A stretch of 64,000 nucleotides of DNA, the filler included, from Blastocystis sp. subtype 4 (taxonomy: Eukaryota), in NCBI RefSeq assembly GCF_000743755.1. It is 49 parts of 49 records of this genome, joined end to end, with 100 filler letters (N's around TTAATTAATTAA, not from the genome) between each part and the next. Parts side by side here need not be neighbours in the genome. Positions count along the whole stretch, not along the records: positions 3,956 to 5,209 come from NW_014568649.1; positions 5,310 to 6,519 come from NW_014568648.1; positions 6,620 to 7,818 come from NW_014568647.1; positions 7,919 to 9,126 come from NW_014568646.1; positions 9,227 to 10,432 come from NW_014568645.1; positions 10,533 to 11,761 come from NW_014568644.1; positions 11,862 to 13,074 come from NW_014568643.1; positions 13,175 to 14,404 come from NW_014568642.1; 41 more parts are not named here. The stretch is one strand, 5' to 3'. Within the stretch, counting starts at the first letter, position 1; each line of letters opens with the position of its first letter. A program made the translations under genes and the position numbers. Positions 1 through 64,000 of the stretch are shown here, in pieces. Under the pieces are notes generated by a model. The model searched no databases, was not told where the DNA came from, and saw only the letters and a list, made by a program, of their open reading frames with translations.

Positions 1-1222
1 ACTCTTCCAGGTAAACAGATTCAGACTTCAACAGTAACCACTCCAGTGACATTCCTTCAATCTGGAAGTAACACGATTGCTATTGCTATTGTTGCTATTA
101 CTGATACTCAACTCACATCCTATTTCGATACAATGGTTCGTTTGATGCCTTCAGAACAATCTGAATCTCATATCTGGGAATTCACTACTACATCTACTGG
201 TATCGATGATATTCAGGAGGGAGACATGTTGAATGATTTCTCTTCGAGTGACTGTTCCAATACCAATTCTCTCACCATCACATTGAATAATGATCATCGT
301 GAATGGATCAGTTCTGTTCAGATTCAGAACTATCAGTCTCGTAGAGATGAATGGACAACTGAATTCAATCTGTATGGTCGTAACTCAGATACAGATGAAT
401 GGACACTTCTGAAGGAAGTCACTGGTCTCACTTATTCGTTTGCTGGTCAGAAGAAGAGAATCTATTTCCCTAACAATACTCCTTACAATCAATTCAAGTT
501 TGAGAACTTTGGTATTAGTAATCCTTCTTCTTGTTATTGGTATATTCAATCTCTGGATCTGTTTGCTGATAATGTGTTGGCTGATATTCCTAACTTCACT
601 TATGATTCTTCAGTCACTGTAATCAAGTATGTTGAGATGTCTGAAGTGATTCCTCAGAATGGAGATCGTTACATGAACTTCAGAATCAACCCTTCTCTTC
701 CTGATGGTATTGTATTGGATCCTCACACTGGTTGGATCTCAGGTACTGCCACTGTCGGGAATGGTACTCAAACCTACACCATCACTGCTACTAAGATGAC
801 TGGAGGAGATGTGAGTGATACTATCTCTCTCTCAGTTTCAATATGTACTGGAGGCAAGGGATTGATGACTGTTCGTATCTTCGAATATAATGTGAATTCA
901 TGGAAACTGTATGAAGGAAGAGGAACCTCAGGAACTGTGTTGAGATCTGAATCTGATTTTCCTGTATCAGGTGCATATTACTATGTTGATTTCTGTTTGA
1001 ATGATGGAATCTACACATTTGAAGGAGCTGATATATATGAATATGAATGGGTACTTGGATCTGGTTACACTTTGACTGTTGATTATGGAGAGATGGAGTT
1101 GGATATCATGACAATTAATGGAGAAGATTCCAAACCGATCTATGTATCAAGTGTGTTCTCAACGTATTTCCCTTTCCAGATTGAATACACAGATTGGAAG
1201 GTGATACAGAGTGATGTGTCAA
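1..1222 (+). CDS. Surface-protein module A fragment (discoidin/F5-8-like + putative Ig/He_PIG + DxYGDGW-type domain)
   Basis: Open across contig; HIWEFT, PYNQFKFENF, LPDGIVLDPHTGWISGT; close paralog of 14 other contigs. Confidence 0.85.
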
Positions 1223-1322
1223 NNNNNNNNNNNNNNNNNNNNNNNNNNNNNNNNNNNNNNNNNNNNTTAATTAATTAANNNNNNNNNNNNNNNNNNNNNN
1301 NNNNNNNNNNNNNNNNNNNNNN
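1223..1322. other. Artificial contig spacer N44-TTAATTAATTAA-N44 (first of 48)
   Basis: Identical 100-nt spacer with six-frame stops recurs every ~1.2 kb (cores at 1267, 2585, 3900 ... 62845). Confidence 0.99.
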
Positions 1323-2540
1323 TTGTTGAATGAAGTGATTATTGGTGAGAATAGTCTGAGTTCATTGAGTCATTCGTGAGGAATTGAGTGTTGATTGATG
1401 ACTAGATACACAGTGACTAATCGCAATACCTTGTTGAGTATTCCTTGGGATGTAACTGCACTGACTGTAACTGACAATTCATGTAATGATAATAACATTA
1501 CTGTGGTTGATTTGAGTTCATTCAAGTTTCTTCGAAGTGTTGTGATTGGTCTTAACTGTTTCAAGTATGTTCAGATATTCTCGATAGTGGGACTCAATTG
1601 GCTTGAATCAGTCAGCATTGGTCGTGACAGTTTTGGGAGTAGTGGTTCATTATGGAAGGGTAGTGAGTTCAAGATTGTGAATTGTCCACAATTGAAGAGT
1701 TTGAGTATTGGAGATCGTTCATTTGGTCAATACAATGGATTTGAATTGTCTCAGTTGCCTCAACTGATATCTGTTGTAATGAATCAGTATTGTTTTCGAT
1801 ATGCTCCTAATGCGGTATTCAGAGGTATGAATGATGAAAGAGATAGATTGTAGACTTGCCATCATTGGAGACTATTGATCTAGGATCTAATGTCTTCAGT
1901 AATGCAGAATATGTAGTATTTGAAAGTATGTGATAATAGGAATTGAACATATCAGATCTTCCTAAGTTGACAGTGTTACAATTACAGACTTGGTGCTTGG
2001 AAGGTTCGACTTCTACAAAGACAACTGACATTAGTCCCTATTACTATAAGAATACTCTTATCATGAGGAGTATGTATGTTAACAATTCTAATCATCAGAT
2101 CTACCATCTTTGACAACATTAAGCATTAGTGATTATGTATTTGGGAATATGGGTTTTGTAAGGTTAGAAAGTATCACATTTGGAACTATCAAACAATAGA
2201 TGTTAGATCACCTCTCACTACTCAAGTATCTGGTTCTAATTATTTGAGACATACTCACACTCTTGAAGTGAATAGTTGATGATTGTATTGTTGATTGAGA
2301 TGTAGATGCATCTAGTCTTGCTCAGTTCATATCATCCAGAAGTGTTTATGTGAAAGCAACAGGTGAAGTGATTGATCTCAGTTCAATTCCATTATCAGTT
2401 GAGGATCTGAGGTTTGAGGATTATTCTCAACTGGATTCAAGTGTTCTATCATTCAATCTGTCTCCATTCTCTCATCTCAAATCCCTCACTATTGGAGATG
2501 ACTCTTTTGGTTCACCAATTGAGTTCATAGCCAATGGACT
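1323..2540 (+). CDS. Leucine-rich-repeat protein fragment (family B), multi-exon
   Basis: LxxLxIGxxSF repeats; GT-AG introns e.g. 1376-1405, 1825-1853, 2070-2098. Confidence 0.85.
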
Positions 2541-2640
2541 NNNNNNNNNNNNNNNNNNNNNNNNNNNNNNNNNNNNNNNNNNNNTTAATTAATTAANNNN
2601 NNNNNNNNNNNNNNNNNNNNNNNNNNNNNNNNNNNNNNNN

Positions 2641-3855
2641 CTGACAGTATTCCAATCACTTGACACATCACTCTGTATCACCTTCCAATCTGTGTATTCA
2701 ATCTGGAAAGGGAAATACGTTGAGAACACAGTTGATACATAGATCGGTTTGTAATCCTGTCTGTTCATTTCCATAATGTCCAACTCCATCTCTCCCATAT
2801 CAACAGTCAAAGTGTAACCAGTTCCAACTGACCAACCATCTCCATATGAATCAGCTCCTTCAAATGTGTAGATTCCATCATTCAAACAGAAATCAGCATA
2901 GTAATATGTATTCTTCACAGGGAACATGGATACAGATCTCAATACAGTTCCTGAGGTTCCTCTTCCTTCATACAGCTTCCATGAATTCTCAGCCGGAAAA
3001 CTATCAGCGTAGATACGAACAGTCATCAATCCCTTGCCTCCAGTACATACTGAAACTGAGAGGGAGATAGTACCAGTCACATCTCCTCCACTAATCTTAG
3101 TAGCAGTGATAGTATAGGTTTGAGCAGCACTTTCAGAAGTGGCAGTACCTGAAATCCAACCAGTGTGAGGATCCAACACAATACCAGCAGGGAAAGCAGG
3201 AGAGACTCTGAAGTTCATGTAGTGATCATTATTCTGAGGAATCACTTCAGCCATCTCAATATCCTTGAATACACTGGCTGAAGAATCATAAGTGAAGTTA
3301 GGAATATCAGCCAACACATTATCAGCAAACAGATCCAGAGTCTGAACATACCAATAACAAGAAGAAGGATTACCAGTAGCAAAGTTCTCAAACTTGAATT
3401 GATTGTAAGGAGTATTGTTGGGGAAATAGACTCTTTTCTTCTGACCTGGAGTTGAATAAGTGAGACCTGACACATCAGTGAGAAGTGTCCATTCTTCTGT
3501 TCCCAAGTTACGACCATACAATTTGAATTGAGTAGCTGTTTGGATACTCATAGATCCAGTGTAATAGTTCTGAATCTGAACAGAACTGATCCATTCACGA
3601 CGATTGTTATTGAAGGTGAGTGTTAGAGAGTTTGGTGAGCATGTACTACTGTATAGGTTATTACTATAATACATATCGAATGGACTAACAGCAGTTCCAG
3701 AAATGTCAGTCATTGAAGCAGTGAATTCCCAGATATGAGATTCAGATTGTTCTGAAGACATCAAACGAACAACTGCATCGAAATAGGATGTGGTGTAACT
3801 GTCAGTAATAGCAACAATCGCAATAGCAATCGTGTTACTTCCAGATTGAAGGAAT
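2641..3855 (-). CDS. Surface-protein module A fragment
   Basis: Paralog of 1..1222, open frame. Confidence 0.85.
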
Positions 3856-3964
3856 NNNNNNNNNNNNNNNNNNNNNNNNNNNNNNNNNNNNNNNNNNNNT
3901 TAATTAATTAANNNNNNNNNNNNNNNNNNNNNNNNNNNNNNNNNNNNNNNNNNNNTTCATTATT

Positions 3965-4290
3965 TGTTGGAGTAGTTTTGGAGTAGGTTCAAAAATACAA
4001 CCTACTCCACATTTCATTCAAAAAGGCTCATTAAATGGCTTATTTATAGGGATTCATTCATTTTGGAGTAGGAGGAGTAGGAAGAGTAGGTTGAAATTTC
4101 AATTAGACAAATTGTTTTGGTAGAATTCTTCTTAAGAAATAGAAAACTAACCTACTCCACCTACTCCAACCTACTCCACATCAAAAATCTTCATAATCGC
4201 GCTTATTTATGGGCTATTCTACGGATTATTGGAGTAGGTTTGATATTTGAGACTACTCCTGAAACCTACTCCAACCTACTCCTATCAAAG
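3965..4290. repeat. Inverted iteron-like array GGAGTAG(G)/(C)CTACTCC
   Basis: About a dozen copies; a GGAGTAG cluster (4062-4092) faces a CCTACTCC cluster (4149-4179) across an AT-rich spacer. Confidence 0.85.
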
Positions 4291-4309
4291 TNTCTGCAAC
4301 AATCAATTC

Positions 4310-5014
4310 TCATCCATTAATCAATCGAATACCACCATTTCGACTACGTTTTCCTTTGTTAATGATTTGACTAACAATATCATTCTTCTTAACACTATCC
4401 AGTTCACGATGAATTGGATCAACACTTCCAGACTTCAATTCATCTGCATCTTGTTCCTTCACTTCTGGTTTTCCATTCTTATCATTTCGAGCTCGTTCAG
4501 CATTCTTCAATGATTTCTCATACTCTTCAACAATCCGTTTTCGTTCAAGATATTTGGCACGACGCTCTTCATCTAAAATACATGCAGGCAATTTGCTCTT
4601 CAATTTGGCTATTACTGTTGTCAGATTACTGAATGATAGATTGTTGTATGGAATTAGCATATCATCATCTACTATGTAAAATCGAGGAGGATCAGGATCT
4701 TCAACACATTCTTGAATATTGGATGGTGGAGCACGCTTGAGTTTCTTCCAAATGTCTTCTCGACCTATCAATGATTTGCTAATGAAGAGTTTCTCACAAT
4801 TATCAAGNAATTTGGAGTTCAATCGTATTGCAGATTGGAAACATGCAATCCAATTGATGAGTTTGTGTCGACCAGCTATACTACATTCTTCCATCAATTT
4901 GTATACAGGAGATTGAACTGATTTGTTCTGAAGATCATCAAAGATGAATACACTTCCATATGGTGATAGATACAATGATTTGATACTACCATCAGATACA
5001 ATTACTTGAAATGA
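4310..5014 (-). pseudogene. A32/FtsK-like viral DNA-packaging ATPase, C-terminal half
   Basis: Walker B VFIFDD, then IAGRH and a downstream conserved Q (WIACFQ); intron-less; no Walker A in contig; preceded by in-frame TAG at 5015-5017. Confidence 0.75.
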
Positions 5015-5200
5015 CTAACTATCTGGACTGGTTGTTTTTAGTGTTAATCCCTTAGTTGGTTGTAAGTCCTCACGTAGTTGATTGGAAAAGTTGAATATGT
5101 TGTGTGGATTAGCTGTTGATGGAGTTGATTCTCTAGGATCAGGTGGTTGATCAAAGTACTTACCATAATCAAGTTTGAATTGTGTGAGTAATTGACTCAT
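5015..5200 (-). CDS. Small viral-element ORF (MSQLLTQFKLDYGKYFDQ...), unknown function
   Basis: In frame with the ATPase; near-identical decayed copy at 63062-63118 directly after the protease-like ORF. Confidence 0.5.
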   Translation of the reverse strand: MSQLLTQFKLDYGKYFDQPPDPRESTPSTANPHNIFNFSNQLREDLQPTKGLTLKTTSPDS

Positions 5201-5309
5201 GTTTACTTGNNNNNNNNNNNNNNNNNNNNNNNNNNNNNNNNNNNNNNNNNNNNTTAATTAATTAANNNNNNNNNNNNNNNNNNNNNNNNNNNNNNNNNNN
5301 NNNNNNNNN

Positions 5310-6519
5310 GTGAGGAATTGAGTGTTGATTGATGACTAGATACACAGTGAATAATCGCAATACCTTGTTGAGTATTCCTTGGGATGTAACTGCACTGACT
5401 GTAACTGGGAATTCATGTAATGATAATAACATATATGTGGTTGATTTGAGTTCATTCAAGTTTCTTCGAAGTGTTGTGATTGGTCATTACTGTTTCAAGT
5501 ATGTTCAGATATTGTCGATAGTGGGACTCAATTGGCTTGAATCAGTCAGCATTGGCACTTACAGTTTTTGGAGTGATGGTTCATTATTGGTGGACAGTGA
5601 GTTCAAGATTGTGAATTGTCCACAACTGAAGAGTTTGAGTATTGGAGGTCGTTCGTTTGGTCGATACAATGGATTTGAATTGTCTCAGTTACCTCAACTG
5701 AAATCTATTATAGTAGCTAGTGATTTTAGTTTTCAATATGTTCCTAATGTGGTATTCAGAAGTATGAATGATGGAAGAGATGGATTGTAGACTTGCCATC
5801 ATTGGAGACTATTGATCTAGGAAATGGTGTTTTCAGAGATGCAGAATATGTAGTATTTGAAAGTATGTGATAATAGGAATTGAACATATCAGATCTTCCT
5901 AAGTTGACAGTGTTACGATTACGGTCAAGTTGCTTGGTTGGTTCGACTTCTACAAAGACAACTGATGTAATTCCCTATTACTATAAGAATACTCTTATCA
6001 TGAGGAGTATGTATGTTAACAGTTCTAAAGATCTACCATCTTTGAGGACACTAAGCATGACTGGTAGTTATGTGTTTGGGAATATGGGTTTTGTAAGGTT
6101 AGAAAGTATCACATTTGGAACTATCAAACAATAGATGTTCGATCACCTCTCATTATTGAAGGATCTAGTTCTAATCAATTCCAATACACTCACACTGTTG
6201 AAGTGAATAGTTGATGATTGTATTGTTGATTGATATGTAGATGCATCTAGTCTTGCTCAGTTCATATCATCCAGAAGTGTTTATGTGAAAGCAACAGGTG
6301 AAGTGATTGATCTCAGTTCAATTCCATTATCAGTTGAGGATCTGAGGTTTGAGGATTATTCTCAAGTGGATTCAACTGTTCTATCATTCAATCTGTCTCC
6401 ATTCTCTCATCTTAAATCCGTCACTATTGGAGATGATTCTTTTGGTTCACCAATTGAGTTCATAGCCAATGGACTGAATGAATTGATTTCAATTCATATT
6501 GGAATGAACTCATTCACAA
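5310..6519 (+). CDS. LRR protein fragment (family B), multi-exon
   Basis: Paralog of 1323..2540 with the same intron positions. Confidence 0.85.
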
Positions 6520-6619
6520 NNNNNNNNNNNNNNNNNNNNNNNNNNNNNNNNNNNNNNNNNNNNTTAATTAATTAANNNNNNNNNNNNNNNNNNNNNNNNN
6601 NNNNNNNNNNNNNNNNNNN

Positions 6620-7818
6620 GAGTGAATCGAATGTGTTGTCTGTTGAAGTCCATTTCACAGATTCAAATCATGAAGAGATCATTCAATTCAATGGATTCTT
6701 ATCTCTATTGGCTGGAATAAATGTAACCAACAATTGTTTCGTTTATCCTTATCCTGTTACTGCCTCTTCTACTGACTTCAATGATCCTAGTCGTGCTATT
6801 GATTGGGATTATTATTGGTATGCATCAACTTCTTGGTTTCCAAGTTCGATGATGTTTGATTTCTCTGGTTCTTCTATTCCACTCATCAATTCTTATCGAA
6901 TATGGACTTATAATGATCGTAACTATTATTCTCCTTCTTCATTCTCTATTGAGGGATCTGTATCAACTGATGACTCTTGGAACATGATTCTCTCTCCATC
7001 CAATATTGGTTACACATGGTATGAATGGAAACAGTTTGATCTTGTTTCTCTTCCTCACAGATATCCTCTTCTTCGATTCACTATTCTACCTTACAGTGAT
7101 GATAATGTTTGCTTATCAGAACTTCAATTTCTTGTTTGTAATCGTCCTTCTGTGAGTAGTATTGAGTATCCTGAAACAGAATACTCATTCTACAAGGATT
7201 ATGAACAGATCTCTATTAGTCCAATTCAATATGGATACAGTGATTGTTCGATTCAGCCTTCACTTCCTGATGGAATGAGTATTGATCCCAACACTTGTAT
7301 CATCTCTGGTGTATCTCATTCTCTCGGTTCACAACAGTATACTGTCACATCAACAATGGTCACTCCTCCCATTCAATCTATTCTCAATCTCACATTCATT
7401 CACTGTTCTGGAACTGTCTACAGAACTCAGATGATTATTCGTTATGAATATGATCAAATCACTATTCATGATACATCTGATGAGAGTATTATCTATCAGA
7501 TTCAACCAGGTCATTCTCAAGGATCATTTGGATTAGAAACTCATTATCTGTGTATCACTGCTGATCGATTTGATGTTGTGTTCAATTTGACAACTACCTA
7601 TTGGATGTCTAGTTCATATTATTACATGTATGTTCTGTTGCCTGATGGTGAAGAGGAGATGGTTCTGAAAGGACGATATGATGCTGATCAGAAGAATGTT
7701 CATCATCATTATGTTCGTTGTCCTTCTATCAATCATTCAGAACAATGGTATTATAAGATGGGTGAAGTGCCTACCAATTGGTTTGGTGATGATACATCAG
7801 GTTGGTCTCAAGCTGCTA
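6620..7818 (+). CDS. Surface-protein module C fragment (discoidin-like + putative Ig)
   Basis: SVEVHFTD...LPDGMSIDPNTCIISG...SEQWYYKMGEVPTNW; 6 paralogs in window. Confidence 0.85.
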
Positions 7819-7918
7819 NNNNNNNNNNNNNNNNNNNNNNNNNNNNNNNNNNNNNNNNNNNNTTAATTAATTAANNNNNNNNNNNNNNNNNNNNNNNNNN
7901 NNNNNNNNNNNNNNNNNN

Positions 7919-9126
7919 ATTCCAATCACTTGACACATCACTCTGTATCACCTTCCAATCTGTGTATTCAATCTGGAAAGGGAAATACGTTGAGAACACA
8001 GTTGATACAGTCACAGGTGAATAATCCTGACCATTCATTTCCATGATATCCAACTCCATCTCTCCATAATCAACAGTCAGAGTGTAACCACTTCCATTAG
8101 ACCAGCCATCTCCCCATGAATCAGCTCCTTCAAATGTGTAGATTCCATCATTCAAACAGAAATCAACATAGTAGTAAGCATTCGATACAGGGAATACGTA
8201 TACAGATCTCAACACGGTTCCTGAGGTTCCTCTTCCTTCATACAGTTTCCATGAATTCTCAGAATCACTGGCATCAGCTCTGATACGAACAGTCATCAAT
8301 CCTCTCCCTCCAGTACAGCGAGTAACAGCAAGAGATACAGGAACAGTCACATCTCCTCCACTAATCTTAGTAGCAGTGATGGTGTAGGTTTGAGCAGCAC
8401 TCTCAGAAGTGGCAGTACCTGAAATCCAACCAGTATAAGGATACACAATACCAGCAGGAAGAGAAGGATTGATTCTGAAGTTGTAGTAACCTTCTGTATT
8501 CTCAGGAATCACTTCAGCCATCTCAATATCCTTGAATATAGTGATTGAAGAATCATAAGTGAAGTTAGGAATATCAGCCAACACATTATCAGCAAACAGA
8601 TCCAGAGATTGAGTCAACCACGTACAATCAGAAGGATTACCAGTAGCAAAGTTCTCAAACTTGAATTGATTGTAAGGAGTATTGTTAGACAAATAGACTT
8701 TTCTCTTCTGAGCCACAGTTGAATAAGTAAGACCAGTAACATCGGCTAGAAGTGTCCATTCATCATTATTTGAGTTACGACCATACAATTTGAATTGTGT
8801 GGGAACCTGACTACTGTACATTGTCGAATAATAGTTCTGAATCTGAACAGAACTGATCCATTCACGACGATTGTTTGATAGAGTCAAAGTCAGAGAATTC
8901 GGCTCACAGTCATAACCAGAGATGTAGGTATTACATATCAAATGGATTGGAACCAGGAGCATAGATACCAGTCACTGAAGCAGTGAATTCCCAGATATGA
9001 GATTCAGATTGTTCTGAAGACATCAAACGAACAACTGTATCGAAATAGGATGTGGTGTAACTGTCAGCAATAGCAACAATCGCAATAGCAATCGTGTTAC
9101 TTCCAGATTGAAGGAATGTCACTGGA
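7919..9126 (-). pseudogene. Module A copy with frameshift near 8935
   Basis: Homology split over ORFs 8931..9122 and 7871..8962; also a 3-nt deletion (GIVYPYTGW). Confidence 0.7.
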
Positions 9127-9226
9127 NNNNNNNNNNNNNNNNNNNNNNNNNNNNNNNNNNNNNNNNNNNNTTAATTAATTAANNNNNNNNNNNNNNNNNN
9201 NNNNNNNNNNNNNNNNNNNNNNNNNN

Positions 9227-10432
9227 TTCAACAGTAACCACTCCAGTGACATTCCTTCAATCTGGAAGTAACACGATTGCTATTGCCATTGTTGCTATTG
9301 ATGATACTCAACTCACATCCTATTTTGATACAATGGTTCGTTTGATGTCATCAGAACAATCTGAATCTCATATCTGGGAATTCACTGCTACATCTAATGG
9401 AATCTCTTGTTCAGGAGACACATTAAGTGATATCTCTTCGAGTGGCTGTTCCAATACCAATTCTCTCACCATCACATTGAATAATGATCGTTGTGAGTGG
9501 ATCAGTTCTGTTCAGATTCAGATTCCTTATTACTCCAGTAGAGACCGATGGGTAACTGAATTCAATCTGTATGGTCGTAACTCAGATACAGATGAATGGA
9601 CACTTCTGAAGGAAGTGACTGGTCTCACTTATTCAACTGCTGGTCAGAAGAGAAGAATCTATTTGGCTAACAATACTCCTTACAATCAATTCAAGTTTGA
9701 GAACTTTGCTACTGGTAATCCTTCTTCTTGTTATTGGGAAGTTCAGTCTCTGGATCTGTTTGCTGATAATGTGTTGGCTGATATTCCTAACTTCACTTAT
9801 GATTCTTCAATCACTGTAGTCAAGTATGTTGAGATGTCTGAAGTGATTCCTCAGAATGGAGATGGTTACATGAACTTCAGAATCAATCCTTCTCTTCCTG
9901 CTGGCATTGTGTTGGATCCTCACACTGGTTGGATCTCAGGTACTGCCACTTCTGAGAGTGCTACTCAAACCTACACCATCACTGCTACTAAGATAACTGG
10001 AGGAGATGTGACTGCTACTATCTCTCTATCAGTTATCATATGTACTGGAGGCAAGGGATTGATGACTATTCGTATCTATCCTGATTATGATCATGAAGAG
10101 AATTCATGGAAACTGTATGAAGGAAGAGGAACATCAGGAACTGTTTTGAGATCTGTAGAACAATTCCCTGTATCAAGTGATTATTACTATGTTGATTTCT
10201 GTTTGAATGATGGAATATACACATTTGAAGGAGCTAATTCATATGGAGATGGATGGTATTACCATACTGGTTACACTCTGACTGTTGATTTGGGAGAAAT
10301 GGAGTTGGATATCATGGAAATGAGCAGACAGGATTACAAACCGATCTATGTATCAACTGTGTTCTCAACATATTTCCCTTTCCAGATTGAATACACAGAT
10401 TGGAAGGTGATACAGAGTGATGTGTCAAGTGA
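9227..10432 (+). CDS. Surface-protein module A fragment
   Basis: Open paralog. Confidence 0.85.
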
Positions 10433-10532
10433 NNNNNNNNNNNNNNNNNNNNNNNNNNNNNNNNNNNNNNNNNNNNTTAATTAATTAANNNNNNNNNNNN
10501 NNNNNNNNNNNNNNNNNNNNNNNNNNNNNNNN

Positions 10533-10885
10533 CCACTGAATAATGAGATGATAAACACAATGATACCGATACAAACCAGAAACACCTTCTTTTGAAACGA
10601 TGCCTTTAAAGGCTTGAATTGGATTCTTGTAAAGCATACTCTTTCCAGATACTTGTCTCTATTCATCACTCTTTTCATTCACTCTCACTTGCATGGTGGT
10701 CTTAATCATATCCAAAGGATACACAATCGATGTTGCCAACACTCCTGATGTTCCACCAACAAGAAGCTTCTGCGAAAACGTCACCTAAAATCACAATCCT
10801 CACGACCTCATCGTACCTCTTTTGTGTGCTCAGTAGCTACGCTGCCCAATTCAACATAGGATTCACGTCCGTTAGTACTCTGCAT
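10533..10885 (-). CDS. Mitochondrial carrier (SLC25) family protein, 5' part
   Basis: Spliced over ~31-nt introns: KLLVGGTSGVLATSIVYPLDMIKTTMQ...KEGVSGLYRG (PxDxxK signature). Confidence 0.9.
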
Positions 10886-11150
10886 GATTCATTTACAATA
10901 ATAAACAATGAGAAACAAAAGGGGAATTAGTTATAACCGTGGTTCTGTACATACTATGTAGTTCCATGGGAATAATAGGCGGTAACGCCATCAGAAAAAA
11001 CTTCAAATAGATTCGGCAAACATTACAATGATTCTTGCTTGCATATTGATTGAGGGATCTATAGTAGAGGAATGGTGACTACTGACCATATCTGAATAGA
11101 ATCATCACTGCTCACTGATCAAACCATTAGTAGTTGAAAAGGATAGTATA

Positions 11151-11158
11151 AACAAACA
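11151..11158 (-). promoter_or_regulatory. TGTTTGTT polyadenylation motif
   Basis: Starts 5 nt after the codon-position-1 T at 11163. Confidence 0.75.
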
Positions 11159-11162
11159 ATAG

Positions 11163-11761
11163 ATTCCTCTCTGCTACTTCGATAAATGGGTAGAACAAGT
11201 GGAATTCCAGTAAGACATCTAACAATCACTTCTAACCATCAATATCAACGCATGAAGATAATAGTATACATATCTACCCATTAGAACAATCTGAATGAAT
11301 TGAGATAGTAGAATTGATCTTCCTGCTAAAACACTTCCTAGTACATTTGTATTTGAATTCAATTCTCTCCAGCAACTACACCAAAACAAAAGAGCAAGAA
11401 GTCGAGAAACAGCTAACGAGAAGACAAAGTGAGAAGTAAAAGACTCAATCTCACCCTTCTACAACTCATCTATAATCAGAAATACAACTCGAGAACGAGA
11501 GAATAAAAGGAGTTGAGGATAGATTGCAAAAGCTTCTACATAGTGTGAGAAACTCCACAGAATATCCAGAATAGGTTGTTGTGACAAACCAGGATGAACC
11601 AACTATTACTAAATAGAGAAAGAAATAACTACAAGGGCATAACCAAAGAGAAGTACTAGAAGGAAAGAGATTGATTTGAAGGCAGTTGAAGGATTATGAC
11701 CTGCAAAAGGATCCTTCAAATCAAATAAAACTTGTAGTAACTACGATATATGAATAATAAG
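11163..11761 (-). CDS. ER lumen protein-retaining receptor (ERD2/KDELR-like), 3' part
   Basis: WSFSHYVEAFAIYPQL, FTSHFVFSLAVSR, C-terminal GIPLVLP; short introns; ends T+4 nt+TGTTTGTT. Confidence 0.8.
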
Positions 11762-11861
11762 NNNNNNNNNNNNNNNNNNNNNNNNNNNNNNNNNNNNNNN
11801 NNNNNTTAATTAATTAANNNNNNNNNNNNNNNNNNNNNNNNNNNNNNNNNNNNNNNNNNNN

Positions 11862-11975
11862 CTCAAACCAACCTACCCTACTCAATCCAACCTACATTAA
11901 GCAACCACTGTCCCCTCTACTAACATTAATCAACTAGTATCTTTACCCCTTAATCCCCTTTTAACATTAATCAAT
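11862..11975. repeat. C-rich, possibly subtelomeric repeat shared with 26655-26700
   Basis: ACATTAATCAACTAGTATCTTTACCCCTTAATCCCCTT identical in two contigs, both near the contig start. Confidence 0.6.
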
Positions 11976-12089
11976 CCAATACTCTCTTCAATACCAAATG
12001 TGAATCTGTTATGTTTGATAAACGATACTATTCTCTGGCTCACATCATTCAATATCCAATGCTGATTCCAGTTATGCTTGTATTTACAT

Positions 12090-12370
12090 TGGATTCTTCA
12101 GATATGTCTAAGAATGATTATTCCCAACTCTCCAGTTTCATCACTTTGATTCCTTCTAATGTATCAGTTCTCACATTTATTCGTTTATCCTTAACCTTCT
12201 TATGCTCTTGTTCAACAGATTCCACTTGCTTCGAGAGAAGTCGTCAAAATCGAATCATCACAACAATCACCATGATTCTATCTAGTCTGACTCATCTCAA
12301 CTACACATCATCCATACTTCAATCTCCATTTCCAATCGACAATCATCTGGAATGCTCCAAATCATAGGAT
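12090..12370 (-). pseudogene. ABCC/MRP transporter TMD1 pseudogene
   Basis: KDKRINVRTDTLEGIKVMKLESWE*SF matches the ABCC KDxRxxxxxExLxGIKVxKLxxWE motif; many stops. Confidence 0.75.
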
Positions 12371-13174
12371 CTGAAAATCACTAACAATCAAATGAATTCA
12401 TAACTTCTCTTGATCTAATATACCTAGATGATGATAAAGATGTTTGAATCAGTTGTCAAATGTCAAGTATCTGTCTCTCCTTCACGACATGATCGCCTTA
12501 TTCCATAACTGTTATAGTCTTTTAACCTACATATCATCTATCACCTTTCAATTAACACACTTTGAACACTAGAATTCCACTCACTTCCTTATTCTAATCA
12601 TCAACTTTCATTTCCATACCACAAATCATACTACTCTCTCAAATCATCTCTATCCTTCCAGTTCTTATGAAAATCTATCAACCATTCTACTATCTCATTG
12701 CACTCAATCGATACAATCATTCATATTATCTATCAACCATTACATTCATTCTCTTCCATCTTTCATCAACTCATTCATATTCTCCAATTGCATTTCTCAA
12801 TAAACACATTATACATCAATCATTCTCAAACATATTCAAATCTTATCATACTCTTTTCTCTCCAGTCTTTTCAACCATCCCTCGTGACTTCTTATCTTCA
12901 TTCAAACTATTCTACCCATAACTAGAACTACAAAACAGAATAGGATTACACCACCAATAATCATCAATACTATCCCCAACATTATGAATCTCTTCACAAC
13001 AACAGTCAAGCTTCTCTCTTCAAATCCCACTTCATTCCATACTTTAATACTCACATCAATACCATCTCCTAACCNNNNNNNNNNNNNNNNNNNNNNNNNN
13101 NNNNNNNNNNNNNNNNNNTTAATTAATTAANNNNNNNNNNNNNNNNNNNNNNNNNNNNNNNNNNNNNNNNNNNN

Positions 13175-13595
13175 TACTGAGAGATTCATCATTCATAATG
13201 GGAACAGAGAATTCAAGTTGAATATGAACTGCTTGACGATAACATGGTCTTGTATTCTCATACCATTTGGATTGATAGAGAAGGGAATAGTTGCCATGTG
13301 TCCGACTGTGATAATCTTGAAGATGATATGCATTGAGAAAGACAGTAATGAGAAGAGAATCATTGTTGTAACTGCCATAGATATCAATGAGATGAGGTTC
13401 ATTCTTCAAATCAGAGAGAGTCATCAAGTAACTCGTTGGATCTTTGCATGAGAATCTTTTAGACAACGAAATAAAACTCACTACAGGATCGATTGATCTC
13501 TTTTCAACTCCTGCATAATAATAGAAGGTCTAGAATAATGAAGATACAGAGATAGGATTACAATACATAATACAAAGAGTAGTATCAACCTCATG
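13175..13595 (-). pseudogene. Type II membrane protein (glycosyltransferase-like?), disrupted
   Basis: MRLILLFVLCIVILSLYL signal anchor followed by frame disruption. Confidence 0.35.
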
Positions 13596-14154
13596 TTAAA
13601 ATATGCACAATAAACAATACCATTTCGACCTAATTATGGCATGTTTCTTTACTCATGATTATCAACAATGATAAAGAATAAGTACAATCCATTTTGATTG
13701 TGCAAATTGTGATTACCTATTGATATCATCATATTTGAAAGCACTGATATGATTTGTATACAGTGGATAATTCTAGCTGCTTTTTACTATTGTGTTTATT
13801 CTATTCTTAATCATTATCTGCTTCAACAATTGCAGACGAAGAAAATGTGAGAATGATTAGTTCCATTATCGATTACGAACACTATTCTTCATTTACACTG
13901 TCACCAGGAATCAGTGAATACTGAGATGAATACATCATTTCAATGATATATTGAAATCAATCTGTGTACCCTAATACCGTTACTACCGTTTATATTAACA
14001 AAAATGGTCTAATGCGAATGATATTGTATATTAATTCTGCTATAGAATCTTGTACAACAATCTGGTCCCTCCGAAATGAAAAGATACTCTATCATCAAAC
14101 ATTTTGCAACTCACTATCTGCAACTATAACCATCACCTTAAATACCGAATACTT

Positions 14155-14404
14155 GTGATGTAGATGTCTGAAGCGATTGATACTACTTCATCATGACGAT
14201 CACGCACATCAAACTGAAACGAATGCAAATCACTCATACAAACTCACTCCTGGCATGTTCAAATGACTAAACAAACACACATTGTTCAATCCCATTGTTG
14301 AATAAATCATACAATCCACTAATGGACTTGTTTCAAATGATATCATTTGCTTTACCAGATTACTGTAGATTCGAATACAATTCAATCCATTTGATACATC
14401 TACT
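14155..14404 (-). pseudogene. Penton/minor-capsid-like C-terminal fragment
   Basis: VDVSNGLNCIRIYSNLVK aligns with IDITTGCQTLNVYSSIIK of 24090..25018; after a frameshift FQFDVRDRHDEVVSIASDIYI; DNA near-identical to 55326-55387. Confidence 0.6.
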
Positions 14405-14504
14405 NNNNNNNNNNNNNNNNNNNNNNNNNNNNNNNNNNNNNNNNNNNNTTAATTAATTAANNNNNNNNNNNNNNNNNNNNNNNNNNNNNNNNNNNNNNNN
14501 NNNN

Positions 14505-15701
14505 GTATGTGTTCCAAGTGGAATCATCGAAACTGACAGTATTCCAATCACTTGACACATCACTCTGTATCACCTTCCAATCTGTGTATTCAATCTGGAA
14601 TGGAAGAAATGTTGAGAACACAGTTGATACATAGATCGGTTTCGTTCCACTGTTCATTTCCATGATATCCAACTCCATCTCTCCCAAATCAACAGTCAGA
14701 GTGTAACCAGATCCTATACTCCATCCATCTCCATATGAATCAGATCCTTCAAATGTGTAGATTCCATCATTCAAACAGAAATCAACATAGTAATAAGCAC
14801 TTGATACAGGGAACTCGCTTACAGATCTCAAAACAGTTCCTGAGGTTCCTCTTCCTTCATACAGTTTCCATGAATTCTCAGCCGGAGAACTATCAGCTCT
14901 GAAACGAACAGTCATCAGACTCTTGCCATCTGTACAAATTGTAACTGATAGAGAGATAGTATCAGTCACATCTCCTCCACTTATCTTAGTAGCAGTGATG
15001 GTGTAGGTTTGAGCAGGACTCTCAGAAGTGGCAGTACCTGAAATCCAACCAGTATAAGGATCCAACACAATACCAGTAGGAAGAGAAGGATTGATTCTGA
15101 AGTTGAAATAACCATCATTATTCTGAGGAATCATTTCAGACATCTCAATATCCTTGAAAATAGTGATTGAAGAATCATAAGTGAAGTTAGGAATATCAAC
15201 CAACACATTATCAGCAAACAGATCCAGAGATTGAACTCTCCAAGCACAAGCAGAAGGATTACCAGTACCAAAGTTCTCAAACTTGAATTGATTGTAAGGA
15301 GTATTGTTAGAGAAGTAGATTCTTCTCTTCTGACCAGGAGTTGAATAAGTGAGACCAGTGACTTCCTTCAGAAGTGTCCATTCATCTGTATCTGAGTTAC
15401 GACCATACAGATTGAATTGAGTTGTCTCCTGGCCAATATATGATGCTGAAGAGTAATAGTTCTGAATCTGAACAGAACTGATCCATTCACGACGATTGTT
15501 TGATAGAGTCACAATCAAAGAATTGGAAGTACAGAATGAATAATAGATAGTTGTTCCATAATACATATCAAATGGATCAGTGGCTCCAATCATTCCAGTA
15601 GATGAAGCAGTGAATTCCCAGATATGAGATTCAGATTGTTCTGATGACATCAAACGAACAACTGCATCGAAATAGGATGTGGTGTAACTGTCAGTAATAG
15701 C
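14505..15701 (-). CDS. Surface-protein module A fragment
   Basis: Open paralog. Confidence 0.85.
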
Positions 15702-15801
15702 NNNNNNNNNNNNNNNNNNNNNNNNNNNNNNNNNNNNNNNNNNNNTTAATTAATTAANNNNNNNNNNNNNNNNNNNNNNNNNNNNNNNNNNNNNNNNNNN
15801 N

Positions 15802-16420
15802 ATTTCATTCATATGTTATCATATTCACTTCTATCATCAATACTCTTATCAATCTTCAATCAACTATCTTCATCCCATCGTTTTCAAATCAGTATCTCTT
15901 CTTTTCAGTTATTACATAATTCATTCTCATTCTTATTTGAATCATGTATTTCTTTCTTGATTCTGAATTACTGTGATAATACAATCAAAGGACTGTAAAC
16001 AACATGCAAACATGTATCACTACTTCGTTCCAGAGAATACTAATTCAATCACTCTTCACATCCATCTTGTTGTAACATGATAACAATATAGTGTTAATTC
16101 TATTTTGACTTATTGAGGATACTTCGATAGTTCAGCACAAGTAGTTGTGTATTAACTAACCCTTTTGATATATCAAGACTACTAATCAAAGGTAATCTTC
16201 AAACTGGTTACTAGAATCATGAAAAACAATAAATTAGGATGAATAATTCTGAAGACTGTTGGATCAATAGAAGTTGAGAGTGAATTCTCGATATCCATAG
16301 GTGGCAACTATGATGAAGACAGCATTATTCTCCTTCTTCAGGTTCATCATCTCATCATACCTATTCGAGACTTGATATCATGAAGGTGAAGATTCTGATA
16401 GAGTGACCATTCTTCATTTC
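15802..16420 (-). pseudogene. Nucleotide-diphospho-sugar transferase (GT77-like) pseudogene
   Basis: VATYGYREFTLNFY*SNSLQNYSS; DNA homologous to 57790-57861; stops. Confidence 0.6.
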
Positions 16421-16549
16421 CAATAGACTTTTGATTGAGATTGATTCCCACAAACTGATAAAATTGACTATAAAGTGTACATAAGTGAAGAGTATTGAAG
16501 AAACAATTCATCCATTATTCGTTCATTTAATCGCGTCCATTCAAATTCT

Positions 16550-16996
16550 GATGAAATCAGTTGTCTTTCAATGTCTTCTTCTTTCTATCATCCTCTATCA
16601 TTCCTGTTTCATTCGACAATACTCTTTCTCATATCCTAAAGTCATTCAGATTCCTTATCACATTGTTCCATTCAATCTTTCCTTGTTTGAGAAGAGGAAT
16701 GATGGATGGATTCGTCATTGTAGAGTCAACTATCGACAATCTCTTTCTTCTGTCATTCTAATCATTGTCAATCATCATTATTCTTCATTCTACAAAACTT
16801 CATTCTTTGATAATCAGTATTTCCCTTCATTCTGTTCTCAATTCGATTCTGACTTTGATTATGTATTCATTGGACCCAAAGAAAACTCAATCAATCTAGT
16901 TCTATCAAATGAGCTTCCAGAAAGAGGATACTATTCATATATGTCTTTGAATAGAGTATTAGATCGATTCTCACGAACTGATGGATTTGATTACAA
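16550..16996 (+). CDS. Hypothetical type II membrane protein, 5' part
   Basis: Hydrophobic N-terminus; frame open to contig end. Confidence 0.4.
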
Positions 16997-17096
16997 NNNN
17001 NNNNNNNNNNNNNNNNNNNNNNNNNNNNNNNNNNNNNNNNTTAATTAATTAANNNNNNNNNNNNNNNNNNNNNNNNNNNNNNNNNNNNNNNNNNNN

Positions 17097-18290
17097 GTTC
17101 CAAGTGGAATCATCGAAACTGACAGTATTCCAATCACTTGACACATCATTCTGTATCACCTTCCAATCTGTGTATTCAATCTGGAAAGGGAAATACGTTG
17201 AGAACACAGTTGTTACAGTCACAGGCTTAGTACTCTGACTGCTCATTTCCATGATATCCAACTCCATCTCTCCCAAATCAACAGTCAGAGTGTAACCAGC
17301 TCCTGTCCCCCACCCATCTCCAAATGAATCAGCTCCTTGGAATGTGTAGATTCCATCATTCAAACAGAAATCAACATAGTAATAAGCACTTGATACAGGG
17401 AATTGTTCTACAGACCCCAACACAGTTCCTGAGGTTCCTCTTCCTTCATAAAGCTTCCATGAATTCTCGCTAGGTAGACCATCAGCTCTGATACGAACAG
17501 TCATCAATCCTTTCCCATCTGTACAAATCCCAACAGAGAATGTTATAGTTTCAGTTACATCTCCTCCACTAATCTTAGTACCAGTGATGGTGTAGGTTTG
17601 AGCAGCACTCTCAGCAGTAGCAGTACCTGAAATCCAACCAGTATAAGGATCCAACACAATACCATCAGGGAAAGCAGGGGAAACGTGGAAGTTCATGTAA
17701 CGATCTCCATTCTCAGGAATTACTTCAGACATCTCAATATCCTTGAATATAGTGACTGAATCATCATAGGTGAAGTTTGGAATATCAGCCAACACATTAT
17801 CAGCAAACAGATCCAGAGATTGAACATTCCAACTGCAAGAAGAAGAATCACCAGTAGCAAAGTTCTCAAACTTGAATTGATTGTAAGGAGTATTGTTAGA
17901 GAAATAGATTCTTCTCTTCTGACCTGGAGTAGAATAAGTGAGACCAGTGACTTCCTTCAGAAGTGTCCATTCATCTGTTCCCAAGTTACGACCATACAGA
18001 TTGAATTCAGTAGCTTGTTCATTACTATATACTGTTGACCAATAGTTCTGAATCTGAACAGAACTGATCCATTCACGACGATTGTTTGATAGAGTCACAG
18101 TCAGAGAATTATCAGAACATATTGAAGAATAGACATAGCTAGAATAATACATGTCGAAAGGACCGGATGATGTTCCATACATACCTGTCATTGAAGCAGT
18201 GAATTCCCAGATATGAGATTCAGATTGTTCTGATGACATCAAACGAACAACTGCATCGAAATAGGATGTGGTGTAACTGTCAGTAATAGC
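17097..18290 (-). CDS. Surface-protein module A fragment
   Basis: Open paralog. Confidence 0.85.
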
Positions 18291-18390
18291 NNNNNNNNNN
18301 NNNNNNNNNNNNNNNNNNNNNNNNNNNNNNNNNNTTAATTAATTAANNNNNNNNNNNNNNNNNNNNNNNNNNNNNNNNNNNNNNNNNNNN

Positions 18391-19584
18391 TCATCGAAAC
18401 TGACAGTATTCCAATCACTTGACACATCACTCTGTATCACCTTCCAATCTGTGTATTCAATCTGGAAAGGGAAATACGTTGAGAACACATTTGATACATA
18501 GATCGGTTTGTTTTCCTGACCATCCATCTGCATCATATCCAACTCCATCTCTCCCAAATCAACAGTCAGAGTGTAACCAGTTCCAGTAGCCCAGCCATCT
18601 CCAAATGAATCAGATCCTTCAAATGTGTAGATTCCATCATTCAAACAGAAATCAACATAGTAATAAGCACTTGCTACAGGGAACTCACTTACAGATTTCA
18701 GTACAGTTCCTGAGGTTCCTCTTCCTTCATACAGTTTCCATGAATTCTCAGCCATATTATTGTCAGCGTAGATACGAACAGTCATCAATCCCTTGCCTCC
18801 AGTACATACTGAAACTGATAGAGAGATAGTATCACTCACATCTCCTCCACTAATCTTAGTAGCAGTGATGGTATAGGTTTGAGTAGTACTCTCAGTAGTA
18901 GCAGTACCTGAGATCCAACCAGTGTGAGGATCCAACACAATACCAGCAGGAAGAGAAGGATTGATTCTGAAGTTCATGTAACCATCATTATTCTGAGGAA
19001 TCACTTCAGACATCTCAACATTCTTGAATACAGTGACTGAAGAATCATAGGTGAAGTTAGGAATATCAGCAAACACATTATCAGCAAACAGATCCAGAGA
19101 TTGAACTCTCCAAGCACAAGAAGAAGGATTACCAGAAGTAAAGTTCTCAAACTTGAATTGATTATAAGGAGTATTGTTAGACAGATAAATTCTTCTCTTC
19201 TGACCAGGAGTAGAATAAGTGAGACCAGTGACTTCCTTCAGAAGTGTCCATTCATCTGTATCTGAGTTACGACCATACAGATTGAACTCAGTTGCCACCT
19301 GATTACTGTATGATGATGCAGTATAATAGTTCTGAATCTGAACAGAACTGATCCATTCACGACGATTGTTTGATAGAGTCACTATGAAAGCATTCTCAGC
19401 ACAGGTTGAATAATAGATGGCACCTCCATAATACATATCGAAAGGACTAGTTTTTGTTTGAACCATCCTTGTAACTCTAATAGAGTATTCCCAGATATGA
19501 GATTCAGATTGTTCTGATGCCATCAAACGAACAACTGCATCGAAATAGGATGTGGTGTAACTGTCAGCAATAGCAACAATCGCA
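18391..19584 (-). CDS. Surface-protein module A fragment
   Basis: Open paralog. Confidence 0.85.
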
Positions 19585-19684
19585 NNNNNNNNNNNNNNNN
19601 NNNNNNNNNNNNNNNNNNNNNNNNNNNNTTAATTAATTAANNNNNNNNNNNNNNNNNNNNNNNNNNNNNNNNNNNNNNNNNNNN

Positions 19685-20876
19685 TTGCGATTGTTGCTAT
19701 TACTGACAGTTACACCACATCCTATTTCGATGCAATGGTTCGTTTGATGTCATCAGAACAATCTGAATCTCATATCTGGGAATTCACTGCTACAATGAGT
19801 GGGATAACAGGATCTGTGTCCAATCCTTTCGATATGTATTATGGAACTAACATCCACTATTCATCCTGTGCTACCAATTCTCTGACTTTGACTCTATCAA
19901 ACAATTGTCGTGAATGGATCAGCTCTGTTCAGATTCAGAACTATTACTCAACAACATACAGCAATAACAAGGCAACACAATTCAAATTGTATGGTCGTAA
20001 CTTGGGAACAGATGAATGGACACTTCTGAAGGATGTATCAGGTTTGATATATTCCACTCCTGGTCATAAGAATAAGATCTATATAGCAAATAACATTCCT
20101 TACAATCAATTCAAGTTTGAGAACTTTGGTACTGGTAATCCTTCTGCTTGTGATTGGTATGTTCAATCTCTGGATCTGTTTGCTGATAACATGATGGTTG
20201 ATATTCCTGACTTCACTTATGATTCTACTTCAGTCACAGTATTCAAGGATATTGAGATGGCTGAAGTGATTCCTCAGAATGGATATCAGCATTTCGACTT
20301 CAGAATCAGTCCTTCTCTTCCTACTGGTATTGTGTTGGATTCTCTCACTGGCTGGATCTCAGGTACTGCCACGATCGTGAGTGATCCTCAAATCTACACC
20401 ATCACTGCTACTAAGATGACTGGAGGAGATGTGACTGCCACTATCTCTCTCTCAGTTTCAATATGTACTGGAGACAAGGGATTGATGACTGTTCGTTTCA
20501 GAGCTGATTCTTATCCTAAAGAGAATTCATGGAAACTGTATGAAGGAAGAGGAACCTCAGGAACTGTGTTGAGATCTGTAGACGAATTCCCTGTATCGAG
20601 TGCTTATTACTATGTTGATTTCTGTTTGGATAATGGAATCTACACATTTGAAGGAGCTGATTCAAATGGAAATGGATGGTTTTACTATTCTGGTTACACT
20701 CTGACTGTTGATTATGGAGAGATGGAGTTGGATATCATGGAAATGAATGCTGGAATGAAACCTGTGACTGTATCAACTGTGTTCTCAACGTATTTCCCTT
20801 TCCAAATTGAATACACAGATTGGAAGGTGATACAGAGTGATGTGTCAAGTGATTGGAATACTGTCAGTTTCGATGA
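19685..20876 (+). CDS. Surface-protein module A fragment
   Basis: Open paralog. Confidence 0.85.
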
Positions 20877-20976
20877 NNNNNNNNNNNNNNNNNNNNNNNN
20901 NNNNNNNNNNNNNNNNNNNNTTAATTAATTAANNNNNNNNNNNNNNNNNNNNNNNNNNNNNNNNNNNNNNNNNNNN

Positions 20977-21344
20977 GTATCTACTGTAAGTTCAGTCTCT
21001 AACCATTCACCTTTAGCATTGTACACATTAACACCATGAACACCATCTTCTGCAAATGGTACTTTTGTTGTTGAACTAATGTTTAACTTGTGTTCACAAT
21101 TGCCTTGCATTGTGTTTAACCAACGATTAAACTCTTGTTCCCTATCTTTGCAATATAGAAGCAGGATATCTAATGGATCAGCATTCCTGGCGAATTGTTT
21201 GTTGTCAAGAAAACCAATATCAACACCCATCTGTTCCAACTTCAAGATCTTGGTGATCTTCCTCATATCATATTTGTAGGTCTTGAATATGTTCTGATAT
21301 TTGGGATTGTTTGCAAGCTCTTCAAATTTGTTAATTGTTTCCAT
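20977..21344 (-). CDS. Intron-less hypothetical protein of virus-like contig
   Basis: ATG-initiated ORF, co-oriented with the KilA-N ORF, open to contig edge. Confidence 0.55.
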
Positions 21345-21454
21345 CTTAATTAATGATATTTGAAAGAGATATTATTATGACTTTTATCTAATTAGTTTAG
21401 CTTCTTAATCAACCATTTATTATCGCCTCCATATTACAAGGCGTTAAATATTGA

Positions 21455-21838
21455 TTATTCTTTATCAACTGCAAGAGCAACATGAATACGATAAGGATCT
21501 GTGATTTGTAGGGAATGTTGATATCCATCTTTCCATACTGAAGGACCTAAACTTACACTACATACACAATTTGATTCAGGTAATGTGATAATGTAGTGAT
21601 AACTATTGGAATATGTAAAAGGAGCATATGTAGAGTCAATTACTCGTTGTCCACTACGCAGAATCATATGATAAAGCACAGGATCTTGTATGAAAACATC
21701 ATCAAGTAGTCCTAGATCATTTGTGCAATTTGGTAGTTCTAAATCCTTGTAATAATGTTCTTTCAAGTTGTTCAAATGATATTCCAACAATTCGGATAAA
21801 CATTTATTCAGTTGACCAGGGCATTCTTTACTGTACAA
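21455..21838 (-). CDS. Intron-less hypothetical protein of virus-like contig
   Basis: 127-aa ORF between KilA-N and the next ORF; start uncertain. Confidence 0.45.
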   Translation of the reverse strand: MYSKECPGQLNKCLSELLEYHLNNLKEHYYKDLELPNCTNDLGLLDDVFIQDPVLYHMILRSGQRVIDSTYAPFTYSNSYHYIITLPESNCVCSVSLGPSVWKDGYQHSLQITDPYRIHVALAVDKE

Positions 21839-21879
21839 AGTAAAAGAACAACATCATTTGTAATAGGTAAAGCTTTAAG

Positions 21880-22701
21880 TATTATGGCTCTTCATCAATA
21901 TCACAACGCCAACACAAATCATTACGTACTTGTTTAAGAGCCATTCTGATACTATAATCAAAATCTGAATCATTATCATCCCAATTACAAATAGGAATAA
22001 CAAACTCTGAACGTTGTGTACCCATAGCATGTATAGCGTTCAACAATCTCCTTTACACGATCAAATGCATTGTATCTGAATGTGTATCCATTAGGAAGAT
22101 TCTTAACGTAGTAGATTCTATTCTTTTGATTTACATAGTTTCGAAGTTTCTTACGATTATAGCTGGACATTAGATGTACAAAATGATCATCTCTTTTGAC
22201 AATCTTCAAAACATATGTCCATTGCTGCTCTTTTGTATCTTCAATGTAACGATTCTTGTATATGGCAGTTTCTGCTAAGGCAGTCTTAAGACCATCCTGT
22301 AATGTTTCGATTTGATGATTCTTATCATTTAGTACACGAACCATCATATCATTATCCACAGCACGAAGATTGGTCAAGAATGTTAGCACTTTGTTGGCAA
22401 ATACACGATCAGCCCACATCAAACAATCAATTAGTAGTTGTTCACAAACAACATATCTATTGTTATGTCCTCTTGATACATTCGAAATGATAACATACTG
22501 GATGACATGAGGAATATCCCATAATACTGCTTTATCATCAGCGTTTTCAACTGTAGTACGTTCACGGCTCGAATCCGAGCCGTGATTGTTGCTGTGCAAC
22601 TTTTGATCTACGACCAAATCATCTACGTTTTCAACCGTGTTACATTGATGGCTCGGATCCGAGCCATCAGTATCATTTGGCCAATTCATGAGTAATTCCT
22701 T
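21880..22701 (-). pseudogene. KilA-N domain protein with coiled coil, probable 3' frameshift near 22025
   Basis: RGHNNRYVVCEQLLIDCLMWADRVFANKV resembles the KilA-N GTYVH..L...A.W.SP.FA.KV end motif; an alternative frame continues GTQRSEFVIPICNW...EEP*. Confidence 0.65.
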
Positions 22702-22801
22702 NNNNNNNNNNNNNNNNNNNNNNNNNNNNNNNNNNNNNNNNNNNNTTAATTAATTAANNNNNNNNNNNNNNNNNNNNNNNNNNNNNNNNNNNNNNNNNNN
22801 N

Positions 22802-23989
22802 TTGCGATTGTTGCTATTGCTGACAGTTACACCACATCCTATTTCGATGCAGTTGTTCGTTTGATGCCTTCAGAACAATCTGAATCTCATATCTGGGAAT
22901 TCACTGCAAGTATGTCTGGAATTACTGGAACTGCAACCAATCCTTTCGATATGTACTATAGTAATAGTATCTCTTCTTCATCCTGTACTGAGAATTCTCT
23001 GATTGTGACTCTATCAAACAATCGTCGTGAATGGATCAGTTCTGTTCAGATTCAGAACTATTATTCAGCTCCTAATGGAGATAGTAAGCCTACTGAATTC
23101 GTTCTGTATGGTCGTAACTTGGGAACAGATGAATGGACACTTCTGACCAATGTAACTGGTCTTATCTACTCGACTCTGGGTCAGAAGAGAAGAATCTATC
23201 TCCCTAACAATATTCCTTACAATCAATTCAAGTTTGAGAACTTTGGTACTGGTGATTCCTCTACTTGTAAGTGGTATATTCAATCTCTGGATCTGTTTGC
23301 TGATAACACTTTGGCTGATATTCCTAACTTCACCTATGAGTCTTCAATCACCGTGTACAAGGACATTGAGATGGCTGAAGTGATTCCTGAGAATGGAGAT
23401 GGTTATTTCGACTTCAGAATCAGTCCTTCTCTTCCTGCTGGTATTGTGCTGGATTCGCACACTGGTTGGATCTCAGGTACTGCCACTGCTGAAGGTTCTG
23501 TTTCTACCTACACCATCACTGCTACAAAGGTTACTGGAGGAGATGTGACTGCTATCATATCATTCTCTGTTGCTTTGTGTACTGGAGATCGTGGATTGAT
23601 GACTGTTCGTTTTAGAGCTGATGGTTTCACGGCTGAGAATTCATGGAAACTGTATGAAGGAAGAGGAACCTCAGGAACTGTTCTTCAATCAGTATCTCAA
23701 TTCCCTGTGATGTACGCTTATTACTATGTTGATTTCTGCTTGGAGAATGGATTCTACACACTGGAAGCAGCTGATTCATTTGGTGATGGTTGGGCTGTAG
23801 GAACTGGTTACACTCTGACTGTGGATTTGGGAGAGATGGAGTTGGACATCAATGAAGTACCCGAATCAGATACCAAGCCCTCTACTGTGACTTCTGTGTT
23901 CTCAACATATTTCCCTTTCCAGATTGAATACACAGATTGGAAGGTGATACAGAGTGATGTGTCAAGTGATTGGAATACTGTCAGTTTCG
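22802..23989 (+). CDS. Surface-protein module A fragment (more divergent)
   Basis: Open paralog. Confidence 0.85.
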
Positions 23990-24089
23990 NNNNNNNNNNN
24001 NNNNNNNNNNNNNNNNNNNNNNNNNNNNNNNNNTTAATTAATTAANNNNNNNNNNNNNNNNNNNNNNNNNNNNNNNNNNNNNNNNNNNN

Positions 24090-25018
24090 GATTTGAGCAC
24101 CATCAATAACAACAATCTGAGTGGATGTGATATTGTGTATTTTGGCATCTGCAAGAAGAGATAATCGAGTGATATAACTGTTGTTAGGTAGTTGAATATC
24201 ATTATTGAAATTGATTGTAGTATGTGGATTGTTAATAGGAATGGTGATGTTTGTGATATTGATGAGATTGAGTTGAATGGCATCTTCAATTGTATCTGTT
24301 TTGATATGTGTTTGAATAGTGGATATATTGATGTATACATTGAGAATAGCATTGAAATTGACCTTTTGATTGGTTTCTACAGATGTGAGAATGAAATCAA
24401 CGAAGTCTGATGAACTGGTATGAATACATTGGTGAAGTGTTGTGTGTTTGGTTTTGTTAGGTCCTTGATAGAGAAAGAACATAGTAGATTGTTAGCAGAA
24501 TGAGATACAGATTGAGGTGCTGATTTGATGATTGAGCTGTAGACATTGAGTGTTTGACAACCAGTTGTGATATCGATGATTCCATCTGAAACATATGTGC
24601 CTTTAGAATAGAATTGTTTGAATTTGAAGACTTTGATGAGGTCAGGAGCTTGTATGTTTCTGTTAGTGGTGAGTTTGGCTTTACCGAAGTTGTTTCCTTT
24701 GATGATGATGTCTAGAGTGACATTGTAGAGTGCTAGTGAATTGTTGATTTGAGCAGATAATTGATCAATAGTGTATGCACCATTAGGAATAGGAATTGAT
24801 GTGTAATCACTGGTTGAACCTCCAAGAGATTGAACAAGGATTGTATTGCCTGTATTGATGTTTTGAAATATGGGTAATCCATCTGTTAGTGGTTGTAGAG
24901 TGATAGTGATATCTGTGATGAATGAATTGTTTGGAAAGTTGTAGACTTTGTCTAAATGAATCTTACTGTCTTTGATTGTTTGTTGTCCTTGAAGTACAAA
25001 GTTGTTGATGACTTTCAT
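24090..25018 (-). pseudogene. Penton/minor capsid protein-like (Polinton/virophage type), frameshift near 24415, second jelly-roll-like repeat starting
   Basis: IPIPNGAYTIDQLSAQIN and LNVYSSII..NLLCSFSI motifs; beta-rich, I/N/T-rich, intron-less; internal repeat FPNNSFITDITI / LPNNSYITRLSL. Confidence 0.65.
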
Positions 25019-25038
25019 TTTTATTACAAAGTAAGAAA

Positions 25039-25274
25039 ATGCAAGAAGGAAATAGTCCTTCATTCAATCGACAGATAACAGCAATGTACAAAGGAGTTCA
25101 TGTAAATCCATATACAAACAAAGTGACATCTCATGTGAGTAAGAACACAAAGAATTTCATCGAATCTGCAATCAGTAAGAATCATCAAATCAACTTCACA
25201 CACAACAAATTGTGTGAAGAGGATATTCAACGATTGAAAAGGGAATTGTTTGAGTTGAATATTCCTTGTGAAGA
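25039..25274 (+). CDS. Hypothetical ORF divergent from the penton-like gene
   Basis: ATG ORF open to contig edge, intron-less. Confidence 0.4.
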
Positions 25275-25374
25275 NNNNNNNNNNNNNNNNNNNNNNNNNN
25301 NNNNNNNNNNNNNNNNNNTTAATTAATTAANNNNNNNNNNNNNNNNNNNNNNNNNNNNNNNNNNNNNNNNNNNN

Positions 25375-26554
25375 ATTGTTGCTATTGATGATACTCAACT
25401 CACATCCTATTTCGATGCAATGGTTCGTTTGATGTCATCAGAACAATCTGAATCTCATATCTGGGAATTCACTGCTACAACTACTGGTATCGATGGAGCT
25501 GGTACTTATCCTTTCGATATGTACTATGATACCGACATCTCTTCTTCATCCTGTACTGATAATTCTCTGATTGTGACTCTATCAAACAATCGTCGTGAAT
25601 GGATCAGTTCTATTCAGATCCAGAACCATTATTCAGCATCTACTAGTGGTAACCAGGCTACACAATTCAAATTGTATGGTCGTAACTGGGATTTTGTAAC
25701 ATGGACACTTCTGAAGGAAGTCACTGGTCTCACTTATTCAACTGTTGGTCAGAAGAGAAGAATCTATCTGTCTAACAATACTCCTTATAATCAATTCAAG
25801 TTTGAGAACTTTGCTACTGGTGATTCTTCTTGTGCTTGGAGAGTTCAATCTCTGGATCTGTTTGCTGATAATGTGTTGGCTGATATTCCTAACTTCACTT
25901 ATGATTCTTCAGTCACTGTATTCAAGGATGTTGAGATGTCTGAAGTGATTCCTGAGAATGGAGATGGTTACATGAACTTCAGAATCAATCCTTCTCTTCC
26001 TGATGGTATTGTGTTGGATCCTCACACTGGTTGGATCTCAGGTACTGCCACTGCTGAGAGTACTGCTCAAACCTACACAATCACTGCTACTAAGATGACT
26101 GGAGGAGATGTGACTGCCACTATCTCTCTATCAGTTTCAATATGTACTGGAGGTAAGGGATTGATGACTGTTCGTATCAGAGCTGATTCTTATCCCTCTC
26201 AGAATTCATGGAAGCTGTATGAAGGAAGAGGAACCTCAGGAACTGTGCTGAGATCTGTAAGCGAGTTCCCTGTATCAAGTGCTTATTACTATGTTGATTT
26301 CTGTTTGAATGATGGAATCTACACATTTGAGGGATCTGATATATATGGAGATGGTTGGGATAGTGGAACTGGTTACACTCTGACTGTTGATTATGGAGAG
26401 ATGGAGTTGGATATGATGACAATGAATAGACAGGATTACAAACCGATCTATGTATCTTCTGTGTTCTCAACATATTTCCCTTTCCAGATTGAATACACAG
26501 ATTGGAAGGTGATACAGAGTGATGTGTCAAGTGATTGGAATACTGTCAGTTTCG
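25375..26554 (+). CDS. Surface-protein module A fragment
   Basis: Open paralog. Confidence 0.85.
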
Positions 26555-27409
26555 NNNNNNNNNNNNNNNNNNNNNNNNNNNNNNNNNNNNNNNNNNNNTT
26601 AATTAATTAANNNNNNNNNNNNNNNNNNNNNNNNNNNNNNNNNNNNNNNNNNNNACATTAATCAACTAGTATCTTTACCCCTTAATCCCCTTATAACATC
26701 AACTACTATTTAAACATACTCTCTTTTTATTATCTTTTTCATTATGGGTTACTCATTTTCATCAATTCCACTTCATTCTCATTCTCTTTCACTTCTATCA
26801 CTTCTTCTCCTCTCTTACATACTCCTCTCATTTCTTCTTTATCAACATTCAAATTCAACATACAATTCTTATTATCATTCAATACACTCTCTTTCAAGTA
26901 CTCTTTCCACTTCATTCTCCATTCTATTCCATTCATCTTCTTTGTTGTTGATTTAACATTATCTACTTTCATTCTCTTATTATCAATCTTTGATCAATTA
27001 AGAAATGAATATGATCTTTCTGTTCAACATTACCTGTTATTCATTCACGGGAATCGAATCAATTCATCAATCTCTCATTTCAGCAATACCACAATTCGGA
27101 TCCCCAAATACGCCATTCCACATTAGCCCATTTCATTCATTTCAATCCACATTCACTTTCATTCATATCTCACTATTCTACTATCATCTCTTCATTCCTA
27201 TTCAATATTACTGAATACAATCACGGGAATATCATTTTCATCATTCATTACTCATATCATTCATTTCTTATTTCCATTTATATCTATACTCTCATACCAT
27301 ATCAATTCTATTCATATCTCACAATTCATGTCAATCACTTTCAATCACATAAGTTGGTATCATGCATTAAGTAATGTCTGTTTCTTATAACATTATTTAT
27401 TTGATATGA

Positions 27410-27820
27410 TTGTTGTTGATTGTAGTATCAATCATCTCATTCTATTCTTCACATTCTGTTTCATTCTTCATTCTACTCTCATTTCTAGTTATCCTTTCTT
27501 ACTCTATTCAATGCTCATCTAATCAGGATTATGTTAAGATCACTAAGTATACTGGCACTTATCCTAATCGAGAGTCATTTGAGATTGTATCTGGATCATC
27601 TACTCTATTCACTTCTCCTTCATTCTCAAACAATAAACAATATGTTTATGAAGTCTGTTTGAATGCTTCTTCTAATCATATCTACACTCTTATCATGAAA
27701 GATTCAGCTAGTAATGGATGGTATGGAGGTGGATGGATCTCAATGAATGATATCAATGATAATACTATCTTCAAGAACACTCAAGTGGTACATGGTCTTC
27801 AGGTGCTTGGATTGAGATAG
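27410..27820 (+). CDS. Signal peptide + N-terminal domain of surface-protein family (truncated)
   Basis: FFILLSFLVILSYSIQC then YTLIMKDSASNGW, related to module A YTFEGADSYGDGW. Confidence 0.55.
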   Translation: MLLIVVSIISFYSSHSVSFFILLSFLVILSYSIQCSSNQDYVKITKYTGTYPNRESFEIVSGSSTLFTSPSFSNNKQYVYEVCLNASSNHIYTLIMKDSASNGWYGGGWISMNDINDNTIFKNTQVVHGLQVLGLR

Positions 27821-27937
27821 AAGGAATGAATGGAAACNNNNNNNNNNNNNNNNNNNNNNNNNNNNNNNNNNNNNNNNNNNNTTAATTAATTAANNNNNNN
27901 NNNNNNNNNNNNNNNNNNNNNNNNNNNNNNNNNNNNN

Positions 27938-29116
27938 CCATTGTTGCTATTGCTGACAGTTACACCACATCCTATTTCGATGCAATGGTTCGTTTGATGT
28001 CATCAGAACAATCTGAATCTCATATCTGGGAATTCACTGCAAGTATGTCTGGAATTACTGGAACTGCAACCAATCCATTCGATATGGATTATTCCTCTTA
28101 CATCTATTCCTATTCCTGTGCTGCCAATTCTCTGACTGTGACTCTATCAAACAATCGTCGTGAATGGATCAGTTCTGTTCAGATTCAGAACTATTACTCT
28201 GCATCATCATATACTGGCCAGGAGACAACTCAATTCAATATGTATGGTCGTAACTTGGGAACAGATGAATGGACACTTCTGAAGGAAGTCACTGGTCTCA
28301 CTTATTCCACTGTTGGTCAGAAGAAGAGAATCTATCTGTCTAACAATACTCCTTACAATCAATTCAAGTTTGAGAACTTTGGTACTGGTAATCCTTCTTC
28401 TTGTACTTGGAGAGTTCAATCTCTGGATCTGTTTGCTGATAATGTGTTGGCTGATATTCCTAACTTCACTTATGATTCTTCAGTCACTATATTCAAGAAT
28501 GTTGAGATGGCTGAAGTGATTCCTCAGAATAATGATCATTACATGAACTTCAGAGTCTCTCCTGCTCTCCCTGCTGGTATTGTGTTGGATCCTTATACTG
28601 GTTGGATTTCAGGTACTGCCACTTCTGAGAGTGCTGCTCAAACCTACACCATCACTGCTACTAAGATTTAGTGGAGGAGATGTGACTGCTACTATCTCTC
28701 TATCAGTTACAATTTGCACAAATGGCAAGAGTCTGATGACTGTTCGATTCAGAGCAGATACCTATCCCAATGAGAATTCATGGAAACTGTATCAGGGAAG
28801 AGGAACCTCAGGAACTGTTCTTCAATCAGTATTTCCATTCCCTGTAGAGTTGACGTATTATTACATTGATTTCTGTTTGAATGATGGAATCTACACATTC
28901 CAAGGAGGTGATACATATGGAGATGGGTGGCAGGTTGCAACTGGTTACACTCTGACTGTTGATTATGGAGAGATGGAGTTAGATATCATGGAAATGAATA
29001 GTGGAACGAAACCTGTGTATGTATCAACTGTGTTCTCAACATATTTCCCTTTCCAGATTGAATACACAGATTGGAAGGTGATACAGAGTGATGTGTCAAG
29101 TGATTGGAATACTGTC
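27938..29116 (+). pseudogene. Module A copy with +1 frameshift near 28668
   Basis: AAGATTTAGTGG versus paralog AAGATTAGTGG; could be a homopolymer error. Confidence 0.7.
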
Positions 29117-29216
29117 NNNNNNNNNNNNNNNNNNNNNNNNNNNNNNNNNNNNNNNNNNNNTTAATTAATTAANNNNNNNNNNNNNNNNNNNNNNNNNNNN
29201 NNNNNNNNNNNNNNNN

Positions 29217-30393
29217 GATCCTCTAGCAGCCTGAGACCAACCTGATGTATCATCACCAAACCAATTGTTAGGTACTTCACCCATCTTATAATACCATTGT
29301 TCTGAATGATTGATAACAGGACGATGAAGATATATATCATGTTCATTACCCTCAAAAGAATCATATCGTCCTTTCAGAACCATCTCCTCTTCACCATCAG
29401 GTAACAAAGAATACATATAGAAATAAGAATCGGAAGTCCAGTAGGTGGAAGTGGAATCAAAGATCACATCAAATCGATCAACAGTGATACAGAGATAATG
29501 AGTCCAATCTTGACTGGCAGGATGAGAATGACCAGATTGAATCTGATACACAATGTTGTCATTCGATGAATCACGAATTCTGAAGAATTCATTCTGAGGA
29601 CTGCTCTTGTATGTTCGAACAATCTTGTAATAAGTACCTGCACATTCCATGAAAGCAAGACTAATTGTAACTTGACTTTGAGCTGTTGCCATCTGAGCCG
29701 TTACTTGATAGGAAGTCATTGGAGAAACCACATTGGATCGTCCAGAGATTATACAAGTGTTGGGATCAATACTCACTCCATCAGGAAGAGAAGGTGAGAT
29801 TGAACAGCCATAGTATCCATAGGATTGAGGAATAATACTGACATAATCATAGTATTGCATATATGAGTATGATGCCTCTGGATAATCGATCACTGGAGGA
29901 ATCGGACGATTACAGATCATGAACTGAATCTCATAAAGGTAAACAGATGTAGACTGAGAGGATTGAGCTGTCAGTCTCAACAGTGAGTACTGAGGAGCTG
30001 ATACTACTCTATTCCACTGTTGCCATTCACTAGAAGTGAATACAGCTCCGGAGACTGAAGTAATCATTTCCCAGGATGATGGAGTTGACATAGATCCTTC
30101 TAACGTGAAAGTACTGACACTCAAAGTCGGACTGGTATATGGCCAGATACGGATAGAATTGATCATAGGTTTAGTAGATCCAGAGAAGCCATAGGTGATA
30201 GTACCAGGAGGAGAAGACGTAGTAGCAGAAGTAGTTCGGGTCCAAGCGACGGAGTTATCAGGATTAGTGAAGTCAGTAGAATCAGAGACAATAATATTAG
30301 GATAAACGAAGCAATTGTTGGTTGAGTTCATTCCAGCCAATAGAGATAAGAATCCATTGAATTGAATGATCTCTTCATGATTTGAATCTGTGA
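29217..30393 (-). CDS. Surface-protein module C fragment
   Basis: Open paralog of 6620..7818. Confidence 0.85.
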
Positions 30394-30493
30394 NNNNNNN
30401 NNNNNNNNNNNNNNNNNNNNNNNNNNNNNNNNNNNNNTTAATTAATTAANNNNNNNNNNNNNNNNNNNNNNNNNNNNNNNNNNNNNNNNNNNN

Positions 30494-31708
30494 TTCTGGA
30501 TGATATCAACTGAGCAAGACTAGATGCATCTACATCTGAATCAACAATCCAATCATCAACTATTCACTTCAAGAGTGTGAGTGTATTGGAATTGATAAGA
30601 ACTAGATACTTCAATAGTGAGAGGTGATCGAACATCTATTGTTTGATACTTCCAAATGTGATACTTTCTAACCTTACAAAACCCATATTCCCAAATACAT
30701 AATTACCAGTCATGCTTAGTGTCCTCAAAGATGGTAGATCTGATGATTAGAACTGTTAACATAACATACTCCTCATGATAAGAGTATTCTTATAGTAATA
30801 GGGAATTACATCAGTTGTCTTTGTAGAAGTCGAACCTTTCAAGCAATAACTCCATAATCGTAACACTGTCAACTTAGGAAGATCTGATATGTTCAATTCC
30901 TATTATCACATACTTTCAAATACTACATATTCTGCATTCTGGAAGGCATTATTTCCTAGAACAATAGTCTCCAATGATGGCAAGTCTACAATCCATCTCT
31001 TCCATCATTCATACCTCTGAATACTGCATTACGAGCATTATAAAAACCATAATTACCCATTACAACAGATATCAGTTGAGGCAACTCAGACAATTCAAAT
31101 CCATTGTATCGACGAAATGACCAATATCCAATACTCAAACTCTTCAATTGTGGACAATTCATAATCTTGAACTCACTGCCCTCCCATAAAGAACCATCAC
31201 TCCCAAAACTGTTATCACCAATACTGACTGATTCAAGCCAATTGAGTCCCACTATCGAGAATAACTGAACATATCCGAAACAGCTATTACCAATCACAAC
31301 CCTTCGAAGAAACTTGAATGAACTCAAATCAACAGCAGTAATGGTATCTTCATTACATGAATTGGCAGTTACAGTCAGTGCAGTTACATCCCAAGGAATA
31401 CTCAACAAGGTATTGCGATTATTCACTGTGTATCTAGTCATCAATCAACACTCAATTCCTCACGAATGACTCAATGAACTCAGACTATTCTCACCAATAA
31501 TCACTTCATTCAACAATTCATATTCAACACCTGTGATATTCACAATCTCATTCAGAGAGTTCTTTCCAATCACTAATGACTTCAAATGAACAAATCGACT
31601 CAAATCCAAAGAAGTGAAATTGACTTCATTACAACAATTGTCACCAATCATCAACTTACTGATCACAGAAGGAGCATTCACAACACTCATCATATCATTC
31701 GCTTCATA
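30494..31708 (-). CDS. LRR protein fragment (family B), multi-exon
   Basis: Third paralog, same introns. Confidence 0.85.
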
Positions 31709-31808
31709 NNNNNNNNNNNNNNNNNNNNNNNNNNNNNNNNNNNNNNNNNNNNTTAATTAATTAANNNNNNNNNNNNNNNNNNNNNNNNNNNNNNNNNNNN
31801 NNNNNNNN

Positions 31809-32983
31809 TGCTTCTGAAGTGAGTGAATCGAATGTGTTGTCTGTTGAAGTCCATTTCACAGATTCAAATCATGAAGAGATCATTCAATTCAATGGATTCT
31901 TATCTCTGTTGGCTGGAATGACTTCAACCAACAATTGCTTCGTTTATCCTTATCCTGTTACTGCCTCTTCTACTGACTTCACTCGTCCTAGTGATGCTGT
32001 TGATTGGTATCATGGCTCATATGCATATTCCAGTAATCTTCCTAGTTCGATGATGTTTGATTACTCTGGTTCTGTTCCACTCATCAATTCTTATCGATTA
32101 TGGCCTCACATTAATCCTGAGCTTTCTCCTTCTTCATTCTCTATTGAAGGATCTGTATCAACTGATGATTCTTGGAACATGATCTTCTCTCCATTCAATG
32201 TTGGTTACATATGGTGTGAATGGAAACAGTTTGATCTTGTTTCTCTTCCTCACAGATATCCTCTTCTTCGATTCACTGTTCTGCCTTCTTCTATCAATCG
32301 TGCTTTTCTGTATGAACTTCAATTCCTTGTTTGTAATCGTCCTATTCCCACTACTGTAGATTATCCTGAAACACAGTATTCCTATTTGAGATACTATGAT
32401 GAAGTCATCATAGTTCCAAGATCATTTGGGTATTCTGGTTGTTCAATCTCACCTGTTCTTCCTGATGGAGTGAGTATTGATCCCAACACTTGTATCATCT
32501 CTGGAAGATCAAATGTTGCATCTCCATTGACTTCCTATCAGATCACAACTCATATTGTGACTCCTCCAGTTCAAACCACTCTTAGTCTTGCATTTACTGA
32601 GTGTATTGGTACCTATTACAAGATAATTAGAACACACAAGGGTAGTCCTCAAACTGAATTCTTCCGAATTCGTGATACATCCAGTGAGAGTATTCTCTAT
32701 CAGATCAATTCAGGTCATTCACATCCTGCAAATACTGATTGGACATATTATCTGTGTATCATTGTTGATCAATTTGATGTTACCTTCTATTCCACTTCTA
32801 CATATTGGTCATATGGCTCGTATTTCTATTTGTATGCTATGTTACCTGATGGTGAAGAGGAGATGGTTCTGAAAGGACGATATGATGCGAATCAAGGCAA
32901 TGTTCATCATCATTATGTTCGTCGTCCTTCTATCAATCATTCAGAACAATGGTATTATAAGATGGGTGAAGTGCCTACCAATT
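31809..32983 (+). CDS. Surface-protein module C fragment
   Basis: Open paralog. Confidence 0.85.
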
Positions 32984-33083
32984 NNNNNNNNNNNNNNNNN
33001 NNNNNNNNNNNNNNNNNNNNNNNNNNNTTAATTAATTAANNNNNNNNNNNNNNNNNNNNNNNNNNNNNNNNNNNNNNNNNNNN

Positions 33084-34253
33084 TGTTGAAGTCCATTTCA
33101 CAGATTCAAATCATGAAGAGATCATTCAATTCAATGGATTCTTATCTCTATTGGCTGGAATGAGTTCAACCAACAATTGCTTTGGTCATTATGAGACTTC
33201 TGTGGTTGCTTTTAATGAGTTCAATAATGCTGCTGCATCCGTCTCCTGGACTAGAAACACGGCGGCTCAGAACTACTTTCCTCCTGGTTCAATCACCTTT
33301 GAGTTTCAAGGCTCTGCTAAACCTCTCTTCAACTCTTTCCGAATCTGGCCATACACTTATCCCACTCGATCACCTAGTGCATTCACTCTAGAAGGAGGTG
33401 TGTCTACTGCATCATCATGGGAAACGTTTTCTTCTGTCTCTGGAGCTGTTTACACTTCTCTTGAATGGAAACAATGGGATATGGTGAGTACTGCTCCACA
33501 GTATCCGTTAGTCAGATTTACGGCTCAACTAGCCCAGCAGGCTCCTATTTCTGTTTATGGAATCCAGTTCCTTATCTGCAATCGCCCTCCTCCAACAAGT
33601 GTCGATTATCCTGAGACACAGTATTCCTATTTGAGATACTATGATGAAGTCAACATCGCTCCGAGTTCGTATGGTTATTCTGGTTGTTCAATCTCACCTG
33701 CTCTTCCTGATGGAGTGAGTTTTAATCCTAACAGTTGTGTCATCTCTGGAAGATCGAATGTGGCATCTCCATTAACTACCTATCAGATCACGGCCCTAAT
33801 AGGAACAACTCAAGTACAAACATCAATCAGTATTGCTTTCACTGAGTGTGTTGGTACCTATTACAAGATTGTGCGATCTTACAAGACCAATCCTCAGAAT
33901 GAGTTCTTCCGAATTCGTGATACATCTAATGATGAACTCATTTATGAAGTTCAATCAGGTCACACGCATCCTTCCAATGCTGATTGGACTCATTATCTCT
34001 GTATCACTGTTGATCGATTTGATGTCACCTTTGATTCCACCTCTATATTCTGGGCTCCTAACTCCTACTATTACATGTATGCTATGTTGGCTGATGGTGA
34101 AGAGGAGATGGTTCTGAAAGGACGATATGATGCGAATCAAGGAAATGTTCATACTCACTATCTTCGTCGTCCTTCTATCAATCATTCAGAACAATGGTAT
34201 TATAAGATGGGTGAAGTGCCTACCAATTGGTTTGGTGATGATACATCAGGTTG
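33084..34253 (+). CDS. Surface-protein module C fragment
   Basis: Open paralog. Confidence 0.85.
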
Positions 34254-34353
34254 NNNNNNNNNNNNNNNNNNNNNNNNNNNNNNNNNNNNNNNNNNNNTTA
34301 ATTAATTAANNNNNNNNNNNNNNNNNNNNNNNNNNNNNNNNNNNNNNNNNNNN

Positions 34354-34682
34354 GGAATAGAACAGTGATGGAGAATATCATATATCCAACAGTCAAGTGT
34401 TCTTTGACTAAGAAATGTATCACTCCTATTGGTAGTCATCGAAGGAATCACATACAAGATCAATCAGTTATCTCCATTATCGTTCAGTCTTTGAGCATTC
34501 ATCAGGCATGTGATCCTCAGTATCGTTCATCAGTTAGTTTTCATCAAGATGCTGAGAAGTGTAACAATCAAATTGATACATACAGAAGGCTTCTTCAGAC
34601 ATTGAAATCCAAATACAACATTACAGTCACAAGCAATACTCTCAATTCTGTTTTAGAGAATCATATGCTATTCTATAACTGA
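34354..34682 (+). CDS. 3' end of DUF1647/glycosyltransferase-like protein
   Basis: CITPIGSHRRNHIQDQSVISII motif. Confidence 0.45.
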
Positions 34683-34750
34683 TGTTCTTCTATTTGTTTT
34701 AATAATGAAACACATAATAACTGTAACAACAATGAAAGCATATTATTCAT

Positions 34751-35518
34751 ATGATGAGCTGTCAAGGAAGAGTATTATCCGTATTCCTTATTGTCTGTAT
34801 TGCTATCAACAGGTATTATTATGTGTATTCTAATAGTGGAATCCAATCGATTCAATTAAGAAGGAGTAATGATATCATTCTGTTAGTGATGTCCATTACT
34901 ACACCAGAAGATGTAATCCATTTTCAAAGTCTTAACTGTAGGTTCCATCACCTAAACTGATTAATACAATGAATGCAATGTCCATCCTTCAAAGAGAATA
35001 CTCATTCAAGGGAGTGATTATTGCTTCATCTCCGAATGTGACTGATTATGCACTAGCATTGAATCTCACAGTTATTAAAGAAGTGGAAAGCAATCCTTAT
35101 GGTCTTCCTTTTCTTAATTCCATTATCAATTCATCAAAATCACTATTTAATGCTTCATTCTATGGATACATGAATAGTGATATCCTATTGAATCCATTGA
35201 TAATCAAAGAAATGACTCTTGTAAAAGAAGCTATTGATAATGGATTACTTGTTCCACCAGTAACAATAGTGTTTGGATTGTGATTGTAGTTGATGATAGG
35301 ATCGAGAGTTGGAAATATCAACATTCATGAAAACATGATTTCAAATCTTACAATAGAATCATACTTCAAAGCAGTATCTAATCTAAGAAAAGAAGTTAGA
35401 ATGCGAAGTCCAACTTGTAGTGTATTGGTTCTTAATGTATCTCATTCTAGGATATCTTCATCTATACTCCTACATATCCTCTTCATTTGATAGCCAATGC
35501 TGTTGTTGGAAGAAGGTG
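34751..35518 (+). CDS. Type II membrane glycosyltransferase-like protein, multi-exon
   Basis: Signal anchor; NPYGLPFL...FYGYMNSDILL; ~30-nt introns. Confidence 0.55.
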
Positions 35519-35618
35519 NNNNNNNNNNNNNNNNNNNNNNNNNNNNNNNNNNNNNNNNNNNNTTAATTAATTAANNNNNNNNNNNNNNNNNNNNNNNNNN
35601 NNNNNNNNNNNNNNNNNN

Positions 35619-36781
35619 CAACCTGATGTATCATCACCAAACCAATTGGTAGGCACTTCACCCATCTTATAATACCATTGTTCTGAATGATTGATAGAAG
35701 GACGACGAAGATAGTGATGATGAACATTATTCTGTTTTGCATCATATCGTCCTTTCAGAACCATTTCCTCTTCACCATCAGGTAACAAATAGTACAAATA
35801 GAAATACGAATCACGAAACCAATAGGAACTAGTCGAATTGAACACGATATCAAATCGATCCATTGACAAACAAAGATAATGAATCCAATCCTTTCTCTCA
35901 GGATGTGTATGGTTAGCTGGAACCTCCAATATCACATCACCAGTAGCTGTATCAAACATACTGAAGGATTCTGACTCAGGAAATGATCGATAAGTTCGAA
36001 GAATCTTATATAGGGAACCTTCACAATCAGTGAATTCCAGATTAAGTTCAGTCATAAATTGAAGACCTTCGGTTACTGACTTGATCGTATATGTTGTTAA
36101 AGGAGATACTTCAGTGGATGATCCAGTGATCACACAATTCTCAAACTTAAGTGAAACTCCATTCGGAAGAGAAGGTCCCACAGTGCAGTTACTAAATGAA
36201 TATAAGACAGGACTGATACTAACAGGTTCAACATATCGAACAAACGAATAGTCTTTCTTTCGATAGGTAATCTCTGTTGGTAATGGATTGTTACAGATAA
36301 GGAACTGGAATTCATAGAGAATAATTCCTCCTATAAAGGAGTTAGTCGTTTTCAGTTTCCATAGTGGATAACGGGAAGGAGAAAACACCAAGTTCCATTG
36401 CTTCCATGTGAACTGTTCATAAACAGGTTCCGTTACATAGAGAAGAGATTTCCATTGCTCCTCTTTGAATCCACCCTCAATCGTAAACACACGCGGAGCT
36501 TGGAGTATATTGTCCTCCATCCAGAAACGGAACGAATTTATAACAGGAGTCACAGACTCTTTGAAATCGAATGTGAGATAACTTAATGTTTTGCCAGTGC
36601 CGAATGAAGATTTCGTCCAAGAGATTACGTTGCTAGCATTCGTGTATCCTTGGTTATCAGAGATTATAGGAGTATATGGAACAACGAAGCAATTGTTGGT
36701 TGAACTCATTCCAGCCAATAAAGATAAGAATCCATTGAATTGAATGATCTCTTCATGATTTGAATCTGTGAAATGGACTTC
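35619..36781 (-). CDS. Surface-protein module C fragment (divergent interior)
   Basis: Ends near-identical to paralogs, interior strongly diverged. Confidence 0.85.
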
Positions 36782-37389
36782 NNNNNNNNNNNNNNNNNNN
36801 NNNNNNNNNNNNNNNNNNNNNNNNNTTAATTAATTAANNNNNNNNNNNNNNNNNNNNNNNNNNNNNNNNNNNNNNNNNNNNAACAATGTCAAATAACTTG
36901 AAGAGTGTATTGCAATAGACTTATTCTTTGTGAGTTGCTTCTCTGTTGTTTTAGTCCTGTTGGTTGTTTGTTTGGATGAACAATGAAGAGTAGAAGTGAA
37001 TTGGATATGTATAGAACTGGTCTGAGGAAGTGTTTTGGATTCACAGGACAAGGATCTCAGTGGGTTGAGTAATAATATCAGCCAGAAATAACTAATATAC
37101 ACCTGAGATAGTGGATATAATAGTAACATGGATTTGAAGTACGGTACCTTTGATATATTATAGTACTTATTACTATTTCCATATCACTGTTTCTGTAGAG
37201 GAAATCATACAGAGTGAAGTCTGTTGCTGGTTATGTGATTTCCACAGTAATGACCTCACCCCCTTTGATAGGAATCGTACTTGATTTGCCTTATTATAAT
37301 TCATTACGTGGATTTTACAATAAAATAATAGCTTTGGAAGCACAGTACAGGGTTTCCGAAAGAAACGAATCTCAGATAATGGTACAGAT

Positions 37390-38041
37390 ATGAGTAATAA
37401 GAGTATGGATAAGGATAACCCATGTCAACGATTTGATGAAGATGATTTGTACGTCTAGAGGTGGATGATGATGTAAAGAAGGCAAGCTACCGATCGTTAT
37501 AAGAATGTTAGCAATCAGACACAGATACGAGATAAAAGATTGTAGGATATTACGTGCGGAGTTGATGCAGATATGTGAATGATGCTTGTCGAAATGTTGA
37601 TAGTGGTTTTGCCTCAAATGCAATCATAACATCGAAGTACACATTTCTTAACTTCATTCCTCTGTTTCTGTGGGAAAACCTTAATCCATGGAATAAGTTT
37701 GCCAATTTCTATTTTGTATGTGTAGCAATCTTAGAGGTATAACAGAATTGGAATTTGTTATATAGTGCATCCCTAGAATCTCTTTGACAAAGGGAGTTCC
37801 TCAGTCACTAGGAGCTCTATCTTTTGTTTTACTTATTGAGGCATTTAATTCCTGTAATTATCTTCTTGTTTTGTCATTGTTAGTAAGAGATGATATCCAC
37901 CGTCATTTAGCTGACAGCAAGGTAAACAACCTCCCTGTCGAGGTGTTGAACAAAGAAACGAAGCAATTCGAGAAGAGAGCTCAGGGATCCATTCTTGTTG
38001 GGGATATTGTGAAAGTGAATGAGGGAGATATCTTTCCAGCG
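37390..38041 (+). CDS. P4-type ATPase (phospholipid flippase), 5' part
   Basis: SNAIITSKYTFLNFIP, ANFYF, DDIHRHLADSKVNN, ILVGDIVKV..IFPA; short introns. Confidence 0.9.
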
Positions 38042-38141
38042 NNNNNNNNNNNNNNNNNNNNNNNNNNNNNNNNNNNNNNNNNNNNTTAATTAATTAANNN
38101 NNNNNNNNNNNNNNNNNNNNNNNNNNNNNNNNNNNNNNNNN

Positions 38142-39296
38142 TGTTGCTATTACTGACAGTTACACCACATCCTATTTCGATGCAGTTGTTCGTTTGATGT
38201 CATCAGAACAATCTGAATCTCATATCTGGGAATTCACTGCAACTATGTCTGGAATCTCTGGAACTGCAACGAATCCATTTGATATGTACTATAGTACTAA
38301 CATCTATTATTCATCCTGTGCTGCCAATTCTCTGACTTTGACTCTATCAAACAATCGTCGTGAATGGATCAGTTCTGTTCAGATTCAGAACTACTACACT
38401 GGGACATACAGTAATCAGAAGGTAACTGAATTCAATCTGTATGGTCGTAACTTGGGTACAGATGAATGGACACTTCTAACCAATGTAACTGGTCTCACTT
38501 ATTCAACTGCTGGTCAGAAGAGAAGAATCTACTTCTCTAACAATACTCCTTACAATCAATTCAAGTTTGAGAACTTTGGTACTGGTGATTCTTCTTCTTG
38601 TGAATGGAGAGTTCAATCTCTGGATCTGTTTGCTGATAATGTGTTGGCTGATATACCTAACTTCACTTATGATTCTCCAATCACTCTATTCAATCAGACA
38701 AAGATGTTTGAAGTGATTCCTCAGAATGGAGATCGTTACATGAACTTCAGAATCAATCCTTCTCTTCCTGCTGGTATTGTGTTAGATCCTCACACTGGTT
38801 GGATCTCAGGTACTGCTACTACTGAGAGTACTACTCAAACCTACACTATCACTGCTACTAAGATTAGTGGAGGAGATGTGACTGATACTATCTCTCTATC
38901 AGTTTCAGTATGTACTGGAGGCAAGGGATTGATGACATTCCGTATCAGAACTGATTCTTATAAGAGTGAGAATTCATGGAAATTGTATGAAGGAAGAGGA
39001 ACCTCAGGAACTGTGTTGAGATCTGTAGAACAATTCCCTGTATCGAATGCTTATTACTATGTTGATTTCTGTTTGAATGATGGAATCTACACATTTGAAG
39101 GAGCTGATTCATATGGAGATGGATGGCAGACTGGAACTGGTTACACTTTGACTGTTGATTTGGGAGAGATGGAGTTGGATATCATGACAATGAATAATGG
39201 AACGAAACCGATCTATGTATCAAGTGTGTTCTCAACATATTTCCCTTTCCAGATTGAATACACAGATTGGAAGGTGATACAGAGTGATGTGTCAAG
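38142..39296 (+). CDS. Surface-protein module A fragment
   Basis: Open paralog. Confidence 0.85.
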
Positions 39297-39396
39297 NNNN
39301 NNNNNNNNNNNNNNNNNNNNNNNNNNNNNNNNNNNNNNNNTTAATTAATTAANNNNNNNNNNNNNNNNNNNNNNNNNNNNNNNNNNNNNNNNNNNN

Positions 39397-39688
39397 CTCG
39401 GAAACCAGCCCATTTAGCAGCATTGTTCAAGTATCCACTCAAACAGGCTTCATTGTATGTCTAGACATCACAACAATTGATCATACATTGTACAGCATAG
39501 TCTCTTCGATTGCAACCTTCAAAACGATCCTCAATGAACTGAGAGATGAACATTCCAAATGCTGAAATCAACATGAAAGCAAGTGAGAGATAGCATAGTC
39601 TTGCTCCAGCCTTCGCTCCCTATCAATCAAGCAACCTTTGCAAATATACTTCAACGAAAATAGCAGAATACTGAGCGAGGGTACTCAT
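39397..39688 (-). CDS. Hypothetical membrane protein, 5' part
   Basis: MSTLAQYSAIFVE, a 30-nt GT-AG intron, then a hydrophobic segment. Confidence 0.35.
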
Positions 39689-40245
39689 GTTGATCAATAC
39701 CAGTAGATATCAAATCCAATAGTAGAAATATGAGGTGATACCAATAATCGCGGTTTCAGTAACACAGTTATGAGAAGTGTTTCTTGCTAATCAAGAATCT
39801 ATCTGTACAGTAGTTTTCTTATCATTTCATTCGATAAATACTAGCATTTGCTGTAATTTTCTTTCAGAGAGTTCTGTAGACAATTAGAATTCAATAGGAG
39901 TCATTCTGTTTTTAAAGTGAAGTTGCATTCTATACCAATCTCTATAATAAACTCATCACAAATGATTCCATAAAGAATTTAAATGCGTTCTCATTTCAAT
40001 GAATCGTCATTGGATTGATGATGAGGCAATGGTCATGTCTACTATCTCATTAGCAATAATCACATCGGCTGAATCAATTATATTCCTATTTCTTGTAAAC
40101 AACCATTCCTTATTATACGAAGGAACTCTCCATCCTTTGAACCCATAATAACAAGATTAGCGTATTATAGAAGAATAGATAATAAATGATAATAAAAACA
40201 AACAAATCCAGTTGGTTTCAAGAAACACAAAGGCATTAACAAGCT

Positions 40246-40570
40246 TTATGCTCTGCTCTTCTTGCCCTTCTTACCTTTCTTGCCCTTCTTTCCCTTCTTT
40301 CCAACCAAATCTCCTTCCATTCCAGCAAGAGCCTTTCCAGTCCAACCAATCAACACAAGAAGACAAATGTTACTCACCAGTTGAGTCAACACTAATCATT
40401 ATCAATTGTACTAACAAATACTCATTCCCCAACCGAGGAAGGCAACACGAGAATAGTTGAAAACATTGCATAAGAAGCTGATTAAACCGCAAACACCTCC
40501 AATGAAAGCAGTCTTACTATAACCAGCACTGAACTTCTATTTGTCAATCAAGGTAATGAAGAATCACATC
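40246..40570 (-). CDS. Membrane protein 3' end with (KKG)n basic tail
   Basis: Hydrophobic exons, ...KKGKKGKKGKKGKKSRA*; TGTTTGTT at 40197-40204. Confidence 0.55.
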
Positions 40571-40670
40571 NNNNNNNNNNNNNNNNNNNNNNNNNNNNNN
40601 NNNNNNNNNNNNNNTTAATTAATTAANNNNNNNNNNNNNNNNNNNNNNNNNNNNNNNNNNNNNNNNNNNN

Positions 40671-41822
40671 TCACTTGACACATCACTCTGTATCACCTTC
40701 CAATCTGTGTATTCAATCTGGAAAGGGAAATATGTTGAGAACACAGTTGATACATAGATCGGTTTGTAACTCTGTCTACTCATTTCCATGATATCCAACT
40801 CCATTTCTCCATAATCAACAGTCAGAGTGTAACCAGATCCAATATTCCATCCATCTCCATATGAATCAGCTCCTTCAAATGTGTAGATTCCATTATTCAA
40901 ACAGAAATCAATGTAGTAATAAGCATTCTTCACAGGGAATGAAGATACTGATTGCAGAACAGTTCCTGAGGTTCCTCTTCCTTCATACAGCTTCCATGAA
41001 TTCTGATTAGGATAACCATCGGCTCTGAATCGAACAGTCATCAGTCCTCTGGTGTCAGAACACATAACCACTTCAAATGTTATCGTGGTAGTCATATCTC
41101 CTCCACTAATCTTAGTAGCAGTGATGGTGTAGGTTTGAGTACCATTTCCAGCAGTGGCAGTACCTGAGATCCAACCAGTGTGAGGATCCAACACAATACC
41201 AGCAGGAAGAGAAGGATTGATTCTGAAGTTCATACAACCATCTCCATTCTGAGGAATCACTTCAGCCATCTCAACATACTTGATTACAGTGATTGAGGAA
41301 TCATAAGTGAAGTTAGGAATATCAGCCAACACATTATCAGCAAACAGATCCAGAGATTGAATATACCAAGTGCAAGAAGAAGGATTACCAGTAGCAAAGT
41401 TCTCAAACTTGAATTGATTGTAAGGATTATTGTTAGGGAAATAGATTCTTCTCTTCTGACCAGGAGTTGAATAAGTGAGACCAGTTACATTGGTAAGAAG
41501 TGTCCATTCATCTGTATCTGAGTTACGACCATACAGATTGAACTCAGTTACCCATTGATTTCTATAGGAACCATAATTCTGAATCTGAACAGAACTAATC
41601 CATTCATGACAATTGTTTGATAGAGTCACAGTCAGAGAATTGGTAGCACAGGATGAATAGTAGATGTTGTTTCCATGATACATATCGAAAGGATAAGTAG
41701 TAAGACCAGAGATACCAGACATAGTAGCAGTGAATTCCCAGATATGAGATTCAGATTGTTCTGATGACATCAAACGAACCATTGTATCGAAATAGGATGT
41801 GAGTTGAGTATCATCAATAGCA
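40671..41822 (-). CDS. Surface-protein module A fragment
   Basis: Open paralog. Confidence 0.85.
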
Positions 41823-41922
41823 NNNNNNNNNNNNNNNNNNNNNNNNNNNNNNNNNNNNNNNNNNNNTTAATTAATTAANNNNNNNNNNNNNNNNNNNNNN
41901 NNNNNNNNNNNNNNNNNNNNNN

Positions 41923-43652
41923 GGTTGCTCGATTCAATCTTGAAGATGAATTCGATTCTTTGAGTGTATGAATGAGTGATGATGATTCTAATGTGTTCTC
42001 GAAGTTCCATGTGATTCTGTCGACATCTGGAATTGATGAAGGCAGTAATGTATTCAGTTTCGAGATTCATCGTGGTTTGAGTGGTTCTTCTTCTGATGCT
42101 GCTGTGTTTGATGGTACTGGAGTATTTGGAGTTGAAGATTGTTGTACTGTTGTTGATTCTTATTCTTCACTATCGTCAAATAGGTTGTCTCACACCGCCG
42201 TTGTCAAATTCATGGATCTGAATCCTTACACTACTAGTAGTGTTCCTAATACGATTGGAACGTATATTGAATGGACTGTTGAGAATCTAATTGGAAGCAA
42301 ATGGAACTGTTGAGAATCTAATTGGAAGCAAATGGAACTGTTGAGAATCTGGTTGGAAGCAAATGGAACTCATTCAACATGGTTGGTTTTACTACTATCT
42401 CTTTGAGTTTCACTATCGATGGATATTATGATCCTAACAATACTGCTGAGGAACCAGTCACCATTCTGGATGTTGAGGATCAGAGAATGAGTTCTCGAAG
42501 AAAACCTCAAATCCCTGTATCTATCTCAATGTCAAGATTCAGAAAGTATCGATGGGAGATTACCAAAGTTGGAAGTGATTCCATGTCGCTGGCTTCGATT
42601 CATATGGCTTATTGTAAGCCTGTGGGAGCAATATGTGTTGGAGAAGGAGCATATCCTCCTGTGAATGAAGGTGAGATGTGTGTGAAGAATTGTGGATATG
42701 GATATCGTGGTTATTGATATCGTGAGTGTACAAATGGATCTTTGGGTCCTGAAGTGACTACTGATTGTGTAGTATTGCGACCTGAGAATGTTGGTTATTG
42801 GTGAACAGGATTGGTATTTGTGATTGGTCAGACTGTATGTAGTGGTATTCCATTAGTCAGAAACATTGGTAGGAAGTGGGAGATGAGTTCGGAGTCTGTT
42901 CGAGCTGGATTGTCTTTGAACTGTAGTACAGGAGAGATTTGTGGAATTCCCACAAGGGCTTCTTTGTCTGTCACTTACTGTATAACTGCTAGAAATGATG
43001 TTGGATCTGCCTCAGGTGAAGTATCACTCGAAGTGATTCCAGAGTATATCTTCTTCCCTCAAACTAGTTTGATCATTAGTGTGGAACAACCCTTCATGCT
43101 AACTCCCACACTTCAGAGAAGAGCTGTTGTGTCTGTGTTCTCAGGATCTCTGCCTGCTGGTGTCACTGTTGATGGTTGAACTGGAGTCATTTGTGGAACT
43201 CCAACAGAAAGGGTTTGTTCGCAGTGTGTGACTATGAATGGTCAGAGTGATGGAGCCAGTCAGAAGGTTGTTCTCACATTCATTGTACTCCTTCGTCTCT
43301 GTGCCTTCTCCTATCCTCAATGAAGCTACATTCTGCGTCGATCCCAGTCATTCTCAGATACTCCTTTGATGAGTGGAGATGTTCGTGTCTATTCGATTGA
43401 ATCAGGTGAATTGCCTGCTGGTTTGAGTTTGGATTGAGTGAATGGAATGATTTCTGGATCTCGTTCTCAATGAATGAGAGATCAGAATGTGGTGATGAAA
43501 ACAGAGAATGCAGTGAGTAATGAAAGCTTCCCTCTCTCGTTCACAACTGGTATTCTCTGAACAGTAGTTCACTATTGTGTGGATGTGTATTACACAGGAA
43601 TCAAGAGTCTCTTCTCGATTAGTCGTGAATGTGATGGTGATTATATCCAGTA
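41923..43652 (+). pseudogene. Putative-Ig-repeat surface protein pseudogene, C-to-G hypermutated
   Basis: SGSLPAG...GxISG repeats; seven in-frame TGA stops. Confidence 0.8.
42272..42368 (+). repeat. 31-nt tandem triplication
   Basis: TGGAACTGTTGAGAATCTAATTGGAAGCAAA x3, shifts the frame. Confidence 0.9.
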
Positions 43653-44088
43653 NNNNNNNNNNNNNNNNNNNNNNNNNNNNNNNNNNNNNNNNNNNNTTAA
43701 TTAATTAANNNNNNNNNNNNNNNNNNNNNNNNNNNNNNNNNNNNNNNNNNNNGCACCGATGAATATCCATGGCAGACTCGGTGTTGAGAAAATAGGAAAA
43801 GAACCAAAGGCAGAAATTGCAGGCTTTTGAGGAATTGTTGGATCCTAGAATATTTTGGGAATTCGATGGATATCATCTTTTGTATCGTAATTGAATATGT
43901 CATCAATTGAGAAGTGCAGACAATTACCAAAGATTGTGATTCTATGAGGAGAAGATGATCGATAGGAACTGCATGCTCATTGGCATGGATGTATTCAAAG
44001 TGACTAGTGACACAGAAACTTGAATGCCAATCTCTAAGCATATTTACAAAACTCAGGGACTAAGATAAGTATGAACAAAGAGAATCAA

Positions 44089-44736
44089 TCACCTCTTATG
44101 AAAGAAGGAAGTAATTCCAGACTTTGGTTCCTTAACAGTACGCTGACTCTCTTGAGGTTGACTAACTTTAACTCGTTTCACATCCCTTTCTTCTAAGGTT
44201 AGGTCCTCTACAAGGAAACGCAGTGAAGGGGTCTGAGAACAAACTTGTATAAGGTGAGAGTTCTAATGGTGATATAATATCAAAAGTAGCACTTTTACAG
44301 TTTTGGTTCCATCTTGTTTCATTCGAGCATTCAGTTTATTCGCAAGCATATCAATAAACAAAGTCTACATATCAATACAATTTACAGTCAATACAGTTGC
44401 TTTACTCATAATCTGAACAGCCCGTTTAGATATAATATTCACCTCAGGATCCATCTTCATAATCCGTTTTACACGAGCTACAGATTAGCATGAATGAACA
44501 ATTGAACCAATAGGCATTACAACACTATCTGAATCTTCAACATCTTGTGTCTCATTTGGTTCTGATACGTATAAGTTATTCCAGTTGTCATTCTCCAGTT
44601 GCACTGATAATGGAACATACATATCATAAAAAGACTCTTCATCGAATGAATCAACTTGTGTCTTCATAAATAATGATTCCACTTCTGTATTCACCTCATC
44701 TTCTTCGATAGCATCCATTTGCTCTTCATCACTCAT
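44089..44736 (-). CDS. Histone-fold protein (NF-YC/DPB3/POLE4/CHRAC-like), complete, 3 introns
   Basis: MPIARVKRIMKMDPEVNIISKRAVQIMSKATTLFIDMLA; acidic N-terminus; ends KSGITSFFHKR*. Confidence 0.8.
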
Positions 44737-44998
44737 GATATAGTACAGAGAAGTGAATACGAAAACAAAGAACTATTGGAAAAGGAATGACTGATAGTAA
44801 TTGATTCTATGTTTGTTCAAATGGATATGATTCGATATATATTAATCAAATGAAGATGAGAAGGAGATAAAAGAAGAAAGAGAATAGAATAGAATAATNN
44901 NNNNNNNNNNNNNNNNNNNNNNNNNNNNNNNNNNNNNNNNNNTTAATTAATTAANNNNNNNNNNNNNNNNNNNNNNNNNNNNNNNNNNNNNNNNNNNN

Positions 44999-46199
44999 AA
45001 CTATCGATTTCAATTCTTTCATTTCTTATCAATCTGGCATTTCTACTGATAATCCTTGTTCTATTTATCCTCATTCTATCTCTTCTTCTGGTACATTCAG
45101 TTATCCTTCATATGCATTTGATTACAGTTGGAAGTGGACCGCGTGGATATCTTGTTCTTATCTTCCTGCCTATGTGATTGGTTCATTTGGAACTACCATT
45201 CCTCTTGTCAATTCTATTCGATTATATACTGATGATTATCCTGATCGATCTCCATCTTCATTGATTGTATCAGGAAGTGATTCTGATTCTTCTTGGAATA
45301 CTCTATTCACTCAATCTGGTCAGACTTATAATGAGTATTCATGGAAACAATGGTCATTGAATTCTCCTTCACAATTCAAATCAATCAAGTTCACTGTCAA
45401 TTCTGTTCAATCAACTGATTATGCCTTTATCTCTGAACTTCAATTCATGACATGTAATCAAGATATCACTCTTTCTCTTCCTCATTCCTTTTATTCATTC
45501 TTAATAGATCAACCTGTTGTTTTATCAACTGATATGGATGGAATCACAAACTGTATCATTTCTCCTCCTCTTCCTCAAGGACTCATTCTCAATCGTACTA
45601 CTTGTACTATCTCTGGAACTCTCACTTCTCTTTCTTTCTCTTCTTACAATATCACTGCCATTTCTCATTCAAACACTTTCATCCGTATTGTATCAATTGA
45701 GATCATTTCATCTCTCATCTCATATCCTCAAACCAATCTCATCATTGGTCAAGGACTATCCTTCTCTATCACTCCCAATCTCACCAAAGTCTCTACTATC
45801 TCCATTGTCTCAGGATCACTTCTATTGGTCTATCTATCAATCCATCAACTGGAGTCATCTCTGAATCTCCTTCTCATTTACTCTCTTCTCAATCAGTCAC
45901 AATCGAAGCAGTGAGTGGAACAGCAATTCAAACTGTTGTTCTTTCATTCACTGTTATCACTCCTATCTCTTCATTATCTTATCCTCAATCATCCTATATT
46001 ATATCAGCTGGTGAATCATTCTCTGTTTTTCCCACTGTCATTGGAAGTGATCCTTTTTTCTCTATCATATCAGGATCTCTTCCTATTGGACTATCTCTTA
46101 ATCCTTCAACTGGAATGGTATCTGGAATTCCATCTCTAGTCATTATATCGCAATCAGTTACTATCAAAGCATCGAATGATGTCAATGATAAATCATTCA
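44999..46199 (+). pseudogene. Discoidin-like + putative-Ig repeat surface protein, frameshift near 45820
   Basis: GSL-IGLSINPSTGVIS frame switch; homologous to 51774..52912. Confidence 0.7.
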
Positions 46200-46299
46200 N
46201 NNNNNNNNNNNNNNNNNNNNNNNNNNNNNNNNNNNNNNNNNNNTTAATTAATTAANNNNNNNNNNNNNNNNNNNNNNNNNNNNNNNNNNNNNNNNNNNN

Positions 46300-47444
46300 T
46301 GTTGAAGTCCATTTCACAGATTCAAATCATGAAGAGATCATTCAATTCAATGGATTCTTATCTCTATTGGCTGGAATGAACTCAACCAACAATTGCTTTG
46401 TTTATCCTTATCCTGTTACTGCCTCTTCTACTGACTTCTCTAATCCTAGTCGTGCTGTTGATTGGATTTATGATTCATATACGTATATTGAGAATCTACC
46501 GAGTTCAATGATGTTTGATTTCTCTGGTTCTTCTATTCCACTGATTAATTCTTATCGAATATGGCCATACACATATCCTACTGAAGGACCTAGTATATTC
46601 ACTCTAGAAGGAGCTATGTCCATTTCTTCGACATGGGAAACAGTGAATTCCATATCTGAAGCAGTTTACATTTCTAGTGAATGGAAACAATGGAATATGA
46701 GGTCCTCACTGTATCCATTGTTGAGATTAACAGTTCAAACATCTTCTTCTCTATATGAAATTCAGTTTCTTATTTGTAATCGTCCTATTCCTACAGTCAT
46801 CGATTATCCTGAGATGCAGTATTCCTATCTGAGATACTATGATGAAGTCAACATTGTTCCGATTTCAATTGATTACTATAGATGTTCAATCTCACCTTCT
46901 CTTCCTGATGGAATGAGTATTGATCCCAACACTTGTATCATCTCTGGAAGATCAAATGTTGCATCTCCATTGACTATTTATCAGGTCACAGCCCAAGTAG
47001 TAACAGCTCAAGTGCAAACATCCATCAATATTTCTTTCACCGAATGTACTGGTGCCTATTACAAGATTGTTCGAACTTACAAGACCAGTCCTCAAAATGA
47101 GTATTTCAATATTCGTGATTCATCTAATGAGAGCATCCTCTATCAGATTGAATCAGGTCATTCACATTCTGCCAATACCGATTGGATTCATTATCTGTGT
47201 GTCACTGTTGATCGATTTGATGTTATCTTCTATTCCACATCTACTTATTGGTCTTATGGCTCTTATTTCTATATGTATCAGATGTTACCTGATGGTGAAG
47301 AGGAGATGGTTCTGAAAGGACGATATGATGCGAATCAAGGCAATATTCATACTCATTATCTTCGTCGTCCTTCTATCAATCATTCAGAACAATGGTATTA
47401 TAAGATGGGTGAAGTGCCTACCAATTGGTTTGGTGATGATACTT
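46300..47444 (+). CDS. Surface-protein module C fragment
   Basis: Open paralog. Confidence 0.85.
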
Positions 47445-47544
47445 NNNNNNNNNNNNNNNNNNNNNNNNNNNNNNNNNNNNNNNNNNNNTTAATTAATTAA
47501 NNNNNNNNNNNNNNNNNNNNNNNNNNNNNNNNNNNNNNNNNNNN

Positions 47545-49192
47545 AAGATTTGATGATTGAATATGATAAGAAAGGAATGAGAGTATATGAAGGAGGATTT
47601 GAAAGAAATCCAAAGAAAGGATTTGTTCGAAGAGGGAAAGGAACAGAATACAGAAGTGATGGAAAGAGTGTATTGTATGTAGGTCATTGGAGGAAAGGAC
47701 ACAGACATGGATATGGAGAAGAATATGATGAGAAAGGAGAAGTGATAAGAAAAGGAAGATGGAAGGATGGTGAATATGGAGTTCGATTAATAAGTGGAAT
47801 GAATTGGGAAGTATATGATAATGATTGTATAGGAGGAGTTGAGAGACTTGAGATTGGAAATGGGTGTTTGAGGAAAGTGAATCGATTTGTGATAGATGGA
47901 TTGAATGAATTGAAGAGTGTGAAGATTGGAAGGAGGGCCTTACACAATGAATCTACAAGAATAGGGAGTGAATGTTTGATAATGAATTGTGATCAGTTGA
48001 AAGAAATCCAGATTGGATATGATTCATTCTGTTATTATGAATCATTTGTATGTAAGAATCTCCCTTCTCTTCTATCACTTCGATTGGGTGCTAATGTCCT
48101 TAAGTATTGTCATTCTGTGGTAATAGAGAGTTCGAATGATGATTGAGTGATGAACTAGATCTTATTCTATTATCATCATTGTATCTTGGACCATGGACTT
48201 TTGAAGGTGATGAGAAAACAGTTGGATCGAATGAATTGATAATGAAAGGTATGGATTGATGATAATAGGGTTAGTTGATCAGATCTTCCTTGTCTATGTN
48301 AAATGAAAGGATATGGATGGAATTTCTGCAATATTGGAAAAGTGAGAGTTGAAAGTGATGAATATGATTGTGTTTGAACTAGATATCCCATCCCTTAGTC
48401 TAGAAGGCATTGAGATGAGAGGATACTTTGGTGAAGTGAAAGAATTGATTTGTTCAAGTATGATTGATTGATTGATAATGATAAAGATGCTGATTCTCTT
48501 GAATACTTAATCACTGTTAATAGTTGTATTCCTCCTTCTGAACACTTATTGTCTGTTCATTCATCAGTATTGTGGATATCAACAATCAATGAATTGAATG
48601 AGATTTGTTGTTGTGTTGAGTCTATTGTGATTCAAGGTGGAGTTGGATTGAAAGAGAAGAGATTCAATCTGTCAAATCTATCTTGTCTAAGGAGTGTTAG
48701 TATGGGATATAATGCATTTCGAGATTGTCATTGGATAGTATTTGAGAGTACTAATGATTGTATGAATGATGAATGAGATCTGAATCGACTTGAATCGATC
48801 ATTCTTGGATCATGGGCTCTTCAAGGTGAGATAGGTACTATGTATATGAATTCACTGATAATGAGAAGTATGAATGAATTGATATTGATTGATGAGATCT
48901 TCCTTCTCTGACTCGAATCAAAGGATGTAGTGACAATTTCAATTGTATGGGAAGAGTTCGAATAGAGAGTGATGATTGATGATTGTATTTGAACTAGATA
49001 TTCCATTACTGAATGAAGATGGAATTGATATGGAATGGTCATTAATGAATGTTAAAGAATTGGGGATTGTTCAAGTATGAGTGATTGATTGATATGATTG
49101 AGATTATGCTCTTGAATCATTTATCATATTCAATAGTAATCTTCCTCCTTCTCAAGATTTGTTGTCTCTGTATTCATCAGTATTGTGGATAT
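47545..49192 (+). CDS. MORN-repeat + LRR protein fragment (family D), multi-exon, possibly decaying
   Basis: YVGHWRKGHRHGYGEEY MORN repeats, then FVIDGLNELKSVKIG LRRs; short introns. Confidence 0.75.
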
Positions 49193-49292
49193 NNNNNNNN
49201 NNNNNNNNNNNNNNNNNNNNNNNNNNNNNNNNNNNNTTAATTAATTAANNNNNNNNNNNNNNNNNNNNNNNNNNNNNNNNNNNNNNNNNNNN

Positions 49293-50433
49293 ATTGTTGC
49301 TATTGATGATACTCAACTCACATCCTATTTCGATGCAATGGTTCGTTTGATGTCATCAGAACAATCTGAATCTCATATCTGGGAATTCACTACAACAGCA
49401 ACTGGGATCTCTTGTTCACGATACACATTAAGTGATATCTCTCCGAGTGACTGTTCCAATACCAATTCTCTCACCATCACATTGAGTAATGATCGTCATG
49501 AATGGATCAGTTCTGTTCAGATTCGGAATCATTATTACTCCAGTAGAGATGAATGGATAACTGAATTCAATCTGTATGGTCGTAACTCAGATACAGATGA
49601 ATGGACACTCCTGAAGGAAGTCATTGGTCTCACTTATTCCACTCCTGGTCAGAAGAGAAGAATCTATTTCTCTAACAATACTCCTTACAATCAATTCAAG
49701 TTTGAGAACTTTGGTACTGGTAATCCTTCTTCTTGTTATTGGGTTGTTCAATCTCTGGATCTGTTTGCTGATAATGTGTTGGCTGATATTCCTAACTTCA
49801 CTTATGATTCTTCAATTACTGTATTCAAGGATGTTGAGATGTCTGAAGTGATTCCTCAGAATGGAGATCGTTACATGAACTTCAGAATCAATCCTTCTCT
49901 TCCTGTTGGTATTGTGTTGGATCCTCATACTGGTTGGATCTCAGGTACTGCCACTTCTGAGAGTACTGCTCAAACCTACACCATCACTGCTACTAAGATG
50001 ACTGGAGGAGATATGACTGCCACTATCTCTCTATCAGTTTCAATATGTACTGGAGGCAAGGGATTGATGACTGTTCGTATCTACGCTGATTATGATCATG
50101 AAGTGAATTCATGGAAACTGTATGAAGGAAGAGGAACATTAGGAACTGTCTTGAGATCTGTGGAACAATTCCTTGTATCAGGTGCTTATTACTATGTTGA
50201 TTTCTGTTTGAATGATGGAATCTACACATTTGAAGGATCTGATTCATATGGAGATGGATGGCTGACTGGAAGTGGTTACACTCTGACTGTTGATTTGGGA
50301 GAGATGGAGTTGGATATGATGACAATGAATGGTCAAGATTCCAAACCGATCTATGTATCAAGTGTGTTCTCAACGTATTTCCCTTTCCAGATTGAATACA
50401 CAGATTGGAAGGTGATACAGAGTGATGTGTCAA
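49293..50433 (+). CDS. Surface-protein module A fragment
   Basis: Open paralog. Confidence 0.85.
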
Positions 50434-50533
50434 NNNNNNNNNNNNNNNNNNNNNNNNNNNNNNNNNNNNNNNNNNNNTTAATTAATTAANNNNNNNNNNN
50501 NNNNNNNNNNNNNNNNNNNNNNNNNNNNNNNNN

Positions 50534-50729
<196 letters not shown>

Positions 50730-50874
50730 TGAGATGTCATGTCATTTCTATATGTTGAGAATGACGAATACTCTCTTTGATTATTGACACTATGTTAGAT
50801 TAGTGAATCATGATGGATCGTGTAATGGGATTGTACCACTTATGAAAATTGAGTCATTTAAATATATAAGGAGT

Positions 50875-50962
50875 TCGTATGAGTGATTTGTATTCGGTTC
50901 AGTCTAACTGTATGAGATTGTGGTGGTGAGGTAATGTCAATTACTTCTGACATCTACATTCT
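50875..50962 (+). pseudogene. Decayed penton-like 3' remnant
   Basis: GTATGAGTGATTTGTATTCGGTTCAGT...TCTGACATCTACAT matches the reverse complement of 14157-14240. Confidence 0.6.
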
Positions 50963-51396
50963 GACTAGCAATACTATTTCTGTTAGTAGCACCATCTAAC
51001 TAGTGCTCATCACTAATATCCACACCATCTCATACTGATGCATTACATTTAATCATTTATACTTCCGTCTTACAACTGTCTAGTGAGGGAGTGAGAAGTA
51101 TTAATGCCTCTCTCTCAACATGATAGCCTTAAGTTTCTTAGCATTTAGTGAATATGAATTACTATCTAGGTCAGATCATATGAATAGATAAGTGATAGAA
51201 AGGTGTTTATGTGGCATACACAGATAACTGATTGGATTAAATCATCATATATGAAGTGCAGTAGATAGTATGTTTGGAATTGTAAGATGCACTCTGTTAT
51301 TCTAGATTTGTATCATCAGCACCAGTTATTTAGTACCTGCCATAACTGATTAGAAACAAAGAGTTGAAATGACAGATTCCAGATAGAATACAATAA

Positions 51397-51672
51397 TCAT
51401 ACTGATACAGAAGGGGGTTTGGAAGATTGACCTGAATCAACAGGGGCAATCATTGATTGTTTTGATGCTAATATGATATTAGACATTTTGACCTTGGATT
51501 GGCCTGGAGATGGAATCGATATAGAATTCGTAATAACTGTTGCTTCATCCTTTGACTTCTTTGAAGAATGTCTATTCTTTGATAGAATGATGAGAATGAT
51601 GATGATAAGAATAATGAGAATGATAAGAATAGAAAGAGAGATGAGAATGATAGTGAGAGTGGATAGAGCGTT
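51397..51672 (-). CDS. C-terminal transmembrane helix and cytoplasmic tail of a type I membrane protein
   Basis: TIILISLSILIILIILIIIILIILSKNRHSSKKSK...PPSVSV*. Confidence 0.7.
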   Translation of the reverse strand, partial: NALSTLTIILISLSILIILIILIIIILIILSKNRHSSKKSKDEATVITNSISIPSPGQSKVKMSNIILASKQSMIAPVDSGQSSKPPSVSV

Positions 51673-51773
51673 GNNNNNNNNNNNNNNNNNNNNNNNNNNN
51701 NNNNNNNNNNNNNNNNNTTAATTAATTAANNNNNNNNNNNNNNNNNNNNNNNNNNNNNNNNNNNNNNNNNNNN

Positions 51774-52912
51774 TCTTCTCAATCAGTCACAATCGAAGCA
51801 ATGAGTGGAACAGCAATTGAAACTGTTGTTCTTTCATTCACTGTTATCACTCCTATCTCTTCATTCTCATATCCTCAATCATCATATGTTCTATCAAGAG
51901 ATGATCCTGTTTCAATCATTCCTACAGTCAATGGAGATGAACTCTCATTCTCTATCACATCAGGATCTCTTCCTATTGGTCTATCTCTCAATCCTTCAAC
52001 TGGAATGATATCTGGAACTCCTTCTCAATCAATATCATCTCAATTAGTCACAATCAAAGCATTCAATCAAGTCAGTGATCAAACTATCTCACTCACATTC
52101 ACAGTGCTCGCTTTTATCTCTTCATTCTCTTATCCGCAGTCATCATATGTTCTGACAAAGAATACTCCATTTTCCATCTCTCCTTCTGTTGATGGAGATG
52201 AACTCTCATTCTCTATTTCATTAGGATCACTTCCTGTTGGACTCTCGCTCAATCCTTCAAATGGAGTTATCTCAGGAAACCCTTCTCAATTTGTGTCATC
52301 TCAATCAGTTACAATCGAAGCATCCAATCAAGTGAGTAATCGATCATTCTCTCTTTCATTCACTGTTATCACTCCTATCTCTTCATTCTCATATCCTCAA
52401 TCATCTTATGTTCTGACAAGAGATGATCCTGTTTCAATCATTCCTACAGTCAATGGAGATGAACTCTCATTCTCTATCACATCAGGATCTCTTCCTATTG
52501 ATCTATCTCTCAATCCATCAACTGGAATGATATCTGGAACTCCTTCTCAATCAGTATCATCTCAATCAGTAACAATCAAAGCATTCAATGAAGTGAGCGA
52601 TCAATCATTCTCTCTTTCATTCACTATTCAACTCATTCCTTCATCTCTCAACTACAATCAAACCATCTTCATCATTCAAAACAACACCTATTTCAGTACA
52701 ACTCCCACCTGTGAAGGAGATGATCTCTCATTCTCCATTATCTCTGGATCTCTTCCTACTGGTCTATCTATCGATTCAACAACTGGAATCATATCTGGAA
52801 CGCCTCTATCTTCCATTCCTCTCACAAACATCACCATTCAAGCATCTAATCAAGTCGGATCAACTCAATTCACAATCTCCATTCAAGTCATTATTCCTCT
52901 ATCCAATCTTCA
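51774..52912 (+). CDS. Tandem putative-Ig (He_PIG/cadherin-like) repeat protein fragment
   Basis: Four ~87-aa repeats FSYPQSSY...SGSLPIGLSLNPSTGMISGTP. Confidence 0.85.
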
Positions 52913-53012
52913 NNNNNNNNNNNNNNNNNNNNNNNNNNNNNNNNNNNNNNNNNNNNTTAATTAATTAANNNNNNNNNNNNNNNNNNNNNNNNNNNNNNNN
53001 NNNNNNNNNNNN

Positions 53013-53453
53013 GCCAATGGAAAGGACATTCGTGTGGTATTTACTTGATTGGACTATGACGTATAGGACTCGACGTTTGAGTTTGAGAAGACGCGTAACC
53101 GTCCTGTGAAGTACAATCGTGACTTGATGGCTGCTACACTCAAGGCCATGAAGCGCGTGCAGGAGATTCAGACTATTCGGGAAAAACGCTTCTACGAAAG
53201 AAGGTGAGCGTAAACAATAGTTTGTAATGTCTAGAATGGCTTTGGCTAAGGAGCAACAGAGATTACACAAGAAGACTATTATTGCTAGAGTAGGTCATTC
53301 TGAAAGTGTCTTATACTGTAGAATGTGGAGCTCATTCGTCCTGCTGCAGCCAAGAAGACGGAAGATGTTCTCAGAGCAGAACAGTTGAGAGAAGAATTGA
53401 AAGCTCGCAAAGCAGAGATTCTTCGTCAGCGACAAACCAAGAACCACAATTAA
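53013..53453 (+). CDS. RLP24: Ribosome biogenesis protein RLP24 (RSL24D1), 3' part
   Basis: DSTFEFEKTRNRPVKYNRDLMAATLKAMKRVQEI; introns 53037-53066, 53204-53234, 53290-53321. Confidence 0.9.
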
Positions 53454-53505
53454 TTGTTCATTTAGGGTATTAGAGTTTGTTGTTAGAAACATGTCGTAAA
53501 AGACA

Positions 53506-53969
53506 CTATTGAGATGGTGCTTCCTCTTTCTTCTGTTGTTTACGTGGCTGGGCACTAATGTCATAAGGATGAAGAGGAGGAGGAGGCAGAATACCTGCCT
53601 AAACATAAATTATTTATTTTGAGTACATACTCTACCCAGCAGAACAGCAACTGTTTCAGAAGGCTGAGCACCAACAGAAAGCCAGTACTTGATACGATCT
53701 ATCGAGGTTAATCATCAATAGCAATCACATACCAACATTTAACCTTAGTTCTTTGACTCCATCATCTAGAGGAATAGGATTGTATGTTCCCACCTAGAAA
53801 GCGTTATTTCAAGAAGATAACTTCACACCTCCTCTATAAATCGGCCATCTCGTTTAACGTGCTTATTGCACACTCGAATTCTATAGAAGGGAAGATGTCT
53901 TCTACCAAACCGAGCCAAGCGCATCTAATTGTTCATAACATTTCCGGCACTCAATACAACAACAGGCAT
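53506..53969 (-). CDS. MRPS16: Mitochondrial ribosomal protein bS16m, complete, 4 introns
   Basis: MRLARFGRRHLPFYRI...DGRFIEEVGTYNP...RIKYWLSVGAQPSETV. Confidence 0.9.
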
Positions 53970-54082
53970 GGTAATAGGAGTGAATACGAAGAAATCTGTG
54001 AAACATCATACACAAGAAGCTATAGTCATTTTAAAACAAACAACTCCACCCTTGTGAATGACTATTGATAATTTCAATAGTT

Positions 54083-54150
54083 TCAAAGCTTTCCGTGATC
54101 AGGAACATACTTAGCGATGTTACCATCAGCAACAAGCTTTCCACTCTGTC
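54083..54150 (-). CDS. RPL10: 60S ribosomal protein L10 (uL16), extreme C-terminus
   Basis: GKLVADGNIAKYVPDHGKL*; TGTTTGTT at 54035-54042. Confidence 0.7.
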
Positions 54151-54250
54151 NNNNNNNNNNNNNNNNNNNNNNNNNNNNNNNNNNNNNNNNNNNNTTAATT
54201 AATTAANNNNNNNNNNNNNNNNNNNNNNNNNNNNNNNNNNNNNNNNNNNN

Positions 54251-54300
54251 ATCGAAGGCAGCCTTCGCCTTCGGCTCGGCTACCTTCTTGCCTTGAACTA
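54251..54300. repeat. GC-rich hairpin/palindrome arm
   Basis: CGAAGGC-A-GCCTTCG; the following arm is the reverse complement of 62122-62150. Confidence 0.6.
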
Positions 54301-54420
54301 ATGCTAATGGTTGAATAATGGTAAAAACAAAGTTAATACAAGAATAACTGTCACTAGATAAAACGATATATAACTAATTGATTGTCGCTTAAGAGGTATT
54401 GATTGCATTCTAATTCACAA

Positions 54421-54884
54421 ATGTCACATTGGGTTGATCTTGTAGTCGATAGGTTGATGGAAATTGATGAAAACGCATTCATGCAAAGAATGGATTTATC
54501 AGATACAAAGATTCTAAGACAGCAGCTTGTATTAAATCACGATTGAGATATGGACAAACGGAAAGATCATTGGTTCTCACAGATGGAAAAGTGAAAACTC
54601 TTTCTCATGTCATTGCTGAACAGTTCTTGCAGAAATACAAGAATCCTGATTCAAAATATGTTGCTATTCTCAATGGTGACAGAACTGATTTGCATCTTAC
54701 CAATCTCTGCTGGTGTAATGCACATCAACTGAATATGATTAAGAAGATAGGACCTAGAATCACCAAATACACTGATGGACATCAACTTTACTTCCTTGAT
54801 CATCTAGGCAAACTCACTTACAAACAACTATTCAACCTTATTAATGTGATCAAAATGTGGGATGAAGAAGAACAGAATGCTTAA
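54421..54884 (+). pseudogene. HNH (NUMOD4/HNH_3-like) endonuclease, degenerate, frameshift near 54480
   Basis: LSHVIAEQFL..NPDSKYVAILNGDRTDLHLTNLCW; catalytic H/N not conserved; intron-less. Confidence 0.65.
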
Positions 54885-54949
54885 AATGCATACTAATTCA
54901 CTTTGGCATTGTTCATATAACTGAATAGAAAACGGAATAAAAGGAGTGA

Positions 54950-55185
54950 TTAGTGTAGTAGTGTAGTAGCCTCCAAAATAATTGATACAAAGTAATTCTA
55001 CAAAAAGTCTTTTGCAAAATTGAAAAACAGGCTACTACACCTACTACACCTTCATAAATAAGTCAGTTAAACCCTCATAAATTAAAGAATATCCCCATAA
55101 ACAAGCCAGTTTATGGGCTTTTTAGTGTGGTAGCCTACTTTTTTGTAACCTACTACACTACCTACTACACCCTACCAAACCTATC
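54950..55185. repeat. Inverted iteron-like array GTGTAGTAG/CTACTACAC
   Basis: Paired repeats face each other across an AT-rich spacer; same layout as 3965-4290. Confidence 0.85.
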
Positions 55186-55293
55186 AAACAAAGTGAATAA
55201 TCAGTTACTCTGCAGTTGCTATGCAACTCGTTTAACATGTTGAACTGTTAATCTATGATTAAATACAGCTTTACCTAAAGGATAAAAGCTTGA

Positions 55294-55387
55294 TCAAACC
55301 TTTCCGTTCACACTCAAACGGATGTTGATGTAGATGTCTGAAGCGATTGATACTACTTCACCATGACGATCACGCACATCAAACTGA
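55294..55387 (-). CDS. Penton-like gene 3' end
   Basis: QFDVRDRHGEVVSIASDIYINIRLSVNGKV*; near-identical to 14157-14217. Confidence 0.6.
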
Positions 55388-55487
55388 NNNNNNNNNNNNN
55401 NNNNNNNNNNNNNNNNNNNNNNNNNNNNNNNTTAATTAATTAANNNNNNNNNNNNNNNNNNNNNNNNNNNNNNNNNNNNNNNNNNNN

Positions 55488-56624
55488 TATCACCTTCCAA
55501 TCTGTGTATTCAATCTGGAAAGGGAAATACGTTGAGAACACAGTTGATACAGTCACAGGCTTCATACCAGTGTTCGGCATTTCATTCATATCCAACTCCA
55601 TCTCTCCATAATCAACAGTCAGAGTGTAACCACTTCCTACAGCCCATCCATCTCCATATGAATCAGATCCTTCAAATGTGTAGATACCATTATCCAAACA
55701 GAAATCAACATAATAATATGCACTTGCTACAGGGAACTCGCTTACAGATCTCAATACAGTTCCTGAAGTTCCTCTTCCTTCATACAACTTCCATGAATTC
55801 TGAGAGGCATAAGAATCAGCGTAGATACGAATAGTCATCAATCCCTTGCCTCCAGTACATGCTGAAACTGAGAGAGAGATAGTGGCAGTCACATCTCCTC
55901 CAGTCATCTTAGTAGCAGTGATGGTGTAGGTTTGAGCACCATTCCCAGAAGTTGCAGTACCTGAAATCCAACCAGTATGAGGATCCAACACAATACCAGC
56001 AGGAAGAGAAGGATTGATTCTGAAGTTCATGTAACCATCTCCATTCTGAGGAATCACTTCAGCCATCTCAACATCCTTGAATACAGTGACTGAAGAATCA
56101 TAGGTGAAGTTAGGAATATCAACCAACACATTATCAGTAAACAGATCCAGAGATTGAACTCTCCAAGCACAAGAAGAATCACCAGTACCAAAGTTCTCAA
56201 ACTTGAATTGATTGTAAGGAGTATTGTTAGGGAAGTAGATTCTTCTCTTCTGACCAGGAGTTGAATAAGTGAGACCAGTGACTTCCTAGTGTCCATTCAT
56301 CTGTATCTGAGTTACGACCATACAATTTGAATTGAGTAGCCTTCTCATCATTATATGTTGTTGACCAATAGTTCTGAATCTGAACAGAACTGATCCATTC
56401 ACGACGATTGTTTGATAGAGTCACAATCAGAGAATTGGCAGCACAGGATGAATAATAGATGTTAGTTCCATAATACATATCAAAAGGATAAGTCGAAGCT
56501 CCATACATTCCAGCAGTTGAAGCAATGAATTCCCAGATATGAGATTCAGATTGTTCTGATGACATCAAACGAACCATTGCATCGAAATAGGATGTGGTGT
56601 AACTGTCAGCAATAGCAACAATGG
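55488..56624 (-). pseudogene. Module A copy with small deletion/frameshift near 56288
   Basis: TGGACACTAGGAAGTC versus paralog TGGACACTTCTGAAGGAAGTC. Confidence 0.75.
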
Positions 56625-56724
56625 NNNNNNNNNNNNNNNNNNNNNNNNNNNNNNNNNNNNNNNNNNNNTTAATTAATTAANNNNNNNNNNNNNNNNNNNN
56701 NNNNNNNNNNNNNNNNNNNNNNNN

Positions 56725-57861
56725 GAACACATTCTTCAATTCCTTCAGAACAATGGATACATAGAATTGGATTCTTATCACTTAATCGAGGAGGAAAACC
56801 TAAGACTCGACGATGATATTTCATTTCACAATCACCAAACACATAACTGACTTCATTCTTCTCTGATTGTTTCAGTGATAATGGAGCTTCTTCTTTGGAG
56901 ATGAATGTCTATGTGATAAGAATCCAGATATAAGTACTGATTCTCTGAAACCATGATTGATGGATTGAAGAATAGAGGCAAAACAACCATCCAACTCTCG
57001 ATTACAGAGAGTACAATATCCCTTTCCAATGGAACATGGAATTGGAGGGATAATAAGAGTTCGATCTAGTTGATTGGCAATCTGAACTAGAAGAGTTAAT
57101 TGTATTCGTATATCTGTTTCATTGAAGGGAAGACTCTCTGCAGTCAAATAGAGATGATCTTCAGAATCCTTCTCTTTTCTTCTTCTATATCCCAGTTCAA
57201 GCATTCTCAACTCTTTACAGATAGATCCTCTAACATAGTTGTTATGCATCATGAAGATAGAAGGAGATACTTCATCCCAAGAGTATTGATGACTAATCCA
57301 CTACAGAACTGTTGGTTGGGAAGGAGATAGGGTTTAAGATTATGTTTGTGATACACTTTCATCATTGAGTGTTGATCACCTCCTCTTGTGATGTTGATAA
57401 CATTGAGAGCTTGATCAAAGAGAGAGATTGAAAATGGATTTGATTTGGCAAAGAAGAATCCAGTACATAGAGTTGTATCTTGTTGAAAGACAATAGATTG
57501 TGTTTTCATGAAGATATGGAATTGGATTCTTGAAGAGAATAATATCAGAATCAGAATAAAGAACATTGAGATGGTTATTGAGGAGATATCGAATAACAGA
57601 AAACTTGAAGAGTGAGATGAGATAGAATGAAGATGATCCTTGATTGATGAAGTCAAGAGGCTTTTGATTCTGTTGTTGAGAAAACAAGGCAACAGGAATC
57701 TGATGATGAGTGAAGAACTGTGAATGAATGAAAAGAGAAATCCTCACATCATAGGACAATGAATCATGAACAACAACAAAGAAGGATGAATAGTTCTGAA
57801 GACTGTTGGATCGATAGAAGTCAAGAGTGAATTCTCGATATCCATAGGTGGCAACTGTGAT
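56725..57861 (-). pseudogene. Nucleotide-diphospho-sugar transferase (GT77-like), apparent frameshifts
   Basis: NVLYSDSDIILFKNP (DxD), LCTGFFF, DQ, HNNY motifs spread over three frames. Confidence 0.75.
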
Positions 57862-57961
57862 NNNNNNNNNNNNNNNNNNNNNNNNNNNNNNNNNNNNNNN
57901 NNNNNTTAATTAATTAANNNNNNNNNNNNNNNNNNNNNNNNNNNNNNNNNNNNNNNNNNNN

Positions 57962-58435
57962 CTCGAGATAATGATAGATACTTCGATACTTGAACATAGG
58001 AACAACCAAAGCATGTTTCAATGAAACTCGACTATTCTATCAATCATTATGTTGATTCAACTGTACTGGGAGAGTGGATACAAGAAACTTAGAGAATCTT
58101 CGATTTAGTATTTGTGGTGATGAACAGATGTACTTCTTATGAAAGACACATATTTCATTCTCTTTCAAAGAAGCTGATCCTTCATTGATATAGTAGTATT
58201 CTTGAGGTAAAGAATAAAGGAAATAAGAAGTATCACAACTGCCATTTGTCTGATGTTGATAGAAGCTTACATAATCCTCATAGAATTCATGAAATTGATT
58301 CCATTCTAATCTATCTGTTCTTCGAATAGACAATGGAATATTATACCTTATTGAATATGAAGAAAGGCGGGATTGTTGAGAGAGAAGGAATAGAACAAAG
58401 ATAAAGAGAGAATATGAGAATATGTACAACATAGA
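57962..58435 (-). CDS. Hypothetical type II membrane protein, 5' part
   Basis: MLYIFSYSLFIFVLFLL anchor; ORF 58040..58456. Confidence 0.4.
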
Positions 58436-59198
58436 ATATACTATATGAACTCTCAATATCCAATACTGCTAGTAATGGTTGTATTCACATTGATTCCAAT
58501 TGTTCAATGTGAATGAAGAACAAGAGATTGTGATTAATGGAAACAGAACAGAATACTGTTTGAACAATCCTAACAAGTTGATATTGACATTGAAGAATTG
58601 ATATGAATGATGAATTGTAGTGATGTTTGAATTGATGTACAGTAGTGAGAATGTCTTCTGAATATCAGTGAATGGCTTCAATACACTCGATTTCTCCTAT
58701 CTGTATCTGATTTCTCAAAAACAAATATCAACAATGACACTATCATCTTCATCAGTTCATCACAATCCTTAGCTTCTACACCCTTCTTCTCGTTCAATCG
58801 CTTTCATCTGTCTCACATTCAAATGTTCAAACTTATTAAACTTGTTGTTAATCACTCACCAATTTGACTTGAAATGGTAGAGTGATCCTTCCATCTTCTT
58901 GCCATTTCCCTCTATAGCTACCCAGAGTTGGAGGCCCATGTCGGTGACGGTTGTGTCTGCTTCCAATTTGTATATGACATACAACAAAACCACGCCATAT
59001 TCTTGATAGGTGTGATAAACAGAAATAGAGTATTGATAAGAGTATAGATGTAATAAGAATATGAGAATGAAATAAGAATAGATGATGATTGAATGATANN
59101 NNNNNNNNNNNNNNNNNNNNNNNNNNNNNNNNNNNNNNNNNNTTAATTAATTAANNNNNNNNNNNNNNNNNNNNNNNNNNNNNNNNNNNNNNNNNNNN

Positions 59199-60334
59199 AC
59201 CGGTCTCTCGATAATCAGCAATTCATCCTTTTCCACAGGTTTACAGCATAACATACTCGAATACTCCGAAATCGGCTTCACATCCATATCTAAAAATCAA
59301 AACCATCATTCTCACTCACCAATCCATTCATTCAAACACTTTACCTTCTTCTTCACATCTCTCGTTCTATGCATCAACTTCACATCTCATTTCAACAGTT
59401 GGATTCGTTTCATAACATTCTTCATTCCTCTCAAATACATCTCCTCATTCTCTGTCTTCGCCTCCTGTTTCTCTCCTTCTACACAACACTTCAACAGAAG
59501 CATCTGATCCTTGGTAGCCACACCCACAATCCGTCTCTCTGGCATCACAAACACACTCATTAACACATTCACACTACGAGCCAAATTGTAAGGAATAAGC
59601 CAAGTGATGAGATTCCATTCCTGATTAGTACAATGTCTGTCAAGGTCCCAACTAGAATGAGAGGAGAAGAGAAAGAGTACGCGATGAGAGAGTTATCAGA
59701 GAGAGAAGCAATGAGAGTATGAGTAGAAGGGACATCTGGATGACAAGTGGAATGAGCTGTGAGATGGAATGGATCCGAAGTATGAAGAATATAGAGAGAT
59801 GTGATGGAATGAGAAGGAGATGGAAGAAGTGTGGAATGAATGGCATCATTCTTCATATCCATTTGAACATGAAGAAGCCCTCGATTCATCGTTGTCACTA
59901 CGACCTGGATCGATTCATTGGCTACATTCACTTGATCCATCAAGACAGAAGTCACAGGCCACTGGATCTCTTCTGAGAGATCATGATAAATGCTTCCATT
60001 GATCTCCTCTTCACCATCAGATGAATAGACAGAAACAGAACCAGTAGCAGTCATTCCCACAATACACACTTCATCACCCATCTCCACCAAATGTGCTGAT
60101 ATCCAGGTTCCTGAAGACAATTCTGAAGGTAATTCCACAGACTCACACTAGCAATGACCTCTCATCAAAGACATTACACTCAGAGTTGTCTCATCAAATC
60201 GGAATAGTTTCACTCCCAGCATATCTCGAATCAGTAACAGACATGAATCATTCTGTTCCAACAGAGATACAGAAGCCACATTCCTCCCTCCTTGTATGTT
60301 CAATCCTATTTTCACATTCCTCATCTTTCTCTCT
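59199..60334 (-). CDS. Hypothetical (possibly beta-propeller) protein fragment, multi-exon
   Basis: Long exons separated by ~30-nt introns; no family recognised. Confidence 0.5.
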
Positions 60335-60434
60335 NNNNNNNNNNNNNNNNNNNNNNNNNNNNNNNNNNNNNNNNNNNNTTAATTAATTAANNNNNNNNNN
60401 NNNNNNNNNNNNNNNNNNNNNNNNNNNNNNNNNN

Positions 60435-61290
60435 AAGATGATGTTGTTATTGATGTTAATGATGATATGAGAATGAAATGGATTGATGATTGTGAATTGA
60501 TTGTTACTAGTTGTGTTGAATCTCTGATTATTGGTTATGATTTCAATCGACCTGATATATCATCATTGATATTGAACTATTCATTGATATCGTTGAAACG
60601 AATTGAGATTGGAAATGATTGTTTTAAGAAAGTGAATCAATTTGTGATTGATGGATTGAATAAACTGGAGACTATCATCATTGGATGGTGGTGTTTCTCT
60701 CTCAATAATGGTCCTATAGAAGGAAGCAAATGTTTGATAATGAATTGTGATCAATTGAGACAAATTCACATTGGTAAGTATTCATTCATGTATTATGAAT
60801 CACTTGAATTGAAGAATCTTCCTTCTCTGATATCCATTCAATTGGGCTGGTATGTATTCAGTTGTTGTCATTCAATAGTATTTGAGAGTATGAATGATTG
60901 AATGACTGATGAATGAGATCTGATTCGACTTCAATCCATCACTCTTGGATCACAGACTCTATGTGGTGATGGTAGTACTGTTGAAAGGAATGAGTTAGTA
61001 ATGAAGAGTATGAATGATGCTGATGATTGATTGATCAGATCTTCCTTCTCTATCTCGAATTGATGGCATTGTCAATTTCAGTAGGATAGGTAAAGTAATA
61101 TTGGATAGTAATGATTGATGATAGAATATGACTTAGACATTCCATTACTCACTGAAGATGGAATAAAGTTGGATGATTCATTCAATAATGTGTGGCAGTT
61201 GAATAGTACTAGTATGGTTGATTGATCAATAATGATTGAGATGCTGGATCTCTTCATCAGTTCATTCGACAAAGTAGAAATGTACTAAAG
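60435..61290 (+). CDS. LRR protein 3' part (family D), multi-exon
   Basis: FVIDGLNKLETIIIG, LKNLPSLISIQLG; paralog of 47545..49192. Confidence 0.75.
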
Positions 61291-61670
61291 AAAGAGAGTA
61301 GTCCACAAGAATCAGATCCTTCTGATCTTTAACCTATCATTCATTTCAATAAAAGGTTATCAGCTAGTTGTGTAATATACTAAGATATTGATTGTATTTG
61401 TTGAGAATGAATGAAACAATCTGTTCATTCATTCTTGAATCATGGATACTGAGTGATTCATATCATATCATTTCATTGTTCATAATGGAAGAAGAGAGGA
61501 TTGAATGATGAAAACAATGAGAATTGTGATGATGGATACGATTATAAATGGATTAAAGAGATTGATGAGGNNNNNNNNNNNNNNNNNNNNNNNNNNNNNN
61601 NNNNNNNNNNNNNNTTAATTAATTAANNNNNNNNNNNNNNNNNNNNNNNNNNNNNNNNNNNNNNNNNNNN

Positions 61671-61796
61671 TGAATCTGAATTTGGTGTTAATAGTACTTT
61701 GATCATAGTAATGTATGGATTGTTGAAACGATAAGGATTCTCCCATGTGAATGATCCATTTGATGGTTTGCCTTGAATGATTATTGAGTAATGCAT
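61671..61796 (-). CDS. Penton-like gene 5' end
   Basis: MHYSIIIQGKPSNGSFTWENPYRFNNPYITMIKVLLTP aligns with NFVLQG...KVYNFPNNSFITDITITLQP of 24090..25018. Confidence 0.55.
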
Positions 61797-62174
61797 TTAT
61801 TGCTAGAAAGAATTAACGACAACATTCTTGTTCTTATTGTTGCCCATGATTTGAGTTGAAATGGGTTGGATATGTGTTCCAAATTATGATCAATATGCTG
61901 CCTTTTCGAGCTTGTTTATGGGCCTTTTTGTCTGCATTTTCGTGGCGTTTTTGTCTGTTACCCTCTTCTCTGTATAGCTACCCAGGATTGGAGGCCTATG
62001 TTTGCGACGGTTTGTCTGGATAATAACAATACGTAACATACGTCAAAACACTACTACTTATGTTTTACTCTGTTCACACTAATTTGACCATTTACTTAAC
62101 CGTCACTCAACTTTTTTTCTCAGTTCAGGCAAGAACGTAGTCGAGCCGAAGAAATCATATGGCCTCAGGATGTT

Positions 62175-62318
62175 GTTATCAGATGCAAAGACTCTTATGA
62201 AACAACTATAATTAGATCACGTTTGAAATATGGAAACATATATAAAACATTGGTACTCACAAATGGGAAACGAAAACGCTACCCATGTGATTACTGAACA
62301 GTTCTAACAGAAACAAAA
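62175..62318 (+). pseudogene. Decayed second copy of the HNH-like gene
   Basis: DNA homologous to 54497-54640 with indels and stops. Confidence 0.7.
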
Positions 62319-62337
62319 GTAGATGGATGAAGTTGAA

Positions 62338-62800
62338 TCAAATCTCACTCATTATCAACTCAGTTCCTTCTCCTTCTCGAACAAATCCTTTCATCATATC
62401 TCCTTTAAACCCTCCTTCATATACTCTCATTCCATTCACATCATATTCAATCATTACTTCTTTCCATTCTCTCAATACTCTCGTCATTACTCCTTTCTTG
62501 TATTCACATTCTCTAATCAATCTTCCTCCTTCATACTCAAAACACTTACCATTCTTTCTCCATTCATCATCATATTCACTCACACTCAACAAATTTCCAT
62601 TTTCATTCATCTCTTTGAAGAATCCTTTCATTCCTTTATGCTTTGTCAATATCGAATACCGCTTTCCAATTCGATACAATCCTCTCCATATCTCATTTCC
62701 ACCATCGTAAGTAACCTTTAATCCATTCTTATCAATAACATCATTATGCTTCTTCATCGATTCCTCGATTATCTTCTCGATCTCTTTTTCCAAGGTGTCA
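62338..62800 (-). CDS. MORN-like repeat protein fragment (family D), truncated
   Basis: MIEYDVNGMRVYEGGF shared with the ORF at 47550. Confidence 0.65.
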
Positions 62801-62901
62801 NNNNNNNNNNNNNNNNNNNNNNNNNNNNNNNNNNNNNNNNNNNNTTAATTAATTAANNNNNNNNNNNNNNNNNNNNNNNNNNNNNNNNNNNNNNNNNNNN
62901 A

Positions 62902-63051
62902 GCTCATAATGCTGTTCAAAATCCTTCAACAAGTAACTGTGGATATCTGGCATTGTTGTATGCCCTCACTCATAACAAGTTGAGACCCATAGATAGGAAC
63001 AATAATCACTGTTCTTCGTTTCTGTATACAGGCAGTATGTTCTTTCTTTGA
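62902..63051 (+). CDS. Adenain-like (Polinton PRO) cysteine protease, C-terminal part
   Basis: NAVQNPSTSNCGYLALLYAL matches the Q-x5-CG catalytic-Cys motif; followed at once by a copy of the ORF preceding the ATPase. Confidence 0.55.
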   Translation, partial: AHNAVQNPSTSNCGYLALLYALTHNKLRPIDRNNNHCSSFLYTGSMFFL

Positions 63052-63061
63052 AGAAGTAAAC

Positions 63062-63118
63062 ATGAGTCAACTACTCACATAATTCAAGCTTGATTATGGT
63101 AAGTACTTTGATCAGCTA
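63062..63118 (+). pseudogene. Decayed copy of ORF 5015..5200
   Basis: ATGAGTCAACTACTCACATAATTCAAGCTTGATTATGGTAAGTACTTTGATCA near-identical to the reverse complement of 5148-5200, with CAA>TAA. Confidence 0.8.
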
Positions 63119-64000
63119 TATGATTATGATATGATAAGTATTAGTTTGAAAGTATACGTGATAGTGCAACAGATTACTCAATAGAGAGGAATCAGGGAAG
63201 AGCACACAAATCTCTGAAATATACATGAAGATTCAGAACATAAGTAGTTGAATGCGAAGACTTGGCGCTGTTAGAACACGCGATTAGCTATTTGAATGAT
63301 TGAGTGGGACACTTGTTAACGATATGTAATGAACAGCTCATATGTGATGCTTTCGATATAGTTTGATGTATGATCATGAAGGCGAATCAGTGGCAATAAC
63401 TACTAACTCCACATTAACATTTTGTAGAGTACGAATGGGAAGGTGGAACCAACTGATCATTCACTTTGAGCATAGTAGCTGAATGTTTTACGTATTGATA
63501 ACTGTTAAAAAGAAGGGGGCATATTACTTATAGCCTTCTGATGTTGCGGCGACAATAGTAAGAGTTAGGGCGGTTATATCCTACTGTCTAGCGATTATGT
63601 ATTGCATGATTTAAAGAAGCAACAATACTTCTCAAAATCTATTATTATCGACTCCTAGGACCATTTGTTGACACTTGTAACTCTAACTAATTATCCTGTT
63701 TGTTCTTCATACAGTACCAACCAAATAAGTACATACATTACTGACACCTTTTGCTGTTGTTGAACCCTTTCTGCTGTATCGTCCTCCGCATTTATCATTC
63801 AGTTATCTAGTATATAATTTGTGAATACTTCAATCATACATTATGTCGGTGGAACGGATGTACACAGAGCTCCCTCTCAAATCCAATGGCCTTGATAGTA
63901 CTGCTCTTATCGAAATCAGGCTTCTTGTGAGACTGAGGAACAGTAGTGTATGTTACCTCAGTCTGTTCCAATCGCAGTACCTTCCAGTGAGGATACTCAG

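Follow-up and report, generated by a model that had tools for sequence, protein, structure and literature searches.

The short contigs of Blastocystis sp. subtype 4 (ST4) contain scattered virus-like pieces, raising the question of which virus they derive from and whether it resides in the host genome. The window, as we call the whole 64,000-nucleotide stretch analysed, consists of ~50 short contigs (1.1-1.7 kb) with N spacers between them, and the original prediction assigned its viral pieces to one repeatedly integrated Polinton-like/virophage-type family. We conclude that the fragments probably stem from a polinton-type DNA virus endogenous to Blastocystis ST4 and are damaged copies of it; its intact relatives carry genes for an rve integrase, protein-primed PolB (pPolB) and a predicted double jelly-roll (DJR) capsid.

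Viral pieces in the window

With the window ATPase as query, we retrieved seven loci (L001-L007) from mixed metagenomes that are 94-99% identical; the window pieces match this set at 95-100% identity. The lack of a major capsid protein (MCP), pPolB or integrase in the window had been noted at the outset; pPolB, integrase and a predicted MCP are present in these related loci, along with KilA-N, a tandem penton-like protein of 1124 aa and a paralogue of 227 aa. A fuller element can be rebuilt from the relatives to the extent that integrase, PolB and capsid were recovered, and no single record among L001-L007 or the window contigs covers a complete one. The predicted ORFs lie where they were first placed, and the following features are discerned (A and B denote the lineages distinguished below):

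3956..4288, minus strand: ~330-bp palindromic repeat with GGAGTAGG-type motifs, lineage A, from repeat comparison across loci
4310..4996, minus: P-loop, likely genome-packaging ATPase, C-terminal half (aa ~208-434); 98% to the 434-aa ORF of L001-L006
4995..5209, minus: start of a gene found after the protease gene in other copies; 95% to 63054-63114
14154..14404, minus: 227-aa small penton-like gene, 3' part (aa ~137-218), frameshifted; 95.6% to L005
20977..22701, minus: 3' part of the KilA-N gene, followed by two ORFs, lineage A, small indels; 96.4% to L003 6577-8272
24090..25018, minus: long tandem penton-like gene (1124 aa), first ~315 codons; 98.4% to L001/L003/L004/L006
25039..25274, plus: ATPase gene N-terminus, divergent from the long penton-like gene; translation identical to the beginning of the 434-aa ORF
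50810..50960, plus: small penton-like gene, decayed relic in a non-viral contig, with stops and a frameshift; 76% DNA identity to L005
54471..54884, plus: ORF resembling HNH endonucleases, in convergent orientation to the small penton-like gene; phrog_959 HNH, E 6e-5
54940..55190, minus: GTAGTAG-type variant of the palindromic repeat, in the interval from HNH to small penton
55297..55387, minus: small penton-like gene, last 30 codons; 100% to L005
58494..58694, plus: long-penton relic, lineage B, decayed, with stops; 37% over 73 aa to P0295, E 3e-6
61683..61796, minus: long penton-like gene start, lineage B, runs off the contig; 74% over 39 aa to P0295, E 2e-12
62150..62318, plus: second HNH copy, broken; 75% to 54496-54641; adjoins a host-type gene at 62319-62800
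62901..63048, plus: cysteine protease fragment, C-terminal 49 codons, by its Q-x5-CG motif only
63054..63114, plus: start of the gene following the protease, early stop; 95% to 5148-5208

Several of these pieces are tied to one another by blastn within the window: 5148-5208 with 63054-63114 (95%, E 5e-22), 14156-14217 with 55326-55387 (98%, E 3e-25), 14158-14296 with 50824-50959 (73%, E about 5e-16), and 54496-54641 with 62176-62319 (75%, E 7e-20). As the best E value in 20 contig shuffles was 1e-4, the three DNA cross-links originally claimed are real. The KilA contig, thought to have no such link, aligns with L003 over 1738 nt, where the corresponding ORF matches Pfam KilA-N above cut-off (E 1.8e-8).

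The contig at 3956-5209, predicted to encode the packaging ATPase, does contain the C-terminal half with Walker B; the Walker A half is absent from it, and the contig at 24090-25274 holds the ATPase N-terminus in addition to its penton-like gene. In the 434-aa protein, Walker A lies at 117, Walker B at 222, R at 249 and Q at 260, as placed by motif pattern. The ATPase matched no FtsK/A32 profile, Pox_A32 included, and among Pfam families only DEAD/ResIII, under cut-off; an hhalign comparison with four tectivirus P9 proteins aligned 16 columns only (probability 12%). ATPase and pPolB gave no useful alignment with PRD1 proteins, and tblastn against phages returned nothing beyond weak RecA/terminase matches (E 0.1 or worse). 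A search for the window ATPase in a 5.8-billion protein set ended with 0 of 192 candidates, the ATPase query had no match in a genome contig collection, and nothing was found in a viral contig collection with penton, ATPase, pPolB, P0002, the MCP alignment or the repeat pattern. The anticipated A32 assignment by profile or fold is thus replaced by identification from motifs or homology.

The same applies to the penton-like proteins, for which a single jelly-roll fold had been expected: the single-sequence AlphaFold model of the penton module reached pLDDT 31 and was left unused, and the identification is by homology. A homologue of the long protein is annotated 'putative penton capsid protein [MELD virus sp.]'. 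Penton profiles found no relative among PDB sequences; ESM look-alikes scored 0.96-0.98, with one cluster 18% Adeno_Penton_B, a recognition under the tool's mark. Relative to intact copies, the piece at 24090..25018 has 7-nt and 9-nt deletions, and the small penton piece at 14154..14404, which adjoins non-viral DNA (13175-14153), has a 4-nt insertion; such small indels may be assembly errors. At least half of the words of 24090-25274 occur in 15 of the 24 runs listed, mouse and rat gut metagenomes included, with a share never above 0.86 in any run; three RNA-type runs contain 0.29-0.36 of the words, which we do not count as evidence of expression.

The HNH-like ORF at 54471..54884 also matches Pfam HNH_3 (E 0.04), and beside its broken second copy, the stretch 62702-62800 matches host DNA in L005 at 100% identity. 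The Q-x5-CG motif is one that we take to be adenain-like; the 49-aa fragment bearing it, proposed as an adenain protease recognisable by profile or fold, has no match in Pfam, PHROGs, NCBIfam or the PDB, and a search of L001-L007 found no protease gene. Its contig is viral up to ~63114, by the protease motif and shared DNA; the viral nature claimed for 63115-63425 was dropped, as tblastx and tblastn gave no viral signal there. In run X6 the summed contig depth is 83-103 over 62901-63011 versus 4.5-8.4 over 63160-63899, and in runs X6 and X8 loose ends extend into the 4995..5209 sequence. We infer that the junction at ~4995, where mid-ATPase is joined to the start of the post-protease gene, is a deletion junction; it is the one tie of the protease to lineage A.

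Lineages and palindromic repeat

The original prediction spoke of one virus family, which the long penton-like genes contradict. The penton start on the contig at 61671 is 74% identical to P0295 (DAD57286.1, the published MELD virus sp. penton), whereas that of the main lineage (A) is 26% identical to it and falls on another branch. The relic at 58494-58694, overlooked in the earlier list of virus-like pieces, is likewise closer to the MELD virus sp. penton (HMM E 7.5e-6), and its contig shares 58906-58959 with 61966-62018 at 83%. The single-family reading was rejected on this basis; by sequence comparison, there are at least two lineages in this genome.

Folding of the 330-bp repeat gives z = -8.9 against 100 dinucleotide shuffles. 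Copies occur in L001-L006, an inverted one adjoining host DNA in L005, and the unit precedes the integrase in L002 and L003 and also lies internally; it is missing after the ATPase in L007. The repeat is a candidate for either a terminal inverted repeat or one at module boundaries, and the L002/L003 junctions across it could be short-read mis-joins. Target-site duplications of polintons are 6 bp long; none was seen at the repeat flanks.

Integration and competing explanations

The integrase of L003 (4539-5546) matches Pfam rve above cut-off (E 1e-9), with D, D and E at 50, 121 and 153. At 12651-14084 of the same locus, an ORF that continues past the locus end matches DNA_pol_B_2 (E 4e-13, 49 bits versus a cut-off of 25.8) from profile position 186 of 468; motif spacing and this profile start make it likely that the pPolB is short of most of its exonuclease. 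The 400-aa capsid candidate matches no capsid family in Pfam (one unrelated match, E 0.04), and its model was built from 3 sequences (pLDDT 50). Foldseek against the PDB retrieves PRD1 P3 (E 9e-10), with top matches that are all double jelly-roll, and the nine best VIA-align matches are DJR capsid or scaffold proteins, led by mavirus (Z 9.2), PBCV-1 (9.0) and faustovirus (8.9), each at rmsd ~6 with ~280 aligned. The best BFVD match is A0A8S5L5M3 of MELD virus sp. (E 4e-19, 19% identity), and ESM features point to NCLDV-capsid-like clusters. We therefore predict from the model that this protein is a double jelly-roll major capsid. Of the label Polinton-like/virophage-type, placement as a preplasmiviricot stands; since the relatives encode both pPolB and rve integrase, we narrow it to polinton-type rather than typical PLV. 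A strict PLV assignment was dropped: such PLVs mostly lack pPolB and RVE-INT (PMC11161782), unlike L003, which carries both.

Identical or near-identical proteins, annotated 'hypothetical', are encoded on contigs of Blastocystis sp. BT1 (ST4), an axenic Nanopore assembly in whose paper the main text uses 'integrase' 0 times and 'virus' and 'viral' once each (PMC10690189). The BT1 contigs with cluster members measure 484,869, 571,055, 816,354 and 923,562 bp; tags on the 571-kb contig are 001059 integrase, 001061, 001067 fibre-like, 001070 ATPase, 001080 integrase and 001082 MCP. Viral and non-viral DNA also share a contig in the window (contigs at 13175, 50534, 57962 and 61671) and in L004 and L005, both of which have stretches of non-viral DNA that are 100% identical in window contigs; in L005, an inverted repeat is followed by a GBP GTPase gene (Pfam E 2e-25). 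The copies on 485-924 kb contigs and the virus-host junctions together indicate that the element is integrated and multi-copy. Repeated integration with variable decay, some copies lying inside host contigs, had been proposed and is borne out by these junctions, the BT1 copies and the broken ORFs. The Blastocystis TGTTTGTT motif had no clear enrichment (10 versus 4.3 expected, maximum 12) and so was not used for host identity. We found no description of integrated copies in Blastocystis in the literature outside subscription papers.

For a polinton-type virus, insertion would likely be by the rve integrase and copying by protein priming from palindromic ends, while the ATPase, penton-like proteins and protease would serve DNA packaging. 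New insertions and recombination at the 330-bp repeat, which may have generated the ATPase-repeat-integrase junctions of L002/L003, would multiply the element, and copies would then decay by deletion. BT1 tags and L001/L003 suggest the gene order repeat, integrase, small ORFs, KilA-N, MCP, pPolB, (protease), fibre-like gene, long penton-like gene, ATPase, repeat, small penton-like gene, inverted repeat. The second, MELD-virus-sp.-like lineage is represented by relics in the same genome.

It is unlikely that the element is instead a helper-dependent, mavirus-like provirus, integrating through its rve enzyme, forming particles only on giant-virus co-infection and perhaps protecting the host population. 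Mavirus does combine rve with a pPolB that has an exonuclease remnant only (PMC11161782), and the pPolB here is similarly short; virophage-polinton hybrids are known from the human gut and rumen (PMC6905037); and the mavirus MCP comes first in VIA-align, but within Z 1 of PBCV-1 and faustovirus. The capsid argues otherwise, being 400 aa rather than the about 500-610 aa of virophage MCPs among the structure matches, without a Pfam family match, and with a MELD virus protein as its best BFVD match, which outscores virophage MCPs by ten orders of magnitude. L001-L003 showed no helicase, and a preprint describes gene flux between Blastocystis and gut egoviruses as absent.

More doubtful still is a dead element, now without viral activity, in which segmental duplication of repeat-rich host regions passively amplified one or a few old insertions. 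In its favour, truncation, frameshift or fusion affects most copies in the window, the viral pieces there and in L004/L005 have members of the same host gene families as neighbours, and two truncated viral pieces flank non-viral DNA in L004; against it, integrase, MCP, ATPase and long penton recur as full-length open ORFs, the clusters holding 53-256 members at 90% identity. Over the ATPase, moreover, L007 is ~91% identical in DNA and 97% in the 239-aa core protein, which fits purifying selection. That a free virus, or one of another gut organism, was co-assembled with the Blastocystis genome is barely credible and largely refuted by the virus-host contigs, the decayed relics and the large copy-bearing contigs of an axenic long-read assembly, even though several window contigs are entirely viral and L001-L007 stem from mixed metagenomes. 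A January 2026 review describes unexplained virus-like particles in Blastocystis and an unclear source for the published virus genomes (PMC12835684).

Our results suggest that some copies of the polinton-type virus may still be active. A bolder version, which we entertain tentatively, is a still-active polintovirus radiation in Blastocystis, the commonest human-gut eukaryote, with particles of a divergent 400-aa capsid and giant tandem penton, free 26-33 kb genomes in gut metagenomes (sister clade P0002/P0113), modules reshuffled via the 330-bp palindromic repeat, and a polymerase short of its proofreading domain; it could explain some virus-like particles seen by electron microscopy in the 1990s.

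Comparison with known viruses

Polintons are defined by pPolB, RVE-INT, DJR-MCP, ATPase, protease and minor capsid protein (PMC11161782). Like Polintons/Mavericks (Polintoviricetes, including those of Trichomonas), the element has pPolB, rve integrase, a predicted DJR-MCP and host integration, and it shares KilA with parabasalid polintons. It differs in a capsid without polinton profile match, in two penton-like genes, one of them a 1124-aa tandem, in a pPolB that probably lacks most of the exonuclease, and in that no target-site duplication was seen. It resembles mavirus in rve and pPolB, rumen virophages in pPolB and gut habitat, and both in a divergent putative penton; unlike virophages (Maveriviricetes), its MCP is shorter and matches no virophage profile in Pfam. 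A protist-wide capsid survey included 10 Blastocystis assemblies, which are named, in the part of its supplement covered, only in the input table, so this capsid family may escape current profiles.

MELD virus sp. (TaxID 2834287) has a homologous ~1000-aa penton-like protein (DAD57286.1/A0A8S5L5B1) and the best MCP fold match (A0A8S5L5M3); we infer from the shared organism name that A0A8S5L5B1 and A0A8S5L5M3 come from one genome. It is distant from lineage A (penton 26-28%, MCP 19%) and close to lineage B (74% over 39 aa).

Starrett et al. (2021, PMC8502044) described a Blastocystis MELD virus encoding PolB and integrase, which appears as 'Blastocystis MELD virus 3996' in bioRxiv 10.1101/2022.05.25.493380, so this kind of virus is already known. 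It shares with ours the host genus, PolB and integrase, and virion proteins unrecognisable by sequence; the comparison is with its description, the relevant section of which shows no chromosomal integration, copy number, termini or KilA for it. Beyond the 2021 report are chromosomal integration, a 330-bp palindromic terminal-type repeat, and KilA outside parabasalid polintons; an earlier publication describes this gene as apparently restricted to the latter, a statement at odds with its presence in a polinton of a stramenopile. The large contigs of axenic BT1, with intact as well as decayed copies, tie this virus group to Blastocystis, making the question of Blastocystis viruses testable in a culture-collection strain, and our results support the earlier, doubted report that Blastocystis hosts such viruses.

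Gene content of the fragments and their intact relatives

Taken alone, the window proteins gave a weak HNH hit as their sole informative profile match. Used as a metagenome query, the window ATPase recovered seven loci (L001-L007) among 203 candidate stretches, at 94-99% identity; the genes of L003 (14 kb), L002, and L001 are compact and open.

Predicted genes of the element in the metagenome loci
L001-L003: P-loop ATPase, 434 aa
L001-L003 set: rve integrase, 335 aa, profile E 1e-9
L001-L003 set: KilA-N gene, profile E 1.8e-8
L003:12651-14084: pPolB, profile E 4e-13; the ORF extends past the end of the available DNA
L001-L003 set: predicted capsid protein (MCP), 400 aa
L001-L003 set: long penton-like protein, 1124 aa
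L005: small penton-like protein, 227 aa

The window contigs beginning at 3956, 24090, and 20977 are 96-98% identical to the intact loci, and window 14156 and 55289 match the 227-aa gene at 96-100%. The KilA contig at 20977, which the original prediction had left as an unlinked possible member, therefore belongs to the family. The shared-DNA cross-links claimed among window contigs were borne out (E 4e-16 to 3e-25, against a best E of 1e-4 in 20 trials with shuffled contigs).

The 400-aa protein was modeled from three sequences (pLDDT 50); the best PDB structural matches of the model are double jelly-roll capsids, and its top BFVD match is a "MELD virus sp." protein (E 4e-19, 19% identity). A penton-like profile search yielded 20 relatives, mostly of ~1000-1140 aa. 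According to sub-region profiles, the 1124-aa protein has one module intact (aa 1-~235) and another interrupted by ~650 residues, and the 227-aa protein is its single-module paralogue (E 5e-12). Because neither a structure model nor a penton profile search for PDB relatives confirmed the fold, the putative penton identity is based on DAD57286.1 ("putative penton capsid protein [MELD virus sp.]"), found in the cluster of one penton-like relative, together with ESM look-alikes and gene context. The metagenome protein P0127, a bacterial-type adenylate kinase fused to a small penton C-terminus, is probably an assembly chimera.

Most of the exonuclease domain seems to be missing from the pPolB of L003, whose Pfam match begins only at residue 261 (profile position 186 of 468). 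The N-terminus of this pPolB resembles a vOTU domain, with Ser replacing the catalytic Cys, and its motif B carries Thr instead of the usual Tyr. No helicase was seen in the L-loci examined; exonuclease loss has been tied to helicase gain (PMC11161782). The accessory genes among KilA, MCP, and pPolB differ between L002 (5733-6305, 8292-10811) and L003 (9714-12183) by an additional 190-aa ORF and swapped C- and N-terminal halves, a difference that points to module exchange between copies.

Integration and the palindromic repeat

The window strings together about 50 short contigs, most of which belong to extensive gene families bearing putative Ig or leucine-rich repeats. Window 2641-3855, 9227-10432, 14505-15701, and ~15 further contigs hold a large, expanded host family of putative Ig-domain surface-type proteins and an LRR-type family, which together make up most of the window; the single Ig-type member scanned matched He_PIG (E 5e-9).

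Viral and non-viral DNA are joined on four window contigs, and the non-viral parts of L004 and L005 match window contigs at 100% identity over 72 and 99 nt. The viral proteins have identical or near-identical counterparts in Blastocystis sp. BT1 (ST4), described as an axenic Nanopore assembly (PMC10690189), where the named members of these 90% clusters are located on single contigs of 485, 571, 816, and 924 kb. The host is thus assigned indirectly, through BT1 proteins and shared non-viral DNA. Locus tags on the 571-kb contig run integrase (1059), 175-aa ORF (1061), fibre-like (1067), ATPase (1070), integrase (1080), MCP (1082); going by accession offset, tag 1062 would belong to another, identical MCP accession. 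In sequencing run X6, summed contig depth, which is not a copy number, was 83-103 over the protease stretch versus 4.5-8.4 in its non-viral flank. The window copies contain deletions of 1-12 nt, one 4-nt insertion, and one 42-nt insertion, which may reflect either decay or assembly error, alike in these sequences. The element itself is established in its gene content, near-identity, integration, occurrence in several copies, and decay.

A palindrome of ~330 bp, built from GGAGTAGG-type motifs (window 3956-4288; folding z -8.9), lies 3' of the ATPase in the window and in L001-L006, and is absent after the ATPase of L007. Beyond it lies the small penton gene in L001 and L005, with the same flank in the window copy, or the integrase in L002 and L003. 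L005 has an inverted copy 3' of the small penton, adjoining host DNA, and past this inverted repeat the sequence enters a GBP GTPase gene. Given the BT1 order, the simplest reading would make the palindrome a terminal repeat that also has one copy inside the element, with tandem or circular recombination giving rise to the ATPase-repeat-integrase junction. That junction could also be an assembly mis-join, and the palindrome, at which no target-site duplication was seen, could be an independent foldback element favouring a viral intergenic motif. For the viral element, polinton biology (PMC11161782) suggests that insertion would be rve-mediated and replication protein-primed, and that the protease would mature the DJR capsid into which the ATPase packages DNA.

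The two inverted repeat copies in L005 (2232-3663; 93.5% identical) enclose the small penton-like gene, and this 1.4-kb stretch could represent either an invertible cassette or a mini-element of the non-autonomous kind. Another motif, ATTCACTTTG, has eight occurrences in 19 kb of the element's DNA, versus 0.18 expected; sites lie in L001 and L003 and at window 54896, 55189-55198, and 63459. Often directly 3' of stop codons and immediately 5' of the palindromic repeat, it is a possible viral transcription signal.

Two lineages

In lineage A, the main lineage, the long protein shares 26-28% identity with the MELD virus sp. penton. Relics of a second lineage, B, lie closer to that penton at window 61683-61796 (74% over 39 aa) and include 58494-58694 (37% identity, with stops); window 11963-12049, with a weak match (48% over 29 aa, E 2e-5) to a penton of lineage B, is possibly a further relic. 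A first-module tree of 24 rows (19 long proteins trimmed to 240 aa and five small pentons; short window pieces left out) places lineage A and the MELD virus sp. cluster on separate supported branches. The sequences indicate that the lineages mix, because the HNH copies, one adjoining each lineage, are 75% identical to each other and L002 contains a piece like 62004-62062 fused to a truncated lineage-A penton. Ahead of each HNH copy (window 54251-54300, 62110-62150) lies a short segment of higher GC content, in opposite orientation relative to the HNH.

A sister clade from the protein searches (P0002, P0047-P0060, P0109, P0113, P0117; 33% identity in the long penton, 54-56% in the small) occurs on many 26-33 kb ENA/Logan/JGI contigs, which are candidate whole or free genomes; no named eukaryote record is among the members listed.

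Comparison with published viruses

The window fragments are real and come from a polinton-type endogenous virus, whose value lies in evidence for Blastocystis as host and in a ready experimental system. No MELD names occur among up to 40 members examined per lineage-A cluster, and "Blastocystis" is absent from one supplement of PMC8502044. In the portion of a 2023 survey's supplement covered here, ten Blastocystis assemblies appear solely as input. Further literature for comparison comprises PMC6905037, PMC9952930, bioRxiv 2024.03.23.586382, and bioRxiv 2022.05.25.493380; supplements of the two preprints may hold Blastocystis KilA or virus records. The source of the published Blastocystis MELD virus genomes has been called into doubt in a 2026 review. 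This kind of virus is already known from Starrett et al. 2021 (PMC8502044), which describes Blastocystis MELD viruses with PolB, integrase, and virion proteins recognized by HHpred only.
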